Shown here piece after piece: positions 1 to 64,000 of a DNA stretch of 64,000 nucleotides. The translations under genes and the position numbers were made by a program. Where the stretch lies: contig JAQTYI010000002.1 in NCBI GenBank assembly GCA_028688325.1, forward strand, positions 76,379 through 140,378, read 5' to 3'. Origin of the DNA: Candidatus Portnoybacteria bacterium (GTDB lineage Bacteria > Patescibacteriota > Minisyncoccia > Portnoybacterales > GWB1-42-6). The first letter of the stretch is position 1, and every line of letters begins with the position of its first letter. Below the pieces are notes generated by a model. That model made no database searches. It was not told the origin of the DNA and worked only from the letters and a program-made list of their open reading frames with translations.

Positions 1-1233
1 AATGGATGAGGCCACGATTTTCCCTTCTTGGATTTTCGCGCCGGGCACGGTTATTGATTTTATCAAACGGAATATTTTGCCATCGACGGAAGCAAAGCGG
101 GTTTTTTCCACCAGCGCCTGCGCACCGGAGCTGAACTCGTTATATATGGTAATGATGCCCTTGGCTTTATCATTGACCTGGCGCTGTCCGGTGGCGCTAA
201 ACTCCTGCGATTGACGCTTGTCTAATTTTACGAATTGCGCCGGAATCTTATTTTGCATAAAATCGATTTTGCCGACGCCCTTGTCCGCCGTAACTGCCAG
301 GTCTTGATTAACGGCTTCTGTTTTGGGTTGAATCGAAATTTCGGCTTTGGGCAGAATGAAATATAAAGCCAGCAAAGCAACGACCAACGCCGCGCCGGCA
401 AACATGCCCAAAAACTTGCCGGAAAAAAACGGCACGATAGGTTTTCTGCTCGGCTTTTCCGGTCTCACCTTTTCAATTTTTAACAATTCTCCGAGTTTCT
501 TCAGGTTAAAAGGCAGCAAGTGGCCAAAAAATGGTTTTTTTTCTCTGCCGGACCGCTCTCCTTTGGCCAGGCCGTGAATCGGAAATTCTTCTTCATTTTC
601 GCCTTCTTTGGTTTCCTCGCCGTCTTCCGGCCGGTCGAAAAAATTTTTTATTTTTTCTTCTTTCTGGTCATTCTCTTCCGAGCCGCCGCGCTCTTCTTCC
701 TCAACAAAAGAATCTCCGAGCGCTCTTTCGTTTATCAGCTCATCAAGCTCAGATGAATTGTCCGCTTCTCTCTTCACTGGCAACGAGATCTTTTCGTCTT
801 TCTCTTCTATTTCTATTGAGTGTCTTTCAACGACCGCTTTATTGGGTCGGATATCGCTGAATTGGCGCGGGCCGGAAACGCTTTCGCGCTTGGCCTTAAC
901 CTCATCTTCCAGCATCGACTCGTATTTTCCCTGTGATATGTCATGAAAAACCTCCTCGTCTTCTTCGAGTTTCTTATTTTTAGGCAAGGCCACCCGCGAA
1001 GCGATTCCCACGCGTTTGGCCATTTCCCTGGCAACGCTGTCTTTAGTTATCAGTATAACTTCCTTGTTCAGGCGCTCCGCCTCGCGCTTCAAAAGCTTCA
1101 TCGCAATGATGTTTTTCAGAACGGCGGAATCTTTTGCCGCGACTAAAAAAACCTCTTCTTCGGCTGTCTCCCAAAGACGCTCCACGACAGAGGTTATATC
1201 ATCCTTCGTTTTTAAATTTATGACTTTAGCCAT
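1..1233 (-). CDS. Partial hypothetical protein. The N-terminal 411 codons are present and the C-terminus runs off the window start. It has an acidic low-complexity region and one predicted TM helix.
   Basis: ATG at 1231-1233 on the minus strand, preceded by a GAGG-type SD. By hand translation the frame is open to position 1 (MAKVINLKTKDDITSVVERLWETAEEEVFLVAAKD ... FLGMFAGAALVVALLALYFILP ...). The ORF track lacks it because no stop codon falls inside the window. Confidence 0.5.
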   Translation of the reverse strand, partial: MAKVINLKTKDDITSVVERLWETAEEEVFLVAAKDSAVLKNIIAMKLLKREAERLNKEVILITKDSVAREMAKRVGIASRVALPKNKKLEEDEEVFHDISQGKYESMLEDEVKAKRESVSGPRQFSDIRPNKAVVERHSIEIEEKDEKISLPVKREADNSSELDELINERALGDSFVEEEERGGSEENDQKEEKIKNFFDRPEDGEETKEGENEEEFPIHGLAKGERSGREKKPFFGHLLPFNLKKLGELLKIEKVRPEKPSRKPIVPFFSGKFLGMFAGAALVVALLALYFILPKAEISIQPKTEAVNQDLAVTADKGVGKIDFMQNKIPAQFVKLDKRQSQEFSATGQRQVNDKAKGIITIYNEFSSGAQALVEKTRFASVDGKIFRLIKSITVPGAKIQEGKIVASSI

Positions 1234-1495
1234 TTTCCCTCGCTTAAATGGTTAATGTTTATATAAGTATAGCAAAAATTCCTTTAATCACAAATATGCA
1301 TATCCACCGCGTAAAATTATGAGCGGAGCAAAAAATTTTAATTAGACCGGGAGCGAGGATTTGCTTTTCTGAAACGCTCAGTTTTGCGAGCGGGCACGGT
1401 TCTCCGCCTTGGGCGGAGAGAGCGAGCAAAGCTGGCGAATAAAATTTCCACGCTGGGGAAATTTTATGTTTTCAGAAAGCAAGTCCGAGCAATTA

Positions 1496-3589
1496 TTATT
1501 CCAATATCGCCTTAATCCTGCGCACACCGGCAGATGATGCTTCTTCCTTTACGATCTTAAATTTACCCAGCGCTCCAGTGCGCTCGGCGTGCGGCCCGCC
1601 GCAAATTTCGCGGCTGAATGCGCCTTCGACAAGCTCAGGCGATAAATCTTTATCCCCTGAGCGACCCCGCATTTGCGGGGGAGTCGAAGGGTTTTCTATT
1701 GTATAAACTTTCACCTTGTTTCCGTATTTGGCGTCAAATACGCCTGTTGCCCCGGACTCTTTCGCTTTCTCCAAATCCATCTCTTCGCAAACCACCGGCA
1801 AATCATTTTTTATCTGCTCATTAACGATATCTTCGACTTGCTTGATCTGCTCGGGCGTCATTTTCTGGCCGTAGGAAAAATCAAAGCGCAAGCGCTCGGG
1901 TGTGATGTTGGAGCCCTTTTGCGACACTTGCTCGCCCAAGACCTTTTTCAACGCCGCCAGCATCAAATGCGCGGCCGTGTGGTATTTCACCGTCGCCTCG
2001 CTGGCATCCGCCAGCCCGCCCTTGAACATCCCGGCCGAAGCGGCGCGGGAAAGTTCCTGGTGTTTTTTAAATTCTTCCTCAAACTCTTTCTTGAACTCTT
2101 TTTCATTTACAAGTAATGCCCTACCTGCTAATTCTTCTTGTATCATTTCCAGAGGAAACCCGTATGTCTGATATATAAAAAACGCTTTTTTTGCATCTAC
2201 TCTATTAAATTCTTTTATTTCTGCGCCCAAAGATATCTTCTGAGTACTACCAATAAGAAGCATCTTATTTAATTCTTTCAATCCCTGCTCCAGCGTTTCT
2301 TTGAATTTATTTTCTTCCTTGACTAACTGATGGATGATGAATTCCTTATTCTTTTCCAATTCCGGATAAGTATCTTTATATATTCTGACAACTTCGCCTG
2401 CGAGTTCAAAAGAAAAATTTTCTTTGATGCCCAGAGAAAAAGCGTTGCGCACCGCGCGGCGAATGAGCCGGCGCAAAACATAACCCGCGCCGACATTGGA
2501 AGGCGTGATCCTTTTTTCATCGCCCAGAATGAAAGCGGCGGCCTTGATATGGTCGGCGATAATGCGCATCGCGCGCGTTATATCTTCTCTCTCCTTTTGT
2601 AAATCTAACCCCCCTGCGCCCCCCTTTAAAAGGGGGGGAGATACAGGTTTTTCTCCCCCCTTATGCAAAAGGGGGGTTGGGGGGTTAATTTCCCCTCTTC
2701 TTAAAGGAGAGGGCTGGGACGAGATTATACCGTATTTTTTCCCCGACAATTCCTCTATCTTTCCTATCAGCGGCCAAAAGAGTTCGTTATCAAAAGCGTC
2801 TCTTTTACCATTTAACACGGATGCCGTCCGCTCCAATCCCATCCCTGTGTCCACATTCTTTTGCTTTAATTTTTCAAACTTGCCCGCCGTGATTTTATTG
2901 AATTCCATAAAAACATCATTCCAAACTTCCATCACTCGAAAATCATTAATTTCTTCGTCAAAAGTTTTTTGTAAAATGCCAAGTTGCGACTCGGTATCAT
3001 AAAACATTTCCGTGGCCGGACCGCACGGCCCGGTTTGCCCGGCCGGCCCCCACCAGTTATCTTTAGTAGGCATTGGAAAAATTCGGTAATTTTTATTACC
3101 GGCAATTTTTGTATTGTATGAGCAAACTTCTGCCTCAATCCCAGCAGAAGCAAAAACTTTTTTCCAAACTTCAATTGCTTCCGTATCCTGTTCGCTATTT
3201 TCATCACCCATAAAAACCGTAACATACAGCCGCTGCGGGTCCATTCCCAGCCATTCCTTGCTAGTCAAAAATTCCCAGCTCCACTCAATCGCCTCTTTCT
3301 TAAAATAATCGCCCAGCGACCAGTTACCAAGCATCTCAAAAAAGGTCAGATGACGGTTATCACCAACATCATCAATATCAGAAGTGCGAATACATTTTTG
3401 TGCATCACAAAGCCGCGAACTGGCCGGATGCTTTTCGCCCATAAGATAGGGCACCAGCGGATGCATGCCCGCGGTAGTAAAAAGCACGGTCGGGTCGTTT
3501 TCGGGAATCAAAGAAGCCGAGGGGATTGTCGTATGGCCCTTTGTCTTGAAAAATTCCAGATATTTTTGCCTCAATTCTTTTGCGGTCAT
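1496..3589 (-). CDS. alaS: Alanine--tRNA ligase (short form, 697 aa), carrying in-frame repeat insertions.
   Basis: N-terminal class II AlaRS catalytic motifs (FFKTKGHTTIPSASLIP, FTTAGMHPLVPY, RTSDIDDVGDNRHLTFFEMLGNWSLGDYFK). C-terminal editing-domain motifs (HTAAHLMLAAL, CGGPH). Confidence 0.9.
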   Translation of the reverse strand: MTAKELRQKYLEFFKTKGHTTIPSASLIPENDPTVLFTTAGMHPLVPYLMGEKHPASSRLCDAQKCIRTSDIDDVGDNRHLTFFEMLGNWSLGDYFKKEAIEWSWEFLTSKEWLGMDPQRLYVTVFMGDENSEQDTEAIEVWKKVFASAGIEAEVCSYNTKIAGNKNYRIFPMPTKDNWWGPAGQTGPCGPATEMFYDTESQLGILQKTFDEEINDFRVMEVWNDVFMEFNKITAGKFEKLKQKNVDTGMGLERTASVLNGKRDAFDNELFWPLIGKIEELSGKKYGIISSQPSPLRRGEINPPTPLLHKGGEKPVSPPLLKGGAGGLDLQKEREDITRAMRIIADHIKAAAFILGDEKRITPSNVGAGYVLRRLIRRAVRNAFSLGIKENFSFELAGEVVRIYKDTYPELEKNKEFIIHQLVKEENKFKETLEQGLKELNKMLLIGSTQKISLGAEIKEFNRVDAKKAFFIYQTYGFPLEMIQEELAGRALLVNEKEFKKEFEEEFKKHQELSRAASAGMFKGGLADASEATVKYHTAAHLMLAALKKVLGEQVSQKGSNITPERLRFDFSYGQKMTPEQIKQVEDIVNEQIKNDLPVVCEEMDLEKAKESGATGVFDAKYGNKVKVYTIENPSTPPQMRGRSGDKDLSPELVEGAFSREICGGPHAERTGALGKFKIVKEEASSAGVRRIKAILE
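1653..1693. repeat. GC hairpin insertion in the alaS editing domain (ccctgagcga-ccccgcatttgcggggg-agtcgaaggg), related to the CTGAGCG/CGAAGG family.
   Basis: Palindrome ccccgcatttgcgggg flanked by ctgagcga / tcgaagg arms; encodes an extra STPPQMRGRSGDKD-type segment just before the CGGPH motif. Confidence 0.55.
2607..2718. repeat. Three tandem GC-stem hairpin units inserted in frame in alaS, encoding SPLRRGEINPPTPLLHKGGEKPVSPPLLKGGAGG.
   Basis: cccccctttaaaaggggggg, ccccccttatgcaaaagggggg and ccctcttcttaaaggagaggg units, each a C-run / T(A/T)A-loop / G-run palindrome. Confidence 0.7.
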
Positions 3590-3661
3590 TCTCGTTTAAT
3601 CTTAACAATTCAAATTCGTTTAGTAAATACGGCGATTGTCGTTTTAAAATAAATAAAGCTC

Positions 3662-3690
3662 TTGACTTCAAAAATAACTTGTGCTAAATT
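3662..3690 (+). promoter_or_regulatory. Sigma70-like promoter (TTGACT-17-TAAATT, TGn-extended) driving a non-coding ~460-nt region.
   Basis: ttgact tcaaaaataacttgtgc taaatt. Confidence 0.5.
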
Positions 3691-3697
3691 ATAAATA

Positions 3698-4157
3698 ATT
3701 CATCGTGTTCTTTCAATTCGGGAGCAATCCCAGAAAGGAGAATGCTTATTTGCTTGTTTCGGTCCTCAGTATAACTCTCGCTTTGGCCTGATATCCGTAA
3801 AAATCGTATCGGGAAAAGCGAATTTGAGGCAACCGGCCCGGATGGCCACAACCAAAGGGAGGGACTATTATGTTTCTACGAGCCGAACTTTGGCCCCCAT
3901 TTTGCCCGCATTATTTTGCCAGTTAGAACAATCTTCTAAGGCAAAGTGGGGGCTGGGAAATTCCCCGGACTATTTACAAGGCAAAAAACCGAATATCGTT
4001 CCTTGTCCGCCTTCCGCGCGGCAAAAAATGGACATCGCTTATCCGCGATGCCGTCCCTAATCCCCATTCATGATGCCTGGCTTTGTCCAAGCAATAAACA
4101 TTGAATCGCGAGGCGGGACAAATTCAAGGGCTCCCCTGAAAAGGAGCCCTTTTTATT
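3698..4157 (+). ncRNA. Candidate non-coding transcript of unknown class, bounded by a promoter and an intrinsic terminator.
   Basis: No ORF with an SD; promoter at 3662-3690; terminator hairpin gggctcc-cctgaaaa-ggagccc + T-tract at 4128-4158. I could not match RNase P or tmRNA motifs. Confidence 0.3.
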
Positions 4158-4158
4158 T
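4128..4158 (+). terminator. Rho-independent terminator (T-tract overlaps the mnmA stop codon).
   Basis: gggctcc cctgaaaa ggagccc tttttattt. Confidence 0.65.
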
Positions 4159-5512
4159 ACAGAATAATTCCTCCTCCCAAAACCTCTCCTCCTTTATATA
4201 ATACCGCGCTTTGCCCGGGCGTTACAGCCCGCTGGGGCTTGGCAAAAACCACAAACGACTTGTGCCCCGACCGCAGCCGGATAGCGGCCCGCGCCCCTTT
4301 GCCCTGATATCTTATCTTAACCTTGCAGCTCAAAGGTAATTTCGGCGAATTGCCGCTCACCCAGTTGATATCGCCGACGAACATTTCTTTCTGCAATAGA
4401 TCTTTTTTATTACTGCTCACATATAAAATATTTTTCTTCGGGTCTTTTTTAACGACATAAAAAGGGCCCGGCCCGCCAATGCTTGCCCGCTGGCCGATGG
4501 TAAAAAGCGGCAAACCGGCATGCTGCCCCAAGATTGACTCTTTTGTCATCCCGGGCTTGACCCGGGATCCAGGCCCCTGGATTCCCGCCTCCAGTTTATC
4601 CCGCACTTGATGCGGGGCGGGAATGACAGATGCAAAAATAATTTTCCCTGGCTTCAATTTCAAGTGCTTTTTTAAAAAAGCATTGTAGTCCCCCGCAAAA
4701 CAGATATCGAATGACTGATGCGCCTGATGAGGCAGCTGCCATTTTTTGGCCAGCCCGTAAACTTCTTCTTTGGTATATCCGCCAAGCGGAAAAAGCACCC
4801 GGCTAATTTGACCTTGGTTTAAAAGGTGCAAAAAATACGACTGATCCTTCTGTTTGTCTTTGGCGGTGAAAAGTTTATACCCTAAGCTGTCATCCTGAGC
4901 GATAGCGAAGGATCTCCCGCGCATGCGGGCCGACATTCGGCGAAGATTCTTCGCTTCACTCAGAATGACACTCATAGATTTTATTTGCGCATAATGGCCC
5001 GTAGCGATATAATCCGCGCCCAGTTTTTTGGCGCGCGCCAAAAACAGCCCGAATTTTATCCGGGGATTGCAGACCACGCAGGGATTGGGCGTTCTGCCCG
5101 CGCGAAGCTCGGCCAGAAAATAGTCCACGACCTCGCGCTTGAATTCTTTGGAAAAATCAAAAATGTAAAAGGGGATGCCCAATTTTCCGGCCACCAGCCG
5201 CGCGGCCGCTTCGCTTTCCGCGGAGCAGCAAGCATTTTCCGATCCGCGTAGATCCGCGTCCTCAAGATCCGCGTCTATCCGCGGTTTCCAGAAACGCATA
5301 AAAACCCCGGCCACATCATAGCCCTGCTCTTTAAGCAAAGCCGCGGCCACCGAAGAATCAACTCCCCCGGATAAGCCGACAAAGACACGCTTGCCGGCGC
5401 CTCCGGCTTTCCCGGAGCGTAATCGAGGAGATAAGCCCGCCGATGCCATTTTTCCTTCATTTTTTTGCATACCAGATAGTAGAAATTCGGCTGTGTATAA
5501 AATCCGCCTCAA
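4157..5512 (-). CDS. mnmA: tRNA-specific 2-thiouridylase MnmA, 451 aa, expanded by three in-frame repeat insertions.
   Basis: PP-loop VGLSGGVDSSVAAALL, then GVFMRFW ... C ... LGIPFY, KDQSYFL and a C-terminal MnmA beta-barrel. Length exceeds the typical ~360 aa because of inserts at 4544-4628, 4889-4970 and 5241-5284. Confidence 0.8.
   Translation of the reverse strand: MRRILYTAEFLLSGMQKNEGKMASAGLSPRLRSGKAGGAGKRVFVGLSGGVDSSVAAALLKEQGYDVAGVFMRFWKPRIDADLEDADLRGSENACCSAESEAAARLVAGKLGIPFYIFDFSKEFKREVVDYFLAELRAGRTPNPCVVCNPRIKFGLFLARAKKLGADYIATGHYAQIKSMSVILSEAKNLRRMSARMRGRSFAIAQDDSLGYKLFTAKDKQKDQSYFLHLLNQGQISRVLFPLGGYTKEEVYGLAKKWQLPHQAHQSFDICFAGDYNAFLKKHLKLKPGKIIFASVIPAPHQVRDKLEAGIQGPGSRVKPGMTKESILGQHAGLPLFTIGQRASIGGPGPFYVVKKDPKKNILYVSSNKKDLLQKEMFVGDINWVSGNSPKLPLSCKVKIRYQGKGARAAIRLRSGHKSFVVFAKPQRAVTPGQSAVLYKGGEVLGGGIIL
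4544..4628. mobile_element. MITE-like palindromic element, family A (TGTCATCCCGGG ... CGGGAATGACA), inserted in frame in mnmA.
   Basis: Terminal inverted repeats tgtcatcccggg / cgggaatgaca, with an internal gacccgggatccagg-N-cctggattcccgcc module shared with the copy at 24614-24733. Confidence 0.7.
4889..4970. mobile_element. MITE-like element, family B (GTCATCCTGAGCGATAGCGAAGGATC ... GATTCTTCGCTTCACTCAGAATGAC), in frame in mnmA.
   Basis: 26-bp imperfect terminal inverted repeats around a cccgcgcatgcggg palindrome. 82 bp, not a multiple of 3, so the in-frame junction is not resolved. Confidence 0.7.
5241..5284. repeat. Short tandem repeat GATCCGCGT x3 (plus a partial copy) inside mnmA, encoding RIDADLEDADLRGS.
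   Basis: gatccgcgtagatccgcgtcctcaagatccgcgtctatccgcgg. Confidence 0.7.
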
Positions 5513-5720
5513 TTACCTTGACCTGCCGAACTCTATAATTTTATCAAATTTTGCCAGCCAACGATAAATCGGCTAAACTGCCGAATTTTCACTATCTGGC
5601 ATAGAATAGTTTTAGCGCATAAATCCCCTCTTGGCAAATTAAAAAAATTGTAGTATAAAGAAACCAGATGCTTAGACGGCATTTTTAAATTTAATTAAAG
5701 CAATCCGAATCTACGAGTCA

Positions 5721-5790
5721 CATCCGAATGCTCCTAATGGAATTCGGATGGGCGCTTTCGGATAATGTCCTGAGCGGGGCGAAGGACTTT
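5721..5790. repeat. Degenerate family-B-like element plus a 9-bp-stem hairpin in the efp 5' region.
   Basis: catccgaat ... attcggatg hairpin (5721-5750) and gtcctgagcggggcgaaggac (5767-5787). Confidence 0.5.
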
Positions 5791-5806
5791 GCGCTATTTG
5801 GATGCT

Positions 5807-6373
5807 ATGATCAACTACAACGAACTCAAACCGGGTGTTTTTTTCGTGATGGACGGCGAACCCTATGAAGTCCTGGAATTCGGCTTTATGCGCATGCAGC
5901 AAAGAAAGCCGGTCGCCCAGACCAAGATCAAAAATATGCTCACCGGCAAGGTACTTAACCGCAATTTCCAGCACACCGACAGCTTCCAGGAAGCGGAGAT
6001 AGATTATAAAAAAGTTAAATTTTTATACGCCCACCGCGACAAATTCGTTTTCTGCGAGATGGATAATCCCTCGGCGCGCTTTGAGCTTTCCCAAGAAGCC
6101 ATCGGCGACAAGGCAAAATTTTTCAAACCCAATTCGGAAGTTGAGGTCGTGAAATTCGAAGATAAGCTCATCAATGTCGAGCTGCCCATAAAAATGCAGT
6201 TTAAGGTCATTGAAGCTCCCCCGTCCATTAAAGGCAACACTGCCCAGGGCGGCAACAAGGCCGTGAAAATCGAGACCGGCGCCATGATCAATGCGCCTCT
6301 CTTTGTTGAAGAAGGCGACATTATCGAGGTTAACACCCAAACGGGCGAATACTCCGGAAGAGTGAACAAATAG
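5807..6373 (+). CDS. efp: Elongation factor P.
   Basis: MINYNELKPGVFFVMDGEPYEVLEF ... three-domain EF-P architecture. The start is trimmed from the track ORF (5789) to the Met that aligns with EF-P N-termini. Confidence 0.9.
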   Translation: MINYNELKPGVFFVMDGEPYEVLEFGFMRMQQRKPVAQTKIKNMLTGKVLNRNFQHTDSFQEAEIDYKKVKFLYAHRDKFVFCEMDNPSARFELSQEAIGDKAKFFKPNSEVEVVKFEDKLINVELPIKMQFKVIEAPPSIKGNTAQGGNKAVKIETGAMINAPLFVEEGDIIEVNTQTGEYSGRVNK

Positions 6374-6397
6374 TTCAGCTAACAGTTAACAGTCAAC

Positions 6398-6430
6398 AAA
6401 AAACACCTTGCAGATGCGAGGTGTTTTTTT
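6398..6430. terminator. Bidirectional intrinsic terminator between efp (+) and the VirD4-like gene (-).
   Basis: aaaaaacacc ttgcagatgcga ggtgttttttt. Confidence 0.55.
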
Positions 6431-6483
6431 ATAAAATATCTTTATTATTTTTGTTTACTGTTATCTGTTTTCTGTTTGCTGAT

Positions 6484-8472
6484 TCACAGTTCCGCCGTTT
6501 CCCCCGGCTTCAGGTCTTTCATATCACCCTGACTCGCCGGCTGATTTTTTTGTTCCGGCATTTTTTCCGCGGATCTGGCAACCCCGTAAAATTTATCGTC
6601 CCCGTAGAGCTTTTCGCCACGAGGCGCAGCGCCTGGCGCGGCCGGGCCCACCACTTCATTCAGCGCGCTGCGCAATTCCGACAGATTCGGGCCGGTCCGC
6701 GGTTTTTTGATCGCAAACCTGGCTGGCTCGACGCGAGGGGCAAACTCGGGCATCTTGCGGCCGGTCGCCTCGCTCAGAGAGATGGTCGGGCCGGTTTCTT
6801 TTATGACCGGTCCGCTCTCATTTCTCACTCTTTCGTTAAAACTTTGGCTCTCGCCAAAGCGCTGAGGTGCGCTTTGGCTAATATTTTTCTTCAACCCGTC
6901 AACCTTAGGCGCGCCGGGATTTGGCGCCTGACTGCGGACTTTTATTAAGCAGTCCTTGCAATAAACAGGCCTTACGCCGTCGGGCTTAAAATTCAATTCC
7001 ACTCGCTTGCCGCATTCGAAACATTTGTCAACATATATCGGCCCACCCGCAACGCCAGCAATGCGGCCTGCCTGGCGAAGGGAGCTAACCGGTTGTTTGG
7101 CCAGTTGCGGCCTTTCCGAAGCGCGGCCCTGCGTCTGAGGCAAAGAATATCTTTTTTCGCCTTCTTCGCTTTCTTCTTCCACAAATCCGCTCCAACGCGC
7201 AATCTTCTCTTCCACTTCTTTGCGCGATAAGCCCCCGTAGCGCTCGCGGGAAACTTTGATTATCTTTTCCCGGTGGCTTTTTTCCGTGCGCTCTATCGGC
7301 GCCAGAGTCGTGGCTGAAAACGGCCGCGAGGAAAAACCATTTATCATTAATTTTAAATAAACCTGGGCAAACCCCAAGCCAACCAGGTCGTCAGCGACAA
7401 ATTCCGGCGAAAATTCTTTTTCCAAAAACTCTGCGTCCTCCGCCCCCACGCGAAAAACTATTATCGTGCCCACATTGCCAAAAACCGCGTCGCGCACCCT
7501 GGTGCTGGTGTCTGTAGCCAGCTGCCCGATGTATTGGTGCGCTAAAACAAGATTCAAATGATACTTTCTGGCCTCGGATAAAATATTGGCGAAGCTGTCT
7601 GTGGCAAAATTTTGGAATTCGTCCACATACAGATAAAAATCTTTTCTTTCATTTTCCGGAACATTGACCCGCGACATGGCAGCCAGCTGAATCTTGGTTA
7701 TCATCATGGCGCCAAGCAGCGCCGAAGCGTCCTCGCCGACCTGGCCTTTGGATAAATTCAGTATCAGAACTTTTCCTTCGTCCATCACTTTTCGCGGATC
7801 AATGGTGGATTTGGTCTGGCCCACAATATTGCGAATCAGGGGATTCGTTAAAAATTGCCCGACTTTGTTTTGGATGGGAGAAATGGCCTCCACTTCAAAA
7901 TTACCCTTATATTTTGAAAATTCATCCACCCAAAAACTTTTGACCACCGGATCTTTAACTTTATCCATCACCTTGGCCCGGTATTCTTTGTCCACGAGCA
8001 GCCGCATGATGCCAAGAAGCGTGGCGCCCGGATATTCCAGCAGCGCCAAAACCGCGTTTCGCAAAACATATTCCAAGCGCGGCCCCCAACTCTCGGCCCA
8101 AATCTTCTTGAACACGCCGATGAGCCCTGAAGCCACCAAATGACGGTGTTCGGAATCAACTTGTTCCATAACATTAAAAGCGATGGGGAAATCCATATCC
8201 GCGGGATTGAAATAGATGACATCGTTAACACGGTTGGACGGCACGAAATCTATCATCTTTTCGGCAAAATCGCCATGCGGGTCCACGATCGCCAGGCCCT
8301 TGCCCGCCTGAATATCCTGCTTGGCCATATTTTCCAGCAATGTTGTTTTACCTGTACCGGTTTTTCCCACGATATAAACATGGCGCTGCCTGTCGCCGTT
8401 TTTTATGCCGAACTTGCGCTTTTGGCTGCGAAAATCGGTCTCGCCGATAGTTGTGATATATTCTTCTGCCAT
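6484..8472 (-). CDS. VirD4/TraD/TrwB-like type IV coupling-protein ATPase with a C-terminal C4 zinc ribbon and a GC-rich disordered tail.
   Basis: Walker A VGKTGTGKTTLLENM, Walker B-like LYVDEFQNF, TrwB_AAD-like ARKYHLNLVLAHQYIGQL. Zinc ribbon CFECGKRVELNFKPDGVRPVYCKDC. The last ~150 codons are markedly more GC-rich than the rest of the gene. Confidence 0.6.
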   Translation of the reverse strand: MAEEYITTIGETDFRSQKRKFGIKNGDRQRHVYIVGKTGTGKTTLLENMAKQDIQAGKGLAIVDPHGDFAEKMIDFVPSNRVNDVIYFNPADMDFPIAFNVMEQVDSEHRHLVASGLIGVFKKIWAESWGPRLEYVLRNAVLALLEYPGATLLGIMRLLVDKEYRAKVMDKVKDPVVKSFWVDEFSKYKGNFEVEAISPIQNKVGQFLTNPLIRNIVGQTKSTIDPRKVMDEGKVLILNLSKGQVGEDASALLGAMMITKIQLAAMSRVNVPENERKDFYLYVDEFQNFATDSFANILSEARKYHLNLVLAHQYIGQLATDTSTRVRDAVFGNVGTIIVFRVGAEDAEFLEKEFSPEFVADDLVGLGFAQVYLKLMINGFSSRPFSATTLAPIERTEKSHREKIIKVSRERYGGLSRKEVEEKIARWSGFVEEESEEGEKRYSLPQTQGRASERPQLAKQPVSSLRQAGRIAGVAGGPIYVDKCFECGKRVELNFKPDGVRPVYCKDCLIKVRSQAPNPGAPKVDGLKKNISQSAPQRFGESQSFNERVRNESGPVIKETGPTISLSEATGRKMPEFAPRVEPARFAIKKPRTGPNLSELRSALNEVVGPAAPGAAPRGEKLYGDDKFYGVARSAEKMPEQKNQPASQGDMKDLKPGETAEL

Positions 8473-8585
8473 ATAATATTATAAGATTTGACTGTTGAAT
8501 TCTCTCCGCGCATACGAAAAACTTTAGAACAAAATCGAGATGAGCAAGGCGTAAAATTTGCGTGTTGTGGTGGGGCCCCGACCGT

Positions 8586-8605
8586 CAGGTCGGGGCGTTG
8601 AGGAT
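8586..8605. repeat. GC-rich hairpin (ccccgacc gtca ggtcgggg) between the membrane-partner gene and the VirD4-like gene.
   Basis: Perfect 8-bp stem; no U-tract on either strand. Confidence 0.6.
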
Positions 8606-8668
8606 AGTAAATTTAGACGAGCGAATCCGATTTTGTTAAGGTTTTATCGTCGCGCGGCGGTTTTTCTG

Positions 8669-8696
8669 GTTCTCTTTTGCCCGGGCAAAAGAGAAC
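8669..8696. repeat. 28-bp perfect palindrome gttctcttttgcccgggcaaaagagaac in the same intergenic region.
   Basis: Perfect dyad symmetry. Confidence 0.7.
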
Positions 8697-8737
8697 GAAC
8701 TAATTTCACGATTTCAGGAAGCAAATCCGAGCGATTT

Positions 8738-10015
8738 CTATTTCATGGGTAAGTCCACGGGCGGGCCGCCTTTTTTAACTTCCAGATACGGCGTCATCGG
8801 GCTGCGCACGCCAATAGTCGGGAAGTGAAACAGCGTGGCCAGCTCTTCAATATTCATAATATATCCATTTTCCCAAAACGAACGGGCGCGCATCATTCGC
8901 ATCAAAACCCGCTGCTTATAGGCCTTGCGGCCCTTGGCAAAAAGATAATTGGCCTTGGTGATCGTTGCGGGATCAGGCCTTAAACTATTCATATTCAAAT
9001 TGGCGGTCTGGGCGATAATACCCATGGTCGCCGAAACATTGGCCATGGTAAAAATATCCGACCGGCCGATGTAAACAAAATTAACTTTTGATTCAAAGCC
9101 CTTTTTGCTGGCTTTGAGTTCAATTCCTTGTATAACATCTTTATCTCCCTGGGAAAGATGCATCGCTAAACTGTAGGGCTCGTTTTTGTTGTCTTTTTTG
9201 TCGCGCGGCGGAGCGACATCGCCGAAGATGATAGCGTAAGCGGCATCATAAAAGGCCTCATACCAAGTGCGCGCCTCCATGGCGAAAATGCCTTCTTTCT
9301 TTTCGGGCGGTTTTTTGCCCAGCAATTTGTCGGCTATGGCTTTGGCTTTCTTCTGCCAGACATCGTCAATCGGCCGAAAAAGAATTTGCAGCCAGACCTG
9401 TTCTCCCTGCTTTAATTTGCCGAAAACTTCCATTAAGCCGGCCATCGGGTCGAAAAACGGCTGGTCGGTCTTGGCCACATCTATAAGTTCAACATAAGTT
9501 CTCAAGGGATAGGCGTCTTCATTGGCCATCTTCAAGCGCGCTCCCCATAAATTCCAATTTTTGTTCGGCACATCCGTCGGCACAGACCAGACATAATCCG
9601 GAACTTCCCTGATTTCCGCCTGGGGATATTGCGAATAAATCTGCGCCTCGACCAGATCACGAAATTTGCTTAGCGTGCGCAAATAAAAATGCGCTTCGCC
9701 GTTGATGCCAACCAGTTCAAAGCTGAAATAATCCTGCGTTTTACCTAAAATATATTTCTCGTATTTATATCCCACTGTGCCGATAACGCCCCACAGGCCG
9801 GCGAAAATCTGTTCCATATTTTTGGGCGAGCTTTCCACTTCTTTGGGCGGTTTAACCTCAAGCATGATCCAATCCAGTTGGCGCCACTGCCAGCGCTGAA
9901 TATAATACATCCATGATTTAAAAAAAATAACTGCCAAAAAAATCGGCAGCCATATCCAAGCAACCCTAAAGAAAAAATCCAGAAAGTTTAAATAGACGGT
10001 AAAGATCTCTTGCAT
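8738..10015 (-). CDS. Membrane protein (N-terminal TM segment plus a large soluble domain), co-oriented upstream partner of the VirD4-like ATPase.
   Basis: Hydrophobic N-terminus FFFRVAWIWLPIFLAVIFF; same strand and adjacent to the ATPase gene; no recognisable catalytic motif. Confidence 0.45.
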   Translation of the reverse strand: MQEIFTVYLNFLDFFFRVAWIWLPIFLAVIFFKSWMYYIQRWQWRQLDWIMLEVKPPKEVESSPKNMEQIFAGLWGVIGTVGYKYEKYILGKTQDYFSFELVGINGEAHFYLRTLSKFRDLVEAQIYSQYPQAEIREVPDYVWSVPTDVPNKNWNLWGARLKMANEDAYPLRTYVELIDVAKTDQPFFDPMAGLMEVFGKLKQGEQVWLQILFRPIDDVWQKKAKAIADKLLGKKPPEKKEGIFAMEARTWYEAFYDAAYAIIFGDVAPPRDKKDNKNEPYSLAMHLSQGDKDVIQGIELKASKKGFESKVNFVYIGRSDIFTMANVSATMGIIAQTANLNMNSLRPDPATITKANYLFAKGRKAYKQRVLMRMMRARSFWENGYIMNIEELATLFHFPTIGVRSPMTPYLEVKKGGPPVDLPMK

Positions 10016-10098
10016 TTTTTTAAAAAACTTGGTTTCGCCCTCCTTTTTTTTTGCGGGACGCGCGACGACCTCCGTTTTTTTGAATTATATCAAAAAAC

Positions 10099-10131
10099 AG
10101 ACCGCCTCGCAACAAGCGAGGCGGTCAAAAA
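10099..10131 (-). terminator. Intrinsic terminator downstream of the HARE-HTH gene (A-tract / 11-bp stem / T-tract).
   Basis: gaccgcctcgc aacaa gcgaggcggtc, flanked by A and T runs. Confidence 0.7.
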
Positions 10132-10133
10132 AG

Positions 10134-11207
10134 TTATTTTTTCAGAAGATAGGTTCCGCTGTCCGTGCGGCTGAAAATCTTGCGATTCTGCAAGTTGATC
10201 AAAATCGTATTTTCTTTGACCAGGCGTTTGGCCAAAACATTTTTAACTATTTCCTCTTTGGACAAGGGGCGGTTCTCTTTTTTCAAAAGTTGAACGATGG
10301 TTTGCGCCACGGTGCCCGGCTCATATCCCCATTCGGCCAAAGCATAGAGCCCCCGGCCCACCAGAACAAACCGCTTGTCTTTTATCAGTTCGTTGTGCAC
10401 GGTCTGCATATAGGCCTGGCGGCCAGACGGCAAAACCTTGTTTATTTCCGCCGTGACTTCCGAAAAATGCAGAGGTTTGCCGGCGTTTTTCAAGACGATA
10501 TAGGCCTTGTCTTTCACGCCGCGAGGACTGATCTCCGGCCAATGAACCAGGCCAAAATGACCCAGATGATTTTGTTCTATATTTTTGGAAGCGTCAACAT
10601 AGGAATGGACGGCCTTGGGAGAAAGCTCCGGGAACAGGACCTTGGCCGCGGACAAAAGTTCTTCTTTGCTCAAAACCTGCTTTTTGCCTTCCATGTGCTT
10701 AGCCAAAGAATCCACGGTTTTTTTTGCCGTTTTGACGGAGTTTTTGCTGCTGGTCCAGACGGAATAAAACTGGTCGCTTTCCGGCAAGCGCTCAAATTTG
10801 TTGCCCAGCGACATGATGAAATAGAAAGCCGAATGGCATTTGTCGAGAACGGACAAATCGCCTTCTTTTTTCATTCGCTCAATTTCTTTGACCGGAAAGC
10901 AAACATAGGTCAAATCATCATAAAGTTTGTGTTCTTTTTTCAGCTCACCGTGTTCCTTCATATGGTTCTCCACGGTCTTAAAAACCGGCTGAAATTTATC
11001 CATTATTTTGGCCTGTTTCAAAGTGGCCAGGCCCCCTTCCTCTATTTGGCGCACGCGCTCACGGGTAATGCCGTGGTCATTGCCGATTGCCTCCAGGGTG
11101 TGGCGCTTGCCGTCTTTCAGCCCAAAACGCCGCACAATCACCTCTTTGGTGCGGCTATTGGGGATAATCTGTATGGCCTCGTTGACTAAATTTAATATAT
11201 TCTGCAT
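10134..11207 (-). CDS. Sigma-70 region-4-like HTH protein with a C-terminal HARE-HTH (RpoE/delta-like) winged-helix domain.
   Basis: N-terminal RRFGLKDGKRHTLEAIGNDHGITRERVRQIE (region 4 signature). C-terminal HFSEVTAEINK ... KRFVLVGRGLYALAEWGY (HARE-HTH pattern). Confidence 0.6.
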   Translation of the reverse strand: MQNILNLVNEAIQIIPNSRTKEVIVRRFGLKDGKRHTLEAIGNDHGITRERVRQIEEGGLATLKQAKIMDKFQPVFKTVENHMKEHGELKKEHKLYDDLTYVCFPVKEIERMKKEGDLSVLDKCHSAFYFIMSLGNKFERLPESDQFYSVWTSSKNSVKTAKKTVDSLAKHMEGKKQVLSKEELLSAAKVLFPELSPKAVHSYVDASKNIEQNHLGHFGLVHWPEISPRGVKDKAYIVLKNAGKPLHFSEVTAEINKVLPSGRQAYMQTVHNELIKDKRFVLVGRGLYALAEWGYEPGTVAQTIVQLLKKENRPLSKEEIVKNVLAKRLVKENTILINLQNRKIFSRTDSGTYLLKK

Positions 11208-11253
11208 TATTGTCCGGCCTCTCCCGGCCGGGTATAAATATTACGATATGTCT

Positions 11254-11282
11254 AATATAGCACGGGGCTATAAATCTGTCAA
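11254..11282 (-). promoter_or_regulatory. Sigma70-like promoter for the HARE-HTH gene (TTGACA-17-TATATT on the minus strand).
   Basis: Reverse complement reads ttgaca gatttatagccccgtgc tatatt. Confidence 0.6.
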
Positions 11283-11323
11283 CTGCCGCTATAAAATATC
11301 AACCTGTCTTAAAAAATAAAAAA

Positions 11324-11351
11324 CATCGCCCTCTGCTTGGCGATGTTTTTT
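11324..11351. terminator. Intrinsic terminator downstream of secF.
   Basis: aaaaaa catcgcc ctctgctt ggcgatg tttttt. Confidence 0.65.
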
Positions 11352-11363
11352 CTACCGTTGACC

Positions 11364-12296
11364 CTATTTCCCCATCTTTTTTGCTATGCGCTTTTGCCGC
11401 CAATCCTCCCAGGTAACCAGCAAAGAGCTGGCCACGAAGATCGAAGAATATGTTCCGAAAAACACGCCGATCATCAAAAGCAAAGAGAAATATTTCACGC
11501 TTTCTCCGCCAAAGATAAAGATGGCCAGAAGCGTCAAAAACACCGTCAAGGAAGTATTGATGGAACGGGTCATTGTCTGGTTGATACTGATGTTGACGGT
11601 ATCTTTGAAATTTTCGCCCAATCCTTTGCGCAGATTCTCGCGGATGCGGTCAAACACGACGATGGTGTCGTGCACCGAAAAACCGAGAATCGTTAAAAGG
11701 CCCGTCACAAACAACAAGTCAATTTCCACTCCTAAATAATGCCCCAAGACGGAAAAAACGCCGATCGGAATGAAGATATCATGAAAAAGCGCGATGATGG
11801 CGGCCAGGCCGTATTTCCAGGAGGCCACTGGACGGGAAACTTTGCGGAAGGCAAAAGCGATATAAATAACTATCAAAAATAACACCGTGATGATAGATAG
11901 ATAAGCCCGGCCCTTGAGCTCTTCACCCACCACTGGCCCGATGGAATCAAATTTCTTTTCTTCCAGAGCACCCAAGGAAGCCAATGCCTGCAACGCCCGC
12001 TGATGAGAGGGCTCATCCAGGTCTTTAGTCCTGATGATAATTCCCCTATCGCCAGCCGACTGAACGGCCGCGTCACCCAGGCCCAAACCGGACAACACAT
12101 CCTTGATAGCTTTCGCTTCCGGCCGCGCCTGCGCAAACTCTATTTCAATGAACGAGCCGCCGGTAAAATCGATGCCGAATCTCAAAAGATGGCCGGATTG
12201 GAGAAATCCCCAATACAGCGTGCTGAAAATCCCCGCGCCAATGAGCAGGATGGAAAAAGTGTAAAATATTTTTCTACGGCCAACAACATTTATCAT
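11364..12296 (-). CDS. secF: Protein translocase subunit SecF.
   Basis: SecF topology and motifs (FGIDFTGGS, 6 TM helices); adjacent to secD. Confidence 0.85.
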   Translation of the reverse strand: MINVVGRRKIFYTFSILLIGAGIFSTLYWGFLQSGHLLRFGIDFTGGSFIEIEFAQARPEAKAIKDVLSGLGLGDAAVQSAGDRGIIIRTKDLDEPSHQRALQALASLGALEEKKFDSIGPVVGEELKGRAYLSIITVLFLIVIYIAFAFRKVSRPVASWKYGLAAIIALFHDIFIPIGVFSVLGHYLGVEIDLLFVTGLLTILGFSVHDTIVVFDRIRENLRKGLGENFKDTVNISINQTMTRSINTSLTVFLTLLAIFIFGGESVKYFSLLLMIGVFFGTYSSIFVASSLLVTWEDWRQKRIAKKMGK

Positions 12297-12377
12297 AGTG
12301 TTCGCTAATAACGCTAATTGTCAACGAATAATGCTAATAAGATTTTTTATTCGCGTTATTAGGATTTTAAATTCGCA

Positions 12378-13829
12378 TTATTGGTGATTACTCTTAATTC
12401 CGAACAACCACAATCTCTTTTCCATTTTCTCGCTCACAAATAATTTCAAGAAATTGCGCGTCACGAATATGGCCGAAAACATGCTCACGGCAATGCCGAT
12501 GGCCAAAGTCAGCGCAAATCCCTTAATGATGCTTGTGCCGAGCCAGAATAAGACCAAACAAGTGATCAATGAGGAAGCGTTGGAATCGCGGATGGAGGTC
12601 CAGGCGCGCTTAAAGCCCTCATCGATCGCGCCGCCCAGCGACTTGCCCCAGCGCAACTCCTCTTTTAAGCGTTCAAATATCAAAATATTGGCGTCCACCG
12701 CCATGCCGACCGACAGAATGAATCCGGCGATGCCCGCCAAAGTCAAAGTGACAGGAATCAATTTGAATATCAGTAAAACGATGGCCGAATAGATGGCCAG
12801 CGCCACCACCGCCATAAGTCCCGGCAAGCGATACCAGAATATCATAAACAACGCCACGGCCAAAATGCCTATCATGCCGGCAAACAAACTTTGCTTCAAT
12901 GATTGTTGGCCCAGTGACGCTCCGATACTCTGCTGGCTGATGAGTTTAATCGGCACGGGCAAGGCGCCGGCATTTAAGCGCTGGACCAATTGCTTGGCCT
13001 CGTCATATTTGAAATTACCGGTGATCTGCGCCTTGCCGCCGGTGATGGCTTCGTTAACGCGCGGCACGCTAATGGGCGAGCCGTCCAGATATATGGCTAC
13101 TTTTTTGCCGACATTTCGGCCGGTGATATCGGCAAAAAGTTTGGCGCCCTCGGCATTGAATTCCAGCCCCACCAACGGCTCGTTGGTATTCTGATTGAAT
13201 TCCAAGGTTGATTTGGCCAGATATTTTCCCGTGAGCTCGGTGGGCTTGAAATACGGGTCTTCCGTAAAATTTTTCTGCTGTTCTGGCAGCAAGGCCTTGT
13301 ATCTGTCCAGTATCGCCTGCGTTTCGGCTGCTATTCTTTCCTCGCGGAAATCAAGAAAAGGGGTCTCGCCTATCATGGCAATTGCCTGATGGATATCTTT
13401 AATGCCCGCCAACTCCACTATCAGGCGATAATGGCTTCCCACGGTATCCACCTGCACCAAGGGCTCGGCCACTCCGAATAAGTTTACGCGCCGTTCGATG
13501 ACATCGCGCACGCCCTGCATTGAATTGGTATATTGGCTTTTATCAATGCTGCTCAAATCCGCCTCATAGACCAAATGCGTGCCGCCCTGCAAGTCCAGGC
13601 CCAGCCGGAAAGGCAAATTAAAATACTGCGGGATATTGGGAAGCGTCTTTAAAACCGCCGACTTGTTCTTTTGAGCATTTATCCAATCAACCGGCCTGTC
13701 CCAAGCGCGCGGATAGATGGCAAAACCGGCGATGGCGGCCAATAAAAAAATCGCCACCACGGTCCAAGCGGTTTGCGACATCTTTTGTTTGGTGAATATG
13801 GCCGAGAAAAATCTTGACGCGAAATTCAT
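12378..13829 (-). CDS. secD: Protein translocase subunit SecD.
   Basis: LGLDLQGGTHLVYEADL, periplasmic domain and C-terminal 6-TM bundle typical of SecD. Confidence 0.85.
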   Translation of the reverse strand: MNFASRFFSAIFTKQKMSQTAWTVVAIFLLAAIAGFAIYPRAWDRPVDWINAQKNKSAVLKTLPNIPQYFNLPFRLGLDLQGGTHLVYEADLSSIDKSQYTNSMQGVRDVIERRVNLFGVAEPLVQVDTVGSHYRLIVELAGIKDIHQAIAMIGETPFLDFREERIAAETQAILDRYKALLPEQQKNFTEDPYFKPTELTGKYLAKSTLEFNQNTNEPLVGLEFNAEGAKLFADITGRNVGKKVAIYLDGSPISVPRVNEAITGGKAQITGNFKYDEAKQLVQRLNAGALPVPIKLISQQSIGASLGQQSLKQSLFAGMIGILAVALFMIFWYRLPGLMAVVALAIYSAIVLLIFKLIPVTLTLAGIAGFILSVGMAVDANILIFERLKEELRWGKSLGGAIDEGFKRAWTSIRDSNASSLITCLVLFWLGTSIIKGFALTLAIGIAVSMFSAIFVTRNFLKLFVSEKMEKRLWLFGIKSNHQ

Positions 13830-13928
13830 TGTTAAAGCAAAATGAAAAAATAATCTCCTTCCATAATAACCATCGGGACTTAAAAAGTCAATAAAAAAAC
13901 GGCCAAACTATAAGCCCGGCCGCCAAAG

Positions 13929-14420
13929 TTAAATTTCACTGGCCTCGCGCAGATCTTTATGGAGAATCTTCATGGACTCTTTATTGTTGTACAAAACCCG
14001 TCCACGGATCTTTTTTCCTTCCAACACCAAAGGCAGCCAGTGCCTGTCAATAGTCCACATCTCATGATACGGAATATCTTTGATATCAAACCATTCCGGC
14101 CTCATCATTTCGTCCGTCTCTTGCGGCTCGCCGGAAAACTTCTTAACCACAAAGATATGTGTTTCGTTGACTATTCCCGGCTCATTGGCAAATCTAAACT
14201 CGATAAAACCAACCTTCTCTCTCGTCTCAACAACCAAACCGGATTCATCCTTGGTCTCGCGATCCAGACATTCTTCGATTGTTTCCCACTCTTCCACATG
14301 CCCGCCAAAGCCATTCCATTTGCCAACGCCCATCCTCCCTTTTTTCTTAAGGCCCAGAAGGATAAAAGATGGCCGGGAAATTATGCCGAGAGTCAAAACT
14401 ACCTTCATATCGTCCTCCAT
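13929..14420 (-). CDS. NUDIX hydrolase (MutT/NUDT1-like).
   Basis: GKWNGFGGHVEEWETIEECLDRETKDESGL Nudix box. Confidence 0.75.
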   Translation of the reverse strand: MEDDMKVVLTLGIISRPSFILLGLKKKGRMGVGKWNGFGGHVEEWETIEECLDRETKDESGLVVETREKVGFIEFRFANEPGIVNETHIFVVKKFSGEPQETDEMMRPEWFDIKDIPYHEMWTIDRHWLPLVLEGKKIRGRVLYNNKESMKILHKDLREASEI

Positions 14421-14429
14421 AAAAAGAGC

Positions 14430-14954
14430 TTAATTAAATTTCACTTCCTCTTCGCTTTTGCCATTCAAAATCTCGTCCACCATCCTTATCTCATCCAAGA
14501 TGCCTTTTATTAAATCGTATTTTTTGCATTCTTCATAGCTTGCCCAAATAAATTCGGTCGCATCCTCATCCAGCTTCACTTCGCCGGATTTATACGGCGC
14601 GTAAAAACTCAAAGTGATAACAGGTATGCCATCCGGCCTGAGGAACGCCAAGTCCAGCAAGTATTTTATAAAACCCACTTCCAAATTAACCTCTTCCTTG
14701 ATTTCCCGGCGCAATGAAGTATATAAAGCGTAATACCAATGCCCGTCGTCGGTTGTCGGCGGCGTAGTCGCATAGTCGTCCGTTTCCAACCCGCCGCCCG
14801 GCACGGTCCATTTGCTCGGAAAAACCTTTTTATGCGGACTGCGCTTGGTTATCAGATATTTATATTTAACTTGCCCTGAGCCCGTCGAAGGGCCATTTTC
14901 TTTCTTATGGATGATGGCGGTGGAAACGATGCGATGCAATTCCTGGTTTGGCAT
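14430..14954 (-). CDS. NUDIX hydrolase with an unusual insertion inside the Nudix box.
   Basis: PGGGLETDD[YATTPPTTDDGHWYYALY]TSLRREIKEEVNLEV: GX5E ... REUXEE elements present but split by a ~20 aa insert. Confidence 0.6.
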   Translation of the reverse strand: MPNQELHRIVSTAIIHKKENGPSTGSGQVKYKYLITKRSPHKKVFPSKWTVPGGGLETDDYATTPPTTDDGHWYYALYTSLRREIKEEVNLEVGFIKYLLDLAFLRPDGIPVITLSFYAPYKSGEVKLDEDATEFIWASYEECKKYDLIKGILDEIRMVDEILNGKSEEEVKFN

Positions 14955-14977
14955 TGATATATATTAATATTAGAAAT

Positions 14978-15322
14978 TTATTTTAATTCCCATGCTATCA
15001 AACCATACTTTTTTATTTTATCACGATAGCTCGGGAAGCCATAATACATTTTCCGCAATTCCGTTTCGGTCTTAACCGCCGGATTAATCTGGCTCGGCCG
15101 GTATTTTTTAAGCAGCGCGGCAATCGTCGGAAAAACCCGCGCCGCAACGACTTGTTTTATAAATTTTTTCCGCCCGCACGACAAACAAACTTTATCTCCC
15201 GTCTGTATTTTTCGATATTTCTCCGTTGCGGCGCGGGTCTCTATTTTCTTCTCCCCCGACTTTATCACCTCAAAAATATCGCGATTTTCCGCTCTGAATT
15301 TAATATTAATCCTGCCTTTCAT
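14978..15322 (-). CDS. ASCH/PUA-like domain protein.
   Basis: Small beta-barrel-like protein MKGRINIKFRAENRDIFEVIKSGEKKIETR ... GDKVCL. Start trimmed to the internal Met so it does not overlap the upstream gene. Confidence 0.45.
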   Translation of the reverse strand: MKGRINIKFRAENRDIFEVIKSGEKKIETRAATEKYRKIQTGDKVCLSCGRKKFIKQVVAARVFPTIAALLKKYRPSQINPAVKTETELRKMYYGFPSYRDKIKKYGLIAWELK

Positions 15323-15326
15323 AACA

Positions 15327-15871
15327 TTAATGTGTAAGAGAATATATCTGCGTATCATAACCTCTTGTTTCCTCGTCGTCCCGGGATAAACTCAAGGATT
15401 CTATAACCTCAAAAATTTCATTCCTGATCTTTTGCGGATCGGCGTCTCTCTCGGTTAATTTTTCAATCTCAATGAAATTGCCCAATTTTTCAACCTCATC
15501 AAGGCAAATTGCATATTCTCCAAGCTTCCCTGACCGCCGCAGTTTTTTTGCTTCTACGGCCGGAGTGTATCCTAAAGCAGTGAGAATTTTATTCATCGCC
15601 TCGGGATCATTTATTTCCGTTTCATACTCAAGATTATCCATCTCTCCAGATCTTTGCTGCTTAAGATTGAGTTCGGCAATATTTTTTGAAAAACGCATGC
15701 GGATGATAATGTCCCCCTCTTTTGAGCTTTGCCATTCTTCCTTGCTGTTTCCTTTTGAATATATAACATCGCGCTGGCTGATGGGGCCGGAAAGAAGGCA
15801 TCCTTTTTCTTCAAGTTTTTTTGGATATCGTCCAGGTCGGAAATTTTAATTTTTATTTCTATTTCTCTCAT
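15327..15871 (-). pseudogene. CYTH-domain (CyaB/thiamine-triphosphatase-like) gene interrupted by a -1/+1 frameshift in a 7-nt homopolymer.
   Basis: N-terminal frame MREIEIKIKISDLDDIQKNL ends at a T7 run (15816-15822 on the plus strand). The alternative frame continues with LEEKGCLLSGPISQRDVIYSKG ... RMRFSKNIAELNLKQQ ... ICLDEVEKLGNFIEIE, matching CYTH motifs. The track shows two overlapping ORFs, 15611-15871 and 15327-15698. Confidence 0.55.
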
Positions 15872-15880
15872 ATTTTAATA

Positions 15881-16420
15881 TTATTTTCCGCTCCGCAAAA
15901 ATTCGCTTAATTTGTTCAGAGCGTTTCTCCTCATGCTTATCTCATTCTTTTCTTCCCGACTCATCTCCGCGAAAGTTTTTTCATAACCGTCGGGCAAAAA
16001 TATCGGATCCCAACCGAAATTGGTTTCGCCCTTAGGATTAACTATCCGCCCTTTTATCGCGCCCTCAAAAAAATAGATCTCTTCGCGATTTTTGGCATAG
16101 CCGATGATGGTTTTCGCCTCCGCCTTGTTGTTCCCCAATTTCTCGGCAATCTCGGCCAGGCCGTCATTTCCTATCGTCTGTAAAAACCATTTTATCAATG
16201 GCCCGGGCAATCCCTTCAGGCAATCAAAATACAGCGAAGTATCTTCCACTATGAATTCTCCGTCCGCATGATTGAACGCCTCGGTTAATTTTGTTTTTAT
16301 GATTTCCTTTGCGTCAATTTCCTGAATTTCCGGCAGATCGATATCCAGTTGCTCCACATCCGGCAAAATAGATTTTACTTCCTCAAATTTATTTTTATTC
16401 CCTGTAATAAAATAAATCAT
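15881..16420 (-). CDS. rdgB: Non-canonical purine NTP pyrophosphatase (RdgB/HAM1/ITPase).
   Basis: [14 protein letters not shown] ... FIVEDTSL ... GWDPIF motifs. Confidence 0.85.
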
Positions 16421-16429
16421 AATATTATT

Positions 16430-19108
16430 TTATTTTCCACAACACTTCTTATATTTCTTGCCGCTCCCACAAGGGCAAGGATCATTGCGCCCCACTTCCC
16501 CGTCTTTTTTCTCGGCCACAACCTGGCCAGAAATGATATTTTTAACTTCTCGCCTTTCAGCCGCCTGCTCGCTCATTATGCCGACTTTATAAATAGAGCC
16601 GACAAAGCTGCTCTGGATTGCGCCCAGCAGGCGCTGAAAAAGGCGCATGCCTTCGTTTTTATATTCCACCAGCGGGTCTTTCTGGCCGTAGGCGCGCAGT
16701 TTTACAGAATGGCGCAGATGCTCCATTTCGTCCAAGTGCTCCATCCAGAACATATCGATGGTGCGCAAATAGAACATTTTCTCGATTTCGCGCATACTGG
16801 CCTCACTGACCTCTTTTTCTTTTGTCTCGTAGGCCTGCCTGGCCGAATCGGACAAATATTTTTCCAGCTCTTCCTTGTTTTTAATTTCGGCCATCTTCTG
16901 CTCAGCATCGCTGGGCAGATTAAAGATCGCTTTGACACCCTCCTGAATTTCCGCCAGATTCCAATCCTCGCGATAATCGCCTGGCGCGTGAAAATCGATG
17001 ATCTTGGTTATTTCTTTATCGATTATTCCCAAAACCTCATCGCGCAAGCTATCGGATTCCAAAACTTCCAGCCGCTTGCGATAGATGGTTTCGCGCTGCT
17101 TATTCATCACATCGTCATATTCCAGAACATGCTTGCGAGTATCGAAATTAAAGCCCTCTATCTTGGCCTGCGCGTTCTCGATGGCGCGGGAAATCATTTT
17201 ATTCTCGATGGGCTGGTCTTCCGGAATCTGCATAACTTCCATCAGCCGTTTAATTTTATCGGGTGCAAAAATGCGCATCAGGTCGTCTTCCAGCGAAACG
17301 AAAAATTGCGAAGAGCCGGCGTCCCCCTGGCGGCCGGAGCGGCCGCGCAGCTGATCATCGATGCGCCGCGCTTCGTGGCGCTCAGTGCCGATGATATGCA
17401 AACCGCCGAGCGCGACAACTTCGTCGTGTTCTTTTTGCCAATTGTTTAAATCTCCCTCTTCGAGTCCTGTCGGCCTAACCCCTCCTAAAGGAGGGGAACC
17501 CGCATCGCCGCTCCCTCCCTTTAGGGAGGGCTGGGGAGGATTTTCATCAGGTCTTCCACCAAGAATAATATCCACGCCGCGGCCCGCCATATTGGTCGCC
17601 ACCGTCACCCCGCCCTTGCGGCCGGCCTTGGCGATTATCTGCGCTTCCCGCTCGTGGTTTTTGGCATTCAACAATTCATGCGGAATGCCTTCTTTTTTCA
17701 AAAATTGGCTTAATAGTTCATTTTTTTCTATGGAAACCGTTCCCACCAGCACCGGCTGGCCCGCGTCGTGCCGGTTTTTTATCTCCCGCGCCACGGCGAC
17801 AAATTTCCCGTGTTCGGTGCGATAAATGCTGTCGGGCATATCCACGCGCACCATCGGCTGATTGGTCGGCACGATAACGACATCCAATTTATAAACTTTA
17901 GAAAATTCCTCGGCGGATGTTAAAGCCGTGCCGGTCATGCCGGACAGTTTTTTATACAAGCGGAAATAATTCTGGAAAGTTATCGTCGCCAAGGTGCGCG
18001 ATTCTTTCTGCACGGGCACCCCTTCTTTGGCTTCCAAGGCCTGATGCAAACCTTCGCTGTAGCGGCGGCCCTGCATCAAGCGGCCCGTAAATTCATCAAC
18101 GATTATTATTTCGCCGTCTTTCACGACATAATCTTTGTCGCGCTTGAAAAGCGCTTGCGCGCGCAGCGCCTGCTCCAAGTGGTGCGCGTATTTTATCCCG
18201 CCTTCGGTATAGATATTTCCCATGCCCAAAATCTTTTCCACCTTATCTATGCCCTCTTCCGTCAAAGTGGCGGCGCGCATTTTTTCATCGAGATTGTAAT
18301 CAACATTTTCAACAAGACGCGGAGCGATTTTAGAAAAGGTCTCGTATAGTTTTCCCGAATCCTCGTCCGGCGCGGAAATTATCAAAGGCGTGCGCGCTTC
18401 GTCTATCAATATCGAGTCCACTTCGTCCACTATGGCAAAGTTATGTTTGCGCTGAGACATATCTTTCAATTCAGCCACCATATTGTCGCGCAGATAATCG
18501 AAACCGAATTCGTTGTTGGTACCGTAAGTGATGTCGGCGGCATAGGCCTCGGGCCGGCGGACTTCTTTTAGATTCGCCATCTCCACCGTAATCTCGTTCT
18601 TGTCCAACACCACGGGTTCATATATATAGGATCTTTCGTGTTGCAGGCAACCCACGGAAAGCCCCAACAAATTAAAAACCGCGCCCATCCAGTTGGCATC
18701 GCGCTTGGACAGATAATCGTTCACCGTAACAACATGCGCGCCTTTTCCTTCAAGCGCGTTAAGATATATCGCCAAAGTGGCGGTTAAGGTTTTTCCTTCG
18801 CCCGTTTTCATTTCGGCAATCTTGCCTTCATGCAAAACCATTCCGCCGATAAGTTGCGCGTCAAAATGCCGCTGGCCCAAAGCTCTTTTGGCCGCCTCGC
18901 GCGTCAGCGCGAAGGCCTCCGGCAAAATTTCATCCAGCGTTTGACCTTTTTGCAAACGCTCCCTGAGCTCCTGTGTTTTGTTTTTCAATTCCTCAACCGA
19001 AAAACGCCCGAACTCCGGTTCAAGCTTGTTTATCTGTTCAACGATGGTTTCGTATTTGGCAATGCTCCCCCCGCCCGCGTTGCCGAAAAAATTAGTTAAA
19101 AACGACAT
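16430..19108 (-). CDS. secA: Preprotein translocase ATPase SecA, with an in-frame palindromic-repeat insertion.
   Basis: Full SecA architecture (DEAD motor motifs, PPXD, HWD/HSD) and C-terminal zinc finger CPCGSGKKYKKCCG. Insert NPPQPSLKGGSGDAGSPPLGGVRPTGLEEGD encoded by 17478-17538. Confidence 0.95.
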   Translation of the reverse strand: MSFLTNFFGNAGGGSIAKYETIVEQINKLEPEFGRFSVEELKNKTQELRERLQKGQTLDEILPEAFALTREAAKRALGQRHFDAQLIGGMVLHEGKIAEMKTGEGKTLTATLAIYLNALEGKGAHVVTVNDYLSKRDANWMGAVFNLLGLSVGCLQHERSYIYEPVVLDKNEITVEMANLKEVRRPEAYAADITYGTNNEFGFDYLRDNMVAELKDMSQRKHNFAIVDEVDSILIDEARTPLIISAPDEDSGKLYETFSKIAPRLVENVDYNLDEKMRAATLTEEGIDKVEKILGMGNIYTEGGIKYAHHLEQALRAQALFKRDKDYVVKDGEIIIVDEFTGRLMQGRRYSEGLHQALEAKEGVPVQKESRTLATITFQNYFRLYKKLSGMTGTALTSAEEFSKVYKLDVVIVPTNQPMVRVDMPDSIYRTEHGKFVAVAREIKNRHDAGQPVLVGTVSIEKNELLSQFLKKEGIPHELLNAKNHEREAQIIAKAGRKGGVTVATNMAGRGVDIILGGRPDENPPQPSLKGGSGDAGSPPLGGVRPTGLEEGDLNNWQKEHDEVVALGGLHIIGTERHEARRIDDQLRGRSGRQGDAGSSQFFVSLEDDLMRIFAPDKIKRLMEVMQIPEDQPIENKMISRAIENAQAKIEGFNFDTRKHVLEYDDVMNKQRETIYRKRLEVLESDSLRDEVLGIIDKEITKIIDFHAPGDYREDWNLAEIQEGVKAIFNLPSDAEQKMAEIKNKEELEKYLSDSARQAYETKEKEVSEASMREIEKMFYLRTIDMFWMEHLDEMEHLRHSVKLRAYGQKDPLVEYKNEGMRLFQRLLGAIQSSFVGSIYKVGIMSEQAAERREVKNIISGQVVAEKKDGEVGRNDPCPCGSGKKYKKCCGK
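17478..17538. repeat. Two GC-stem hairpin units inserted in frame in secA, encoding PPQPSLKGGSGDAGSPPLGG.
   Basis: cccctcctaaaggagggg and ccctccctttagggaggg; same architecture and same PxLKGG peptide as the alaS units. Confidence 0.7.
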
Positions 19109-19148
19109 ATGTTAGTCCTAATCCTCGCTATTTATTTTTGTCACATTA

Positions 19149-19177
19149 ATAATACCCATTAAATGTTATATTATCAA
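19149..19177 (-). promoter_or_regulatory. Sigma70-like promoter for secA (TTGATA-17-TATTAT on the minus strand).
   Basis: Reverse complement reads ttgata atataacatttaatggg tattat; the -35 sits 1 bp from palindrome copy 1. Confidence 0.55.
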
Positions 19178-19178
19178 T

Positions 19179-19216
19179 CTTGGACACTTTTACGCTATAG
19201 CGTAAAAGTGTCCAAG
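19179..19216. repeat. 38-bp perfect palindrome, copy 1 (cttggacacttttacgctatagcgtaaaagtgtccaag), abutting the secA -35.
   Basis: Perfect dyad symmetry. Core cacttttacgctatagcgtaaaagtg is shared with copies 2 and 3. Confidence 0.8.
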
Positions 19217-19258
19217 AGACAGCCGACAACAACTTCTCTATCCCTCCAGTATGGACTC

Positions 19259-19852
19259 CTACACATTAAAATATTTTTTTAATCTTTTGTCGATATCTTT
19301 AATGTCCGACTCCAGATATAGAATATCATCGCCGACTCCAAAAAAATCCGAAATAAAATCAATCTCTTTTTTGCAGTCAAATGGATAAATAAAAACACTT
19401 TTCTGAAGCTGCAGCATCCTCAAATTTTTGAATTTAGAGCGCAAAGCATCTCTGGCTTGTTTTTTATCTTCTGGTATGTCAAAAATTATTACCCGCCATT
19501 TGCCGTCCCATCGCTTATCGTTTTTTAATTCAATCCTATCGACATCATATTTTAATAATTCTTCCCGGCCTTTTTTCGTTAAAATCATCTCTGCCCGCCC
19601 ACCCCTCATTTTTCTTTTTATTAATTTTCTTTTTTCTAACCGGCCGACATATCGCCTGGCGCTTGACCGGTTGAAATTTTTCCAAGAAACATAATTTTCG
19701 TCTTTTAATAAAAAACTAAAAGCTGACACCGCGTTAGGCGCCGCTATCGCCGCCAACAAAACCCCGCCCATCCCCAAAAACTTCAGAATGGCCTTAGCTG
19801 AAAAAGCGTCCGAATCTTTATTTAATTCCTTTATTTTATCAAATATTCTCAT
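19259..19852 (-). CDS. Small regulator-like protein: hydrophobic N-terminus, winged HTH, and a C-terminal Cas2-like/PaaX_C-like ferredoxin fold.
   Basis: RRYVGRLEKRKLIKRK ... ILTKKGREELL (wHTH-like). WRVIIFDIPEDKKQARDALRSKFKNLRMLQLQKSVFIYPFD ... ILYLE closely matches the Cas2/PaaX C-terminal signature. Confidence 0.5.
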   Translation of the reverse strand: MRIFDKIKELNKDSDAFSAKAILKFLGMGGVLLAAIAAPNAVSAFSFLLKDENYVSWKNFNRSSARRYVGRLEKRKLIKRKMRGGRAEMILTKKGREELLKYDVDRIELKNDKRWDGKWRVIIFDIPEDKKQARDALRSKFKNLRMLQLQKSVFIYPFDCKKEIDFISDFFGVGDDILYLESDIKDIDKRLKKYFNV

Positions 19853-19950
19853 TTTAGTAATTCAAGTCCTTTTCAAATTGCCATCCTTATGATTCTTATT
19901 ATATTATGTATGCCATATATTGGCGCCGCGTATTTTATTATTTTAATTTT

Positions 19951-19998
19951 ATCATCCTGGACACTTTTACGCTATAGCGTAAAAGTGTCCAGGATGAT
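19951..19998. repeat. 48-bp perfect palindrome, copy 2 (atcatcctggacacttttacgctatagcgtaaaagtgtccaggatgat).
   Basis: Perfect dyad. Located between the divergent PaaX/Cas2-like gene and the 146-aa gene. Confidence 0.8.
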
Positions 19999-20056
19999 TG
20001 CCTATTCTATTATATATCTTGTACCTGTTGTACATCGACCATTCAACCTCGGCCTA

Positions 20057-20085
20057 TTGACAAGTTGATAAAAAGATTCTATACT
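20057..20085 (+). promoter_or_regulatory. Consensus sigma70 promoter (TTGACA-17-TATACT) for the 146-aa gene.
   Basis: ttgaca agttgataaaaagattc tatact. Confidence 0.7.
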
Positions 20086-20150
20086 GTACTGCGTTGACTT
20101 ATCCGGCTCTTTTTATCTGAAAATATATACCAAACCAACAAGGAGGAATT

Positions 20151-20591
20151 ATGGATGCGAAAGAAAAACAGTTCGGAGAGATTAACACCGTGCTTGCCAA
20201 AGAGCTTGAACATCACGCCAGGCCAGGCAGAAGCATGATGGGGCCGCGCTTCAAGATGACATTCTATTTTTCCTTTGCTCACCTGTCCGACGGGCGCCGT
20301 ATCAATATGGTTTCCAAGGTAACGGGAATCCCGGTTGCGGAGCTGCGCGAATACCGCGAATTCCGCAAAACGGAAATCCCGCGATTGCTCAAAAAGATAT
20401 TCTTGGAAAATCCGGATTTGGCTCCAAGCAACAAAGAAATCCAAAATGGCAGCGCCTGGGGCGATATGCAACCAGAGTTTTCCAAAAAGATGAGCGTTTG
20501 GGCAAAAAAGACCAGTATCAATTTCCACATCATCCGCGCCGTCTGGGACGAAACACTGCCCAGCAAACGCCAAAAGATCTTTGGAAATTAA
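20151..20591 (+). CDS. Hypothetical 146-aa protein with a possible internal HTH (INMVSKVTGIPVAELREYREF), expressed from its own strong promoter and terminator.
   Basis: SD AAGGAGG 4-5 nt before ATG; sigma70 promoter at 20057-20085; intrinsic terminator at 20611-20645; no recognisable family. Confidence 0.5.
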   Translation: MDAKEKQFGEINTVLAKELEHHARPGRSMMGPRFKMTFYFSFAHLSDGRRINMVSKVTGIPVAELREYREFRKTEIPRLLKKIFLENPDLAPSNKEIQNGSAWGDMQPEFSKKMSVWAKKTSINFHIIRAVWDETLPSKRQKIFGN

Positions 20592-20610
20592 AACGATATC
20601 CGAAACAGCA

Positions 20611-20645
20611 CAAGGACTGCAAATGCAGTCCTTGTTTTTTTATTT
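20611..20645 (+). terminator. Rho-independent terminator after the 146-aa gene.
   Basis: caaggactgca aat tgcagtccttg ttttttttatttatttt. Confidence 0.8.
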
Positions 20646-20850
20646 ATTTTACACAATTTTCTTATAATCTTTTTGAATACAGCAAAAATTTTGTCGGGTC
20701 GTCTTTGGCAAAGATTTCCGGAATGTCTTCATTTCATCAATTGTTTTTATTTTCATAATTTTGTGCCCATCTAACCAAACCGCGACTTTCCAATTTTCAC
20801 ATCCGCTATTTGCACCATATACCATAGGAGGCCCTATTTTCATTTTATCA

Positions 20851-20890
20851 TCTTGAGCACTTTTACGCTATAGCGTAAAAGTGCTCAAGA
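20851..20890. repeat. 40-bp perfect palindrome, copy 3 (tcttgagcacttttacgctatagcgtaaaagtgctcaaga), with compensatory arm changes (ggacac>gagcac, gtgtcc>gtgctc).
   Basis: Perfect dyad; same core; the left flank ttttatcatc is shared with copy 2. Confidence 0.8.
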
Positions 20891-21074
20891 ACTACTGTTA
20901 CATACCGATACCAATACTGATCGAACTTATTCAATCCGGCAAATTCCCCACCTCTCTCTGCTGAAAAAATTAGATAAAAAAGGACATTTTTATTTTTATC
21001 GTCCTGAACTTGATTCAGGATCCAGAAGATTAAATTTATACCAAATTATACAAAAAAATAGCCGAAATTGCAAA

Positions 21075-21108
21075 TAAAAAACCACCGATACTAAACATAA
21101 AATCGGTG
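21075..21108 (-). terminator. Intrinsic terminator downstream of the GNAT-like gene.
   Basis: Minus strand reads caccgat-loop-atcggtg followed by gttttttatttg. Confidence 0.6.
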
Positions 21109-21131
21109 ACTAAATACGATCCTATAAATAA

Positions 21132-22349
21132 TCAAAGTTTTTTCGTATAGAATAAAAACATTGACTCGTCTCCGCCGTCCTTGCTCTTTAAGTAAACATC
21201 CGGGCCAACACCATTTTCGCCGGATTGAAAACCATTTTTTTGGTATCTCTCCGCCTCGCCTTCCCTGTGTACAAGCATAACCTCTACATCAATATTTTTT
21301 CCGTAACCCTTTATTGCCTCTGCTAATCTATCAACAGATTCCGGACTGTCGGGATTTACCCCATCCCAATTAACCCATAAAATATTTTCATAAACGCCAA
21401 TAGAAGCTATACAAAAGTTTTCAATGTTCCCTTGCTTATCCCGCAAAACAAAACTGTGTGGTTCAAAAATAACCGGCTCTCCTTTCTTCTGTTGTAAAAA
21501 AAGATCCAAACAGACCCTAAACTCTTCCATTCTATCAGGAGAGTATATTTTTTCGGCTAATTTTAAAATTTCCTCCTTATTCTCAACGGCTATTTCTTCG
21601 GTCGGAATAAAAGGTTCTATCTGCTGATTACTTATATTGGAAAAATAAGAAAAGAGATCTCTTCCCGGCCCAAAATAATCCTTTACATTAAAACTCTGCT
21701 TGTAGCCAGCATTTTCGTATTTTCGGCGCGCCCTATCTTCACTTACCCAATCACTTGTTTCACTGGCAATTAAAGTACCGCCTCTCGCTTTGGCTAATTT
21801 TTCAGTCCAATTTAAAATGAAACCGCCCACTCCGGAGTTTTGGTATTTCTTACTAACAGCGTACCAACCGAGGCGAACGACCATATGATGCTTTTCTGGG
21901 TCTAAAAGATTCCTGGTACCAAGCCCGGCTGCATCTTGGATGTCGGTCGTAAAAATACCAGTCAGCGCAAATGGCTTATTCTCATCATCAGTAATAACAT
22001 AATACTCGGCTGTGTAAAGCGTTGGGTGGTCTAGTTTTTCTTGCTCAAGATAAGAATCAATTTCTTCTTTAAGATCCGGAAAAGAAACATCTTCACCCTC
22101 CCAAGAATCCTTTACTTCCCGAAATAGTTCTTCAGTAAAATTATCACTCATAGCAAAAACTCGAAACTTAATTGGCGTTTCTCCTTCCTTAGTTTTTTTT
22201 ATTATTTCGTGCTCGAATAAGGGCGCCTCGGGCCTCTCTTGGTTCTTCTTGAATTCTTCCCGGCTAACGACTCCTTGCAGAAATCTTTCTTTTTTTTGTG
22301 ATTCAGTTTCTTGATTATAAACCTGATTTTCAATTTTTTCTTTAATCAT
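21132..22349 (-). CDS. Hypothetical protein with a GNAT-like acyl-CoA N-acyltransferase core.
   Basis: VVRLGWYAVSKKYQNSGVGGFILNWTEKLAKARGG resembles the GNAT motif A (Q/RxxGxG/A); the rest is unassigned. Confidence 0.4.
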   Translation of the reverse strand: MIKEKIENQVYNQETESQKKERFLQGVVSREEFKKNQERPEAPLFEHEIIKKTKEGETPIKFRVFAMSDNFTEELFREVKDSWEGEDVSFPDLKEEIDSYLEQEKLDHPTLYTAEYYVITDDENKPFALTGIFTTDIQDAAGLGTRNLLDPEKHHMVVRLGWYAVSKKYQNSGVGGFILNWTEKLAKARGGTLIASETSDWVSEDRARRKYENAGYKQSFNVKDYFGPGRDLFSYFSNISNQQIEPFIPTEEIAVENKEEILKLAEKIYSPDRMEEFRVCLDLFLQQKKGEPVIFEPHSFVLRDKQGNIENFCIASIGVYENILWVNWDGVNPDSPESVDRLAEAIKGYGKNIDVEVMLVHREGEAERYQKNGFQSGENGVGPDVYLKSKDGGDESMFLFYTKKL

Positions 22350-22354
22350 AAAAA

Positions 22355-23140
22355 TTAATCATACAAATTAAATAAAGATTGGGCAGTTTTATAGAAAATG
22401 TTCTCTTTCTCTTTTTTGGTTAATTGCAGTCGGTTTATATAGCCAACATATCCTTTTTGGTCACACAGGTTCCAATCAGTCCCGAATAGAAGCTTATCAG
22501 TTGAGCCACCAAACAAAAGATAATCAGAAAATAGTCTTTTTAATAAAATTTTATCCTGCGGCTTAACAGAGTCGTATACCAGACCAGAACAATCTATGTA
22601 GACATTTTTATTTTTATAAGAAACCTCCGCCGCATCCTTTGCCCAAGGATTGCCAAAATGAGCAATCACGATTTTTAAGTTTGGCAGATCAGAAGCCAAA
22701 TCATCAAAAATCAAAGGATGTGCATATTTTAATTTTGCGTCTTTTGCTTGATTCCAAGTATCACCGCTATGAAAAATTGCCGGTTGATTGTATTTTTCCA
22801 ACAGATTCAAATAAGGCCTCAAGATTTTGTCACTGGGATAAAAATGCTCATAACCAGTGTAAAATTTTAAACCGTAAATCTTTTTACCGGCTAACCATTC
22901 TTCTATCTGCTCTGGCGTTGATCTATTCTGAGAAAGCGGAGAAATTGAAGCAATCGGGAAAAGAATTCCCTTGAACAATGAAGATTCGCACAACAGTTTC
23001 TCGTTGGCGCAATTAAACATTTCGCCGGCATAAACCAAGGCCTTTTTTATTTTAGCTTTTTTCATTGAAGCAACTATTTCTTGTGCTCCAAATTTCTTAT
23101 CGGGATAAAATTCAAGATGGGTATGGCAATCTATAATCAT
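22355..23140 (-). CDS. Metal-dependent TIM-barrel amidohydrolase (amidohydrolase_2-like).
   Basis: MIIDCHTHL ... HSGD ... IVIAHFG ... FGTDW motif series. Confidence 0.6.
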   Translation of the reverse strand: MIIDCHTHLEFYPDKKFGAQEIVASMKKAKIKKALVYAGEMFNCANEKLLCESSLFKGILFPIASISPLSQNRSTPEQIEEWLAGKKIYGLKFYTGYEHFYPSDKILRPYLNLLEKYNQPAIFHSGDTWNQAKDAKLKYAHPLIFDDLASDLPNLKIVIAHFGNPWAKDAAEVSYKNKNVYIDCSGLVYDSVKPQDKILLKRLFSDYLLFGGSTDKLLFGTDWNLCDQKGYVGYINRLQLTKKEKENIFYKTAQSLFNLYD

Positions 23141-23226
23141 AGGTTAATACTATCAAATATTCACATTAAAAGACAATCTTTATCGTTAATTTTATTATCA
23201 TCGGAATTATTGTAAAAAAATAATTG

Positions 23227-23265
23227 AAAAGGGGCACGGATGAATTTGTCCGCGCCCCTTGTTTT
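23227..23265. terminator. Intrinsic terminator-like hairpin downstream of the flavoprotein gene.
   Basis: aaaa ggggcacgg ... ccgcgcccc ttgtttt. Confidence 0.45.
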
Positions 23266-24086
23266 CAACAGTTTGGCTCCAAATATTTGAAGTCATCCCA
23301 TTGATAGCCGCTTTCCTTGAGCATCCTCGAAATAAGAACTAAATTGCGCCCATCGGCTCGCATCGTGTTATCAACCCATTCAAATTTTCTTTGATTGATA
23401 ACCCGCAAACCAATGCGAACTAGTTTTCTATTCAAAAGATTTGGCTTGAATACTTGACCCCAGGGCAACGCCCAAACTCCCATTGCTCTTAGTTGGCCAG
23501 CCATCCAGCCAAGCGCCATATTCGCCCCGTCTCCTTCTTGAGAAGCCAATAAAACACAAGGATTTCCAAACAGAGGTTCCTTGCCGTTTTTGAAGGTGAT
23601 TTCATAACGATTCTCTTCTATCGCCGTCATTTTATCAATGAGAATTTTTATTGCGGCTGAGGGCGAAGACCAATGAACTGGCGTGGCGAATACAAAGGCG
23701 TCGGCGTCGATCATCGCCTGCAGGATTTCATTGGTGTCATCGTCGCAGTGGATGCATGGGAATTCACATTCCCTGTCCGAATCCGACACGCAACCCTCGC
23801 ACGGTTTCATCTTTTTCTCGCACAGCATTATGACCTTTGTCTCCGCGCCGAAGCTTCTGGCATGAGCCAATAGCGTTTCCAGCATTTTATGGCTGCTGCT
23901 TTTGGCGCCGCGCGGACTGCCGGAAATGCCCAGGATCTTTATGGGCCCCTGGAATTTTTCCCTCGGTTTCAAGCGAACTTCCACGGTTTCCGTGCCTATC
24001 AACCGCCTCAGTAAATTGAACAAAAATACTTTCCATGCGTTCATTTTTTCCTCCTGTATGCCTGAATTGTTGTATTTTAGGAACAA
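23265..24086 (-). CDS. NAD(P)H-dependent FMN reductase / iron-sulfur flavoprotein-like protein.
   Basis: ILGISGSPRGAKSSSHKMLE flavodoxin-like motif, plus a cysteine cluster CEGCVSDSDRECEFPCIHCDD. Confidence 0.55.
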   Translation of the reverse strand: MFLKYNNSGIQEEKMNAWKVFLFNLLRRLIGTETVEVRLKPREKFQGPIKILGISGSPRGAKSSSHKMLETLLAHARSFGAETKVIMLCEKKMKPCEGCVSDSDRECEFPCIHCDDDTNEILQAMIDADAFVFATPVHWSSPSAAIKILIDKMTAIEENRYEITFKNGKEPLFGNPCVLLASQEGDGANMALGWMAGQLRAMGVWALPWGQVFKPNLLNRKLVRIGLRVINQRKFEWVDNTMRADGRNLVLISRMLKESGYQWDDFKYLEPNC

Positions 24087-24206
24087 AATTACCCTATCTG
24101 ACTATTCTTATATTATACACTTTTGATTATGATTTGTCAATATATCAGACGCCAAACAAAAAACCGCCCTGCATTTTGCGGAGCGGCAAAAACTTCCCAA
24201 AAAAAA

Positions 24207-24605
24207 TTAAAATAAATTTCTGGCTTTCATCATCGCGGCGAATTCCTTCGACGATTTGCCTTGGCTCATTTTTTCCATCGGGCAAAGGTCGTCGCCTTCT
24301 TTGTTTAAAATACACTTAACGATTTTTTGATATTCCACTTTCGCGCCGCCGCGCGCCAAGACGATAAGCGCCCCGCGGGAAATCAGCGGCGTCATCACCT
24401 TTTTCACTCCGCCATAAATTAGCAGCAGCGCGGCGGCGCGGCCCACGACTTTATCGAAAACCGTAGCTCCGCGCATCTGCGCTTTATGTTTTTTCAGGCA
24501 AAAAATCAGCGGCGCAAGCCGCTGTTTTTTTGATTTGTATATGACTTTTCCGCCTTTGATCAGCGCGAAAGCGAGTTTTTTGTCGGTGAAATATTTTAAA
24601 TCCAT
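24207..24605 (-). CDS. Hypothetical small protein.
   Basis: ORF MDLKYFTDKKLAFALIKGGKVIYKSK ..., lying immediately downstream of a MITE-like element; no firm family assignment. Confidence 0.35.
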   Translation of the reverse strand: MDLKYFTDKKLAFALIKGGKVIYKSKKQRLAPLIFCLKKHKAQMRGATVFDKVVGRAAALLLIYGGVKKVMTPLISRGALIVLARGGAKVEYQKIVKCILNKEGDDLCPMEKMSQGKSSKEFAAMMKARNLF

Positions 24606-24613
24606 TCCCAATT

Positions 24614-24733
24614 TGTCATCCCGGGCTCCCGCCTCGCCCGACGAACATGCCGGCCTCGCCGAGTCAGGCGGGCGAGTCGAGGCGGGTGACCCGGGATCCA
24701 GGTCCTGGATTCTCGCCTTCGCGGGAATGACAT
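24614..24733. mobile_element. MITE-like palindromic element, family A, intergenic copy.
   Basis: tgtcatcccgggc ... gacccgggatccaggtcctggattctcgcc ... gcgggaatgaca; fills the gap between two minus-strand genes. Confidence 0.7.
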
Positions 24734-25266
24734 TACTGTTTTATTTCGTTTCCTAAAAATTTCCGTAGAGATATAACCGCTACGGGCACCAGTAAAATCT
24801 GCAACGCAATCCCCCGCCAGCCATCTTTGACGGCGCTGACGACAAACGGCATAGCCGCCAATTTGGTCGGCAGCAAAATCAGGCCAGCAAACAAAACTGC
24901 CCGTCCCAAAATCAACGCGCCAACAAGCGACAGCCAGATATTTTTCATCTTCTGCTGGAAAAACCCCGCCAAGAAACCATAGGCGGCAATTTCGATGACG
25001 ACAAACGGCAAAACCATAGCCGGCGGCATGCCGGTCAAAGAGTAGCTAATAAGCGGCGTTAAAACGCCGATCGCCAAACCCGCTTGCCAACCAGCAAGCA
25101 AAGCGCCGGCGAGCACGAAAAAATGCATAGGCAGAAACAGCCGGCCGGCTGCCACGCCGCCAAGATAGTGCGCCAGCATCGGCGTCAGCACCGATAAGAC
25201 GGTAAACGCAAAAACAAAAATCGCGGTTTTTACTTTTGTTAAATGCAGAACTTGGAGATTCGTCAT
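24733..25266 (-). CDS. Polytopic membrane protein, ECF-transporter S-component-like.
   Basis: 177 aa, 5-6 predicted TM helices, no soluble domain. Confidence 0.4.
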   Translation of the reverse strand: MTNLQVLHLTKVKTAIFVFAFTVLSVLTPMLAHYLGGVAAGRLFLPMHFFVLAGALLAGWQAGLAIGVLTPLISYSLTGMPPAMVLPFVVIEIAAYGFLAGFFQQKMKNIWLSLVGALILGRAVLFAGLILLPTKLAAMPFVVSAVKDGWRGIALQILLVPVAVISLRKFLGNEIKQ

Positions 25267-25309
25267 ATTTTTATTATTTAATATGTTAATTATTAATTAA
25301 TTGATTAAT

Positions 25310-26434
25310 TTATCTTTTTTCGTAATCCGGCCACCAATAAAGACCCTTATCTTCCTTTTTTAACTGACCCATAAATTCTTCTCGGCGCAGATACAATTTT
25401 TTCTGCACTCTGGGGTTGGCCTCAGAAAGAGCATAAGAAAAAAGAATGGGTGAAGCAATGGTGACATCAGCATAAACCACCACGGTGTTTTGCAGCTCGT
25501 TAGGATTGACTTTTCCCCAAGAAACAGCTTCCGAAGGGGTGGCGCCGGAAAGCCCGCCCCATTGCGGCGAATCCATGGTTATCTGAATAAAATAATCGTG
25601 TCCGCCCCGCTCAATGCCCAAGCACTCCCAAAGCATGGGCTGGGTTTGCATATAAAAATTTTTGGGGCTGCCGCCGCCCAAAATTATCGCCCCGTTCTGT
25701 TTGGCGCACATTACAATCGCGGCGGTTTCCAAAACATCAAGATTGGGATCGATGGTTAAATTGATGCCATCTGGCACATAAGAAGCCATATTCATGCCCA
25801 AAGTGGAATCGCCCGGCGAAGAGGTGTAAATGGGAATATTCAGTTTGGCCGCTTGCGCCAAAATGGAAATTTCCGGATTTTTAGCTTTGGCCAAAAGCTT
25901 GCGGCCGATATAATGGTGCAGTTCGCAAGAAGAAATGGCTCCTCTGGGCGCGTCTTTTTCAAAAGACGTGATCTGATCAAGAAATTTATCGGTTCTTATC
26001 AAAGTGTCGGCCCCCAGATAAGTATCGTAAATCCTCACAATCCCGTTTTTCCAAAGCGTCGCGTCATCTATATTAAAGACGCCTTTATGCAAATTCAAAC
26101 CCAGAGCAAAATGCATATCATGATAAAGATTGGCGCCGGTGGAGATAATGAAATCTATAAAACCCGCTTTCATCATGGAAACAATCATGCCCGACATGCC
26201 GGCCGGCGTGAGCGCTCCGGCCATGGTCAAACAAATAGTAGCCGAGTTTTGCGACTTTAACATTTTACGCGTCAATAATTGACAGGCCTCGCTCAAGCGG
26301 GCGGAATTATAGGATTGAAAATAACCGTCGACTAATTTTTTAATGCTTAGATTTTTTTTCAGCTCGCGTGCTTCTATTTTGCGTCCGCTCAAAAAATTCT
26401 GTCTTAGCGACTTTCGTTTTTTCTTTTTAGCCAT
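25310..26434 (-). CDS. Deoxyhypusine synthase-like protein (paralog 1).
   Basis: DHS-family pattern IISTGANLYHD, ILGGGSPKNFY and a C-terminal WGK; about 45% similar to paralog 2. Confidence 0.65.
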   Translation of the reverse strand: MAKKKKRKSLRQNFLSGRKIEARELKKNLSIKKLVDGYFQSYNSARLSEACQLLTRKMLKSQNSATICLTMAGALTPAGMSGMIVSMMKAGFIDFIISTGANLYHDMHFALGLNLHKGVFNIDDATLWKNGIVRIYDTYLGADTLIRTDKFLDQITSFEKDAPRGAISSCELHHYIGRKLLAKAKNPEISILAQAAKLNIPIYTSSPGDSTLGMNMASYVPDGINLTIDPNLDVLETAAIVMCAKQNGAIILGGGSPKNFYMQTQPMLWECLGIERGGHDYFIQITMDSPQWGGLSGATPSEAVSWGKVNPNELQNTVVVYADVTIASPILFSYALSEANPRVQKKLYLRREEFMGQLKKEDKGLYWWPDYEKR

Positions 26435-27269
26435 AAATATAGCATATCAGCTTATAGATTAATTTAGCCACTAAAAAATCCGGCGCGTGAAGGCCTTTTA
26501 TCGGCGCCAATTCCACGAAGTCCGCGCCGATAATGGTTTTTTTGGCGCAAACCGCCCGCAAAATATTTATCGCTTCATACCAGTCCAGCCCGCCGGGCTC
26601 GGGCGTGCCGGTTGACGGCATTATGCCACAGTCAAACACATCAACATCAAACGATATATAAACTTTATTCTTGAGGCCCTCTACTATTTCTTCAATTTGC
26701 CATTTCTTTTTATCTTTGGCCCAAAAAGTTTTTATGCGGCTTTGATTTTTCTCCCAAAAATTAAGCTCGTCGTTTTCGTTGCTGATGTTTCTGATTCCCA
26801 CCTGCACTAAATTTATCCCGAGATAATCGAGGGACCGGCGCATAGCCGCGGCGTGAGAATATTTTTTTCCCAAATATCCGTCGCGTAGATCGGCGTGCGC
26901 GTCAAATTGCAAGATGCTAAAATCATCAAAGCCGGATTTTTTGTATTGGCCAATAATGAATTGTGTTATGCTGTGTTCTCCGCCTAGAATTATCGGTAAT
27001 TTTTTATTTTTAAGCGAATCGCCGACAATCGCTTCCATCTTTTTAATATTCTTCGGTTCCTTAACCGTCTCGATGGCGACTTTTTTATATGTCTCTTGCC
27101 AAAGCTCTTCGTCAAAAAGTTCCACTTGCGAGCTGGCTTTAATTATGGCTCCAGGGCCCTTATCCGCCCCGCCGCCATAAGTCGTCGTCGCTTCAAAACC
27201 AAAAGGCACAATTATAACTTGCGCCTCCCGCCCGAGCCCTTCTTTGATATCTAAGAAATTTTTTGCCAC
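26427..27269 (-). CDS. speB: Agmatinase (arginase/ureohydrolase family).
   Basis: ILGGEHSIT, FDAHADL, SFDVDVFDCG ... TGTPEPGGL manganese-binding motifs. Confidence 0.8.
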   Translation of the reverse strand: MAKNFLDIKEGLGREAQVIIVPFGFEATTTYGGGADKGPGAIIKASSQVELFDEELWQETYKKVAIETVKEPKNIKKMEAIVGDSLKNKKLPIILGGEHSITQFIIGQYKKSGFDDFSILQFDAHADLRDGYLGKKYSHAAAMRRSLDYLGINLVQVGIRNISNENDELNFWEKNQSRIKTFWAKDKKKWQIEEIVEGLKNKVYISFDVDVFDCGIMPSTGTPEPGGLDWYEAINILRAVCAKKTIIGADFVELAPIKGLHAPDFLVAKLIYKLICYIYG

Positions 27270-27279
27270 AAAAAATAAA

Positions 27280-28449
27280 TTACAATTTGCTATTTTTCAA
27301 TAAGCCGTTTTTCTTTTTTCCTTTGTCAAAATACGCTTTCAGCGTATGTTTGCGCAACGCTTTGTCCAAAAGCGCCACCGCTTCTTCTCGCTGATCGAAC
27401 AAGCGCCTCGGCTCCTTCTCCAGTCCTTCCTGCATCAATGCGTGAACAATAAAAGGAAAAACAGCTGTGACATCGGATAAAACATATTGCGAATTTTTCA
27501 CGCATTCCTCCGATGTCTTGCCCCAAGTATGGGCTTCTGAGGCAGTACAAGAAGACAGACCGCCGTTTTGCACATGCGCGTCGCAAATCTGCACATCGGT
27601 GTCATAGCCGCCGACATCCAAGTCGCAAATTTGCGCCAGATACGGCTCCGGCTGCAACGAATAATTTTTTGGCACGCCCCCGCCTAAAATTATGATGGAA
27701 AGTTTTTTGCTGAATTTATTCTTGGCCAAATAATGATATGCGCCGAATTCATGAATATCGTCTTCCAGGTTAATTCCGAAATGGTATTTATGCCCCAGCT
27801 TTTTTTTCAAAAACGCTAAATTCAAAAAAATGGAGCCGTCCTGCGGGGCGCCGCAAAATATCGGCACGCTATTGCGATAGGCCTGCACCAGAATGCTGCG
27901 GTTCAAATCGGCGCGCTTGAATCGCCTGTTACCAAACCGCGCCAGATGCCTGCCCAACAGATAATGAAATTCCGTTGTAGTCATTTGTTTGGCAAAATCC
28001 GGCCGCCGCACCAAGTCCACCACCAAATTATCCGTTTCCCAAAGATCGTCTTCCGGAAACCCCGTATCATATATCCTGGTCCAGCCGGCCTTGCGCAGCT
28101 TTATGTCGCATTGATTCGGATTCACCTCATACCAATTATCGCTTTCCTGCCGCTGCAGATCATGATAAAGATTGGCGCCGGTGGTCGTGATGATATCTAC
28201 CAAGCCGGATTTTATCAGCGGGATGATGCAGGAAACGCCAAAATCCGCCGGTGTCATCGCGCCCGACAACGCCAAAACAATAGTATGATCTTTTTCGATC
28301 ATCCGCCTGATTATCTGGTAGGCATTTTTCACTTCGCGCCCCACATAGGCGCCAAACGCCTTCTCAAGGAGTTGCGCGGTGGTTTCATTGCCCGTGATGG
28401 GTTCGGACAACACTCTTTTGCCCACCAGCCGCTTGGTTAAATGTTTCAT
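27280..28449 (-). CDS. Deoxyhypusine synthase-like protein (paralog 2).
   Basis: ITTTGANLYHD, ILGGGVPKNY, WGKT; DHS family. Confidence 0.65.
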   Translation of the reverse strand: MKHLTKRLVGKRVLSEPITGNETTAQLLEKAFGAYVGREVKNAYQIIRRMIEKDHTIVLALSGAMTPADFGVSCIIPLIKSGLVDIITTTGANLYHDLQRQESDNWYEVNPNQCDIKLRKAGWTRIYDTGFPEDDLWETDNLVVDLVRRPDFAKQMTTTEFHYLLGRHLARFGNRRFKRADLNRSILVQAYRNSVPIFCGAPQDGSIFLNLAFLKKKLGHKYHFGINLEDDIHEFGAYHYLAKNKFSKKLSIIILGGGVPKNYSLQPEPYLAQICDLDVGGYDTDVQICDAHVQNGGLSSCTASEAHTWGKTSEECVKNSQYVLSDVTAVFPFIVHALMQEGLEKEPRRLFDQREEAVALLDKALRKHTLKAYFDKGKKKNGLLKNSKL

Positions 28450-28484
28450 TCTACAAACAAGCCCCTCCGGCTATATTTAGTTTT

Positions 28485-29075
28485 TTAGCTGTGGCCGTTG
28501 CCATTTGTTTCTTTTTGCTCCAAATAGCTTGGCAAAATGAAAACTGCCGCGGCCAGCACAGTAGTCCATGACCCGTCTTTATTGCCAATGGCCGATTGAG
28601 TAATATTGGTCGTTTTAACGATTTTGCCGCTCATCTTATACAAGTCCTCCCGTTCGTCCCAGGCGGTATTGGGATCAAATTCTATGCCGAGCGTTGAAGC
28701 CAACATGGAAGCGGCCAAATCCTCGGCATATTCGCCCGCTTTTTGGTCGGTCTCGCCGAAAGAATGATGCTCTGAAAGATAACCGTATTGCTGTTCTCCC
28801 TCCGCCGGCACGGCGCAGCCGACCGAAGCAGCAATCAAGCGGTTGGCTTCATTGGTGGCGTTGCGGCTCATAACGCAATAGATTATTTGCCCGGGATGAA
28901 TTAATTTTAAGCCGTCTTCTTTGGAAATGCGCTTGCAGCCCGGCGGAAATATGCTGGAAACCGTCACTAAATTGAAAGGAGCGATGCCGGCGTCGCGCAA
29001 GGCCATTTCAAAAGAAGTCAGATATTCTTTATGAACTCCCACCCCTTTTGTAAAAAATACTCTGCTCGGAACCAT
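28485..29075 (-). CDS. pdaD: Pyruvoyl-dependent arginine decarboxylase.
   Basis: [13 protein letters not shown] ... [25 protein letters not shown]: PdaD signature including the SS cleavage site. Confidence 0.8.
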
Positions 29076-29094
29076 ATAAATTAGTGGTTAATGA

Positions 29095-29493
29095 TTAATG
29101 ATTAGGATCTCGTTTTTTAAAGCGCGCCAGCGAAGAAAGCCCGAATTTCTTTTTTATGCTTCGCGCGCCGCGGATGAAAATCGTTTCTTTTTTTGTTTTG
29201 AATTTTTTTATTTCCTGCTCCAATTCGTTCCGCACTTCGTCAATAGCGGTATACAGGTCTTCCCTTTCCGATTCAGCCCGGAACATTCTGCCGCCAGCGC
29301 TCAAATTAATTTCCGCCCGGAAAATATCGCCTCTTTTGTGGCGGCCAGTCGTGCGCCCGACCTCCACTTCGCATTTTATCGTCTCTTCGCTAAAATTGCC
29401 CAAAAACTTCCCCAGGCCATTGATTTTTCTTTGAAGATAATCTTCGATGCTTGGAGTTAAAATAAATTTTTTGCTTTTGAAAATAATTTTCAT
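29095..29493 (-). CDS. hpf: Ribosome hibernation promoting factor / RaiA family.
   Basis: MKIIFKSKKFILTPSIEDY ... TGRHKRGDIFRAEINL motif. Confidence 0.75.
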   Translation of the reverse strand: MKIIFKSKKFILTPSIEDYLQRKINGLGKFLGNFSEETIKCEVEVGRTTGRHKRGDIFRAEINLSAGGRMFRAESEREDLYTAIDEVRNELEQEIKKFKTKKETIFIRGARSIKKKFGLSSLARFKKRDPNH

Positions 29494-29569
29494 AAAAATA
29501 TTTTCTTACTTCTATGATACTACACTAAAAAATAAATGCAATAGAAAATACTAAAAAATAAATTTCTAA

Positions 29570-29670
29570 ATCCTGATGTCTAATTTCCAATGAAAATCTC
29601 AATGTCCAATGTCTAATTTTTGGTCATTAAGAAACCAGCTATTTCATTAGGCATTAGAAATTAGTAATTT
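29570..29670. repeat. AT-rich repeat block on the left flank of murB, containing TAATGAC/GTCATTA and AATGTC words.
   Basis: gtctaatttccaatga and taatttgacatttag, inverse of words in the right-flank block. Confidence 0.5.
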
Positions 29671-29675
29671 GACAT

Positions 29676-30611
29676 TTAGAGCCCGAGATATCTGACTTCT
29701 TCCTCCAGTTCTATTCCATATTTTTCTTTCACGGATTTTTTTATTATCACTATCAATTCCAAAACATCTTTGGCTTTGGCGCCGCCGGTGTTGATCATAT
29801 AGTTGGCGTGGCCTTCCCAAATTTTGGCGCCGCCCTTTTGCGTTCCCGCCAAACCGCATTGGTCTATCAGAAATCCAACGCCCAATTTTCCCTCGCGCAC
29901 GCGCGAAGCAAGTTCTGGATGATCTTTCAGCAACTCATCTTGCTCCCCTTTTGTCCGATAATTTTTAAAAATGCAGCCGGCCGAAGGGAACGGCGGAGAA
30001 TGCTTGACGACTTTTTTGGCTTCGTTCAAAATCTCGTCTATTTCAGTTTGCTCTTTTTTTATAAAATTCAGATTAATTTCCAAAATTATTTCGCCTGTTT
30101 TTTTGAAGCGGCTGTGCCGGTAATCAAAACCGCATTCTGCCTTGCTTAATTTTTTAATATTTAAATCCGCGTCTAAAATCGTAACTTCTTCAACTATCCG
30201 CGAGATATCCTGGCCCAAGCGCCCCGCGTTGCCGCATACCGCTCCGCCGACGGTGCCCGGAATGCCAAAGCCCCATTCGGCGCCGCTGAAGCCGTCTTTG
30301 GCGGTTTCCACGATAAGTTTATTAAATAGCGCGCCCGCACCGCAAACCGCGACAAGATTGTCGCCTTCTCTTTGATATTCGATCTCCGACATTTTGCATT
30401 TTATGACAAGCCCCCTAAAACCCTCATCGCTCGCCAGCAAATTGCTGCCTCCGCCCAAAATAAAAAACAGCAAGGAATTCTCTTTGGCCCATTTTATCGC
30501 TTCTATCAACTCTTGGGCGGTTTTTACCGCCGCAAAATATCTGGCCGGCCCGCCGATGCGGAAAGTGGTATGGGAAGCTAAGCTAATGTTTTCTTGCAAA
30601 TTATTAATCAT
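29676..30611 (-). CDS. murB: UDP-N-acetylenolpyruvoylglucosamine reductase.
   Basis: FRIGGPARYF ... ILGGGSNLL FAD-binding motif and a C-terminal MurB domain. Confidence 0.85.
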   Translation of the reverse strand: MINNLQENISLASHTTFRIGGPARYFAAVKTAQELIEAIKWAKENSLLFFILGGGSNLLASDEGFRGLVIKCKMSEIEYQREGDNLVAVCGAGALFNKLIVETAKDGFSGAEWGFGIPGTVGGAVCGNAGRLGQDISRIVEEVTILDADLNIKKLSKAECGFDYRHSRFKKTGEIILEINLNFIKKEQTEIDEILNEAKKVVKHSPPFPSAGCIFKNYRTKGEQDELLKDHPELASRVREGKLGVGFLIDQCGLAGTQKGGAKIWEGHANYMINTGGAKAKDVLELIVIIKKSVKEKYGIELEEEVRYLGL

Positions 30612-30639
30612 TTATGTTTATGTGTTTTTTATAATGACA

Positions 30640-30750
30640 AAATCCTAATGACGAATGGCAAATCAATGACTAATGACTAAATGTCAAACTATAAATTTTT
30701 GACATTTGGGCTTGGGATTTTATTTGTCATTGGAAATTGGTCATTTGTTA
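30640..30750. repeat. AT-rich repeat block on the right flank of murB, partly the inverse complement of the left block.
   Basis: taatgac x4; ctaaatgtcaaa and tcattggaaattggtcat are reverse complements of left-flank words. Confidence 0.5.
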
Positions 30751-30752
30751 TT

Positions 30753-32540
30753 CTATCTTAACACCTCCGCTCCCGTCTTATACAAATCTCTTTCTCTCGC
30801 ATTTACTATATATACCATATTCCAACTCCGGCCGGAATCGGCAAATTGTTGCGCGCTCATATTCAACCAATGCTTGGTGCCGTCGCCGTTGATCTCATAA
30901 ACCCGCGCATCGCCGTCCGCCCGCACCAGCCAGGCATCTTGATAAAAATTAAGCTGCTCCGGCGCCACCTCGATGACATTTTGCCACCCCAAATGCGGAT
31001 AGGCCGACAGAATTTGCGGCGTCTGCAGCCAGCGCCGATAATTTCCTTTTATGATGAACACTTTTTCTTCGCCCTTGGCGCGGATCAAAGAACCGTCGGG
31101 AAAATTCGGGTTCGCAGGCCGCAGTTCAGGCAAAGGCGCAACGCTCGGCTCCGGCGACAAAGGCGAAATTAAGAAAGGCGGCAGCTGGTTGTCCGCTGTT
31201 GTTTTAACGGTATAAGAAAATTGGCGGGCCGGATCGCTGGCCGAAAAATTGGAATTTTTTGTCTGGCTGGACAAAATCAAAATTACGCGCACGACCTGAT
31301 TGCCGAATCTTTCCACTATGGTTGCCGCCAATCGAGCCGAGTCGAAAGACAGCGGGCGGACGCTTTTTGCGCCATTATTTTCAATGATCACCAGCGCCGC
31401 CTGCCAGTTGGCCGCGCCTGCGCCTTGAATTTTAACCATTAAATTCAGGCCGCTTCCTTGCGGCAATATTTCATACCACCGGCCAGCCCAGTCCTTTATC
31501 GCGTCGGAAAAAGTAAATTCCATTCCTTCGCGCACGCTCAAAAGATTACTCATTTGGGGACTGACATGCAACCGCTCATAAGGCAAAAGGGGGCTTAAAT
31601 AACAATATTTCTGGCCCTCGCCTATTTGGCAATCGTCAATATAATCGGCGATTATCCAATTGGCGAAAACATCCCCGAAGCGCTCGGAAAATCCGCCGTC
31701 GGCCAAGGCCTGATCTATGCTGGCGATGCCCACCGCCTCGGTTTTCATCATGCGCGTCAAGATCTGCTCGCCGTAGCGGTTTACCAGATATTGCATGAAA
31801 AGATTGGCTGCGCCGTAATCGGAAAACTCATTTTGCCACTCGGTCAAAGAATCGGTCGGGTAGCGCAAAAAATCTTTCACCCGCCGTTCCAAGTTGCTGC
31901 CCGAATACGGGCTGTCGTAGCCGCAAAGGGATGAAGCGTATTCGGAGCGCGCCTCATTCAGCCAAACATCTTCCACGCTGTTGCGCAATTTTTCTTTTTG
32001 GTAAAAGTTTATCATATGCTGAAATTCGTGCGCCAAAAAATCCTTGGCCGAAGACGAAGCGGCATACGAAGAATTTAAATAGAGAATTTCTCGCTCGTTG
32101 GAATTGGCAATCTGCGCCCGCGGATATTCGTCGAACGAATTGAAATAGCCGCCGGCCCCCTTTCTTATTTTGGTAATCAAAACAACGACGCGCAGATCGT
32201 TATCAATGCCCGGCGACCATTCGGAACCGTAAACCTTGGTCAGCCGGGGATAGATCGTTTTATCAAATTCAACGGCTAAATTTAAAATTGCCGCGCCGGC
32301 ATCCTCTTTTTCCACCGGCCCCGATTCGGACCACCAATCGTTGGCCGCGTAAAACAGAGCGTGGTCGCCAACCTGCAAAAGAGTGGCACTAACTTGCGTG
32401 CGCCCGAGAAGATCATAAGCGGTATCCACGAAAAAGGTTTTGTTCTCGCCCATATCAAAAGCCAGCGCGTTTCCCGCGCATAAAAAACCGCCAAAAACCA
32501 TTCCTGCGACCAACCATGAAAATTTGTTTTTTTTCGCCAT
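30753..32540 (-). CDS. Secreted protein with an HExxH zinc-metallopeptidase-like motif.
   Basis: N-terminal signal peptide MAKKNKFSWLVAGMVFGGFLCAGNALA; LAHEFQHMINF. Confidence 0.45.
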   Translation of the reverse strand: MAKKNKFSWLVAGMVFGGFLCAGNALAFDMGENKTFFVDTAYDLLGRTQVSATLLQVGDHALFYAANDWWSESGPVEKEDAGAAILNLAVEFDKTIYPRLTKVYGSEWSPGIDNDLRVVVLITKIRKGAGGYFNSFDEYPRAQIANSNEREILYLNSSYAASSSAKDFLAHEFQHMINFYQKEKLRNSVEDVWLNEARSEYASSLCGYDSPYSGSNLERRVKDFLRYPTDSLTEWQNEFSDYGAANLFMQYLVNRYGEQILTRMMKTEAVGIASIDQALADGGFSERFGDVFANWIIADYIDDCQIGEGQKYCYLSPLLPYERLHVSPQMSNLLSVREGMEFTFSDAIKDWAGRWYEILPQGSGLNLMVKIQGAGAANWQAALVIIENNGAKSVRPLSFDSARLAATIVERFGNQVVRVILILSSQTKNSNFSASDPARQFSYTVKTTADNQLPPFLISPLSPEPSVAPLPELRPANPNFPDGSLIRAKGEEKVFIIKGNYRRWLQTPQILSAYPHLGWQNVIEVAPEQLNFYQDAWLVRADGDARVYEINGDGTKHWLNMSAQQFADSGRSWNMVYIVNARERDLYKTGAEVLR

Positions 32541-32647
32541 AAACCGCTTTCCGTTTTCCGCTCCATTTTTATAATACCCTCATTTTACTAAAATTTTTCC
32601 CTAAACTCAATGAGTCCCCCATCTTTAATAAAAATAGAAAGAAAAAC

Positions 32648-32676
32648 TTGCCAAAATCAACAAAAAATCATAAAAT
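32648..32676 (+). promoter_or_regulatory. Candidate promoter for the plus-strand glycan operon (TTGCCA-17-TAAAAT).
   Basis: ttgcca aaatcaacaaaaaatca taaaat. Confidence 0.45.
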
Positions 32677-32703
32677 CAAAACAGTGGAAATACCTTCTTA
32701 TTT

Positions 32704-34065
32704 ATGAGCGCCTTGACGAGAAAAATCAAAGAATTTTTTTGTTTGGCGGGCGATATCGCCATGCTTTATTTGGCGTTGTTTTTGACCCTGCTCATCCGTT
32801 ACGGCTACGATTGGCGGGAAAATTGGCGCTCCCATTTTTTGCCTTTTACCCTGATCTTTTTCTTTTCTTTAATAATTTTTTATATTCTCGGCCTTTACGA
32901 CCTGTCGCTGGCCCGCAATAATCTTTATTTCTTCACTGTTCTGACCAAGGCGCTTGTCATCAGCACCGTTCTGGCTATTTTATTTTTCTATTTTATTCCT
33001 TATTTCGGCATCGCGCCCAAAACCAATCTCCTCATAAGCTTCGGCATTTTTGCCGTTCTTTTTTTCTTTTGGCGGCAATTCTATAACCGCTTCATCAAAA
33101 GTCCCGGCCTGATGAATAATGTTCTGGTCCTGGGGCAGAACGAAGAAACAAAAGAACTGGTCCAATATATAAAAACCAATCCTCAGCTTGGCTATCGCAT
33201 AAAAAAAATCGTGAGCGCCGATGATGTTAAAATTCTTTACGATCTCATTGAAACCATCATCCAGGAAAAAATCCAGACCGTGGTCATCACCGCCAACCCC
33301 CACGAAGATAAAAACCTATCCAGGAATCTGTATCAATGCATTCCTTTGAAAATTACGGTGGCGGATATGCCGTTGTTCTATGAAAAAATCACCGGTAAAA
33401 TTCCGGTGTCCTCCATCGGCGAAATGTGGTTTTTACAGAATCTGATGAACAGCCATAAAATCTTCTTCGGGGGAGCGAAAAGGTGCGCCGATATTTTTTT
33501 CACGCTCATTATCGGGTTTTTCACTTTCGTGCTCACGCCTTTTATCGCTCTGCTGATAAAAATTGACAGCGTCGGCCCCGTTTTTATATGGCAAAAAAGG
33601 GTCGGGATAGACAACAAAATATTCAAGATAGCCAAATTCCGCTCCATGCTTGCGCTCGCGCCCGACGGCAGTGCCGAAAAAAATGGCGCCCAATGGTCTG
33701 ACGAAAAAGATAAACGGATAACCCGCGTGGGCAAGTGGCTGCGCAAAACGCGGCTGGACGAGCTGCCTCAGATTTGGAATGTTTTAAAAGGCGAGATGAG
33801 TTTTGTGGGGCCGCGGCCGGAACGACCGGAGTTCGCGTTTTCTAACGAATTGCTTTCTCGCGTCCCCTTCTACCAGGTGCGCCATTCCATAAAGCCGGGC
33901 CTCACCGGTTGGGCGCAGATAAAATATCCCTACGGCTCTTCGGTTGAAGACACGCTGCAAAAATTACAATACGACCTTTACTACATTAAAAACCGCTCGG
34001 CCGCGCTGGATCTGGCCATCACCTTGAAAACCATCAAAATAATCCTCTCCGGCGGCGGACGATAA
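32704..34065 (+). CDS. Polyprenyl-phosphate sugar-1-phosphate transferase (bacterial sugar transferase, WbaP/PglC family).
   Basis: N-terminal TM region, then C-terminal KFRSM ... DELPQ ... SFVGPRPERPEF ... GLTGWAQI motifs. Confidence 0.8.
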   Translation: MSALTRKIKEFFCLAGDIAMLYLALFLTLLIRYGYDWRENWRSHFLPFTLIFFFSLIIFYILGLYDLSLARNNLYFFTVLTKALVISTVLAILFFYFIPYFGIAPKTNLLISFGIFAVLFFFWRQFYNRFIKSPGLMNNVLVLGQNEETKELVQYIKTNPQLGYRIKKIVSADDVKILYDLIETIIQEKIQTVVITANPHEDKNLSRNLYQCIPLKITVADMPLFYEKITGKIPVSSIGEMWFLQNLMNSHKIFFGGAKRCADIFFTLIIGFFTFVLTPFIALLIKIDSVGPVFIWQKRVGIDNKIFKIAKFRSMLALAPDGSAEKNGAQWSDEKDKRITRVGKWLRKTRLDELPQIWNVLKGEMSFVGPRPERPEFAFSNELLSRVPFYQVRHSIKPGLTGWAQIKYPYGSSVEDTLQKLQYDLYYIKNRSAALDLAITLKTIKIILSGGGR

Positions 34066-34084
34066 TAAATGTGATTTATCGAAT

Positions 34085-34738
34085 ATGAACTTCTTTGAAT
34101 TAATAAAATCCCGGCGCAGCATCAGAAAATTTTCCCCTCAAAGCATCAGCCGAGATTTGATAGAAAAAATTATTGAGTCCGGCGCTTACGCCCCGTCCGC
34201 CTGCAATATCCAGGGCTGGCGGTTTGTCGTGGTTGATGAACCTCTGCTCAAAGAAAAAATCTTTGACCTGGGCGGATCCGCCATTATCAGATCGGCGCCT
34301 GTCGTAATCTTAGTTTTCTACGATAACCGCACCACCAATACAGAATACGCCGACTATATCCAAAGCGCCGCCGCCGCCATGCAAAATATGCTGCTGGCCG
34401 CCGCGGAACTGGGCTTGGGCGCCTGCTGGGTGGCCCACCTGCCGCGCAAAAAAGATTTGCGAAAACTTTTTAACTCTCCGAAATATTTTGAGCCGATCGC
34501 CGCGATGCTGCTGGGCTTTAAAGACGGCTCGCCGGACACCGCGATGCCGCGCAAATTTGCCCTGGCCAAGATCGTCGGTTATAATGCCTTTGCCGACATC
34601 GCCGAAAAAACCGGCGCGCCGGACAATCTTTTTTTAAAACGGCTGGCCAGAAAAATATATTATCGCCTGCCCGGCGGCCCGAAAAAACTCTTGAATAATT
34701 TTATCGATAAGAACTTCGTGAAAAAATTTAAAAATTAA
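34085..34738 (+). CDS. Nitroreductase-family flavoprotein.
   Basis: RRSIRKFSPQSISRDLIEKIIESGAYAPSACNIQGWRFVVV. Confidence 0.75.
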   Translation: MNFFELIKSRRSIRKFSPQSISRDLIEKIIESGAYAPSACNIQGWRFVVVDEPLLKEKIFDLGGSAIIRSAPVVILVFYDNRTTNTEYADYIQSAAAAMQNMLLAAAELGLGACWVAHLPRKKDLRKLFNSPKYFEPIAAMLLGFKDGSPDTAMPRKFALAKIVGYNAFADIAEKTGAPDNLFLKRLARKIYYRLPGGPKKLLNNFIDKNFVKKFKN

Positions 34739-34741
34739 TTT

Positions 34742-35623
34742 ATGCCAAACTACAAGATAACCGGCTTGACCGCTGTCGTGCCGGTCCATAATGAAGAGTT
34801 AATAGTGAAAAAGGTGCTGGAAGACCTGAGGTCTTGCCTCGGGCAATCCGGACTCGACTGGGAGATAATCGCGGTTAATGACGGCTCAAAAGATAAAAGC
34901 CAAGCGATATTGGAAAGTATTTTCGGCATAAAGATCCTTACGCACCCCGAAAACCGCGGTTACGGCGCCAGTTTGAAAACCGGCATCAAAGAAGCGAAAT
35001 ATGACTGGATATTGATAATTGACGCGGACGGTACCTACCCCATCTCCGCCATCCCGGAATTTTTAAATTGCGCCGGCAATTACGATATGGTCAGCGGCTA
35101 CCGCACCGGCAAAAATCACGATGCCCGGTGGCTTGGCCTCCAAAAAATCGTCAAATTCATCCTGAAAAAATTGGTCGGCTATGTCTGCGGCCAAAAAGTC
35201 AGGGACATCAACTGCGGCCTCCGCGTTTTCAGCAAAAAGATAGTCCTGGAGTTTTGGCATCTTTATCCTGAAGGATTTTCCTTCACCACGACCTCGCTGA
35301 CCGCTTTTTTATCCCATGGCTACTCGGTCAAATTCTTGCCCATTGATTATCACCCGCGCCAAGGCAAATCCGGCATCCGGCCCCTGCGGGATTTTTACAA
35401 CTTCATCAATCTTATTCTGAAAATCGCCCTCTTCTTCCGCCCCCTGAAAGTTTTCGCGCCCATCAGCATACTGCTTTTTTTGGCCGGCCTTGTTGTGGCC
35501 GTTTATTCAGCGGTCTTCTTGCCCAAGATCCTGGATACCTCGGTAACCCTGCTCTTTGTTTCTTCTTTGCAAACGCTGTTTTTCGGACTCCTGGCCGCGC
35601 TGATAGTCCGGCGGCCGGAATAA
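34742..35623 (+). CDS. GT2 polyprenyl-phosphate glycosyltransferase (DPM1/ArnC-like) with C-terminal TM helices.
   Basis: VVPVHNEE ... IAVNDGSKDKS ... DADG; two C-terminal TM segments. Confidence 0.8.
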   Translation: MPNYKITGLTAVVPVHNEELIVKKVLEDLRSCLGQSGLDWEIIAVNDGSKDKSQAILESIFGIKILTHPENRGYGASLKTGIKEAKYDWILIIDADGTYPISAIPEFLNCAGNYDMVSGYRTGKNHDARWLGLQKIVKFILKKLVGYVCGQKVRDINCGLRVFSKKIVLEFWHLYPEGFSFTTTSLTAFLSHGYSVKFLPIDYHPRQGKSGIRPLRDFYNFINLILKIALFFRPLKVFAPISILLFLAGLVVAVYSAVFLPKILDTSVTLLFVSSLQTLFFGLLAALIVRRPE

Positions 35624-35639
35624 TCAGCTAAATCAAAAA

Positions 35640-37052
35640 ATGAAAATCTTATTGATCAGCCCGCCTGATTCCAACGAGATCCTGAGTTGTAATCCGGAAC
35701 TGGTAAAAAAAGAGAGAGGTTGCGACCCGCCGCTGGGTCTTTTATATTTGGCCGGGTATCTGGAAAAACAACCGGGCCTCGAGATAAAAGTTCTGGACAC
35801 GCAAGTTGAAAAGCTGGATTACCGACAGATAGAAGAACGGGTCCGGGAATTTATGCCGGATGTAGTGGGCATGACCATTATGACTTTTACCATTTTTGAT
35901 GTGTTGGAAGTCGTGAAAATCGTTAAGAAAATATCGCCAACTATTAAAGTGGCTCTGGGCGGACCGCACGCACACATCTACCCCAAAGAAACCCTGGACC
36001 TGCCGGGCGTTGATTTTGCCATCTTGGGCGAAGGCGAAGCGGCTTTGGCTGGATTGCTCGCCAACATCAATCAACCGGAAAAATTGAAAATGGTAAAAAA
36101 TCTGGCCTTCAAGCATAACGGCCAATTCATCAATACCGGAGTCCAGGACTTCATCAAGGACCTTGATTCCCTGCCCTTCCCGGCGCGCCATCTTGTCCCC
36201 TACAAAAAATACACCAATCTCTTGGCCAAAAAAACACCCCACACCACCATGTTCACCTCGCGCGGCTGCCCTTACCAGTGCACTTTTTGCGACCGCCCAA
36301 CGATGGGCCGGTTCTTCCGTGCCCGCTCGGCTAAAAACATCGTGGACGAAATGGCGCAATGCGTAAAAATGGGCATCGAAGAAATTTTCATTTACGACGA
36401 CACTTTTACCGTTGACCGCCAGCGCGTTATTGCCATTTGCGACGAAATACAGCGGCGCGGCCTAAAATTCACTTGGGACATTAGGGCGCGCGTTAATACC
36501 GTGGACGAAGAAGTGCTGACCAAATTAAAAGCGGCCGGTTGCGAACGCATCCACTACGGCGTTGAGGCCGGCACTGAAAAGATCCTGAAAGTTCTGAACA
36601 AGGGGATCCACCTGGATCAAGCGCTGGCTGTTTTCCGCCTGACCCAAAAGATCGGCATCTCCACTTTCGCTTATTTTATGATCGGCGCGCCGGAGGAAAC
36701 CAAAGCCGATGTTTTGGCTTCCATTGAATTTGCCAAAAAACTGAACCCTGCTTTCGTCCAGGTGACCACGCTAACGCCTTTTCCGGCAACTAAGATATAT
36801 CTCGACGCGTTGGCCACGGGCCAGATATCCAATGACTACTGGCTGGAATTTGCCCGCCACCCCAAACGGGATTTCCAAACGCCCCACTGGACGAAGATCT
36901 TATCCGAAGAAGAGCTGCGGGAACTCTCAACCCGATTTTATAAAGAATTTTATGTCCGGCCCGGCTACATTTTTAAACAGCTTCTTCAAATAAGGTCTTT
37001 GGGCGAACTTATTAAAAAAAGCAAGGCCGGTTTAAAAATAATCTTCTCTTAA
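35640..37052 (+). CDS. B12-binding-domain radical SAM enzyme.
   Basis: N-terminal cobalamin-binding Rossmann-like region (MKILLISPP ... GMTIMT) and a TSRGCPYQCTFCD CxxxCxxC cluster. Confidence 0.8.
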   Translation: MKILLISPPDSNEILSCNPELVKKERGCDPPLGLLYLAGYLEKQPGLEIKVLDTQVEKLDYRQIEERVREFMPDVVGMTIMTFTIFDVLEVVKIVKKISPTIKVALGGPHAHIYPKETLDLPGVDFAILGEGEAALAGLLANINQPEKLKMVKNLAFKHNGQFINTGVQDFIKDLDSLPFPARHLVPYKKYTNLLAKKTPHTTMFTSRGCPYQCTFCDRPTMGRFFRARSAKNIVDEMAQCVKMGIEEIFIYDDTFTVDRQRVIAICDEIQRRGLKFTWDIRARVNTVDEEVLTKLKAAGCERIHYGVEAGTEKILKVLNKGIHLDQALAVFRLTQKIGISTFAYFMIGAPEETKADVLASIEFAKKLNPAFVQVTTLTPFPATKIYLDALATGQISNDYWLEFARHPKRDFQTPHWTKILSEEELRELSTRFYKEFYVRPGYIFKQLLQIRSLGELIKKSKAGLKIIFS

Positions 37053-37073
37053 ATTATCGCCTTTAAAGATTAT

Positions 37074-37835
37074 ATGCTAAATTTCTTCTCCCGCCTTACC
37101 CAAGAAATCAAATACCAGCGGCAAAATGACTGGACGCTCCGGGAAGTGGGCGCGCATTGGGACGCCACCACGGACTATGACGACATCAACGAACGGACCT
37201 ATTCTTATTTCCGCCGCTTTGTTGACGCCTTCGCTCTCTATCCTGATTTGACGCCCGGCGCCACGCTGGATATCTGCAGCCGCACGGGCAACGGCACAGC
37301 TTACTATTTTGAACGCGGTAAAATTACGGATGTCGTCTGCGCCGATGTTTCCCAAAAAATGCTGGATATCTGCCACCAACACCTCAAAGACAAAAACATT
37401 GAGCACGAATTATCTCTTTTTACGGATTGGCCCCTGCCCTTCGCTGATAAACAATTCGATACTGTCTTGTCTTTTGAAACCATCGAACATATCGCCCAAC
37501 CCGAGGTCTTCCTGAAGGAGCTGGGGCGCGTTATCAAGCCCGGCGGCACCCTCATTCTGACTATGCCCAATATTTTATGGGAAGCTGTTCATTTTCTGGC
37601 CGCGGTCTTCAAATTCCATCACAGCGAAGGCCCGCACACTTTTTTGCGGAAAAAATTCGTGTCCGAGCAACTGGCCAAAAATAATTTTAAGATCCTCGCC
37701 CGGCAAACCACCATTTTAATTCCGGGCGGCCCCAAAAAACTGATAAAGCTGGGTGAGTATCTGGAAAAATTTTTGCCTGCTTTTATTGTTGACTTTCTGG
37801 GCCTGCGACACATTTTTATCTGCCAAAAAATTTAG
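37074..37835 (+). CDS. Class I SAM-dependent methyltransferase.
   Basis: LDICSRTGNG motif I and an IKPGGTLILT post-I region. Confidence 0.7.
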   Translation: MLNFFSRLTQEIKYQRQNDWTLREVGAHWDATTDYDDINERTYSYFRRFVDAFALYPDLTPGATLDICSRTGNGTAYYFERGKITDVVCADVSQKMLDICHQHLKDKNIEHELSLFTDWPLPFADKQFDTVLSFETIEHIAQPEVFLKELGRVIKPGGTLILTMPNILWEAVHFLAAVFKFHHSEGPHTFLRKKFVSEQLAKNNFKILARQTTILIPGGPKKLIKLGEYLEKFLPAFIVDFLGLRHIFICQKI

Positions 37836-37844
37836 CTCGCATGA

Positions 37845-37958
37845 ATCCCGTTAGAAGCCGCGATTGCGCCAGGATAAAACAGAATTTACATATCACTTTA
37901 TAATAATACTAAATCCGTCGTAGCTCGTGATTTTTCAGATCGCGATCTGCTTCTAACG
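37845..37958 (+). promoter_or_regulatory. Long inverted repeat whose 3' arm covers the start codon of the rSAM gene at 37961.
   Basis: atcccgttagaagccgcgat ... atcgcgatctgcttctaacgggatgaaa; the 14-bp perfect arms are atcccgttagaagc / gcttctaacgggat. Confidence 0.5.
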
Positions 37959-37960
37959 GG

Positions 37961-39385
37961 ATGAAAATACTTTTAATCGTTCCTCCCTACACCAACTTTG
38001 AAGGCATGAAAGAATCCGGCGGCCATATGCTTTCGCTGGGACTGGCCTACATCGCGGCCTATTTGCGTTCAAAAAGCGACGACCAAATAGAAATATTGGA
38101 CACGGAAGTGGAAGGGTTGAATTATGACCAGATAAAAGACCGGATAAAAAAATATAGCCCGGATATCTGCGGCTTCAACTGCCCTACGCCGACCATGGCC
38201 CATGTCGGCCGCCTAACCGCCCTGATAAAGCAAGTTTTGCCCGCCTGCCAAGTGATCCTGGGCGGTATCCATCCCACGGTCATGCCGAACGAATCCCTCC
38301 AAGAAACCGGCGCCGATTTTGCGGTCATCGGCGAAGGCGAAATAACTTTTTATGAACTGATCGAAGCCCTGAAGCAAAAACAAACTGACCTTTCAAAAAC
38401 ACCCGGGCTGGCTTGGCGCATCGGCCAAAAAATCATCCTCAACGCGCCGCGCGAATTCATCAATGACCTGGATGCTCTGCCTTTCCCGGCGCGAGATCTA
38501 TTCGACCTGCCACTTTATTATTCCGCGCCAACCAAAAAAGTTAGCAAGGAGAACGCTACTCCCATCTTAACTTCGCGCGGCTGCCCTTTTAATTGTATCC
38601 ATTGCTGTTCCCGCGTGGTCTGGCAAGGCCGGTTGCGCTTCCGCTCGGCTCAAAATGTTCTGGCGGAGATCGAAGAATGCATCAATAAATACGACCTGAA
38701 AGAATTCAATTTTTTTGACGACACCTTTACCGCTAACCGCGCTCGCGTTATAGAAATATGCCGGGGACTGATTAACCGCCGTCTTAATATTTCCTGGATC
38801 TGTTTTTCCCGGGCTAATACCATAGACAAGGAGCTGGCGGCCATTATGAAGCGGGCCGGCTGCCAAAAGATATCCTTTGGCCTGGAAAGCGGTTCTCAAG
38901 AAATTCTGAACTTGATGAGAAAAAATACCACGCTGGCCATGGCGCGCCAAGCGGTCGCCGATGTCGCCAACAGTAATATTGCGGTCCATGCGAGCTTCAT
39001 GCTGGGAAATGTGGGCGAAACCGAAAACACCATAAAAGAAACCTTGGCTTTTGCTAAAGGCCTGCCGCTGGATAATGCCACTTTTTTCATCACCTCCCCT
39101 TTCCCCGGCACCGACCTCTACGATATCGCCCGGCGCCTCGGCAGCATCAACAGCCGGACCCGCTGGGAAGAATTCGCCCCGCTAACCAACGCTTCTCCCA
39201 TCCTCGTGCAAAAGAATGTTTCCAAGGAACGCCTGATATACTGGCAAAAGCGCGCCTTCCGGGAGTTTTACCTCCGGCCAAAATATATCATCAGGAAATT
39301 ACGCCTGCTGACTTCCTGGAGCGGCATAAAAACCCTGCTGGAAGGATTAAGAATTCTTATCAGGATAATATTTAAGAAAATTTAG
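37961..39385 (+). CDS. B12-binding-domain radical SAM enzyme.
   Basis: MKILLIVPP ... TSRGCPFNCIHCCS. Confidence 0.8.
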   Translation: MKILLIVPPYTNFEGMKESGGHMLSLGLAYIAAYLRSKSDDQIEILDTEVEGLNYDQIKDRIKKYSPDICGFNCPTPTMAHVGRLTALIKQVLPACQVILGGIHPTVMPNESLQETGADFAVIGEGEITFYELIEALKQKQTDLSKTPGLAWRIGQKIILNAPREFINDLDALPFPARDLFDLPLYYSAPTKKVSKENATPILTSRGCPFNCIHCCSRVVWQGRLRFRSAQNVLAEIEECINKYDLKEFNFFDDTFTANRARVIEICRGLINRRLNISWICFSRANTIDKELAAIMKRAGCQKISFGLESGSQEILNLMRKNTTLAMARQAVADVANSNIAVHASFMLGNVGETENTIKETLAFAKGLPLDNATFFITSPFPGTDLYDIARRLGSINSRTRWEEFAPLTNASPILVQKNVSKERLIYWQKRAFREFYLRPKYIIRKLRLLTSWSGIKTLLEGLRILIRIIFKKI

Positions 39386-39386
39386 C

Positions 39387-40805
39387 ATGCCAAACAACAA
39401 ATGTCTTTTCGTTTATGTCGGACAATCGGATATGGGATTCACTTTGGCCGGCCAAAGGGACTATGGCATGAAAAGAGAGCCCCAAATCGGGTTTGCCTAT
39501 CTTAGCGCTGTTTTGCAACAACAAAATGTTGACTCGGAAATTTTAGACCTGACAATTCATCCCCACACCAAAGAATCGCTAAATGACTATATTGGGAAAA
39601 CTGATCCGATTTTTGTCGGCTTCTACGCCGCTGCCGCCATCAAGGATTGCCTGATCGGTTTTTTGCGGTCAACCCGGCAGAAACTTCCGAACTTAAAAAT
39701 ATTCGTCGGCGGGCCGGATATGTTTGAGTATAAAGATTACATAGCGGCCGGCGCGGATATTTACTGCTTAGGGGAGGGAGAAAGAACCATTGTAGAATTG
39801 CTTGACTGGTGCCAAGGGAAAAAAGAAAAACACCAGATTAAAGGCATCGCTTATAAAGACGGTGCCGGCAAATTTCACCAGGCCCCAGCGCAAGAGTTTA
39901 TTAAAAATCTTGATGAGCTCCCCTTTCCGGCTTGGGATAAGTTCGACCTGAATAATTATTACGATTATCATGTTTTTGATATGGCTCAACCCTACGCCAC
40001 TATTATGGCCTCACGCGGCTGCCCCTTTAAATGCAGCTACTGCCTTTCCAATAAGATTTGGGGCGGCGTTTGCCGGCGGCGTTCTCCGGATAATGTTCTG
40101 GCGGAAATTGATTATTTGGTGCAAAAACGCGGCGTCAAATATATTAAATTCCAAGATGACATTTGGGCGCTGCTGGATATTAATTGGGCCACGGAATTTT
40201 GCCAAAAATTAATAAACCGGAAATATAATTTAAAGTGGCGGTGTATATTACACCCAACCAGCTTTTTAAATAATCGCGATAAAATTCTCCCGTTAATGAA
40301 AAAAGCTGGCTGCACCTCCGTGACCATCGGCTTGCAATCCGTCTCCGCCAGGATCTTGAAAAATATCCATCGCGATCCGGGACAACCGGCCGCTTTAGCC
40401 AACCTGGTCAGCCAGGCAAAAAAAGCCGGCCTGCTAAACAGCGTTGACTTCATTTTCGGCCTGCCGGGCGAAACCGAAGAAACCATTGAAGAAAATATCA
40501 AGTTTGCGATAAAGGTCAAGCCGACTTTTTGCGGCTTCTATGCTCTGTCTATTCTGACCGGCTCGGATATTTGGCAAGACCAAAAGCAAGGAAAATTCCA
40601 AGGCCTGCCGGAAGATATTGTTCAAAAAAGATGCAAAGAAGCCGCCCGGCGCTTTTATACTGATCCCGGCGTCTTTTTTAACACCTTCTTTTCTATCATG
40701 AAAACAAATCCTAAATGGATATTGCGGGCCCTGGGCCACACCAAGTATTTATTAAATCTTTCCGGCGTTTTAGGCAAAAAAACGATTAATGTTAACCGAC
40801 AATAA
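39387..40805 (+). CDS. B12-binding-domain radical SAM enzyme (paralog of 41720-43135).
   Basis: ASRGCPFKCSYCLS cluster; N-terminal region alignable with the inverted paralog. Confidence 0.7.
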   Translation: MPNNKCLFVYVGQSDMGFTLAGQRDYGMKREPQIGFAYLSAVLQQQNVDSEILDLTIHPHTKESLNDYIGKTDPIFVGFYAAAAIKDCLIGFLRSTRQKLPNLKIFVGGPDMFEYKDYIAAGADIYCLGEGERTIVELLDWCQGKKEKHQIKGIAYKDGAGKFHQAPAQEFIKNLDELPFPAWDKFDLNNYYDYHVFDMAQPYATIMASRGCPFKCSYCLSNKIWGGVCRRRSPDNVLAEIDYLVQKRGVKYIKFQDDIWALLDINWATEFCQKLINRKYNLKWRCILHPTSFLNNRDKILPLMKKAGCTSVTIGLQSVSARILKNIHRDPGQPAALANLVSQAKKAGLLNSVDFIFGLPGETEETIEENIKFAIKVKPTFCGFYALSILTGSDIWQDQKQGKFQGLPEDIVQKRCKEAARRFYTDPGVFFNTFFSIMKTNPKWILRALGHTKYLLNLSGVLGKKTINVNRQ

Positions 40806-40807
40806 TT

Positions 40808-41716
40808 ATGCTAAAAAAATTTCTTAAAAAAAGTTATCTGCTCATCGGCCTGGCTATCTTTGTTTGGGTTATGAAAGATATTAATTTTGCCGAGCTCGTT
40901 AAAATAATTCCCAATATAAATATCTGGTATTATATTTTGGCTCTTGTTTTATATCTGCCCGTCGCGCTGCTCAAATCCTACCGATGGAAAAAGATCCTGG
41001 AAATTCAAGGCATCGTCTATTCCTTTAAGGATGCTTTCTATATTTATAACTCCAGCCTGCTGCTGGGCTTGGTCACGCCGGGCAGGATAGGTGATGCCAG
41101 CAAGGTTCTCTACCTGAAAAAAGATAACCGATCTTTCGGGCAAGCGGTTTTTGGCGTCCTCTTTGACAAGGTCTCCGACTTGGTTTTTGTGGCTTTGTTC
41201 TTAGCGATCACTTTTCCTTTCTTGCCTCTGGTCCCGCGTCTGGCCGTCAATTACCCCGCTCTTTTTCAATTTTCCTTGCTCGTTGGCGGGTCGGCAATCA
41301 TTCTTTTCTCTTTCGTCTATTTTAAAAAAAATAGCCGGCTACGCCAGCTGACCCTGAGGACTATAGAAGAACTCAAGAAATTCAAGATAAAAGATGACCT
41401 CTACCTGTTGATCCTGACCGCTTTCACTTGGTTCATCTATTTTTTCATGATCTATCTTATCGCGGTCAGCGTCGGCATCAATAGCCAAATCGGATTTTTC
41501 TACTTAGCTTTTTCCGCCGCCCTGATAACTTTAGCCGCCCTCTTGCCAATCTCGGTTCTGGGCATCGGCACCCGAGAAGCCGCCTTATTATTTTTTCTGC
41601 TACCGCTGGGATTAAATAAAGAAACTATCGTCCTTTTTTCGCTGCTGATAACCTTCAATTATCTCGGCCTTTTTCTGATCTGCTTCTATGCCTGGTTCAA
41701 AAAACCGATGGTATAA
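40808..41716 (+). CDS. Flippase-like / lysylphosphatidylglycerol-synthase-TM-region (UPF0104) membrane protein.
   Basis: 8 TM helices; YRWKKIL ... GRIGDASKVLYL signature. Confidence 0.6.
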   Translation: MLKKFLKKSYLLIGLAIFVWVMKDINFAELVKIIPNINIWYYILALVLYLPVALLKSYRWKKILEIQGIVYSFKDAFYIYNSSLLLGLVTPGRIGDASKVLYLKKDNRSFGQAVFGVLFDKVSDLVFVALFLAITFPFLPLVPRLAVNYPALFQFSLLVGGSAIILFSFVYFKKNSRLRQLTLRTIEELKKFKIKDDLYLLILTAFTWFIYFFMIYLIAVSVGINSQIGFFYLAFSAALITLAALLPISVLGIGTREAALLFFLLPLGLNKETIVLFSLLITFNYLGLFLICFYAWFKKPMV

Positions 41717-41719
41717 AGA

Positions 41720-43135
41720 TTATTTTATGCTTTTACTTTTAACTTTGGAAAGGCCGGAAAGATCAAACACATAATCCAGGTGCCTTAAAGCCAGCAAGGG
41801 CCAGGCCGGATTCCTTTTCAGCATAAATTTGAGGATATTGAAAACTACTGCCGGATTCGTGAAAAAACGCCGGGAGGCCTCTTTGCATTTTTTATCCAAA
41901 AGCTCCCTGGGCAAGGACTGATAATTCCCTTCTTCTTTCGCCTGCCAGATATCAGAACCCGGCAATAAGGACAGCACATAGAAAGCCGTGAAGGTCGGTT
42001 TCACTTTCAAAGAATAACGGATAGATTCCTCGATGGTCTCCTCGGTCTCGCCCGGCAAGCCGAAAATGAAAGCCGTACTGTTCAAAATGTCTTCTTGCTT
42101 CATCACCTCTATCAATTTAGCCAAGGCCTCCGGTTCCGCGGGGCTTCTTTTTATATTCCGCAATATCTTAGACGAAGCGGATTGCAAACCGGTATTTATG
42201 GATGTGCAACCGGCCTCTCTCATCCTCGGCAAAATTTCCTTTTGGCTTTTCAGAAAACTCATCGGATGCAAAATGCACCGCCAAGTTAAATCATACTTCC
42301 GGTTTTTTATTTCGCGGCATATTTCTTTGGCCCAGCCATCATTCTGCCACGACCAGATGTCATCCTGAAAAGTGATGGTTTTGACCCCGAGCTCCCTGAC
42401 CAGATAATCTATCTCCCTCATCACATGCCCAACCGAACGCAAACGATACTTGCCCTGCCAAATTTTGTGGGAAACGCAATAAGCGCAACAAAAAGGACAG
42501 CCCCGGGAAGCCATAATGGATGTATGGGGCGGCCGCATGTCAAAAACATGATAGTCGTAATAATTGTTCAGATCGAATTTATCCCAGGCCGGAACGGGCA
42601 GCTCATCCAAATTTTCTATCAACTCCCTCGGCGGCGTGGAAATTATCTGTCCGCCTTCTTTATAAGCAATCCCTTTTATGTCGTTCCGCCGTTTTTTACC
42701 GGCCGCGTAGTCGATCAATTCCGCCATAGTTCGCTCGCCTTCGCCCAAGCAATAGGCGTCAGCGCCCGCGTTAAGATAGGCGGCGAAATCATAAACATCC
42801 GGCCCGCCGACGAATATTTTCAGGTCCGGGAACCTTTGATGGAGAAATTCTATGAATTCCACCAAATTATCTTTTATGGCCGCGGCCGCGTAGAGGCCGA
42901 CAAACAACGGCGCCAGGGCCGCCACATAATCAGCCAGCCATTCCTTGTTATGGGATTGGACGGTAAAATCAAGGATTTCCGGCTCCACCCCGCGCTCTCG
43001 TGCCACGGCAGCCAAATAAGCCGAGCCGATCTGCGGCTCTCTCTTTATCCCGTAGTCCCTCTTTTTGGCCAGCATATAATCCATATCCGTCTGGCCGACA
43101 TAAATAAAAACGCATTTCTTTGAGATATTATTCAT
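41720..43135 (-). CDS. B12-binding-domain radical SAM enzyme (inverted paralog of 39387-40805).
   Basis: ASRGCPFCCAYCVS; MNNISKKCVFIYVGQTDMDYMLAKKRDYGIKREPQIG parallels MPNNKCLFVYVGQSDMGFTLAGQRDYGMKREPQIG. Confidence 0.7.
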   Translation of the reverse strand: MNNISKKCVFIYVGQTDMDYMLAKKRDYGIKREPQIGSAYLAAVARERGVEPEILDFTVQSHNKEWLADYVAALAPLFVGLYAAAAIKDNLVEFIEFLHQRFPDLKIFVGGPDVYDFAAYLNAGADAYCLGEGERTMAELIDYAAGKKRRNDIKGIAYKEGGQIISTPPRELIENLDELPVPAWDKFDLNNYYDYHVFDMRPPHTSIMASRGCPFCCAYCVSHKIWQGKYRLRSVGHVMREIDYLVRELGVKTITFQDDIWSWQNDGWAKEICREIKNRKYDLTWRCILHPMSFLKSQKEILPRMREAGCTSINTGLQSASSKILRNIKRSPAEPEALAKLIEVMKQEDILNSTAFIFGLPGETEETIEESIRYSLKVKPTFTAFYVLSLLPGSDIWQAKEEGNYQSLPRELLDKKCKEASRRFFTNPAVVFNILKFMLKRNPAWPLLALRHLDYVFDLSGLSKVKSKSIK

Positions 43136-43145
43136 ATATTTGACC

Positions 43146-44852
43146 CTATCTGACCAGATTAAGGATAAATGACTTTATAGGAGAAATTTTCGGTTCGCCG
43201 GCCGAAGAGAGGCCGTCGGTCAGGTTTATGGCGCCCGATGACTCGGTGATCTTTTTAGACAGTTCGCTGTCATAAGCCATAATATAGCCGACTTTAAAAT
43301 CAGCAAAGGCCTCCTTAATTTTATTTTCCGCCAGCAGCTTTTTTACGGTTGCCTCACGGAAGATAACAATAGATTTTTCCGCCAGATAATTCAACAAAAC
43401 GGCATCCTGAGTATCCGAGCTAAAAGCGATAACCCGATCGGACTTTATATCGCGGCTTTTTATCTGGGCAAGATAATGCTCTGTTCTCGCGGAGTTACCG
43501 TTATAAACATTGCCGAACACCACATGGTCGGCTAAAAAAATGCTATACGCGAAAATGAAGATCAAAAAGAAAGAAAAAATCAGATTATTCTTAGCGGATA
43601 AACCAAGCTTTTCTTTGAGGATATCAATCAGATAAAATATCCCTAAAGAAGCTAACAGCGGCATCGCCCAGGAAAAATCCATCAGGTGGGGCCGCGAAGC
43701 CAAAACGACAAAAGACAGCAAGAGAATTGTTGTTGTCACCCAAAAAATAAAAAACTTATAGAGATCTTCGTCTTTGCGTCTTAAATAGAATAAACCTAGT
43801 AGCGCCAGGAACATCACGACCGGTCCGCCGGCCTCTTGCAACGAGAAAAAATAGCCCAGATGCCCGGCTAAAAGCAACCCGCCCAAAGGCAACCTTTCCC
43901 AAAAAGCCGCGCTACCCTCGCCGGTGTTCCCCAGCACTTTCTTTAATTGTAAAGATTCCATAAATCCGGCATTTTTTATTCCGGCATTATAGCTATCCAA
44001 AAAACTCTGTCTCTCGAAGTGATAAGTATAGGGATCCGGGTATAAGTGGCCGTAAAGCGAGAAATCCTGGAAGCTGTTTTCCGACTGGGCGTTGGAAAAA
44101 AATAATTTTGAATAGACATTCCCGCCTTCTTGGCTGAAAAAAGACGGAATGTAAAAAACCGATAGAATTAAAACTACCGGAATAAAAAGCGGGATTAGCA
44201 GCCGGCGAGAACGGTAGAGCCAAAAATATAAAAATAAAATGGGGATGAGCAGCAGAAAGGCCTCTCTGGCCAAGGCCGCCAAAACCAGGCAGATCCCGGC
44301 CGAAAACAGCCAGATATTTTCTCGGCGTGCACCGCGGCCAAAAACAAAACACAGGAAGAAAAGCGACAAAAATAAAAATGCAAATTCATAACTCCCGATA
44401 GAATAGATTTGCTGCCAAAGGATCGGGGTTAACGCGTAGAGTGCCGAAAACAAAGCGGCGGCTCCAAACCCGTAAAGGCGGCGGACAACCACGGCGAATA
44501 TCAATAGCGCCAAACAATTCAATAGGATAGAAACAATAACCAAAACATCCGGCGACAACGGACCCGTCACCTTGAACAGGGCGGCATATAAATAAGTGGT
44601 CAACTTATTGCCGGCTAAGGCAACTTCCGCCTCATCTTTGACCAACGATGGCGCCAAAAAAACATTTAATTTATTTTCAAAGCCAAAAACGCCGGTCTGC
44701 TGAAAATTCTTCGCGATAACCAGCGAGTCCTTTATCTTATACGGCGCCTGGCCTTTGAACAGCACCGGCGCGTACCAGACACAAAAACTGCCGATAAATA
44801 TCGTTGTAAAAAATAACAAAAGAAGGACTATTTTTTTTATTGAACTGCTCAT
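43146..44852 (-). CDS. Polytopic GT-C-like membrane glycosyltransferase (ArnT/PMT-like).
   Basis: About 12 TM helices with short loops and a C-terminal soluble domain; co-operonic with GT2 and flippase-like genes. Confidence 0.45.
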   Translation of the reverse strand: MSSSIKKIVLLLLFFTTIFIGSFCVWYAPVLFKGQAPYKIKDSLVIAKNFQQTGVFGFENKLNVFLAPSLVKDEAEVALAGNKLTTYLYAALFKVTGPLSPDVLVIVSILLNCLALLIFAVVVRRLYGFGAAALFSALYALTPILWQQIYSIGSYEFAFLFLSLFFLCFVFGRGARRENIWLFSAGICLVLAALAREAFLLLIPILFLYFWLYRSRRLLIPLFIPVVLILSVFYIPSFFSQEGGNVYSKLFFSNAQSENSFQDFSLYGHLYPDPYTYHFERQSFLDSYNAGIKNAGFMESLQLKKVLGNTGEGSAAFWERLPLGGLLLAGHLGYFFSLQEAGGPVVMFLALLGLFYLRRKDEDLYKFFIFWVTTTILLLSFVVLASRPHLMDFSWAMPLLASLGIFYLIDILKEKLGLSAKNNLIFSFFLIFIFAYSIFLADHVVFGNVYNGNSARTEHYLAQIKSRDIKSDRVIAFSSDTQDAVLLNYLAEKSIVIFREATVKKLLAENKIKEAFADFKVGYIMAYDSELSKKITESSGAINLTDGLSSAGEPKISPIKSFILNLVR

Positions 44853-44871
44853 AAACTTTTTATAATTATAA

Positions 44872-46884
44872 TCATAAAACCTTATAAATCCTTACGATTT
44901 TTTTTTCGCTTGATTTTTCGAACATCAGATCTAAATTATTATTAACCAAGCATTTTTGCTCTATGCCTTCAGGCCAGCTTCCATCAACATAAAGATATTG
45001 ATAATTTAAATATTTGATAGCGCTTGATAGGCATTCATCTAAAACGCTCTTATATCGAATTGCCGCCTCTTTTGAAGCATTAGCAGGGCCATATTGCTCT
45101 TTGAAATTACTATAAAAATTGGGCGCTAATCTCCCGGTAAGAACAACGAATCTAGAATTATAATCTGTGCCCGCTTGCGTTTCGTTAGGGATCAAAAAAT
45201 AATCATTGATAGTTGTTTGCTCTCTGATCCAACGAAAAGCTTCGGTTTCTATCTCTGTCTTGAAAGGCTTGGCCACTAAGGGTTGCCCCTTCTCCAAAGA
45301 CGGAAAGGCCGCCTGCACAACAAGATATAGCGCTCCCTGAAAAATAAAAATCGAGACCAGAAAAACCGCTAGAATTTTTTGCGGCCTATTTTTTAAATAT
45401 AGAAATAGCCATCCCAAAAATAAACCAAAACTAAAATTCCAAAATAAAGAAGCTAAAAATTTAGTCCTGGTCAAATCCCCTTGCCAGGCGCCAACTGTCA
45501 AGACCAATGGAATAAAAAGAGAAACGAATATAAGCAAAATAAAAAATAATCCTTCGCGAAAAAAATTTTTAAAAAAATACCTGGCGACGGGAATAATAAA
45601 AATAGCCAACAAACCCCACCCTAAAAACATCTCCCAGCTAAAAATGGGGATCGTTGAAAATTGCCTTGTTTTTCCAGTATAGATTAAACCGTTTGAAAGA
45701 TATTCCGCGGTAATTGAAAAATTATTGCCGGTCGAATAATTATGATCTAAAAATAACCCCTTAACAGTCTGGGTTATGGTCCCGCCCTGCAAAACTGCGC
45801 TTAGGCTCCCTAAAAACAAAACCAATAACGAACTTTTTAAAAAAAATTTTCCAGCTTCCCAGTCTTTTTTAAAAACACCATATAACAACGGGTATAAGAA
45901 AAAAACGATGCCAAGAACCCCAAAAAATACTTCGGCGCTTAAAGCTAAAAAAGAAAATAACACGCTCGCTAATAATGATATCCTCAGCCACCTATTTTTA
46001 TCGTTAATTATCCTGAAATATAAATAGATGATCGTCAGTGTTAAAGCAAAGCCTAAGGCCGCCCAAACGGTCTGAAAATTTTCTATTGTTAAGGTAGTCA
46101 CATGCGTACTCCCTTCGTCTAAAAATAAGCCGCTCAAAAACCTAAAAGGAGCTTCTGTTGGCAGGCTTAAAATATAATTTTTAAACAAATAGAATAAATC
46201 TCTAAATCCATAAAAAAACACTAGATTGCCGCCCAAGATCATCGCCAAAGACGCAAAATAGGCTTTAAAGCTGTCCTTACAAAAACTTTTTGCTAGCGCA
46301 AAACCTAGTAAAAAGACGGTCCCAATAATAAAGAAGTTAAAAAGGTCGAAGCCGAACCAAAGGGGCAAACCGGTAACTTTATAAATAGCGGCGATAAAAA
46401 GGCCCCAACCATAATGATATAAAGTGTAAAGATTAGGGTTAAAAACATCTTTCACCGGAAAATTATTTTCGGCGATAGTAGCGACAAGAGGAAGATGAGT
46501 AAGGCTACTGGTTTCGCCTATTGTCCGAAGACCGGATATCCCGGACAGGATCATTAATATAAAAACCGTAATAAATAAAATTTTCCTATATTTTTTATCA
46601 ATTCCCCATTCTACTTTTTCTTGCCGTTTATTAAGAAGGTATAAAAAATAAGATGCGGCAGCCAGCCCAATTAATATCAGGTAAAAATTTATTTGTATTT
46701 TAATTAAATAAGAAAGTGCGTTAAGTAAAAACGAGTAGACTCCATGCCCTACTATAAAAGCCAGCGGAATCAGTGTCTCTATCTTATTTTCTCCAAGGAC
46801 AAATCTGGATAGATTCCAACCAAAAAATAATATGATGCCAAAAAAAACAAGCAACAAAAATGCGGTGAGAATTAAAGCAATCAT
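44872..46884 (-). CDS. Large polytopic membrane protein (possible second GT-C / polymerase-like).
   Basis: 670 aa, more than 14 TM helices, C-terminal soluble domain. Confidence 0.4.
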   Translation of the reverse strand: MIALILTAFLLLVFFGIILFFGWNLSRFVLGENKIETLIPLAFIVGHGVYSFLLNALSYLIKIQINFYLILIGLAAASYFLYLLNKRQEKVEWGIDKKYRKILFITVFILMILSGISGLRTIGETSSLTHLPLVATIAENNFPVKDVFNPNLYTLYHYGWGLFIAAIYKVTGLPLWFGFDLFNFFIIGTVFLLGFALAKSFCKDSFKAYFASLAMILGGNLVFFYGFRDLFYLFKNYILSLPTEAPFRFLSGLFLDEGSTHVTTLTIENFQTVWAALGFALTLTIIYLYFRIINDKNRWLRISLLASVLFSFLALSAEVFFGVLGIVFFLYPLLYGVFKKDWEAGKFFLKSSLLVLFLGSLSAVLQGGTITQTVKGLFLDHNYSTGNNFSITAEYLSNGLIYTGKTRQFSTIPIFSWEMFLGWGLLAIFIIPVARYFFKNFFREGLFFILLIFVSLFIPLVLTVGAWQGDLTRTKFLASLFWNFSFGLFLGWLFLYLKNRPQKILAVFLVSIFIFQGALYLVVQAAFPSLEKGQPLVAKPFKTEIETEAFRWIREQTTINDYFLIPNETQAGTDYNSRFVVLTGRLAPNFYSNFKEQYGPANASKEAAIRYKSVLDECLSSAIKYLNYQYLYVDGSWPEGIEQKCLVNNNLDLMFEKSSEKKIVRIYKVL

Positions 46885-46971
46885 AAAAAATTAACGACGG
46901 CTAATTAAGATTACCTACCAAAGATGCTTTTAGTTTACTGGTCTGATCAAAAATTATATATGCACCCCCGA

Positions 46972-48096
46972 TCAACCAACGATTTCAATTACCGTTTTGA
47001 TAATATATTCAGTCTCTTTTTTGGTCAATTTCGGATACAGCGGCAATGTTATGGTTCTCAGACCGATATCTTCGGCGACCGGAAAATCGCCTTCTTTCAG
47101 TCCATATTTTTTCCGGTAATAACTCAGCAAGTGCGCCGGACTATAATTGACCACCGTATTAATGCCCTTCAACCGCAATTGTTGCATTATGGCATCGCGC
47201 CGACTCTTGCCGACCAAGATTGTGTATAGGTATCGCGCTGAAACGGTATCGGACTCCAGCCCTAGCAAGGTTATTCCTTTTATTTTAGAAAAATATTTAT
47301 CGTATGTTTGACAGATTTTTTCTCTGATCTTAAGCCGCCGGTCAACCCGCTTAAGCTGATCGAGCATCAAAGCCGCCTGGATGTTGCTCATATTGCACTT
47401 AAAGCCCAAGAATTCTTTATCATAATGGACATACGTTTTGCCGTACCGCTCGGAAACGTCTTTACTTAAACCGTGAGACCGAGCCTGCTTGAACCAATCA
47501 TTCGCATCAGCGATATTAGTCGCGATCGCTCCGCCTTCACCGCAAGTAATATTTTTAGTGGCGTAGAAACTGAAACAAGCGATATCCCCTAGCTGAGCGG
47601 GGGCGGCGCCGTCTCTTTTACCTTCCAGACAATGCGCCGAATCTTCAATTATTTTCAAACCGTATTTATCCGCCAGGCTCCTGATCTTTCGCATATCGCA
47701 CATTTGACCGTATAAATGGACCGGCAAAATAGCTTTGGTTTTTTTTGTTATCTTACTCTCTATCAAATCAGCGTTGATATTACCGGTTCCAGCTTCAACA
47801 TCAACCAGAACCGGCTTAGCCCCGACGTATTCAATCGCGTCCAAGGTCGCCGTATAAGTTAACGGGGTGGTGATAACTTCATCGCCCGAACCAATGCCAA
47901 AATAAGCCAGAGACAAATGCAACGCCGCCGTACCGCTCATCAATCCGACCGCGTATTTAGCACCGAGATACTGGGCTAATTTTTTTTCAAAATCAGCCAC
48001 TGTTTCGCCGGTCGTCAAAAAAACTCCTTTCAAAACTTTATTCAAGTTCGCGATATCCGCCTTGCTGATATCATGCTTATAAAACTCTATCTTCAT
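46972..48096 (-). CDS. DegT/DnrJ/EryC1/StrS-family PLP-dependent sugar aminotransferase.
   Basis: GLMSGTAALHLSL ... IIEDSAH ... FSFYATKNI (PLP lysine). Confidence 0.8.
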   Translation of the reverse strand: MKIEFYKHDISKADIANLNKVLKGVFLTTGETVADFEKKLAQYLGAKYAVGLMSGTAALHLSLAYFGIGSGDEVITTPLTYTATLDAIEYVGAKPVLVDVEAGTGNINADLIESKITKKTKAILPVHLYGQMCDMRKIRSLADKYGLKIIEDSAHCLEGKRDGAAPAQLGDIACFSFYATKNITCGEGGAIATNIADANDWFKQARSHGLSKDVSERYGKTYVHYDKEFLGFKCNMSNIQAALMLDQLKRVDRRLKIREKICQTYDKYFSKIKGITLLGLESDTVSARYLYTILVGKSRRDAIMQQLRLKGINTVVNYSPAHLLSYYRKKYGLKEGDFPVAEDIGLRTITLPLYPKLTKKETEYIIKTVIEIVG

Positions 48097-48103
48097 GCCT
48101 TGT

Positions 48104-49141
48104 CTAATGGATTATTTTTTTACCGTCTTTGTTGATTATCGGAATTTTTCTCATCCATAATCTTGTTTCCCACCATTCTTGATTGTTTCTATACCAGTCA
48201 ATGGTTTTTTCCAGGCCGCTTTCAAAAGAAATTTTTGGTTGCCAGCCTAAAAGCTTCCTTGCTTTTTCAATATCCGCGGTATGACGAAAAACTTGACCCG
48301 GCCTGTCATCCGTATAGGTTATTAACGATTTCGGTCTCTCCATTTTTTCCACAATAATTTCAGCGATTGTTTTAATGCTTATACTCTTGCCTGTCCCAAT
48401 ATTTATCACCTGTCCTTTGAGTTTTTCTATGTCTCCGCTCATGATTTTATCTATCGCCTGGCATGTGTCCTCAACATTAACCCAATCTCTTTGCGCGCTG
48501 CCATCGCCATGAACGGTTATCGGCTCATTTAAAAGACAGTTAGTAATGAATCTTGGAATTACTTTTTCTAAATGCTGCCTGGAGCCATAATTATTAAACG
48601 GCCTAACAATCACCACCGGAATATCATAGGTGGCCCAGTAAGAGTAAACCAGCCTATCGGCGCCGGCTTTAGCCGCCGCGTAGGGACTCATCGGCAAAAG
48701 CGGATGCTCGTCTTCCTTCATCGTATCTGAATTTGCCGTGCCATAAACCTCCGAAGTAGAGATGTGAATAAACTTTTCTATTCTTTTCTTGTGTTTTGAT
48801 ACGGCATTCGCCACCGATTGAGTCCCCAGGGTATCCGTCTGAAAAAAAATCAAGTTATCATAGATCGAACGCGTAACATGCGTTTCCGCCGCGAAATGAA
48901 CAACTATATCCGCGTTAGAAACAAGTTCGTCAACTAAATCATTATTGCAAATATTGCCATAAACCAACTCAAAGCGCTCCTTATTTCTCAGCATTTCCGG
49001 ATCAAAATTATCAATTCCTCCGGCATAAGTTAAACAGTCCAAAACAATAATTCTATAATCGGGGTATTTCTTAAAAAGATATCCGGTAAAATTACTGCCG
49101 ATAAATCCGGCTCCGCCGGTGATTAAAACTGTTTTTTTCAT
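48104..49141 (-). CDS. rfbB: dTDP-glucose 4,6-dehydratase (NAD-dependent epimerase/dehydratase).
   Basis: VLITGGAGFIGSN ... YAAAKAG YxxxK. Confidence 0.8.
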   Translation of the reverse strand: MKKTVLITGGAGFIGSNFTGYLFKKYPDYRIIVLDCLTYAGGIDNFDPEMLRNKERFELVYGNICNNDLVDELVSNADIVVHFAAETHVTRSIYDNLIFFQTDTLGTQSVANAVSKHKKRIEKFIHISTSEVYGTANSDTMKEDEHPLLPMSPYAAAKAGADRLVYSYWATYDIPVVIVRPFNNYGSRQHLEKVIPRFITNCLLNEPITVHGDGSAQRDWVNVEDTCQAIDKIMSGDIEKLKGQVINIGTGKSISIKTIAEIIVEKMERPKSLITYTDDRPGQVFRHTADIEKARKLLGWQPKISFESGLEKTIDWYRNNQEWWETRLWMRKIPIINKDGKKIIH

Positions 49142-49187
49142 AATTTTAATTAAAATTCATTAAACTTGTTTTTTATATTTATAATCG

Positions 49188-49889
49188 TTAAAATTCCCGT
49201 TTTTCAAAAAGCAGCTTTGCCTCGGGACCGCAATTAAATATGGCATCAATAATAGATAGATGAGAAACGAACTCCTTACCCAATTGCCTATAAACCGGAT
49301 GCTTATAATCGTGAAAATAAACACTTATATCATCCTGCTTAAACTGCTCAACGGAGATATAGTCTCGCGCGGCATCTCCCGTAAGGTAACTGTCTATCCC
49401 GAGCTCCTTGCAAATCGCGATCAGCCTGTCAGATTTTTTAAAATTACGGTCTATGTTCAACTCGGAAGAAAAAACTATTTTTCTTTCAATCTCTAAAATT
49501 CCAGCCGCCCAATAAATAATTGGCATCAATAAATCGATTAAAAGCCGGGGTTTTTTTGATAATATTTCGGATAGTCCCGGGCCATATTTTGAGAACCACT
49601 CAGTTTTGCTATATGCGTGCTTAATCGTCTCTATGTGATTTTTTTGCCAATCAAAACCATAGCTGATCAAAGCTTCGTTTATTTTTAAATCCTCTCTTGA
49701 TGTCCCAGCCGTATTGACCGGAACGGTAAGAGTGTGTATTTTATCGCCGAATTTAATCCTGTTTCGATTTCGCCAATCTCTTCTTGTATATTGAACGTCA
49801 TCATAAATTACAAAAACATCGGACTGAAATAGAAGATCAAAAAATCCCGCCCAGGGAAGATAACCCGGTTGTAAAATAGCGCCGGTCAT
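49188..49889 (-). CDS. WbqC-like protein.
   Basis: MTGAILQPGYLPWAGFFDLL ... pattern of the WbqC family; overlaps the next gene by 4 bp (ATGA). Confidence 0.55.
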   Translation of the reverse strand: MTGAILQPGYLPWAGFFDLLFQSDVFVIYDDVQYTRRDWRNRNRIKFGDKIHTLTVPVNTAGTSREDLKINEALISYGFDWQKNHIETIKHAYSKTEWFSKYGPGLSEILSKKPRLLIDLLMPIIYWAAGILEIERKIVFSSELNIDRNFKKSDRLIAICKELGIDSYLTGDAARDYISVEQFKQDDISVYFHDYKHPVYRQLGKEFVSHLSIIDAIFNCGPEAKLLFEKREF

Positions 49890-50830
49890 CTTCTTTCTGA
49901 TTTCAAAACTTTAAAATAATTATATTTCCATGACTTATACGGCCAGTCTGCGCATTTGGCGCAGATATCAATTTTGTCAAATTTACGATCAAGATGATAT
50001 TTTCTGTAACTTTCGAATTTTTTACCGTTCCAAATATCATAAATTTTCTTCCGATTAACATCACCAACAACATGATTACGCTTCAAATCATCGGCGCAAA
50101 ACAGAGCCAAACCGTCGCTGTTAATATGCAACCTGTCAAAAGGCCATGGACAAGGCACTCTCTTTGATTTATCTAAAAATGGTTCCGTAAAATTAGCCTG
50201 ATCTAAAACATTCCACGTTATCCATTTGCGGAAAATCACCGTATCGACTTTATTTTTCCAATAGTCGACAACTGCCTGAGGATCTTTTAGCTTATCGGGT
50301 TGGTTAATAACACTAACGGCCACGATAGTCTTTGCTTTTAGCTCCCTTTTTCGCGACATCAATAATTCAATATTTCTCTTAACCGAATCGAAATCCAGTC
50401 CTATTCTGATTTTGGAATATGTTTTCTTGTCCATCGCGTCAACGGAAACCTCAATCAGGTCGATACCGGCTTTCAAAAGCCGGTCTATTTTTTCCGGGTT
50501 CAACAGAGCGCCATTAGTGATAAAACCGATCCGGGCGCCTTGCTTTATCGCATATTCAACCAAATCAATTATTTTCTGATTTAACAAAGGCTCCCCCAAC
50601 CCGGTGATTCTGATCAAAGAACCATACTGCCCCGCCTCCCAGGCGATCCTTTTAAAAACCTTTTCCGGCATAACTTTATTCTTATCGACCTGCCTTAATT
50701 CTGAATGCAAATTAAAAGGACAATGCGGACACCGCGAATTACAAATATTAGAAACCCAAAGCACTAACATCGGCGGAAAATCTGCCACTTTGCAAAATTT
50801 ATCTGGTATGTGTTCCTTCTGTCCGGTCAT
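49886..50830 (-). CDS. Radical SAM / SPASM-domain enzyme.
   Basis: NICNSRCPHCPF and a C-terminal Cys-rich SPASM-like region. Confidence 0.75.
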   Translation of the reverse strand: MTGQKEHIPDKFCKVADFPPMLVLWVSNICNSRCPHCPFNLHSELRQVDKNKVMPEKVFKRIAWEAGQYGSLIRITGLGEPLLNQKIIDLVEYAIKQGARIGFITNGALLNPEKIDRLLKAGIDLIEVSVDAMDKKTYSKIRIGLDFDSVKRNIELLMSRKRELKAKTIVAVSVINQPDKLKDPQAVVDYWKNKVDTVIFRKWITWNVLDQANFTEPFLDKSKRVPCPWPFDRLHINSDGLALFCADDLKRNHVVGDVNRKKIYDIWNGKKFESYRKYHLDRKFDKIDICAKCADWPYKSWKYNYFKVLKSERR

Positions 50831-50917
50831 CGGTTATTTAAGGGGTCAATTAACATTAAAATCGCTATGCTTGATTACGAATTTACCATAATTTATTAAA
50901 CCATCGACGGCTCAATA

Positions 50918-51847
50918 TTAACAATATTCCGCGTAAGCCGATTGCCAATCACGGCAGGCCCGACACAGTTCCGGTAACTCATCGAAGCGATTCTGCAAAT
51001 GCATTTTTCGATATTCTCTGAGCTGGCCGCGCCAAAGCTCCTTTAAGGAAAGCTCTTTGGCATTACCGCACTTCACCTGACAATGCATATCCACTGAGCA
51101 CAAAGCGACTTCGCCATCAGCGCAAATATTCATTGTTTTCATTAACCAATAGCACGGCTTACGCTCAATCTCTTCGTTGCGCCAAAGATTTGGTGCGCTG
51201 ACCAACCCCCCCCAACTTACCTTGGGGCGAATTTTTACGTTAACGCCTTGATCGGCCCAAAACTTTTTAAAATCATCGAGTCCGCGTTCGTTCTCTTCGC
51301 TCAACACGAACTGGGCAAAAATTTTCTGCTCAGGCTTACCGTATTTATCAAGCAGCTTCTTATAATTGATTATATTTTGACGGGTCTTATAAAAATCGCC
51401 TCCCGCCCTGATTTTATTATAGTCTTCTTCGTTCGCGGCATCGATACCGACATAAATCGCGTCTAAGCCCGATTCGATCACGGCCTGCGCCTTTTTTTCA
51501 TCCATCAAAGTGCCGTTGGTGTTGGTAACGACATCTTTCAACCCTTTATCCTTCGCGTATTTTATGCGCGCGGCGATATCGGGAACAAGGAACGGTTCTC
51601 CGAAAAAAATCTCCCAAACGCGGGCCTTGGGATTCTCAACTGCTATTTCATCAATGATCTTTTTATAAAGCGCCAGCTCCATATTCTTGAATGGCCGATA
51701 TTTGGCAATATTTTTATGGTCACAGGCGGTGCAATGCAAATTACAGCAGTTGCTGTTCTCGATCAAAATAACTTCCGGAAAATTTTCCGCCTCTTTGATC
51801 CGATTAGCTTTTTCGATATCACTTTTATAAGTCATTTTATTTTTCAA
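50918..51847 (-). CDS. Radical SAM / SPASM-domain enzyme.
   Basis: NCCNLHCTACDH and a C-terminal Cys-rich region. Confidence 0.75.
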   Translation of the reverse strand: MKNKMTYKSDIEKANRIKEAENFPEVILIENSNCCNLHCTACDHKNIAKYRPFKNMELALYKKIIDEIAVENPKARVWEIFFGEPFLVPDIAARIKYAKDKGLKDVVTNTNGTLMDEKKAQAVIESGLDAIYVGIDAANEEDYNKIRAGGDFYKTRQNIINYKKLLDKYGKPEQKIFAQFVLSEENERGLDDFKKFWADQGVNVKIRPKVSWGGLVSAPNLWRNEEIERKPCYWLMKTMNICADGEVALCSVDMHCQVKCGNAKELSLKELWRGQLREYRKMHLQNRFDELPELCRACRDWQSAYAEYC

Positions 51848-53549
51848 TTAAATAATCTTCTATGAATAGCGCTTCGATGCCGCTGGTAAAAAAAGTTTTC
51901 AACGCATCTTCAGGCGAATTGACGATTGGCTCGCCGTTCAGGTTAAAAGAAGTATTGAGCAGAACAGGAACACCCGCGCGTTCTTCAAATTCATCCAGAA
52001 GTTCGCGAAGCAGGGGCTCTTCATTCCTTGAAACGGTCTGCAGCCTGCCGGTGCCATCTTGATGCACGACAGCCGGAACTTTTTTTATAGCTTGTTCTCT
52101 AAATTTAAACGCCTTTTCCATATATCGCACCTGATCGCTGTCTCTCGTCTCAAAATACTCGCTCAATCTTTCGAAGGGAATCATCGGAGCGAATGGCCGA
52201 TAAGCCTCTCTATATTTTACCATACTATTCAACTTGTCCTTCATCTCTTTATTTTTTGGCGAAGCAAAAATGGAACGATGACCCAATGCGCGCTGGCCAA
52301 ACTCGCTTCTTCCCTGAAACCAGCCGATGACCTTGTTCCGGGCCAAAAGGTCGGCGGCCTCCGCCGCGCGATTTTTCAGGCGGCGACTTTTTATTTTATA
52401 TTTTTCAAGCAACTCCCCTATCTTTTCAGAAGAATATTCTTTTCCGATGGCAGCGGTTTGGCCGGGCGCCTGGACCTTGATGCCAGACTGCAACGCCGCG
52501 CTAAACGCCGCGCCGATGGAATTGCCGCTGTCATCCGGGGCGAATCCAATCGAGCAACGGGAAAAATCAGTTTTTTGAACCACCGATCCGTTAAACAAGC
52601 AGTTCATGGCTGTGCCGCCGCTCAAGACTAGGTTTTTCGATCCAGTCTGACGACTGAGAAAAGCCAGGTTATTTTCCATAACTCTTTCGAACATTTCTTG
52701 CCCAGCAGCCGCAATATCATAATGCTTTTTTAAAAGTTGTTCGTTTGGCTTCCTGGCCGAGCCAAAAAGCTTTTCCATTTTTTCACTGTAAGATTTCGGC
52801 TGATCAAAATTATAAAAACCGAAATACGAGAGATCCAGCTCATAATCGCCATCCTTTAAAATTCTGACCAGCTTGCTCATTTGCGGAGCAAAAACTTTTT
52901 TATTGCCGTAAGCCGCCATGCCCATCACTTTCCACTCGTCAGCGAATGGCCGATAACCCAAAAAATCGGTCAATGCGGCATAAAGACAACCGACAGATTC
53001 GGGAAAAAACTTAGTCCTGATGGTTTCGAGCTTATCGTTTTTCGCATAGATCCAGGAAGTCACCTTTTGTTCGCTCCAACCGTCAGTCACCATCAGAGCG
53101 CATTCTTCAAACCCCGAGATCTGATAAGCCGCCTGGGCATGGCAAGCATGATGGTCGACAAAAATAATATTGGTTTTATTCCCGTTATCAAAATCAAAGC
53201 TGGAATTGGCCTGCTTAACGCCTCGCTCAAACAGCGGAAGCAGATGATTGGGAACCGAAGCGAGCCACTCGCCCGGATAACGCATCCAATCAGAAAATCC
53301 GCCGCGATATTTCATGGCAACGTTTTCGCCGGCGTTCCAACCGATCGCAAAAATATCCACGTTTTCAGGAGAGATTTTACAATAATCCAGACAAAAATCG
53401 AGAGCTTTATGAGGAAAAGCTTTGTCCTGCTTCACGCGCGTAAATCTTTCTTCCGGTGAGCCGGCCACGAGTTTGCCGTCTTTCAAAATAACGGCCGACG
53501 CAATCGGCCCCGATTGATGGATACCAACAATATATGAAGATTTTTCCAT
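51837..53549 (-). CDS. NodU/CmcH-family carbamoyltransferase.
   Basis: IVGIHQSGPIASAVILKDGKLVAGSPEERFTRVK N-terminal ASKHA-like domain plus a C-terminal YrdC-like domain. Confidence 0.8.
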   Translation of the reverse strand: MEKSSYIVGIHQSGPIASAVILKDGKLVAGSPEERFTRVKQDKAFPHKALDFCLDYCKISPENVDIFAIGWNAGENVAMKYRGGFSDWMRYPGEWLASVPNHLLPLFERGVKQANSSFDFDNGNKTNIIFVDHHACHAQAAYQISGFEECALMVTDGWSEQKVTSWIYAKNDKLETIRTKFFPESVGCLYAALTDFLGYRPFADEWKVMGMAAYGNKKVFAPQMSKLVRILKDGDYELDLSYFGFYNFDQPKSYSEKMEKLFGSARKPNEQLLKKHYDIAAAGQEMFERVMENNLAFLSRQTGSKNLVLSGGTAMNCLFNGSVVQKTDFSRCSIGFAPDDSGNSIGAAFSAALQSGIKVQAPGQTAAIGKEYSSEKIGELLEKYKIKSRRLKNRAAEAADLLARNKVIGWFQGRSEFGQRALGHRSIFASPKNKEMKDKLNSMVKYREAYRPFAPMIPFERLSEYFETRDSDQVRYMEKAFKFREQAIKKVPAVVHQDGTGRLQTVSRNEEPLLRELLDEFEERAGVPVLLNTSFNLNGEPIVNSPEDALKTFFTSGIEALFIEDYLIEK

Positions 53550-54559
53550 TATTTTTTTACGGCGCGAACTCCCAGCGTCGCTTTTAAAAAATATCCTTTT
53601 TCGAGCAAATTTTCTTTGATTTTTTGTACACTACTCCACCTGGAGCGCGTACGGAAATCATTTGTATCAAGCACTTTGAAATTACCAAAGCCGCCTTTTT
53701 CAAGCCAAGATAGCATCTGCGCCGGGGAGATTCTGTGACGAAAAGAGCTTGAGTACCAATCAAAATTATGCAGATGCTTTAACATGAAGCTAGGCTGGCC
53801 GGAAAGATGAAAAATATTCTCGAAAATTGGTACCGCCCCCGGAATATATTCTATGCAGGTCGGAATTAAAGAGAGATAATAAATAACCTTAACCGGCAGA
53901 CGTTTGGTCAAACCACAGATACAATTGTCGATAAATTTTTGGAAAGGGGTCAGGTTCCGGTAAACCAACAAGACAATTTCACCGCCCGGCTTAACTTTTT
54001 TACCCAGACACTCGACAGCCTTTTCCGGGTCCGGCGTCATCATCAGAACCCCATGACAATAGACGATATCGAAATATTCATCTTTAAACGGCATTTTAAA
54101 AAGATCTGATTGCAAAAAGTGAATGCCCGTAAACTCACGGCAGTTTTCGACAGCGCGCTCAATCGCCTGCGTAAAATCAAAACCAACAATATTGCCGGCC
54201 CCCTCTTCTGCGAACTGAACAAGCCAACGACCGTTGCCGCAACCGGCATCAAGAATATCTTTTCCGACAAGATCACCTTTTTCCCAGCCAGTCAGTTCAT
54301 AAAATCTTTCTTTATTCCGCTTCGCCTTGTGCCAATCCATTCTCAAAAGATAATGCTCGAAATTCTTGCTGTAGTTATCAAATCTATCACTTTCCGGGAG
54401 TAATCTCGGAATTCCCTTGATTATAGGATAAATTTTGCCGCACGAACTACATTTTATGTCGCCGGAGACTATCACACCATTCTCCCTGAGTATATTTTCA
54501 AAACTAAACTTGGCTCCACATTCAGGGCAAACGATTATTTCTATTAACGTTTCTTCCAT
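53549..54559 (-). CDS. Class I SAM-dependent methyltransferase with an N-terminal Trm112-like zinc ribbon.
   Basis: CPECGAKF ... CSSCGKIYPIIKGIPRLL, then ILDAGCGNGRW. Start trimmed to MEETLIEII to limit overlap with the upstream gene. Confidence 0.6.
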   Translation of the reverse strand: MEETLIEIIVCPECGAKFSFENILRENGVIVSGDIKCSSCGKIYPIIKGIPRLLPESDRFDNYSKNFEHYLLRMDWHKAKRNKERFYELTGWEKGDLVGKDILDAGCGNGRWLVQFAEEGAGNIVGFDFTQAIERAVENCREFTGIHFLQSDLFKMPFKDEYFDIVYCHGVLMMTPDPEKAVECLGKKVKPGGEIVLLVYRNLTPFQKFIDNCICGLTKRLPVKVIYYLSLIPTCIEYIPGAVPIFENIFHLSGQPSFMLKHLHNFDWYSSSFRHRISPAQMLSWLEKGGFGNFKVLDTNDFRTRSRWSSVQKIKENLLEKGYFLKATLGVRAVKK

Positions 54560-54570
54560 ACTTAATTTAA

Positions 54571-56433
54571 TTACAAAAAATACTTTTCCCACCAGCGCTG
54601 AAAAACTACAAGCTCCCAAATTTTGTTCGACATCCGGGTAAATTCTTCTGAAGAAAAGGCCGGCTGGCTAGAAGAATAATAGCATCCAAGCAGCCTTTTG
54701 ACAATATTTGGATCAAATAAACCGTGCGCCTTAAGGCGCTTCGATAAAAGAGCTTCTTCGACAAAACCGCGCATATTTTTAAAAAGCCAATAATTAAGAG
54801 GCAAGATAAAACCCTCTTTGGGCCGGTTTATTATATGAGCGGGCAGATAACCTTGAGCTGCTTGCTTCAATACATACTTGACCGATCCCCGCTTAATCTT
54901 CAAGCTGCCGGGAATGGTCGCCGCGAATTCAACCAGGCGCGTATCCAAAAAAGGCGGGCGCAGCTCAATCGAATGAGCCATAGATAATTTGTCACTGTAA
55001 GAAAGCACCTGGTCCGGAAAAACACCCTTGAATTCGGCTTCAAGAACCTTATTGAGCGCATCGCGGCTGGTTCCGGCGGCAAAATATCCTCTCCATAACT
55101 TACCGGTGTCGAATCCGCGAATACGAGTCTTGAATTTCTTGCTATAAAAGACTTTCTTTTCCATTTCGCTGAAAACGGATAATTGTGATCGCCATTGCCA
55201 AGGCTTCATCTTTTTGAACCGGCGCAAGATTTTTTCATCGTTCAGAGAGAGGCCAATATCTTTCAGCGCGGCCTCGTCGAAACCGGAGGCCTGGAAAGAT
55301 TCCAGGGGCGAGGCGAGACGATGTGACAAATAACTTCCGAAAAGTTCGTCGCCGCCGTCGCCCGAAAGCGCCACTTTGACATATTTTTTTATGAGCCGCG
55401 AAATGAAAAAAGTCGAAGTCACCGCCGCGAAAGGCTCATCAAATGCTCCGATCACATCGTCAATACCCTCAGGAATCTCTTTCCAAGACATTATATATTC
55501 ATGGTGACAAGTTTTATAAAGCTTAGAGATTTCCCTGGCGGCGTTCAGATCATCGAGTTTGTTTTCAAATTTTTCTTCGTAGCCTAAGCAAAACGTGTTG
55601 ATCGGCTTTTTTGTGCATTCGCTCATCAAAGCCAAAACAAGGCTTGAATCAAGTCCGCCGCTGAGATACGCGCCCACCGTAACATCGCTCCTCATTCTCA
55701 GCCTGACCGAATCGGAAAGAAGTTTAATTATTTTTTGAGCGGCTTCTTTTTCCTCGATTTCATTGTTTTCTTTATATTCAAAATCCCAGTATTTTTCTTT
55801 TTTTATCTTATTATTTGATATCGAAATCAGTTCGCCCGGGACCAAAGAAAAAATCCCCTTAAACATAGTTTTAGGCGCCGGCGTGTGCTTTAAGGACAAA
55901 TAATGATGCAGGCTTTCAATTTCAATTTCTTTTTTATACCCAGGATGGGCCAGGATCGCCTTGATTTCCGAGCCAAAAATAAAATTTCCGCCGCCGAAAA
56001 AATAATAAAGAGGCTTAATCCCTATCTGATCTCTAACAAGGATCAGCTTCCCCAACCGGCAGTCCCAGATCGCGATGGCGAACATCCCATTGAGGCGAAC
56101 CGGAAAATCAAGGCCGTATTCTTCATAAAGATGAACGATAGTTTCAGTATCTGACTTCGTTGAAAAAATATGACCCTTTTTTTCCAGGTCATCTTTCAGC
56201 TCTAAATAATTAAAAATCTCTCCGTTAAAGACGACCCAGACGGTTTTGTCTTCGTTAGAAATCGGCTGACGCCCGCCGGTCAGATCGATTATGCTCAAAC
56301 GGCGCATCCCCAAATTGATACCATCACCGACGTAAAAACCCTCATCATCGGGCCCACGATGCTCCAGGGTGTCCGTCATCTTTTTTATCAACCGCTCATC
56401 AGGCTGACCGCTAAAACCGCAAATTCCGCACAT
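54571..56433 (-). CDS. Asparagine synthase (glutamine-hydrolysing)-family amidotransferase.
   Basis: MCGICGF N-terminal nucleophile and a SGGLDSS PP-loop. Start trimmed to Met-Cys. Confidence 0.85.
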   Translation of the reverse strand: MCGICGFSGQPDERLIKKMTDTLEHRGPDDEGFYVGDGINLGMRRLSIIDLTGGRQPISNEDKTVWVVFNGEIFNYLELKDDLEKKGHIFSTKSDTETIVHLYEEYGLDFPVRLNGMFAIAIWDCRLGKLILVRDQIGIKPLYYFFGGGNFIFGSEIKAILAHPGYKKEIEIESLHHYLSLKHTPAPKTMFKGIFSLVPGELISISNNKIKKEKYWDFEYKENNEIEEKEAAQKIIKLLSDSVRLRMRSDVTVGAYLSGGLDSSLVLALMSECTKKPINTFCLGYEEKFENKLDDLNAAREISKLYKTCHHEYIMSWKEIPEGIDDVIGAFDEPFAAVTSTFFISRLIKKYVKVALSGDGGDELFGSYLSHRLASPLESFQASGFDEAALKDIGLSLNDEKILRRFKKMKPWQWRSQLSVFSEMEKKVFYSKKFKTRIRGFDTGKLWRGYFAAGTSRDALNKVLEAEFKGVFPDQVLSYSDKLSMAHSIELRPPFLDTRLVEFAATIPGSLKIKRGSVKYVLKQAAQGYLPAHIINRPKEGFILPLNYWLFKNMRGFVEEALLSKRLKAHGLFDPNIVKRLLGCYYSSSQPAFSSEEFTRMSNKIWELVVFQRWWEKYFL

Positions 56434-56437
56434 ATTT

Positions 56438-57310
56438 TTACTCCCGCCTATTAACATTTAATCTGCAAATAACGCCTTTCTTTATAACCTCTCTTTGACC
56501 CAAAACCACCCATTTGAACCACAACCGGAAAATATCTTCTATGGAATCAATTATGGCCCCCAGCCTTGTCCCCTTGGCCTCGCCGGCTTTCCTGGGAATA
56601 AAATTCACCGGAACTTCTTTTATGGACAGCCCGTGCCAATAAGACTTTATCAATCCTTCGGGATTGGCAAAAGAACTTTTCGCTTCATATTTTACCGACT
56701 GGATCCATTTGGTTGGATAAAAAGTGATATTCTGAAAATCCGAAAGAGGCACCCGAAAAAGAACCCTTATAAGAAGATAATTGATGACCGACACGACAGC
56801 TTTAAATATCGTGTCGGAGCGCTTGGTCAAGTGCTTAACGCCGAAAAGTTTTAAAATTACGGCCACTGGGGCTAAAAACCTTAATTTTATCTCTACTGGA
56901 CTCCGCCTGACACCTTGAACGATATCGTAGGTTTTTAGATTTTCTAAAAACAACCTCAAGTATGAAACATCGTAACACCAATCCACCATTTGCCAAAATA
57001 AATAATCTTTGGTAGCCGCCTGAATCGCCCGCCGGCTGGAATAGCCAATATTCAAATTCTTATGGTTCCGGAATATTTTTAATCGCGGATTCTTGGCCCG
57101 GATCGACTCGGCGATTTCGTAGGTTTTATCTGTGCTACCATCGTCTATCAGAATAATTTCATAGTCGTACACCGCCTCATCCATCAGGTTTAACGCTCTT
57201 TCCAGAAACTCCTTAATCAAAAGCTCTTCATTATAAGCCCAGCTGAGCAAAGAAACACTCCGGTCAAATTTACCATTTAATAAATTTTTTAATCCGTTAT
57301 CTTTAGTCAT
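56438..57310 (-). CDS. GT2 glycosyltransferase.
   Basis: LLSWAYNEE ... ILIDDGSTDKT. Confidence 0.7.
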   Translation of the reverse strand: MTKDNGLKNLLNGKFDRSVSLLSWAYNEELLIKEFLERALNLMDEAVYDYEIILIDDGSTDKTYEIAESIRAKNPRLKIFRNHKNLNIGYSSRRAIQAATKDYLFWQMVDWCYDVSYLRLFLENLKTYDIVQGVRRSPVEIKLRFLAPVAVILKLFGVKHLTKRSDTIFKAVVSVINYLLIRVLFRVPLSDFQNITFYPTKWIQSVKYEAKSSFANPEGLIKSYWHGLSIKEVPVNFIPRKAGEAKGTRLGAIIDSIEDIFRLWFKWVVLGQREVIKKGVICRLNVNRRE

Positions 57311-57343
57311 GATATTTATTGTTTAAAATATGGCCGACCTTGT

Positions 57344-58360
57344 TTATATTTTTTGCTCCGTAGCCTTCAATTTGGTCCTGGCCAATAAAATTAAATCTGA
57401 TCCCTCTATGATGCCTCCTATCATACCTATAGTCAAAGAGAGCACCCCGAAAGCCAGAGACAAGAAAAGCGCCGATTCCCTGGCTATCCCGACAGAACCC
57501 AAAAAATAAACAAAAGAACCCTCTCTGATGCCAAAACCAAAAAAGGTGACCGGAGCCAAAATTAAGGCGAGGTTAGACAGACAATTTACGACAAAAACAT
57601 CAAAAAAAGAAACATCTATACTAGCAGCCGCGGCCAGCGCATAAATAGCGACTGAGCTGATCACATACATTATAGCCCCCACCGCCACAGCCCAAGCCAA
57701 TAAAAAATAGTTTTTTGAATAAGATCGGAGCGCAAAAAAAACTTTATCTAAAATATCTTCCGCCGGAGAATATATCCTTGCCGCTATCTTTTTTAAACAA
57801 ACCTCTATTTCCCCCATAAACAGCAAAGAACAAAAAAATAAAGCCAGGAGGGCGACTGAGATTATCGCCAACTCGTGATAATAAGGGAATCCTTCAGAAC
57901 CCGGAACAAAAGAGCCAAGAACAATAGACAAAAGTAAGCCGACAAAACCGGTCAAACGATCCATAAAAATAGCGCTCACAAGAACTCGCCTATCTTGCGA
58001 AGTCTTAAAAACCCGATAGCACTTGATCAGATCGCCGGTGACTGCCCCACCAGGCATGATCGCGGTATAGAATAAGCCGATCAAGTTCAGCTTCAAATAA
58101 TAAATCAGTTTCAATTTAGCGCCTAAAAAAGAGGCCAACCGGCGCCATTTAACGGTGCTGATAAAAAAATGCGCGCTACAAATAAAAAATGCAACCAGCA
58201 CCAAACTAAGACTGGTCTTAAAAAAAACTGAATAAAAAACCTTAAACTCTATTTTTAAAAAAATTAAATATAGGATAAGGAAAGTGGCAACCATCCGTAA
58301 AAAAAAGAGAGTTTTATTTTTTTGTTCTTTTTGTTTCAAAAACATACATATAAGCCCCAA
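57344..58360 (-). CDS. Flippase-like (UPF0104) membrane protein, second copy.
   Basis: 8 TM helices, same architecture as 40808-41716. Confidence 0.5.
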   Translation of the reverse strand: MGLICMFLKQKEQKNKTLFFLRMVATFLILYLIFLKIEFKVFYSVFFKTSLSLVLVAFFICSAHFFISTVKWRRLASFLGAKLKLIYYLKLNLIGLFYTAIMPGGAVTGDLIKCYRVFKTSQDRRVLVSAIFMDRLTGFVGLLLSIVLGSFVPGSEGFPYYHELAIISVALLALFFCSLLFMGEIEVCLKKIAARIYSPAEDILDKVFFALRSYSKNYFLLAWAVAVGAIMYVISSVAIYALAAAASIDVSFFDVFVVNCLSNLALILAPVTFFGFGIREGSFVYFLGSVGIARESALFLSLAFGVLSLTIGMIGGIIEGSDLILLARTKLKATEQKI

Positions 58361-58366
58361 CAGCCA

Positions 58367-59020
58367 CTATTGATCTCGCTTCTTAACCGCGATATAAACA
58401 TTGGCGTAGACCGCTGGTTCTCCTTTTATCCTGCCGTCCAGCCAAGCCGCCAATTTTTGACTCCAACGCAAAAACCTATTAGCCCAAGGCCCTTGTTTTT
58501 TTTCTTTATAGGCCTTAAAACGGCTAAAAAAAGACAATCGGACCAGTTCTTTAAGCGTAGTAAAGAATTTTCCGTAAGATTCGCACTCTAAAATTTCAAA
58601 ACCGGCGTTCCGAAACAAAGATATTAACCCGTCTTTGGTGTAGCGAAAATAATCTTTGGGGTCGGGATGATAGGGCGCCAAGAATGGGCATGATAAAACA
58701 CATATTCCGCCACTCTTTAATACCCGGAATATCTCCTCTATCATTACCCATGGCTTCTCAACATGCTCTAAAACTTGGGTCGAAATGACCGTATCAAAAG
58801 AGCCGTCTTCAAACGGCAAAGCCAAAACATCCCCCACCACATCTATATGTTCGCCCGGGAACATATCTAAAGCGATGTATTCGGTCGCTTTGTCTTTTAT
58901 AATATCGCGGTATTTGGCCGAACCCGCCCCCAAATCCAAGGTCCGTCCGACAATGAAACGGGTAAAATATTGGACCGCTTCCTTGGTTTGAGTTATATTT
59001 TTATCGTTAATTTTTTTCAT
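58367..59020 (-). CDS. Class I SAM-dependent methyltransferase.
   Basis: TLDLGAGSAKY motif I; VLKSGGICVL. Confidence 0.7.
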   Translation of the reverse strand: MKKINDKNITQTKEAVQYFTRFIVGRTLDLGAGSAKYRDIIKDKATEYIALDMFPGEHIDVVGDVLALPFEDGSFDTVISTQVLEHVEKPWVMIEEIFRVLKSGGICVLSCPFLAPYHPDPKDYFRYTKDGLISLFRNAGFEILECESYGKFFTTLKELVRLSFFSRFKAYKEKKQGPWANRFLRWSQKLAAWLDGRIKGEPAVYANVYIAVKKRDQ

Positions 59021-59708
59021 TTTCGCAGACCAAAAAATTCAAGAATGACCAGTTAGGCCAGGCAAAAATATTTAAAATTCGGTGCCAACCGACCATACGG
59101 CTCGGGAAAAAATAAGTCAGCAAAGAAGAAACGGGAAAGGTCGGAAAAAGACCCCGCCTTTTTTTTATCGTGAACTTAAATTCCCTCAGAAGCTCCAAGT
59201 ATTCGGCGATCGGACGGTCGCTGATATGGCGCTTCGCCTCGGAGGTCCTGATGAGCCGGCCCAGAAAGAAAAAAGTGAACCGGGAAGCAAAATGCGCCAA
59301 ATTGGACAAAGTCAGGATCAAAGTTCCGCCCGGCTTTAATATCCTCTTTATTTCTTTCAGCGCCGCTTCCTGGTCTTCAAAAGATAGATGTTCTAACACG
59401 CAAAGACACAGCGCTGTGTCAAAGCTGTTATCGGCAAATCCCGTTCGCGTGAGGCCGCGTTTTAAAACAAATTCGGATTCGTAATTCAGGTCCAGCCCGA
59501 CAATATCATATCCCCTTTCTTTGAACTTCTCCACTAAAACCCCTTCCCCGCAACCCAAGTCAATGATCTTCCGGCTTTTATCCAAACTCGTTAAGGTTTT
59601 TTCCACCAATCTCATCTTGGCCACATACACGGGAAAAAACCGCCAGTCATTATCGAGGTTCTTATGGTAATCGCCTTTTTCCAGATATTCGTTCTCTCTA
59701 TTAGCCAT
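59007..59708 (-). CDS. Class I SAM-dependent methyltransferase.
   Basis: IIDLGCGEGVL motif I; LKPGGTLILT. Confidence 0.7.
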   Translation of the reverse strand: MANRENEYLEKGDYHKNLDNDWRFFPVYVAKMRLVEKTLTSLDKSRKIIDLGCGEGVLVEKFKERGYDIVGLDLNYESEFVLKRGLTRTGFADNSFDTALCLCVLEHLSFEDQEAALKEIKRILKPGGTLILTLSNLAHFASRFTFFFLGRLIRTSEAKRHISDRPIAEYLELLREFKFTIKKRRGLFPTFPVSSLLTYFFPSRMVGWHRILNIFAWPNWSFLNFLVCENEKN

Positions 59709-59730
59709 TGTTAATCATCTTACCAAAAAC

Positions 59731-59759
59731 TTGTAAAAAATCAAAATTTTTAGTATTAT
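59731..59759 (+). promoter_or_regulatory. Candidate promoter for the plus-strand GT2/DegT/rSAM operon (TTGTAA-17-TATTAT), in the divergent intergenic region.
   Basis: ttgtaa aaaatcaaaatttttag tattat. Confidence 0.5.
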
Positions 59760-59793
59760 TAGCATATCTTAATCCGTTGATTTTTATATCATC

Positions 59794-60747
59794 ATGGCAA
59801 ACGAAATCTATCTTTCTCTGGTCTCTCCGGTCTGCAACGAAGAGCCCAGTCTGAAAGAACTCTACGCGAAAATTAAAAAAGCTCTCGGCGCCATTGATAA
59901 AAAGTCCGAGATAATTTTTGTTGACGACGGCTCTTCCGATAACAGCTTCCGCCTGCTGCGGGAGCTGGCCGCCAACGACGATGGCGTAAAGATCGTCCGC
60001 TTCATCCGGAACTATGGCCAAACCGCGGCCTTGGCGGCCGGGTTTGATCTGGCCCAAGGCGAGGTCATAATCCAGATGGATGCCGATCTGCAAGATGACC
60101 CAGAGGATATTCCCAGGTTTTTAGAAAAGATCAACGAGGGCTACGACCTGGTGGTCGGCTGGCGGAAGAACCGGCAGGACCGGTACCTGACCAAAACCTT
60201 ACCCTCAAAGATCGCCAACGCCATCATTTCCCGGATCACCAAAGTTAAGCTCCATGATTATGGCTCTCCCATGAAAGCTTACCGGAGCGGGATATTAAAA
60301 AATATATCTCTCTATGGAGAGATGCACCGCTTCATCCCCGCTTATATGGCCTGGCACGGCGCCAAGATCATTGAGATAGAAGCCACGCATCACGCGCGGC
60401 AGTTCGGCCAAACCAAATACACCCTCTGGAAGACCTTTAAGGTCATCTTAGATGTCATCACGGTAAAATTTCTGCTTAACTACATTAACCGGCCTATGCA
60501 TTTTTTTGGCGGCGCGGGCTTTTTTGCTTTGGCCGCCAGCTTTTTAACCCTGGCCGCGGCCCTGATCCTCAAATTCGGCTATCAATTCAACCTAAATCGC
60601 AATCCGCTCCTGCTCATTTCGGTTTTCTTAGCTATCGTCGGCGTGATGTTCATTCTGCTTGGCCTGCTGGCTGAAATATTAGTCCGGGTATATTTTGCCG
60701 CCCAGAATAAGCAAAGCTATATCGTCAAAGAAAAAATAAATCTATAA
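59794..60747 (+). CDS. GT2 polyprenyl-phosphate glycosyltransferase (DPM1/ArnC-like) with C-terminal TM helices.
   Basis: LSLVSPVCNEE ... FVDDGSSDNS ... MDADLQDDP. Confidence 0.8.
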   Translation: MANEIYLSLVSPVCNEEPSLKELYAKIKKALGAIDKKSEIIFVDDGSSDNSFRLLRELAANDDGVKIVRFIRNYGQTAALAAGFDLAQGEVIIQMDADLQDDPEDIPRFLEKINEGYDLVVGWRKNRQDRYLTKTLPSKIANAIISRITKVKLHDYGSPMKAYRSGILKNISLYGEMHRFIPAYMAWHGAKIIEIEATHHARQFGQTKYTLWKTFKVILDVITVKFLLNYINRPMHFFGGAGFFALAASFLTLAAALILKFGYQFNLNRNPLLLISVFLAIVGVMFILLGLLAEILVRVYFAAQNKQSYIVKEKINL

Positions 60748-61997
60748 TGCGCTTTTTTTCCAAGCTCCCCAGAGCCAAGGCCTATTTGAAATTATCAGAA
60801 TTGCTGATGATTTTTTTAAAGATACTGTCCACCAAGCTTCAGGCCGGCGAAAAAACGATAGCCTGGGAAGCGGCCTTCAGTGAGCGCCTGGGCTCCACCG
60901 GCGCTCTTTGTTTATCCCGGGCCCGGTTAGCCTTATTTTTTTTACTGAAAAATCTGGGCCTGCCGGCGGGCAGCGAAATCATTATGACCCCCCTGACCAT
61001 CGCCGATATGGTCAACGCGGTGCGCTGGGCGAAGTTGAAGCCGGTTTTTTGCGACTTGGGCGTCAATACCTATAATATCGACTACCGGATGCTGCGCCAA
61101 CTCATTACTCCGCGCACCCGCATCCTTTTTATCACCCACCTGAATGGCCTGGCCACGGATATGGACGAGATAATGGCCATCGCCCGCCAGCATAGTTTGA
61201 TAGTTATTGAAGACGCCTCTCAAGCCTTGGGCGCCGCTTTCAAAGGTAAAACGCTGGGAACGTTCGGGCTGGCCGGTATCTTCAGCCTATCTTTCATGAA
61301 AACCTGCTGCACTCTTTTTGGCGGAATGATAATTTCCGATGACCGCGAGCTCCTGAAAAAAATCCGCCAAGAAACCAGAAATTTTCCGGCACCCGGCAGA
61401 GTCTCTTTATTGAAAGAAACTATCAGGAATATTATAATTTATCTGGCCACCAACCGTTTTGTTTTTTCGCTGGGCACCTATTATTTCATAAAATTTTCCG
61501 GCCGCCTGGTCGCCAAATTCATTAAGAGCAATCCACCGGCCGAATTGACCGACGAGCCGCCAAAAAAGCTTCTTTGCTCTTATACCGATTGCCAAGCCGA
61601 GCTGGGGCTAAAAATATTAAAGCGCTTATCAGCGGAGGATGGGCAAAGAATAAAAAATGTTGAAGCCTTGACCGCCGCGCTCTCCGGTGAAGCAAAAAAA
61701 TATCTTCCGCTTATACTGCCGGAAACTAAAAATGTTTTTTGGCGCCTGCCCTTCCAGACCAACGATCCGATAAATTTCCAAAAATACTTGCTGAAGAATT
61801 ATATCGATAGCGCCAGTACCAATCTGATCGTGGCCACGGAAGAGGAAGCCTTCAAAGAATACGCCGGCCAACCCGCGCCCAACGCCCAACTCGCCCACCA
61901 AACAATATTCCTGCCTGTCCACTCCTCTTTCAGCGCCAACGATATGAGATTCCTGGCGCGAATTCTAAATAATTATACCGGCCAAAACCGAGCCTAA
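60747..61997 (+). CDS. DegT/DnrJ/EryC1-family aminotransferase-like protein.
   Basis: IIMTPLT ... IVIEDASQALGA ... FSLSFMKTC (PLP lysine). Confidence 0.6.
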   Translation: MRFFSKLPRAKAYLKLSELLMIFLKILSTKLQAGEKTIAWEAAFSERLGSTGALCLSRARLALFFLLKNLGLPAGSEIIMTPLTIADMVNAVRWAKLKPVFCDLGVNTYNIDYRMLRQLITPRTRILFITHLNGLATDMDEIMAIARQHSLIVIEDASQALGAAFKGKTLGTFGLAGIFSLSFMKTCCTLFGGMIISDDRELLKKIRQETRNFPAPGRVSLLKETIRNIIIYLATNRFVFSLGTYYFIKFSGRLVAKFIKSNPPAELTDEPPKKLLCSYTDCQAELGLKILKRLSAEDGQRIKNVEALTAALSGEAKKYLPLILPETKNVFWRLPFQTNDPINFQKYLLKNYIDSASTNLIVATEEEAFKEYAGQPAPNAQLAHQTIFLPVHSSFSANDMRFLARILNNYTGQNRA

Positions 61998-62001
61998 AAA
62001 T

Positions 62002-63099
62002 ATGCTTAAACAGCTTAAACGCCAGTACCATAATATTTTCAAAATCGGCGCGGTTTCCCCCTGGCCGCTGCTACGCAACGGCCTGACCTTTCCTTTCCGC
62101 TATAAATTCAATCTGGACTCCAAACCCGTCAACATCATCTGGGACATCACTTATCGCTGCAACCTCAATTGCCATTATTGTTTTTTTGCCGTCAGCCGAC
62201 CGCTAAAAAAAGAGGTTGAGTTGCCGACCGAAAAAATAATCAAATTCGTCTCGCAAGTTGCCAAATATAAGCCCAGTTTTTATTTTACCGGCGGCGAACC
62301 GCTGCTGCGACCGGACCTGGAAAAAATAATCGCGGCCATCCGCGCCAATAAAATGAAGGTCGGCCTGAACACCAACGCCACTTTAATGACCCGCGAGCGC
62401 CTGCTTAGCATGGATAAAGCCGGTTTGAACTACATCATCGTTTCGCTCGACCCGAACAAAGAAACAACGGATAAAGCGCGCGGAGCGGGTGTCTACGACA
62501 AAGCCCTGCAAACCATCAAGATGGCCAAAGAGATGAATTTGCGAGTCCGCCTGACGGTTAACTGCGTGGTGGACGAAACCAATTTCCAATATTTGGACGG
62601 CTTCCTGGACATGATCGAAACGCTCAATGTTGACGCGCTGAAATTATCATTTGTGCATTTCAGCGCCGGCGCCGAGATAAAGAACCATGTGGCCGATTGC
62701 GCGCGTCGGCTCGGGATCGACGCCAATTGGGCGCCCGATTGTTTTCAAAAAGAAATCCCGGGTTTTGGCGAAGAGATTGCCGCCAAAATCCGATCCCTCA
62801 TGCCAAAGATCAAACGAATGAAAACACCGGTATCTTTCAACCCCAATCTCAGCGAAAAAGAAACCGTTAACTGGTTCAACTCCGCCAAGCCCTTGAACCG
62901 AAAATGCCTTTTCATTTTCAATGTGGTCCGGTTGTCGCCCAACGGCGATATTTATCCCTGCCAGCTCGTCAACCACCCGGTCGGCAACATCACGCAAGGC
63001 GATTTTCTTAAAATTTACAATAATCAATTCTATAAGACCCTGCGCCGAGAATTCAAAAAGGCGCCCTTCCCCGCCTGCTTGCGCTGCAACAAACAATAA
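62002..63099 (+). CDS. Radical SAM / SPASM-domain enzyme.
   Basis: DITYRCNLNCHYCF and a C-terminal CxxC ... CLRC region. Confidence 0.75.
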   Translation: MLKQLKRQYHNIFKIGAVSPWPLLRNGLTFPFRYKFNLDSKPVNIIWDITYRCNLNCHYCFFAVSRPLKKEVELPTEKIIKFVSQVAKYKPSFYFTGGEPLLRPDLEKIIAAIRANKMKVGLNTNATLMTRERLLSMDKAGLNYIIVSLDPNKETTDKARGAGVYDKALQTIKMAKEMNLRVRLTVNCVVDETNFQYLDGFLDMIETLNVDALKLSFVHFSAGAEIKNHVADCARRLGIDANWAPDCFQKEIPGFGEEIAAKIRSLMPKIKRMKTPVSFNPNLSEKETVNWFNSAKPLNRKCLFIFNVVRLSPNGDIYPCQLVNHPVGNITQGDFLKIYNNQFYKTLRREFKKAPFPACLRCNKQ

Positions 63100-63104
63100 T
63101 CCCA

Positions 63105-64000
63105 TGACAAACCAACCAAAAATAATTTTTACCCGCCCCTTGCTAACCCCGGAAGAGATGTACGGAGAGCTGGCCAGCGCCGGCGCGGCCGAGGCCTCAG
63201 TGGGCCTTTGTTCTTTAGCAGCCGCCACCCGGCAAGCCGGTTTTGGCACCCAAATAATCGACGCAGTCGCTTTAAATTTGAAAAATGACGAGCTGGCCGC
63301 TCAGATTGTGGCCGCCGCACCGGATTTTGTCGGCATTTCAGTGGTCACGCTAGCCGCCTATAACGCCGGCGACCTGGCCGAAAAAATAAAAAAATTAAAT
63401 CCCGAAATCATCACTCTGATCGGCGGCGTCCATATCACTTCCGTGCCGGAAGAGACCATGAAGCGCTTTCCCGCTTTTGATATCGGCATCATCGGCGAAG
63501 CGGAAATCACGATTGCGGAGTTATTAAAGGCCTTGCGCGATAAACGAAAATTAGCCGATATTCCCGGGCTGGTCCTTCGCCAAGAAGGCGCTCTGATAAA
63601 AACTCCCAAAAGAGAGTTCATCAAAGACCTTGATTCCTTGCCGCTGCCGGCTTGGGACCTCCTGCCCGATCTCCACCAATACTACAAGCCGCCGGCTTGG
63701 AGCTTGAACCAGGATACTTCCATGCTAATTATTTCTTCCCGCGGCTGTTCCAACGCCTGTATTTATTGCGACCGGGGCTGTTTTGGCACATTCGTGCGCA
63801 TCCACAGCGCCGACTATGTTTTTAAGATGATAAAAGACCTCTACGAAAACTACGGCGTTAAGCAGTTCCGCATCAACGACGATAATTTTATCCTTTTTAA
63901 ATCTCGGACCCGAGAAATTTGTCATAAAATAATTGAATCCAAGCTCCCCATCAAGTGGTCCTGTTTTGGCCGGGCCGACTCGGTGGAACCGGAAATGCTG
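63105..64000 (+). CDS. B12-binding-domain radical SAM enzyme, partial (3' end beyond the window).
   Basis: ATG at 63105; N-terminal B12-binding-like region, then SSRGCSNACIYCD; frame open to the window end. Confidence 0.7.

Follow-up and report, generated by a model that had tools for sequence, protein, structure and literature searches.

In-frame hairpin inserts in alaS and secA of a Candidatus Portnoybacteria bacterium: probable copies of a dispersed repeat family

The hairpins that interrupt the reading frames of alaS and secA in a Candidatus Portnoybacteria bacterium are probably copies of a dispersed, non-autonomous family of DNA repeats. Within the window, i.e. the whole 64-kb stretch of DNA analysed here, hairpins with a C-run in a pyrimidine 5' arm, a loop and a G-run in a purine 3' arm occur at five loci, three in alaS and two in secA (table 1), all in frame and with perfect stems of, in coordinate order, 8, 8, 6, 7 and 7 bp; the chance expectation from dinucleotide shuffles (n=100) is 0.82 ± 0.86 loci, with a maximum of 3. 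Their predicted peptides read ...SPPLLKGGAGG... and ...PQPSLKGGSGDAGSPPLGG.... A first-pass annotation of this DNA had placed and translated these hairpins correctly, but had drawn the bounds of the secA element and the alaS insert too narrowly and had missed that the inserts have a unit architecture of the BoxC/PIT type. Its proposal that a repeat element was inserted in the manner of the Rickettsia palindromic elements (RPEs), rather than that both segments are ancestral linkers, is supported by lineage-specific indels and by further copies in other genomes.

Table 1. Positions in the window of the two host genes and of their inserts, units and flanks.
Feature	Position	Strand	Basis
alaS (alanine--tRNA ligase), host gene, 697 aa	1496..3589	-	ORF and translation
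alaS insert 2 (PSTPPQMRGRSGDKDLSPELVEG), 69-nt compound palindrome (CCCTTCGAC..CCCCGCAAATGCGGGG..CTCAGGG / CCTGAGC..GTCGAAGG)	1623..1691	-	
alaS insert 1, aa 288-332 (IISSQPS...GGLDLQK), three in-frame repeat units	2594..2728	-	low-occupancy alignment block
alaS unit 3, inverted type: hairpin CCCCCCCTTT T AAAGGGGGG (at 2619-2638), linker CGCA, mirror flank GGGGGGTTAGATTT	2601..2638	-	
alaS unit 2: flank AACCCCCCAA, hairpin CCCCCCTT TTGCAT AAGGGGGG (at 2655-2676)	2655..2686	-	
alaS unit 1: hairpin CCCTCTCC TTTAA GaAGAGGG (imperfect), preceded by coding-strand flank ..TCTCGTCCCAG	2693..2713	-	
secA, host gene, 892 aa	16430..19108	-	ORF and translation
secA composite element, ~97 nt: 5' flank, hairpin 1, spacer, hairpin 2, 3' flank	17448..17544	-	
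secA 3' flank / terminal inverted repeat (TTAGG ... GGAGATTT), split by 18-nt insertion	17448..17478	-	
18-nt secondary insertion CCGACAGGACTCGAAGAG inside the 3' terminal repeat TTAGG/GGAGATTT	17456..17473	-	
secA hairpin 2: TCCCCTCC TTTA GGAGGGG	17479..17497	-	
secA hairpin 1: CCCTCCC TAAA GGGAGGG	17513..17530	-	
secA left flank AAAATCCTCCCCAG, terminal inverted repeat	17531..17544	-	

A metagenome scan for further copies returned at least 143 matches, at least 102 of them with the hairpin, on at least 120 contigs. The basic unit of approximately 35-40 nt consists of a C-rich pyrimidine 5' arm, a G-rich purine 3' arm and a flank in mirror symmetry to the neighbouring arm, with the consensus AAATCCWCCCYAR-CCCTCCTTT-N4-AAAGGAGGG; two units in opposite orientation often make up a composite of 65-100 nt, which ends in imperfect terminal inverted repeats (AAATCCnCCCYAR ... 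YTRGGGnGGATTT). Among the matches listed, a perfect 7-nt mirror flank is found in 51 of the 102 informative hairpins, and over the 102 hairpins mirror flanks outnumber direct flanks by 29:3 upstream and 23:4 downstream (permutation means 2.6 and 1.6); these informative hairpins are independent ones that lay outside the search pattern. A potential for triplex formation is also apparent in the window, where the left secA flank TCCTCCC matches GGGAGGG as a parallel third strand at 6/7 positions; the right secA flank is split by the 18-nt insertion, and the C6/G6 runs of alaS carry no information in this respect.

The SecA sequence, which shows 100% identity to P0121 (Candidatus Portnoybacteria), carries a complete composite with imperfect terminal inverted repeats. 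From end to end, this composite can be aligned with the intergenic copy at L085 2248-2325, in a related genome, the non-hairpin flanks AAAATCCTCCCYAR and GGGGTTAGGGGAGATTT included, and likewise with the secA copies of L081 and L083. The secondary 18-nt insertion also occurs in L084; L081 and L083 are without it. A unit HMM derived from 99 metagenome units, with the window contributing none, has a full-length match in secA at 17511-17544 (E=1.5e-7) and also matches alaS at 2690-2717 (E=0.016).

Among the matches listed, approximately 88-93% of the 102 hairpin copies are intergenic and 7-12 of the 102 lie in frame inside genes. Confirmed cases of the latter are found in Der, Mur ligase (two copies), Wzy_C (Wzy-type protein), RsmA, MnmA and UvrC, and the peptides of a Mur ligase copy (NPPQPSLKGGSENSPPPLGGVRGD) and of the UvrC copy (NPPSPPLHKGREKIASTPLVKGGAGGLRL) are almost equal to those in the window. 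Thus, the expectation that further copies exist was borne out in a related genome, on the metagenome contigs and in six or more further protein families; it failed for the rest of the 64-kb window, in which the unit HMM matched three units only, full-length or partial, and none besides those in alaS and secA. The family is patchy, because copies were missing from the rest of the window, from two close relatives with empty sites and from 1.38 Mb of 80 diverse genomes (the negative-control genomes were those of distant SecA orthologues, with at most 58% identity among the matches listed). Searches against Rfam with seven copy-rich loci gave hairpin matches that all remained below the gathering threshold, i.e. 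no family was reached. A role as a 5'-UTR element that sequesters the Shine-Dalgarno sequence, an idea that arose because the 3' arm of the left hairpin is AAAGGAGGG, was rejected as a general property: a start codon follows 3-15 nt downstream in only 4 of the 102 listed copies.

In both genes the inserts are lineage-specific indels located in surface loops, as the first-pass annotation had anticipated. Homologues of AlaS carry PF01411 and PF07973, with a best identity of 71%, and in an alignment of 121 AlaS sequences the site of the 45-aa insert 1 is occupied in 25 and empty in 96. The number of units varies among the 25 occupied sites, with at least 12 gain or loss events on the tree; the extra unit 2, for instance, is shared with L087 and missing from L085 and L086, and unit 3 is almost unchanged across all three. 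The SecA insert is confined to the closest orthologues (79-81% identity) and missing from others at 78-79%, and in relatives the empty alaS and secA sites could be read directly as DNA. Both sites correspond to one to five residues of solved structures: residues 272-276 in E. coli AlaRS (3hxu) for insert 1, and a single residue in B. subtilis SecA (1tf2) for SecA residues 519-563. Modelling predicts disorder for the AlaS insert (pLDDT <50 at 290-328). Predicted junction-spanning peptides include ...NPPTPLLHK... and ...PSLKGGSGDAGSPPLGGVR.... With the 45-aa alaS insert peptide, a word-index protein search gave no match and an exhaustive HMMER search against 1.84 billion representatives one weak match; such peptide-level searches are uninformative because the segments are so short and biased.

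We propose that copies entered two permissive surface loops by insertion, i.e. the linker between the catalytic and tRNA-recognition domains of AlaRS and a variable site of SecA NBD2, and may then have been duplicated locally as units. The inserts would have survived because their C/T and G/A runs are free of stop codons in the frame used and their lengths are multiples of three, and they are therefore predicted to be read through as disordered Pro/Gly-rich loops that may be nearly neutral. By eye, no direct repeat could be recognized in a comparison of filled and empty secA and alaS sites, where the empty ones have diverged too far to decide the matter, or around approximately 10 intergenic copies; since no target-site duplication was seen, mobility is inferred from the distribution of the copies alone.

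The DNA of the inserts is conserved far beyond synonymous sites. Third codon positions of alaS insert 1 show an identity of 0.81-0.85, as compared to 0.46-0.62 at 4-fold sites elsewhere, and the nucleotide identity of the secA insert is 0.84-0.92 versus 0.51-0.56 at 4-fold sites. The inserts thus do not behave as purely neutral passenger DNA, and have to be explained by a constraint on structure or else by gene conversion between the copies. Such conservation, together with hairpin stems that are retained across orthologous inserts while the loops vary, could indicate that the inserts are kept for a nucleic-acid function, be it as programmed translation pauses at domain boundaries, caused by stable mRNA hairpins or triplexes or by proline-rich codon runs, or as recombination-promoting DNA, and are domesticated rather than selfish. 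Several insertions are indeed found at domain boundaries (the AlaRS linker and the GD1-GD2 linker of Der), and the same loops of SecA and MnmA are occupied in different lineages. Nevertheless, we consider this explanation unlikely, as most orthologues work without the insert, copies decay (hairpin 1 in the secA copy of L081 is mismatched and the secA 3' flank in the window is split by 18 nt), the unit HMM finds just three units in the window, and the TMECO repeats of E. coli show neither promoter or terminator activity nor a stable triplex in vivo (PMC4666352). We attach the same low probability to a broader proposal, according to which a new widespread triplex-type family in Patescibacteria and other uncultured bacteria has repeatedly colonized loops of AlaRS, SecA, MnmA, Mur ligase, UvrC, Der and RsmA and is held there by nucleotide-level selection, e.g. 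as a domain-boundary pause or recombination hot spot, being domesticated and not junk.

Considerably less probable is a local de novo origin, in which each hairpin arose in place when low-complexity loops coding for Pro/Gly underwent template switching or slippage, and its resemblance to other copies is convergent. Unit number does change by local duplication at one site, C and G runs are prone to slippage, and the alaS and secA copies are only weakly alike as DNA. Their best local match extends over 14 nt (CCCAGCCCTC-CCT) and scores 21, which is within the range of shuffled sequences (14.2 ± 2.2, maximum 26), so that the first-pass description of the modules as 'near-identical' was overstated and a claim of direct homology between them was rejected. 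What stands is membership in one family, by way of shared architecture, the family profile and intermediate copies in other genomes. A de novo origin is largely refuted by the end-to-end match of the secA copy to an intergenic copy, non-hairpin flanks included, by the score of secA against a profile of unrelated contigs and by the near-identical composite peptides in Mur ligase and UvrC.

A reading of the segments as flexible linkers of ancestral origin, maintained by selection on the protein, is hardly tenable: both sites are naturally variable loops, but the orthologue alignments refute it, since 96 of the 121 AlaS sequences lack the segment, as do close SecA orthologues, a peptide does not need perfect DNA palindromy, third codon positions are conserved and the same DNA occurs between genes. 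An assembly or sequencing artefact deserves next to no credence, since C6-7 and G6-7 runs are error-prone but orthologous inserts with intact reading frames are present in independent NCBI, JGI and ENA assemblies. Inteins or introns were likewise rejected, as catalytic motifs are lacking in these segments of 12-45 aa and the length differences between orthologues amount to whole codons. Insertion of copies of a dispersed repeat thus remains our preferred explanation.

A further hairpin, in the stretch of alaS that encodes the editing domain (tRNA_SAD), at 1653-1693 (-20 kcal/mol, z = -2.5), had been included in the first-pass annotation of these repeats. It exists, but is the mere core of the compound palindrome of insert 2 and belongs to a repeat family different from that of the C-run/G-run hairpins. 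Insert 2 also shows low occupancy among the 121 aligned AlaS sequences and has pLDDT <50 at 640-654.

If the inserts are copies of a dispersed repeat, triplex-type (BoxC/PIT) repeats, which in E. coli are intergenic only, can colonize the reading frames of essential genes, and the concept of 'selfish DNA in proteins', known from Rickettsia, would then also hold for the Candidate Phyla Radiation (CPR) with its reduced genomes. Many of the Pro/Gly-rich differences in length between housekeeping proteins of the CPR might be explained in this way, and both annotators and phylogeneticists should be cautious, as the insert segments would not be homologous protein sequence. Because the conservation of their DNA exceeds that of synonymous sites, the inserts are also natural test cases for whether coding regions tolerate, or even use, non-B DNA or RNA structures.

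Several known systems share features with this family. REP/BIME elements are short GC-rich hairpins, stand alone or in inverted pairs, are mostly extragenic and generate no target duplication; to our knowledge, they are essentially never found in frame in genes. The family described here resembles them in its short GC-rich hairpins, single or paired in inverted orientation, and in its mostly extragenic location, but has no GTAG/CGTC 5' tetranucleotide, its 5' end being AAATCC.

RPEs are approximately 100-150 bp long, lie in surface loops, are translated as an extra peptide and are lineage-specific among orthologues. Ogata et al. in 2000 reportedly described them as dispersed palindromic repeats that are found both between genes and in frame in genes, including essential ones. 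The present family is similar in having in-frame copies in genes including essential ones (alaS, secA, Der, Mur ligase, RsmA, MnmA, UvrC and Wzy_C) and, for alaS and secA, in being inserted lineage-specifically in surface loops at a distance from the catalytic core. It differs from RPEs in its size, i.e. units of 35-40 nt and composites of 65-100 nt, in its homopyrimidine/homopurine hairpin with a mirror flank, and in its hosts, which belong to the Patescibacteria and to other uncultured bacteria instead of Rickettsia. The resemblance to RPEs, which are cited in PMC1779305 and PMC10969869, is thus functional, and we do not claim homology.

Occasional in-frame intragenic copies are also known for MITEs and small mobile repeats of enterobacteria (Delihas, PMC2759123, PMC2229807; PMC10969869), with which the family further shares terminal inverted repeats, a length below 200 bp and a non-coding origin, though no target-site duplication was seen here. 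Perfect inverted repeats in frame in conserved protein genes occur in Nematomorpha mitochondria (PMC6649704), but these are organellar, much longer and not part of a dispersed intergenic family.

In architecture, the units match the BoxC/PIT/TMECO motif, in which a C-rich stem, a loop of 3-6 nt and a G-rich stem are followed by a short linker and a second G-rich mirror stem (PMC4666352). Its copies are single or inverted pairs, multi-copy and patchy between related genomes (Hoyne et al. 2000; Holder et al. 2015, PMC4666352), and a systematic survey found such triplex-type repeats to be abundant in prokaryotic genomes (PMC4666352). At the family level, our repeats likewise consist of a C-rich arm, a loop, a G-rich arm, a linker and a third mirror block, with the triplex as a potential; they do not conform to the TMECO consensus CCCTCNCCC N3-6 GGGNGAGGG N3 GGGNGAGGG, although some high-GC contigs, e.g. 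L113, approach it. Finally, whereas TMECO copies in E. coli are always intergenic (PMC4666352), all copies in the window and 7-12% of the 102 listed copies lie in frame in genes.

Scanning the 64-kb window from this uncultured Candidatus Portnoybacteria (Patescibacteria/CPR) genome for perfect hairpins, in which a homopyrimidine arm and its complementary homopurine arm enclose a loop of 3-9 nt, identified five loci (0.82 ± 0.86 in dinucleotide-preserving shuffles, maximum 3 in 100), which are distributed over alaS and secA (see table). The reading frame is kept at all five, and the encoded peptides are those quoted in the first-pass annotation. Its claim that the alaS and secA modules are near-identical does not hold at the DNA level, where the best local match covers 14 nt with a score of 21 (shuffles 14.2 ± 2.2, maximum 26). 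The additional hairpin it reported in the alaS editing domain forms the core of a larger compound palindrome, which belongs to a different family from the C-run modules. A hairpin of the latter kind (GCCCTGAGCCCGTCGAAGGGC, CTGAGC...TCGAAGG family) lies within a NUDIX-like ORF, where it is in frame and encodes GPSTGSGQ, with a similar copy apparently located between ORFs. In gaps between minus-strand ORFs, the window also contains a 40-48-bp perfect palindrome (TCTTGGACACTTTTACGC TATA GCGTAAAAGTGTCCAAGA) in three copies, which looks like an operator or another kind of repeat.

Hairpin elements, host genes and other repeats in the window
Feature	Position	Strand	Remarks
alaS	1496-3589	minus	697 aa
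alaS hairpin loci	2619-2638, 2655-2676, 2693-2713		perfect-hairpin scan
alaS compound palindrome (second insert)	1623-1691		69 nt; CCTGAGC...GTCGAAGG type; core = 1653-1693 hairpin
secA	16430-19108	minus	892 aa
secA hairpin loci	17479-17497, 17513-17530		perfect-hairpin scan
secA composite element	17448-17544		includes 18-nt secondary insertion
GCCCTGAGCCCGTCGAAGGGC hairpin	14873-14893		in NUDIX-like ORF 14430-14954, minus
Similar hairpin	5767-5787 (5770-5785)		apparently between ORFs
40-48-bp palindrome	19178-19217, 19951-19998, 20851-20890		three copies

In a collection of 5.8 billion proteins, the window SecA is present at 100% identity, with the record placed on an NCBI contig of 788,852 bp; the window AlaS is absent from this collection (best match 71%), and in the public record alaS may be annotated otherwise, e.g. 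as a pseudogene or with a different start.

That the inserts are lineage-specific indels, as had been predicted, is borne out for both proteins. In an alignment with 120 homologues, the block corresponding to AlaS residues 288-332 is wholly missing from 96 sequences, and the remaining 24 homologues have between one and four units in this position, following ELSGKKY (with peptides such as PSQPSLNLRGG, ITSPQPSPSKGEG or NPPTPLLKGGAGGLDLQK). On a neighbour-joining tree built from core alignment columns, presence and absence of this insert require at least 12 changes, compared with 23 on average and never fewer than 19 for label shuffles, i.e. the insert is clustered yet has been repeatedly gained or lost. 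The SecA insert is common to the closest orthologues (79-81% identity) and missing from others at 78-79%; remoter lineages have other inserts at the same spot, with units of the same family in the homologues P0145 and P0159. Empty sites are seen in the DNA itself on two relatives' contigs (L209 and L210). Also as predicted, the inserts map to loops: where the window protein has AlaS 284-337, E. coli AlaRS (3hxu) has just five residues (272-276), at the catalytic/tRNA-recognition junction, and where it has SecA 519-563, B. subtilis SecA (1tf2) has a single residue, at the variable (VAR) site of NBD2. The AlphaFold model of AlaS has a mean pLDDT of 84, with values below 50 at 290-328 and 640-654, i.e. 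in the two inserts. Additional sites in both proteins have recurrent short inserts that are likewise lineage-specific, in AlaS (PSTTLGAG after LGNWSLGD; GAPALAGDGSLTEVRNPKDY) and in SecA (PSTDSGQG after APRLVENV; NAENSQREFSA...VPEAA at the VAR site). CPR housekeeping proteins appear to be colonised by several distinct repeat families.

Both secA hairpins are inner parts of one composite element, which in two relatives (L083 and L081) reads AAAATCCTCCCCAG-CCCTCCC TAAA GGGAGGG-AG..spacer..-TCCCCTCC TTTA GGAGGGG-TTAGGGGAGATTTT, and with which a copy from a related genome (L085, 2248-2325), intergenic and located downstream of alaS, can be aligned end to end. In the window, the 3' end of this element (TTAGG followed by GGAGATTT) is interrupted by the 18-nt secondary insertion. 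The 5' motif AATCCWCCYYARCCCTCC, with which metagenome contigs were scanned, has at least 143 matches on at least 120 of them, and the family has the canonical form AAATCCWCCCYAR-CCCTCCTTT-N4-AAAGGAGGG-AG...TCCCCYTTT-N4-AAARGGGG-WTWRGGGGRATTT, with half elements and tandem arrays existing as well. Further hairpin copies thus exist in metagenomes, where a hairpin follows in at least 102 of the matches listed. In the 64-kb window, a unit profile HMM built solely from 99 metagenome units recovered the secA left unit at full length (E=1.5e-7) and alaS unit 1 (E=0.016), and no additional copy. Since it also found zero copies across 80 diverse genomes (1.38 Mb in total) and in both relatives whose sites are empty, the family is patchy.

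Head-to-tail arrays on three contigs (L184, about 1400-2250, where a 38-nt unit is repeated at least 12 times; L094, 4445-4560; L229, 11214-11400, where the 81-nt composite is repeated) are minisatellite-like expansions of the element. About 13 genuine copies are located on viral-classified IMG/VR contigs (within L211-L230, e.g. L217, L219, L229 and L230), which could indicate a route of horizontal spread or misclassification. Two relatives carry a conserved unit directly upstream of alaS (L086, 9129-9205; L085, 1-24), in which AAAGGAGGG or AAAGGGAGG precedes the annotated TTG start by about 12-15 nt; upstream of the window alaS there is no unit copy. The idea of SD sequestration by the hairpin proved a dead end, as did searches with the insert peptides.

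Among the matches listed, 12 of 102 hairpin-bearing copies are in a frame without stop codons over 60 codons or more to either side, seven of which are in confirmed host proteins (Der/EngA, two Mur ligases at different sites, a Wzy_C membrane protein, RsmA, MnmA and UvrC). This puts the intergenic share of the family at about 88-93%, in-frame copies being a steady minority. The in-frame peptide of a Mur ligase (NPPQPSLKGGSENSPPPLGGVRGD) is close to the secA insert and that of UvrC (NPPSPPLHKGREKIASTPLVKGGAGGLRL) to the alaS insert. In MnmA, L087 (1-420) and L122 have insertions at the same site: one genome has three or four units in frame (NSSQPPLNLRGGEIHPLPPFTKEGGIPPLNLRGGEGE), the other a composite. 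The inserts are presumably translated.

At the nucleotide level, the secA element is 84-92% identical between the window and L081 and L083, whereas 4-fold synonymous sites of secA show 51-56% identity to orthologues; likewise, third codon positions in the alaS insert are 81-85% identical versus 46-62% at 4-fold sites elsewhere in alaS. In both genes, loops vary and stems are kept. With insert DNA conserved above synonymous sites, selection on the peptide alone is excluded, and the pattern reflects either homogenisation of the copies or a constraint on the structure of the nucleic acid. Two sub-insertions, the 18-nt piece and a hairpin nested in the L084 copy and found again in UvrC of L200, show distributions incongruent with protein similarity. 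This nested variant of hairpin 2 (..TTTARAGCTTGCCCYnnACTTGATnnGGGGAGGGG..; L084, 1727-1830, and L200, about 970-1070) is itself a dispersed subfamily, because it occurs in secA of the former and uvrC of the latter.

The hairpin flank is the mirror image of the adjoining arm (e.g. aaaTCTCCCCtaa-CCCCTCTtt and AAAGGGAGG-tta-GGAGGGattt); it is the parallel complement of the purine arm, as a Hoogsteen third strand would need to be. For 102 informative hairpins lying outside the search pattern, 29 upstream flanks were perfect 7-nt mirrors versus 3 direct matches (permutation mean 2.6, maximum 8.1) and 23 downstream flanks versus 4 (mean 1.6, maximum 5.6); half of the hairpins (51 of 102) are flanked by a perfect mirror on one side or both, involving many arm sequences (12 arm types listed). 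In the window, 6 of 7 positions fit the mirror in the secA left unit, the flank on the right of the secA element is disrupted, and those in alaS, being homopolymers, are uninformative. We infer that the family can form triplexes.

Overall, in-frame copies, lineage-specific indels and intergenic copies elsewhere support the proposed insertion of a repeat element in the manner of Rickettsia palindromic elements (RPE). We do not, however, assign the family to the RPE families, and claim no homology to them. It lacks the REP tetranucleotide and differs from the TMECO consensus, and by eye no target duplication is evident at about 10 intergenic copies or on comparing filled with empty secA and alaS sites. 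None of the Rfam families matches, and in the literature searched we found no description of this repeat family in CPR bacteria. More precisely, we would describe these as BoxC/PIT-like repeats with MITE-like composite copies. In E. coli, the BoxC/PIT/TMECO intrastrand triplex motifs are always intergenic and form a triplex in vitro, with none detectable in vivo (PMC4666352). The family described here has the same unit layout as these repeats of E. coli and cyanobacteria, and inverted pairs occur in both.

What the first reader, a model, noticed from the sequence alone, without database searches (positions are those of the whole stretch)
3662..4158. Promoter-to-terminator ~460-nt region with no credible ORF: candidate structured ncRNA
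A TGn-extended promoter (TTGACT-17-TAAATT) starts a transcript that ends at a strong intrinsic terminator. The only ORF inside (78 aa) lacks an SD and has odd composition. The size is in the range of RNase P RNA or tmRNA, but I could not find the P4/CR-I to CR-IV RNase P motifs or a tmRNA T-arm and tag frame. It may be a divergent RNase P RNA, another housekeeping RNA, or a lineage-specific sRNA.
Basis: partly seen in the sequence, partly recalled or inferred. Interest (0 to 1): 0.5.

Follow-up and report, generated by a model that had tools for sequence, protein, structure and literature searches.

The report
Lineage-specific structured RNA gene beside alaS
The region is most likely a real non-coding RNA gene of about 460 nt, with its own promoter and terminator, shared by a few related Patescibacteria (CPR) genomes; it matches no known RNA family and its function is unknown.

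Summary
A TGn-extended promoter (3662-3690) and a strong intrinsic terminator (4126-4158) bracket about 465 nt between the divergent alaS and the convergent mnmA. The region has gene-like GC (0.48, against about 0.33 in true spacers).

It is not RNase P RNA, tmRNA, 6S, SRP RNA, a T-box or an intron-containing tRNA. Rfam 15 and ARAGORN find nothing in the window or in five homologous loci.

Five other distinct copies, 358-646 nt, were found in related Patescibacteria contigs. All sit in the same place and keep the same promoter (TTGAC-N15-TGnTAAATT, TATATT in L081). All end in a hairpin followed by TTTTT(T)ATTT.

No reading frame is conserved. Hairpins H1-H3 fold better on the + strand and carry G.U pairs that work only on that strand, plus a few compensatory changes.

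The most conserved 3' block (4007-4052) is better read as a minus-strand terminator for mnmA. If so, the RNA's last 130 nt or so lie antisense to the mnmA 3' UTR.

The gene is missing where mnmA and alaS abut in two nested relatives, so it is dispensable at this locus.

Verdict: a probable new, narrowly distributed structured ncRNA of unknown function. The evidence is moderate: six sequences and no expression data.

The parts
3662..3690 (+). Sigma-70-type promoter: -35 TTGACT (3662-3667), 17-nt spacer, TG (3682-3683), -10 TAAATT (3685-3690). Predicted transcription start near 3697.
   Evidence: The same TTGAC-N15-TGnTA(A/T)ATT is found at the 5' edge of all five homologs.
3705..3745 (+). H1: stem GUGUUCUUU / GGAGAAUGC enclosing a GCAA-capped hairpin GGGA-GCAA-UCCC. 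Contains the conserved purine tract CCCAGAAAGGAG.
   Evidence: Present in 5 of 6 homologs and more stable on + than on - in 4 of 5. The inner hairpin varies (GCAA, GAAA, UUUUAAA, CCGG..CCGG) while staying paired.
3746..3859 (+). Variable insert domain with a long hairpin at about 3773-3822, ending in AUGGCCACAAC (3842-3852).
   Evidence: A homologous insert occupies the same site in L141 and is absent in L089 and L123.
3860..3877 (+). H2: hairpin AGGGAC-UAUUAU-GUUUCU, with an SD-like purine arm and an AUG in the loop.
   Evidence: G.U pairs make it form only on + (-4.9 vs 0.0 kcal/mol here; -10.1 vs -2.0 in L089 and L141).
3892..3954 (+). H3: long hairpin with a 15-bp basal stem GGCCCCCAUUUUGCC / GGCAAAGUGGGGGCU and a branched tip.
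   Evidence: Conserved in 4 homologs, with 3 pairs changed on both sides and wobble pairs valid only on +. More stable on + in 4 of 4.
3955..3966 (+). H4: small hairpin GGGAAAUUCCCC.
   Evidence: Shared with L089 and L141, where it is followed by AUUUUUU and is called terminator-like on the RNA strand.
3985..3995 (+). Conserved single-stranded motif AAAACCGAAUA (AAAACUGAAUA in the homologs).
   Evidence: Invariant apart from the C/U in all six.
4007..4052 (-). H5 (4007-4021), an A-run (4022-4030, a U-run on the - strand) and H6 (4030-4052, loop UUAUCC). On the minus strand this is a canonical intrinsic terminator, GGCAUCGC-GGAUAA-GCGAUGUC followed by CAUUUUUUG. It is the probable terminator of mnmA.
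   Evidence: minus-strand terminator 4052..4031. The same call is made in all five homologs on the mnmA/alaS strand. H6 is slightly more stable on - in 5 of 6.
4053..4125 (+). 3' spacer with the conserved GCAAUAAACAUU (4091-4102) and AUCGCGAGG (4105-4113). It lies antisense to the mnmA 3' UTR.
4126..4158 (+). Intrinsic terminator of the RNA: AAGGGCUCC-CCUGAAAA-GGAGCCCUU followed by UUUAUUU. The U-tail overlaps the mnmA stop codon (4157-4159 on -).
   Evidence: All six homologs end in a hairpin followed by TTTTT(T)ATTT.

Best explanation
Window 3662-4158 (+) is a stand-alone gene for a structured non-coding RNA of about 460 nt.

What the sequence comparison shows: a strong extended -10 promoter fires away from alaS. 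The transcript folds into a conserved set of + strand hairpins (H1-H4) with an optional insert domain. It then runs through a conserved A-rich 3' section and stops at its own intrinsic terminator, exactly at the stop codon of the convergent mnmA. The most conserved 3' block (H5, A-run, H6) is, on the opposite strand, a classical terminator.

What I infer: mnmA transcripts end at that minus-strand terminator, inside the RNA gene. The two transcripts would then be complementary over about 130 nt. The module would also insulate alaS from mnmA read-through, whereas the two genes are directly adjacent in relatives that lack it.

The function is not established. My best guess is that the body (H1-H4) acts as a trans-acting or protein-binding RNA, because it presents or sequesters a conserved purine tract, AGAAAGGAGG-like. 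The antisense overlap with the mnmA 3' UTR would be a secondary, cis effect.
For: Promoter and terminator are confirmed in the window.

Five further distinct copies carry the same promoter, the same orientation and the same neighbours (alaS divergent, mnmA convergent): L081, L082/L083, L089, L123 and L141/L147. The AlaRS proteins of these relatives are only 62-72% identical to the window's, so neutral DNA should no longer align.

GC in the region is 0.48, against 0.33-0.37 in spacers.

No frame is conserved. tblastx similarity is confined to 16-20-aa patches that appear in all frames and on both strands. The 121-codon stop-free frame in the window has no counterpart in the homologs, where the longest in that frame is 34-74 codons and the longest in any + frame is 45-85.

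H1, H2 and H3 are more stable on + than on - in nearly every homolog. The consensus fold of H2-H4 is -21.5 kcal/mol on + against -12.0 on -. On the H2-H4 alignment 88% of cells are paired against 50-60% when partners are slid, and 4 pairs change on both sides.

The minus-strand terminator at H6 is called by the scanner in all six loci.
Against: There are only six distinct sequences, and only four for H2-H4, so the covariation is weak statistically. There are no expression data.

Whole-sequence MFE is slightly lower on the minus strand in all six.

The blocks shared by all six are the promoter, the AAAACYGAAUA motif, the H5/H6 block and the terminator. The H5/H6 block is better explained by the other strand. 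L081 and L082 do not match the H2-H4 model.

The gene is missing between mnmA and alaS in L087 and L153, which nest within the clade. It is therefore dispensable there, or has moved.

No target, partner or catalytic motif was identified.
Confidence: 0.62

Rival explanations
1. There is no functional + strand RNA. The region is a spacer that holds the tandem minus-strand terminators of mnmA and promoter or regulatory DNA for alaS. The + 'promoter' gives at most spurious transcription.
For: The 3' block shared by all six is a canonical minus-strand terminator. The interior is very variable, from 358 to 646 nt. The element is absent in L087 and L153. MFE is slightly lower on -.
Against: The canonical TTGAC-N15-TGnTA(A/T)ATT promoter points away from alaS and is kept in 6 of 6 copies, at variable distance from alaS (73 to about 350 nt). 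alaS has its own separate TTGGCA-17-TGnTAAAWT promoter in L089 and L082. H1-H3 are + strand-specific and conserved. The + terminator is conserved. GC is gene-like.
Confidence: 0.15
2. It acts mainly as a cis-antisense RNA. Its 3' end overlaps the mnmA 3' UTR and terminator, so that convergent transcription or RNA duplex formation tunes mnmA mRNA termination or stability.
For: The predicted overlap is about 130 nt (4025-4158). The + terminator abuts the mnmA stop codon. The convergent arrangement is conserved in all six.
Against: This does not explain the conserved 5' and central hairpins. In L141, L089 and L123 the mnmA stop lies about 140 nt beyond the RNA's terminator, so the geometry is not fixed. 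Overlapping convergent terminators are common without any regulatory role (general knowledge).
Confidence: 0.12
3. It is an mRNA for a micropeptide of 10-19 aa that starts at the AUG in the H2 loop (window 3871: MFLRAELWPPFCPHYFAS). The upstream purine tract would act as a rare strong SD.
For: A GGAGG-like tract lies 4-8 nt upstream of an AUG in five of six homologs. The peptides begin MVFL or MFL in four.
Against: Peptide length and sequence are not conserved. The codons that are conserved form the 3' arm of H2. Genes of this genome do not use SD. L082 and L081 give unrelated peptides. tblastx shows no frame-specific conservation.
Confidence: 0.06
4. It is a highly divergent housekeeping RNA: RNase P RNA, tmRNA, 6S or SRP RNA. 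tmRNA was the tempting candidate, because the block GCGGCAAAAAAUG followed by a hairpin recalls (from memory) the pre-tag region of E. coli tmRNA, and because AlaRS charges tmRNA.
For: The size range and the modular insertions fit. The gene lies next to alaS. In L141 and L082 a short frame (ASLIRDAVA*, ASLIRDAGSESPVL*) follows the A-run (read from the sequences).
Against: There is no Rfam hit to any of these families at E<=10, in the window or in five homolog loci. ARAGORN finds no tmRNA or tRNA-like domain. There is no T-arm or acceptor pairing. The putative tag frame shifts or has no stop in L089, L123 and the window. The A-run and hairpin are explained as a minus-strand terminator. The gene is absent in L087 and L153.
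Confidence: 0.04

Closest known systems
Orphan large or medium structured bacterial ncRNAs known only from comparative genomics (for example the raiA, OLE, ROOL and GOLLD motifs in Rfam)
   Same: Several hundred nucleotides long, independently transcribed, non-coding, built of modular hairpins with variable insert domains, restricted to certain lineages, and of unknown biochemical function.
   Different: No sequence or structure match to any of them. Far fewer representatives (six) and much weaker covariation support. No conserved long-range or pseudoknot architecture was demonstrated.
tmRNA (SsrA)
   Same: Similar size. An A-rich single strand followed by a hairpin resembles (from memory) the region before the tag ORF. 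The gene lies next to the gene of the enzyme that charges tmRNA.
   Different: No tRNA-like domain, no conserved tag frame or stop, no hit with ARAGORN or the Rfam tmRNA models. The look-alike block is a terminator on the opposite strand.
Convergent gene pairs with overlapping 3' ends (cis-antisense or 'excludon'-type arrangements)
   Same: The predicted transcript overlaps the 3' UTR of the convergent mnmA by about 130 nt. Each strand carries its own terminator inside the other's transcript.
   Different: The overlap is limited to the untranslated 3' ends. The conserved structured body lies outside the overlap. No regulatory effect has been shown.
Group I intron-containing tRNA genes of Patescibacteria (PMC13011429)
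   Same: The same phylum. These are promoter-to-terminator units of a few hundred nt without an ORF that standard tRNA finders miss.
   Different: No RF00028 match at E<=10 and no recognisable tRNA exons, D-arm or T-arm.

Membership tests
Bacterial RNase P RNA (RF00010/RF00011) | Match to the covariance model; P4 pseudoknot with the CR-I (GAGGAAAGUCC) and CR-V (ACAGAA..GGCUUA) motifs | tested here: not met
   No hit at the gathering score or at E<=10. The motifs are absent on reading the sequence.
Bacterial RNase P RNA (RF00010/RF00011) | Essential, so present in every genome of the clade | tested here: inconclusive
   Absent between mnmA and alaS in L087 and L153, but the rest of those genomes could not be searched.
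tmRNA | tRNA-like domain: paired 5' and 3' ends, G.U in the acceptor, T-arm, CCA | tested here: not met
   ARAGORN finds none in the window or in six homolog loci. No Rfam tmRNA, alpha, beta or cyano tmRNA hit.
tmRNA | Conserved short tag reading frame with a resume codon and an in-frame stop | tested here: not met
   The frames after the A-run differ between homologs. L123 has no stop before the terminator. The window and L089 are shifted (read from the sequences).
6S RNA / SRP RNA | Match to the Rfam models; a rod with a central bubble (6S) or the domain IV motif (SRP) | tested here: not met
   No hits. The MFE structures are multi-hairpin, with no 5'-3' closing rod.
T-box leader of alaS | Lies on the alaS strand upstream of the gene and carries the T-box sequence and Stem I | tested here: not met
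   The conserved promoter and helices are on the opposite strand. There is no RF00230 hit on either strand.
tRNA gene interrupted by a group I intron (Patescibacteria 35/36 type) | Group I catalytic core flanked by tRNA half-exons | tested here: not met
   No RF00028 hit at E<=10 and no tRNA found by ARAGORN. The gpI_bact_tRNA model of PMC13011429 was not available.
Protein-coding small gene | A reading frame conserved among homologs | tested here: not met
   similarity is frame-independent, and long stop-free frames are not shared.
Independent ncRNA gene (generic) | Own promoter and own intrinsic terminator, conserved among homologs | tested here: met
   (6 of 6).
Independent ncRNA gene (generic) | Conserved secondary structure with compensatory changes on the transcribed strand | tested here: met
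   H1-H3. Support is modest: 4 sequences, 4 pairs changed on both sides, 88% of cells paired against 50-60% in slid controls.
Independent ncRNA gene (generic) | A discrete transcript is detected | not testable with these tools
   No RNA-seq data were available.

The most novel reading that the evidence does not exclude
This is the founding member of a new class of large (360-650 nt), modular, structured ncRNAs in streamlined Patescibacteria genomes. It would have a real biochemical role, for example as an RNP scaffold or a ribosome- or protein-binding RNA. Its conserved AGAAAGGAGG-like tract is notable because this genome's genes otherwise lack Shine-Dalgarno sequences.
Probability: 0.2. Interest if true: 0.65.

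Novelty: new member of a known kind. Interest (0 to 1): 0.4.

Why it matters
CPR/Patescibacteria genomes are about 1 Mb and tightly packed. A non-coding transcription unit of 0.4-0.6 kb that keeps its promoter, terminator and several hairpins across lineages whose AlaRS is only 62-72% identical to the window's is therefore unlikely to be junk. Large bacterial ncRNAs without an assigned function are few, and some have led to new biology. This one would add a CPR-specific example. It also gives a worked case of convergent, interlocked terminators splitting an mnmA-alaS pair that is contiguous in relatives. The narrow distribution and the thin evidence keep the present interest moderate.

Tried and rejected
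Known RNA families. Rfam at the gathering score on the whole window gave 0 hits. Rfam at E<=10 on 3500-4300 and on five homolog loci gave only scattered noise, such as Phe_leader at E=0.25 on the terminator and miRNA models. ARAGORN found no tRNA or tmRNA in the window or the homolog loci.

tmRNA. The A-run and hairpin resemble the pre-tag region of E. coli tmRNA (from memory). I rejected this: there is no tRNA-like domain, the tag frames are inconsistent, and the block is a minus-strand terminator.

Group I intron in a tRNA. This idea came from PMC13011429. I rejected it: there is no intron-core hit and there are no tRNA exons.

Coding. tblastn and tblastx of all internal ORFs against the homologs, and a scan for stop-free frames, show no conserved frame. 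The window's 121-codon open frame is unique to the window.

Repeat or mobile element. There is no second copy in the window. There is no match in the phage or plasmid collections or in viral contigs.

Wider distribution. blastn and nhmmer against 80 alaS loci from GTDB species gave nothing. Covariance model R1 (H2-H4), run against the window and 41 loci that include about 25 CPR alaS neighbourhoods, recovered only its training sequences plus L147, a duplicate of L141. The metagenome pattern scan gave 60 hits, of which only 5 loci are true homologs and only two sequences are new, L123 and L141/L147.

Origin of replication. DnaA-box counts are not enriched and the GC skew does not switch.

Target search. 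The complement of the conserved AAAACYGAAUA motif gives no enrichment in the window.

Minus-strand promoter. The 11/12-match promoter at 3716..3688 is not conserved in the homologs. They carry a separate TTGGCA-17-TGnTAAAWT alaS promoter.

Full report
SETTING. The window reads like a Patescibacteria (CPR) genome. The AlaRS encoded at 1496-3589 (-) is at best 55% identical to any GTDB species representative, and the top hits are Moraniibacteriota, Magasanikbacteria, Parcubacteria and Uhrbacteria MAGs. In the large protein collection the best identity is 72%. The finding lies between the start of alaS (3589, - strand) and the stop of mnmA (4157-5512, - strand). EF-P follows at 5789-6373.

1. THE OBSERVATION. 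The scanner reports TTGACT-17-TAAATT with TG before the -10 at 3662-3690 (+). It also reports a 9-bp (6 G-C) hairpin with a T-run at 4126-4151 (+). GC is 0.48 across 3700-4100. It is 0.33-0.37 in the flanking spacer (3501-3800) and in other spacers of the window. The fold z-score is -3.4 on + and -3.2 on -.

Two corrections apply. Several ORFs of 38-78 aa lie inside, not one. The missing SD is not informative, because 40 of 42 long ORFs in the window lack an SD and are preceded by A/T-rich runs.

2. IT IS NOT A KNOWN RNA. Rfam 15 gives no hit at the gathering score in the whole 64 kb. At E<=10 on 3500-4300 it gives only noise. The same holds for five homologous loci. ARAGORN finds no tRNA or tmRNA in the window or the homologs. 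The phage, plasmid and viral collections hold nothing similar.

3. HOMOLOGS. I fetched contigs that encode the closest AlaRS relatives and ran one metagenome pattern scan. Together they gave five further distinct copies: L081, L082 (=L083/L100), L089 (=L144), L123 and L141 (=L147).

In every one the unit sits between a divergent alaS and the 3' end of a convergent mnmA. Each starts with TTGAC-N15-TGnTA(A/T)ATT and ends in a hairpin followed by TTTTT(T)ATTT. The length from the -10 to the terminator is 358-646 nt. The independent scanner calls the promoter in all five homologs. Where an AlaRS is held, it is only 62-72% identical to the window's, so unconstrained DNA would not be alignable.

The unit is absent in L087 and L153, where mnmA and alaS are 41 and 5 nt apart. 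In an AlaRS NJ tree these two nest among the carriers. The RNA gene is therefore ancestral to the clade and was later lost or moved. Nothing similar lies upstream of alaS in 80 more distant genomes. Covariance model R1 found no further member among the window and 41 loci.

4. NON-CODING. tblastn and tblastx between the window and the homologs give only 16-20-residue patches. These appear equally in several frames and on both strands, which is the signature of nucleotide conservation rather than protein conservation. The window has a 121-codon stop-free frame. In the homologs the longest stop-free stretch in that frame is 34-74 codons, and the longest in any + frame is 45-85, so the long frame is not shared.

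Short ORFs follow an SD-like tract (MFLRAELWPPFCPHYFAS here; MVFLHYFGAI in L089 and L141; MVFLLRLYRLGDVYRLSIC in L123). They differ in length and sequence. Their conserved first codons are the 3' arm of hairpin H2.

5. ANATOMY AND STRAND. The shared modules, in window coordinates, are:
- H1, 3705-3745: GUUCUUUYAA, a capped hairpin, then RGAAAGGA. The cap is GCAA here, GAAA in L123, UUUUAAA in L089 and L141.
- An optional insert of about 110-135 nt, 3746-3859. It is homologous to one in L141 (both end AUGGCCACAAC) and absent in L089 and L123.
- H2, 3860-3877.
- H3, 3892-3954, with a 15-bp basal stem.
- H4, 3955-3966.
- The invariant single strand AAAACYGAAUA, 3985-3995.
- H5, 4007-4021.
- An A-run, 4022-4030.
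- H6, 4030-4052.
- A 3' spacer.
- The terminator, 4126-4158.

H1, H2 and H3 contain G.U pairs that would be C.A mismatches on the other strand. They are more stable on + in 4/5, 3/4 and 4/4 homologs respectively. The RNAalifold consensus energy for H2-H4 is -21.5 kcal/mol on + against -12.0 on -. On that alignment 88% of cells are paired against 50-60% when partners are slid. Four pairs change on both sides, against a mean of 1.0 in the shuffles, and 1 of 500 shuffles reaches that number. With four sequences this is suggestive, not conclusive.

H5 and H6 behave differently. H6 is slightly more stable on - in 5 of 6 homologs and H5 in 3 of 6. On the minus strand H6 is followed by a U6-7 run, and the scanner ranks it as the top terminator on the mnmA/alaS strand in all six loci. 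I therefore read H5, the A-run and H6 as the terminator region of mnmA on the minus strand.

The two convergent transcripts would then interlock. The + RNA ends at the mnmA stop codon, and mnmA transcripts end about 130 nt inside the RNA gene.

alaS has its own conserved promoter (TTGGCA-17-TGnTAAAWT) in L089 and L082. The 11/12-match minus-strand promoter that overlaps the RNA promoter in the window is not conserved.

6. MECHANISM. Shown by sequence comparison: a conserved, oriented promoter; a conserved + terminator; + strand-specific conserved hairpins; no coding frame; a conserved minus-strand terminator inside the unit.

Inferred: the unit is transcribed as an RNA of about 460 nt. Its 3' third is antisense to the mnmA 3' UTR. 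The module separates alaS transcription from that of mnmA.

Guessed (about 0.2): the H1-H4 body works in trans as a protein- or ribosome-binding RNA. It presents a purine tract (CCCAGAAAGGAG here, AGAAAGGAGG in L141) that is alternately paired with pyrimidine arms. Such a tract is notable in a genome that does not use SD sequences.

The rivals are a non-functional spacer (0.15), a purely cis-antisense role (0.12), a micropeptide mRNA (0.06) and a divergent housekeeping RNA (0.04).

7. COMPARISON WITH WHAT IS KNOWN. The unit resembles the orphan large structured ncRNAs known from comparative genomics in size, modularity and lack of function, but it matches none of them. The resemblance of GCGGCAAAAAAUG plus a hairpin to the pre-tag region of E. 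coli tmRNA (recalled from memory), together with the alaS neighbourhood, made tmRNA worth testing. It fails on the tRNA-like domain, on the tag frame and on every model. Intron-bearing tRNA genes of Patescibacteria (PMC13011429) were considered and rejected, because there is no intron core and there are no exons.

8. VERDICT. This is a probable new, narrowly distributed structured ncRNA gene: a new member of the general kind 'orphan bacterial ncRNA'. Its housekeeping-RNA suggestions are rejected, and its 'lineage-specific sRNA' option is supported. Interest is moderate (0.4). The unit is unusual for a streamlined genome and is absent from Rfam 15, but it rests on six sequences, weak covariation, no expression data and no function.

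Noticed in passing
window 2606-2718 (inside alaS, - strand gene): Three tandem G/C-rich palindromes of the CCCCCC-TTTAAAA-GGGGGG type lie in frame within alaS (9 pattern hits against 0.16 expected). They encode a PPLLKGG-like insert. This AlaRS is 697 aa, while many relatives are 608-621 aa. The same kind of palindrome occurs in intergenic DNA upstream of alaS in L089, L081 and L086.
   Followed up: partly
window 4545-4627 (inside mnmA): An 83-nt element bounded by inverted repeats, GTCATCCCGG...CGGGAATGAC, sits inside the mnmA coding region (1 hit, 0 expected). Similar GTCATTCC...GGAATGAC elements lie just upstream of alaS in L089 and L150. It looks like a miniature repeat element that tolerates insertion into genes.
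   Followed up: partly
whole window (42 long ORFs): 40 of 42 long ORFs have no Shine-Dalgarno motif within 22 nt of the start. Starts are preceded by A/T-rich runs. The organism appears to initiate translation largely without SD pairing.
   Followed up: partly
L123 about 2160-2170, L141/L151, L089 about 725-735, L082 about 3800-3810 (just upstream of the RNA promoter's -35): A DnaA-box consensus, TTATCCACA (CTATCCACA in L089 and L082), lies about 8 nt upstream of the -35 of the RNA promoter in four homologs but not in the window. The window shows no DnaA-box enrichment and no GC-skew switch.
   Followed up: partly
L086, L150, L151, L152 (contig ends): Four independent assemblies break within about 30-450 nt upstream of alaS, at or next to the RNA locus. 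L089 and L141 differ by presence or absence of the 135-nt insert domain. Strain-level indels or repeats here may be fragmenting the assemblies.
   Followed up: no
whole window 1-64000: There is no tRNA gene and no Rfam family at the gathering score in 64 kb. GC skew is negative throughout, so the + strand is probably the lagging strand and the RNA gene would be transcribed head-on to replication.
   Followed up: no
L089 452-468 and L141 2505-2521 (RNA strand): In L089 and L141, H4 (CUGGGAAAAUUCCCCGG) is followed by AUUUUUU and is scored as terminator-like on the RNA strand. A shorter RNA isoform ending after H3/H4 is therefore possible in those genomes. The window's H4 lacks the U-run.
   Followed up: no
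window 3716..3688 (- strand): A near-consensus promoter, TTGAAA-17-TATAAT (11 of 12), points towards alaS. Its -10 overlaps the -10 of the RNA promoter. It is not conserved in the homologs, which have a separate alaS promoter.
   Followed up: partly

Follow-up and report, generated by a model that had tools for sequence, protein, structure and literature searches.

RPE-like palindromic repeats fused in frame within mnmA of a Candidate Phyla Radiation bacterium

Introduction

REPINs, reportedly described by Bertels and Rainey in 2011, are said to be doublets of REP sequences mobilised by RAYT transposases. The RAYTs are Y1 HUH transposases of the IS200/IS605 type. We know of no REPINs that occur as in-frame copies within genes.

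Other short repeats do enter coding sequences. The Rickettsia palindromic elements (RPEs; Ogata et al. 2000, 2002) are found both between genes and in frame within them (PMC10969869, PMC2229807) and are ~105–150 bp long (PMC2229807). Among the bacterial MITEs, the 107-bp form of the Correia element and ERIC have likewise given rise to some in-frame gene fusions (PMC2229807). In Neisseria, the NTS/dRS3 repeats that flank genes, with the NTS consensus CGTCATTCCCGCGMAVGCGGGAATCYRG, modulate transformation through SsnA, a GIY-YIG single-stranded DNA nuclease (Chenal et al. 2025, PMC11893778). Repeats of this class, termed Ssn-related motifs (SRMs), typically number tens to hundreds in a genome, often flank an ssn gene (cd10448 GIY-YIG) and are cut beside the hairpin, on single-stranded DNA, by the cognate Ssn.

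A literature search recovered no paper on in-frame palindromic repeats in Patescibacteria. Here we describe such repeats in a 64-kb stretch of a Candidatus Portnoybacteria genome (hereafter the window). We consider it highly probable that an intact mnmA gene in this genome has accumulated four lineage-specific in-frame insertions from short dispersed repeats, two of which (A and B) belong to palindromic non-coding families. We regard this as a genuine phenomenon of the RPE type, here in a member of the Candidate Phyla Radiation (CPR).

Results and Discussion

The mnmA gene and its four in-frame inserts

The mnmA coding sequence (4157..5470, minus strand) is intact and encodes a tRNA 2-thiouridine(34) synthase of 437 aa. 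Pfam searches recovered all three of PF03054, PF20259 and PF20258; the protein matches MnmA structures in the PDB with E=2e-73 and is 100% identical to an NCBI record of 437 aa (P0001). The defining features of the family, namely a PP-loop ATPase domain with SGGxDS, a PRC-barrel, a C-terminal beta-barrel and the catalytic Cys, are all present. Among its motifs, SGGVDS of the PP-loop, CxxC and a third Cys are retained, and SGGVDS, C-x-x-C and the Cys of DICF are invariant across the alignment. The core of the AlphaFold model superimposes on 2hma/2det with a TM of 0.84, consistent with retention of the MnmA fold. This is presumably a working gene.

The first-pass annotation had assigned MnmA a length of 451 aa. 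This is corrected to 437 aa by P0001 and by the N-terminal sequence MQKN[EK]GK, which is common to the relative L001 and supports the 4157..5470 frame; the 14-aa surplus of the longer reading frame arises because its TTG start lies inside a 128-nt MITE at the start codon (see below). Taking the 354-aa ortholog P0015/L003 as the insert-free reference, we compared inserts within a conserved synteny of a TraG-like gene, efp, mnmA and alaS. Filled and empty sites in close relatives bear out the earlier proposal that mnmA has been enlarged by repeat-element insertions held in frame; however, the excess does not map to three elements as had been supposed, since comparison with the empty ortholog gives four in-frame inserts. 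The PDB MnmA alignments are interrupted exactly at the two palindromic elements A and B and carry ~11 surplus residues around GATCCGCGT. Moreover, the regions of the AlphaFold model with pLDDT<50 (1–16, 56–73, 169–186 and 276–291 in a 430-aa numbering) coincide with the four inserts, and outside of these only a few short loops (245–253, 299–301 and 325–327) fall below this value.

Palindromic families A and B

The insert at site 3 (4544..4628, minus strand) is a member of family A, a tail-to-tail doublet of two GTCAT-hairpins with the general layout GTCAT..ATCCAGG followed by CCTGGAT..ATGAC. In the mnmA copy, an NTS-like unit whose loop contains an additional nested hairpin is followed by a GTCATCCCGGGCTTGACCCGGGATCCAGG unit; 84 nt of the copy (4544–4627) correspond to aa 282–309, VIPAPHQVRDKLEAGIQGPGSRVKPGMT. 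A second copy (24614..24733, no strand assigned; fold z -4.2) is intergenic, occupying the spacer from the stop of 24733..25266 to the start of 24207..24611, both of which are minus-strand frames. Its NTS-like unit, TGTCATTCCCGCGAAGGCGAGAATCCAG, agrees with the Neisseria NTS consensus at 26/28 positions and the loop of its other unit is enlarged by ~60 nt. These are the two family A copies in the 64-kb window, and both were correctly located in the first-pass annotation. Its description of the family as MITE-like is only loosely apt: A and B have inverted ends and empty sites, but no target-site duplication was found at their copies, where there is only an extension of the palindrome by T...A.

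Scanning with a regular expression for the published SRM pattern gave three matches in the window, where 0.135 would be expected. Family A units account for two of them (4544–4572 and 24705–24732), and the third (14115–14142) is unrelated to family A. The NTS consensus itself matches 24705–24732 with 2 mismatches (0 expected), and exact matches are found in L009, L010 and L013 and within the mnmA of L138. Thus, family A agrees in sequence with the NTS/SRM class, including the orienting 5' GTCAT. In one Patescibacteria MAG the canonical 58–60-nt doublet gave seven matches, spread over six contigs, and a Saccharibacteria MAG carries the doublet as well; its near-unchanged repetition across several contigs corresponds to the inverted doublet that characterizes REPINs. 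Since it is a doublet of NTS/SRM-type hairpins, family A can be described as REPIN-like. Further in-frame copies of family A are present in Wzy_C ligase genes.

Site 2 (4889..4969, minus strand) is occupied by family B, a long hairpin whose ~25-nt arms, GTCATYCTGAGYGA(T)AGCGAAGRATC, flank a loop containing CCCGCGCATGCGGG. It has GTCAT...ATGAC ends, as does family A, and its 81 nt amount to exactly 27 codons (aa 168–194, VILSEAKNLRRMSARMRGRSFAIAQDD). The first reading, which placed the element at 4889–4970 with 26-bp terminal inverted repeats, had identified a real element; its arms match at 22/26 positions with one indel. Family B shows no match to the SRM pattern and has only the general layout in common with NTS/SRM. 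The doublet is present in at least 120 metagenome contigs and is mostly intergenic, with 6 of 79 elements lying within long open frames as against 67% of random sites; family B is also found in frame in a polyprenyl synthase domain. In the window there is one copy and a solo family-B-like hairpin unit, GTCCTGAGCGGGGCGAAGGAC (5767..5787, no strand assigned), ~20 nt upstream of efp, within a ~115-nt stretch that is common to L002 and missing from L001 and L003. The earlier recognition of this unit as a degenerate relative of family B is supported, since L002 has GTCCTGAGCGAAGCGAAGGAC, the core of the family B arm, at the orthologous position.

Both elements in mnmA fold as DNA far more strongly than expected (z ~-4.55 for A and ~-6.31 for B), with no shuffled sequence folding equally well; the stable single-stranded hairpin typical of NTS/SRM repeats is therefore seen in A, in the intergenic copy of A and in B. 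For A and B alike, the frame that reads Val-Ile is the sole stop-free frame on the coding strand. Such strong structure might bring to mind removal after transcription or translation in the manner of an intron or intein, leaving a mature enzyme of normal size, although the structure lends this idea no direct support. We regard it as extremely unlikely: at 60–85 nt the elements are far below the size of inteins or group I/II introns, Rfam yielded no matching family over 3800–6200 save one sub-threshold chance match, and every copy within an intact ortholog keeps the frame and is free of stops, a constraint that splicing would make unnecessary.

The non-palindromic inserts and a MITE at the start codon

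The two remaining inserts are of a different kind. Site 1 (5240..5284, minus strand) contains four direct CGCGGAT copies at irregular spacings of 10, 15 and 10; it encodes PRIDADLEDADLRGS, adding 10 aa to the empty allele, and folds weakly (z -2.1). The first-pass annotation had called it a threefold microsatellite at 5241–5284. Three exact occurrences of GATCCGCGT (at 5241, 5251 and 5266, against 0.4 expected) are indeed present, but the tract is better described by the four irregular copies and accounts for only 10 aa. As had been stated, it lies between the conserved W and C (W61 and C81/C82). The tract is common to the clade P0003–P0008, and in L001 another motif replaces it. It may have grown by local duplication of a short direct-repeat tract.

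The N-terminal insert (5390..5449, minus strand; 60 nt, MASAGLSPRLRSGKAGGAGK) had been overlooked. The RVFVGLS codons recur in it as a degenerate duplicate, accompanied by PRLRSGKAGGAGK, and the insert forms a clean 60-nt indel relative to L001. L002, P0009, P0010 and P0013 carry homologous inserts flanked by a KVFVAMS/KRVFV duplication. It is non-palindromic, with a fold z of -0.27, and both it and the site-1 insert may derive from local duplication.

At the start codon itself we found a classical MITE of 128 nt (5472..5599, no strand assigned). It has 20-nt inverted ends with 2 mismatches (CCAGATAGTRRAAATTCGGC), of which two arms were found against 0.02 expected, and a fold z of -5.2. A 4-bp target duplication, CATA, at 5468–5471 and 5600–5603 duplicates the ATG, and the empty site is preserved in L001 and L002 as CTATTCT joined to ATGCAAAAAA. 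Thus, terminal inverted repeats, target-site duplication and an empty site, the three hallmarks of classical MITEs, are all seen in this element.

Could the inserts simply have arisen in situ as lineage-specific protein insertions of the usual kind, with their palindromes and repeat similarities being coincidental? MnmA loop length at these positions does vary across bacteria, and the weakly folding site-1 and N-terminal inserts could be products of local duplication. For A and B this is contradicted by the intergenic family A copy, the exact NTS matches, the fold scores given above, the presence of the same 58–81-nt sequences at dozens of unrelated loci and the differing presence or absence of inserts among relatives that are ~90% identical. 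Overall, we judge such an origin very improbable.

Insertion hot spots and recombination among relatives

Every insert is corroborated by an independent assembly: L001 carries the A and B inserts, and L002 carries the N-terminal and site-1 inserts. At site 2, family B is common to L001, a different element is found in L002, and L003 is empty; at site 3, family A is present in L001 and absent from L002 and L003. Repeats are well known to cause misassembly, and as the window comes from a metagenome-assembled genome, chimeric joins might in principle have generated the inserts. However, other samples that were assembled independently (L001, L002, L138 and L139) have the inserts at the same codons and in frame, and the flanks are collinear with the orthologs. 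Because each insert is either shared or missing in independently assembled relatives, the inserts are not artefacts, and we assign an assembly or binning error a negligible probability.

The same loops have been repeatedly affected. Extra segments of at least 8 aa are found at site 2 in 66 of 120 related MnmA proteins and at site 3 in 24 of the 120, with a patchy distribution of inserts on a neighbor-joining tree. At site 3, L138 has family A inverted relative to the window, and in L139 the element is a bare copy of 60 nt. Both orientations of family A and two reading frames (VIP... and CHS...) are represented at this site, and the unrelated PLLKGG type occupies the same loop. Two orientations, two frames and unrelated families in a single loop require several independent insertions.

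Yet the gene also bears possible traces of exchange. Over ~210 nt around B, the window and L001 are nearly identical, as against a 14% difference over the rest of the gene. This island covers aa 134–205, i.e., B and unique flanking codons, with 1–3 differences per 81 nt compared to ~11 elsewhere, and a second, smaller island is seen at A. The F-x-S...K-E residues flanking family A are identical in the window, L001, L139, P0005 and P0006, and the N-terminal segment of AlaRS is unusually divergent between the window and L001. These observations are consistent with one or a few entries into mnmA followed by spread through homologous recombination, in which case the hot spots would reflect mosaic genes rather than target preference. 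We consider this possible though doubtful as the principal account, given that the configurations at site 3 demand several insertions anyway; it is compatible with repeated in-frame insertion and does not exclude it.

Nucleotide and third-position conservation is higher in A and B than in the surrounding gene, and the two differences between the window and L001 in the central stem both preserve G-T/G-U pairing. This, along with the modulation of transformation by NTS via SsnA in Neisseria (PMC11893778), could be taken to mean that the hairpins, inside and around essential genes, have been domesticated and are retained for a function rather than merely tolerated, for example as structures in the mRNA or as sites cut by an Ssn-like nuclease to limit the recombination of imported DNA. 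We find such a role unlikely: close relatives differ by gains and losses of the elements, a regular-expression search of the window and the element-bearing loci turned up no ssn gene, and the conservation island at B reaches into unique sequence and therefore points to recombination instead.

Wider distribution and a candidate mobilising enzyme

Insertion of repeat elements in the window extends beyond mnmA: AlaRS and SecA contain palindromic in-frame inserts that are missing from their relatives. It had been suggested that at least two mobile repeat families tolerate insertion into coding sequence in this genome, and we concur, since each of the two palindromic families recurs at unrelated loci; their mobility is inferred from this distribution. 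Their low copy number in the window weighs against this reading. We considered and rejected a phage vector, since viral contigs gave no match to family A and four to family B. Protein-level searches were uninformative, with one weak match for the concatenated element-encoded peptides and two for the 39-aa site-3 peptide using phmmer. A window-wide scan for perfect inverted repeats returned mostly chance matches and is unusable as a census of elements.

As we envisage it, the elements would insert mostly between genes, and the copies surviving within genes would be those with a multiple-of-three length and a single stop-free frame (GTC-ATY, i.e., Val-Ile) that fall in a surface loop or beta-turn. 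Such copies would probably be translated, the outcome being a floppy peptide of ~27–29 aa on an otherwise normal enzyme. The elements may move as hairpins of single-stranded DNA, assisted by an enzyme acting in trans. Ssn would be a candidate for this enzyme by analogy, and REPIN/RAYT a precedent of hairpin-doublet movement in general. Some element-bearing gene segments would, in addition, pass between lineages by homologous recombination.

To our knowledge, the GIY-YIG nuclease Ssn is the only partner of NTS-type hairpins. A regular-expression scan, a weak test, detected no credible GIY-YIG reading frame, either in the window (64 kb) or across the element-bearing loci (139 loci, 786 kb). A protein search with an approximate small GIY-YIG consensus as the query matched many Patescibacteria genes; the three whose contexts were inspected all adjoin tRNA or tmRNA genes with CACGTAAAA...TTTTACGTG hairpins, not GTCAT hairpins. 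Thus, neither the scan nor these contexts supports an association of GIY-YIG/Ssn with the elements. No protein family recurred when the 3043 ORFs lying within 1.5 kb of an element were compared by all-against-all BLAST, and no RAYT was noticed in the 64-kb window.

Implications

As a tentative and rather speculative proposal, NTS-type hairpin doublets might constitute an active, structure-guided insertion system in the CPR, repeatedly entering the same codons of essential genes (mnmA, alaS, secA and others) in either orientation, with gene conversion or recombination between lineages then keeping the copies uniform. If so, a sizeable share of the puzzling lineage-specific insertions in CPR proteins would derive from selfish hairpin DNA, and Ssn-family nucleases could possibly mobilise hairpins. 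In-frame insertion is now linked to NTS/SRM hairpins, whose specific single-stranded DNA nuclease was described only in 2025; this link makes hairpin spread and the repeated targeting of loops testable by comparative genomics and simple biochemistry. For annotation, element-derived peptides lengthen proteins, shift predicted starts (451 vs 437 aa) and seed spurious small ORFs.

Comparison with known systems

The 128-nt element at the start codon is a textbook classical MITE with its 4-bp target duplication. A and B resemble classical MITEs in their terminal inverted repeats, small size, lack of a transposase gene and occasional in-frame fusions, but differ from them in having neither a detectable target-site duplication nor TA ends.

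Like REPINs, the repeated unit is an inverted pair of short hairpins that folds into a longer hairpin, is mostly intergenic and is without target-site duplication; the element sequence, however, is different. With the Neisseria NTS there is agreement in sequence: one half of family A corresponds to the NTS consensus, which it matches at 26/28 positions in the window and exactly at related Patescibacteria loci, and the other half fits the degenerate SRM pattern. Hairpins, the orienting 5' GTCAT and loops that tolerate extra sequence are also common to these systems. In contrast to Neisseria, the hairpins here are fixed tail-to-tail doublets of 58–60 nt, with no ssn gene found near the elements (by regular expression in the window and 786 kb), and they include in-frame genic copies; neither these nor Patescibacteria are mentioned in PMC11893778.

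The RPEs offer a close parallel in behaviour. In both systems, a palindromic family lies between genes and is also fused in frame within conserved housekeeping genes, the element itself bears an open frame, the extra peptide is tolerated and several families coexist in a genome. The host here belongs to the CPR rather than to Rickettsia, and the elements (58–85 nt) are shorter than RPEs (105–146 bp). Judged by length and described sequence, they are GTCAT, NTS-like hairpins outside the RPE families. What further distinguishes the present elements from RPEs is that the same loops of one protein have been hit repeatedly across lineages and in both orientations.

Identity, start and insertions of mnmA

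The minus-strand ORF at 4157..5512, which spans 451 aa from a TTG codon, encodes MnmA, with the three Pfam MnmA domains present and solved MnmA structures matching it in a PDB search at E=2e-73 to 2e-61. The length of 451 aa adopted in the first-pass annotation is overstated: the true start is, by comparison of sequences, the ATG at 5470, giving 437 aa, because the closest relative, locus L001, opens MQKNKGK-RVFVGLSGG as against MQKNEGK in the window. An identical 437-aa protein from a Candidatus Portnoybacteria MAG (788,852-bp contig) is annotated as MnmA in the database. The 14 surplus residues are a read-through into a 128-nt element at 5472-5599, which has 20-nt inverted ends (2 mismatches) and sits precisely on the mnmA start codon. 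A 4-bp target duplication, CATA (5468-5471 and 5600-5603), borders the element and repeats the ATG, and the empty site is seen as uninterrupted CTATTCT/ATGCAAAAAA in L001 and in a second relative with the same synteny, L002. Judged by these sequence features, it is a textbook MITE, of which no second copy was found in the window or in the loci searched; it pushes the mnmA promoter region away by 132 nt, and the spurious 451-aa ORF results.

We aligned the codons of orthologs from independent assemblies sharing the synteny TraG-like ATPase, efp, mnmA and alaS, with the insert-free L003 (protein P0015, 354 aa) as the reference for length accounting. The window mnmA shows four additions, all in-frame and on the minus strand: an N-terminal insert of 60 nt (5390-5449), site 1 (5240-5284; +10 aa), site 2 (+29 aa in all), within which lies family B (4889-4969; 81 nt, or exactly 27 codons), and site 3 (+29 aa in all), within which lies family A (4544-4628; 84 nt read as 28 codons). 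The three elements recognized at first pass are real, since the codon alignment agrees with breaks in the PDB alignments that coincide with the insert positions; the N-terminal insert had been overlooked. The A and B inserts are common to the window and L001 (~90% aa identity), codon for codon. L002 (about 75-79% identity) has N-terminal and site-1 inserts like the window, at site 2 a GTCAT...ATGAC element unlike that of the window, an empty site 3 and an additional insert near the C-terminus, and L003 has no insert at any site. One or more independent assemblies therefore confirm each insert, and for each there is an empty-site allele; by this comparison of orthologs, the inserts are not an assembly artefact. 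The core of the AlphaFold model (mean pLDDT 74.6; 430-aa numbering) superposes on MnmA crystal structures with a target-normalised TM of 0.84-0.86, and pLDDT falls below 50 at 1-16, 56-73, 169-186 and 276-291, which are the four inserts, and otherwise in a few short loops (245-253, 299-301 and 325-327).

The site-1 and N-terminal inserts differ in kind from A and B. Site 1 consists of four direct CGCGGAT copies, the last corresponding to the D-G-R-G codons that the empty allele has in the ancestral state; the tract folds weakly (z-score of -2.1) and is present throughout one clade, and local duplication is as likely an origin as transposition. The N-terminal insert lacks palindromic structure (z of -0.27) and, in the window and several relatives, is bordered by a degenerate second copy of some seven target codons. 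At site 1 of L001 (about 2270-2300 of that locus), DPSTGSGQGGK replaces the CGCGGAT tract and is coded by CCTTCGACAGGCTCAGGG, which in reverse complement is the CTGAGC..GTCGAAGG hairpin motif of the window AlaRS insert; by sequence, this loop has exchanged one type of repeat for another between the window and L001.

The two palindromic repeat families

Read along the coding strand, family A in mnmA is TGTCATTCCCGCC-(27-nt nested hairpin)-GCGGGAATCCAGG GG CCTGGATCCCGGGTCAAGCCCGGGATGACA, a pair of GTCAT-hairpins arranged tail to tail. When a single genome of each species was scanned, the doublet junction turned up at nine loci; the canonical doublet of 58-60 nt, TGTCATCCCGGGCTTGACCCGGGATCCAGG(C)CCTGGATTCCCGCTTTCGCGGGAATGACA, recurs there with little change, carried by six contigs of a Patescibacteria MAG and by a Saccharibacteria MAG. 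In each of the window's two copies, one or other loop of this doublet is enlarged by an extra hairpin; the L001 copy has a different loop expansion of 33 nt. The label "MITE-like" given earlier is a loose fit: the layout resembles a REPIN more closely than a classical MITE, and no target-site duplication is visible in the mnmA ortholog comparison or at the doublet loci.

Chenal et al. 2025 (PMC11893778) define two kinds of hairpin repeat, the Neisseria NTS (CGTCATTCCCGCGMAVGCGGGAATCYRG) and a degenerate "Ssn-related motif" (SRM), which SsnA, a small nuclease of the GIY-YIG type, binds and cleaves in single-stranded DNA. The SRM pattern has three matches in the window against 0.135 expected, two of which are family A units (4544-4572 and 24705-24732). 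The latter matches the NTS consensus with two mismatches, where none was expected, and the exact consensus occurs in four related Patescibacteria loci, including one within another mnmA. Family A can thus be assigned, on sequence, to the NTS/SRM class. The SRM pattern does not fit family B, which has in common with SRM hairpins the layout GTC-AT(stem)...(stem)AT-C. No nuclease or transposase linked to A or B was found in the window and the element-bearing loci, GIY-YIG being sought by regex.

Elsewhere in Patescibacteria, three genomes carry a gene for a small GIY-YIG nuclease immediately 3' of a tRNA or tmRNA gene, with paired CACGTAAAA-stem-TTTTACGTG hairpins ahead of it (L134 2860-3000, L135 2860-2990, L136 2855-2970), which may constitute a separate hairpin/nuclease pairing. 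Loosely like these is a perfect palindrome of the window, (T/A)CYTGRRCACTTTTACGCTATAGCGTAAAAGTGYYCARGA, of 40-48 nt, with three copies (19162-19217, 19939-19994 and 20835-20890) spaced by 777 and 896 nt with small ORFs between.

Family B forms a long hairpin whose arms measure ~25 nt (GTCATCCTGAGCGNAGCGAAGGATC) and whose loop varies. A metagenome scan yielded at least 120 stretches with matches; 101 elements extracted from the matches listed measure 60-99 nt. Of the 79 elements among the matches listed that had enough flank, 6 sit in a frame that stays open for 50 codons or more in each direction, as against 67% of random positions; family B therefore lies mostly between genes, with genic copies as exceptions. 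The proposed family B relative upstream of efp (5767-5787) is borne out as a solo unit of this kind by its L002 version, GTCCTGAGCGAAGCGAAGGAC. The surrounding ~115 nt (5690-5806), with this family-B-like hairpin and a second one, ATCCGAATGC...GCATTCGGAT, is common to L002 and lacking in L001 and L003; the efp leader has therefore gained repeat DNA as well.

Reading frames, recurrence and recombination

A and B are each stop-free in one of three forward frames (GTC-ATY, Val-Ile) and in one reverse frame, and mnmA reads both in the Val-Ile frame. In that frame the bare 58-nt doublet is interrupted by a stop, but read as TGT-CAT it is open (CHSRESGNPGPGSRVKPGMT); both frames, plus indel-adjusted variants, occur among MnmA orthologs. 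This frame use is consistent with a selective filter, whereby elements would insert at random and selection would keep the open, in-frame copies.

Among 120 related MnmA proteins, at least eight extra residues are present at site 2 in 66 and at site 3 in 24, with extras at the N-terminus, site 1 and two C-terminal loops in fewer; these peptides are predicted translations of several distinct repeat families. Family A itself is DNA-confirmed at site 3 of two further relatives, as a bare 60-nt copy in the window orientation (L139) and in the opposite orientation (L138). Insert states are distributed patchily over a neighbour-joining tree built from the core columns, a pattern that requires several separate insertion events in the one beta-turn.

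Between the window and L001, 14% of mnmA nucleotides and 27% of third positions differ. A near-identical tract of ~210 nt (aa 134-205, about 4856-5071) is centred on B, with 0-2 differing third positions in every 27 codons, where the average is 27%, and a smaller island lies at A (2 of 28 third positions differ). Since the B island also covers unique gene sequence, it points to recombination rather than constraint on the element alone, and suggests that the element-bearing segment around B recently recombined between lineages.

Insertions in other genes

The window AlaRS (alaS, 1496..3589, minus strand) has 697 aa versus 620-643 in relatives, with two strongly palindromic in-frame inserts (2585-2731 and 1613-1702) that L001-L003 lack. 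The 45-aa insert contains CCCCCCTTT(T)AAAGGGGGG-type hairpins coding PLLKGGAGG peptides; that of 18 aa folds into three hairpins, with CCTTCGAC...GTCGAAGG closing the structure (z of -6.2). Separately, aa ~130-230 of AlaRS (about 2900-3200; VFASAGIEAEVCSYNTKIAGNKNYRIFPM...), in its N-terminal part, are far more divergent from L001-L003 than the remaining protein and look like a replaced or recombined segment. In secA (16430..19108, minus strand), PLLKGG-type hairpins at 17426-17566, CCCTCCCTAAAGGGAGGG and CCCCTCCTTTAGGAGGGG, code PSLKGG...SPPLGG peptides, a repeat type shared with AlaRS and with site 3 in other MnmA proteins. The TraG/TrwB-like ATPase (6484-8472) has two short extra segments versus L002 and L003, SSLRQAGRIAGVAG and AAPGAAPRGEKLYGDDKFYGV, the latter within a 78% G+C region with an inverted repeat at 6624-6673. 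Outside the window, two Wzy_C ligase genes contain family A in frame, and family B splits a polyprenyl synthase domain.

Comparison with known systems

One window element, family A, is by sequence of the Neisseria NTS/SRM class, whose description mentions neither Patescibacteria nor genic copies (PMC11893778). A literature search found no paper on such in-frame repeats in the Candidate Phyla Radiation. The reference phenomenon is the Rickettsia RPE (PMC10969869, PMC2229807); functionally, ours appears to be the same, namely palindromic elements in frame within genes, but it occurs in another phylum and with shorter and different elements.
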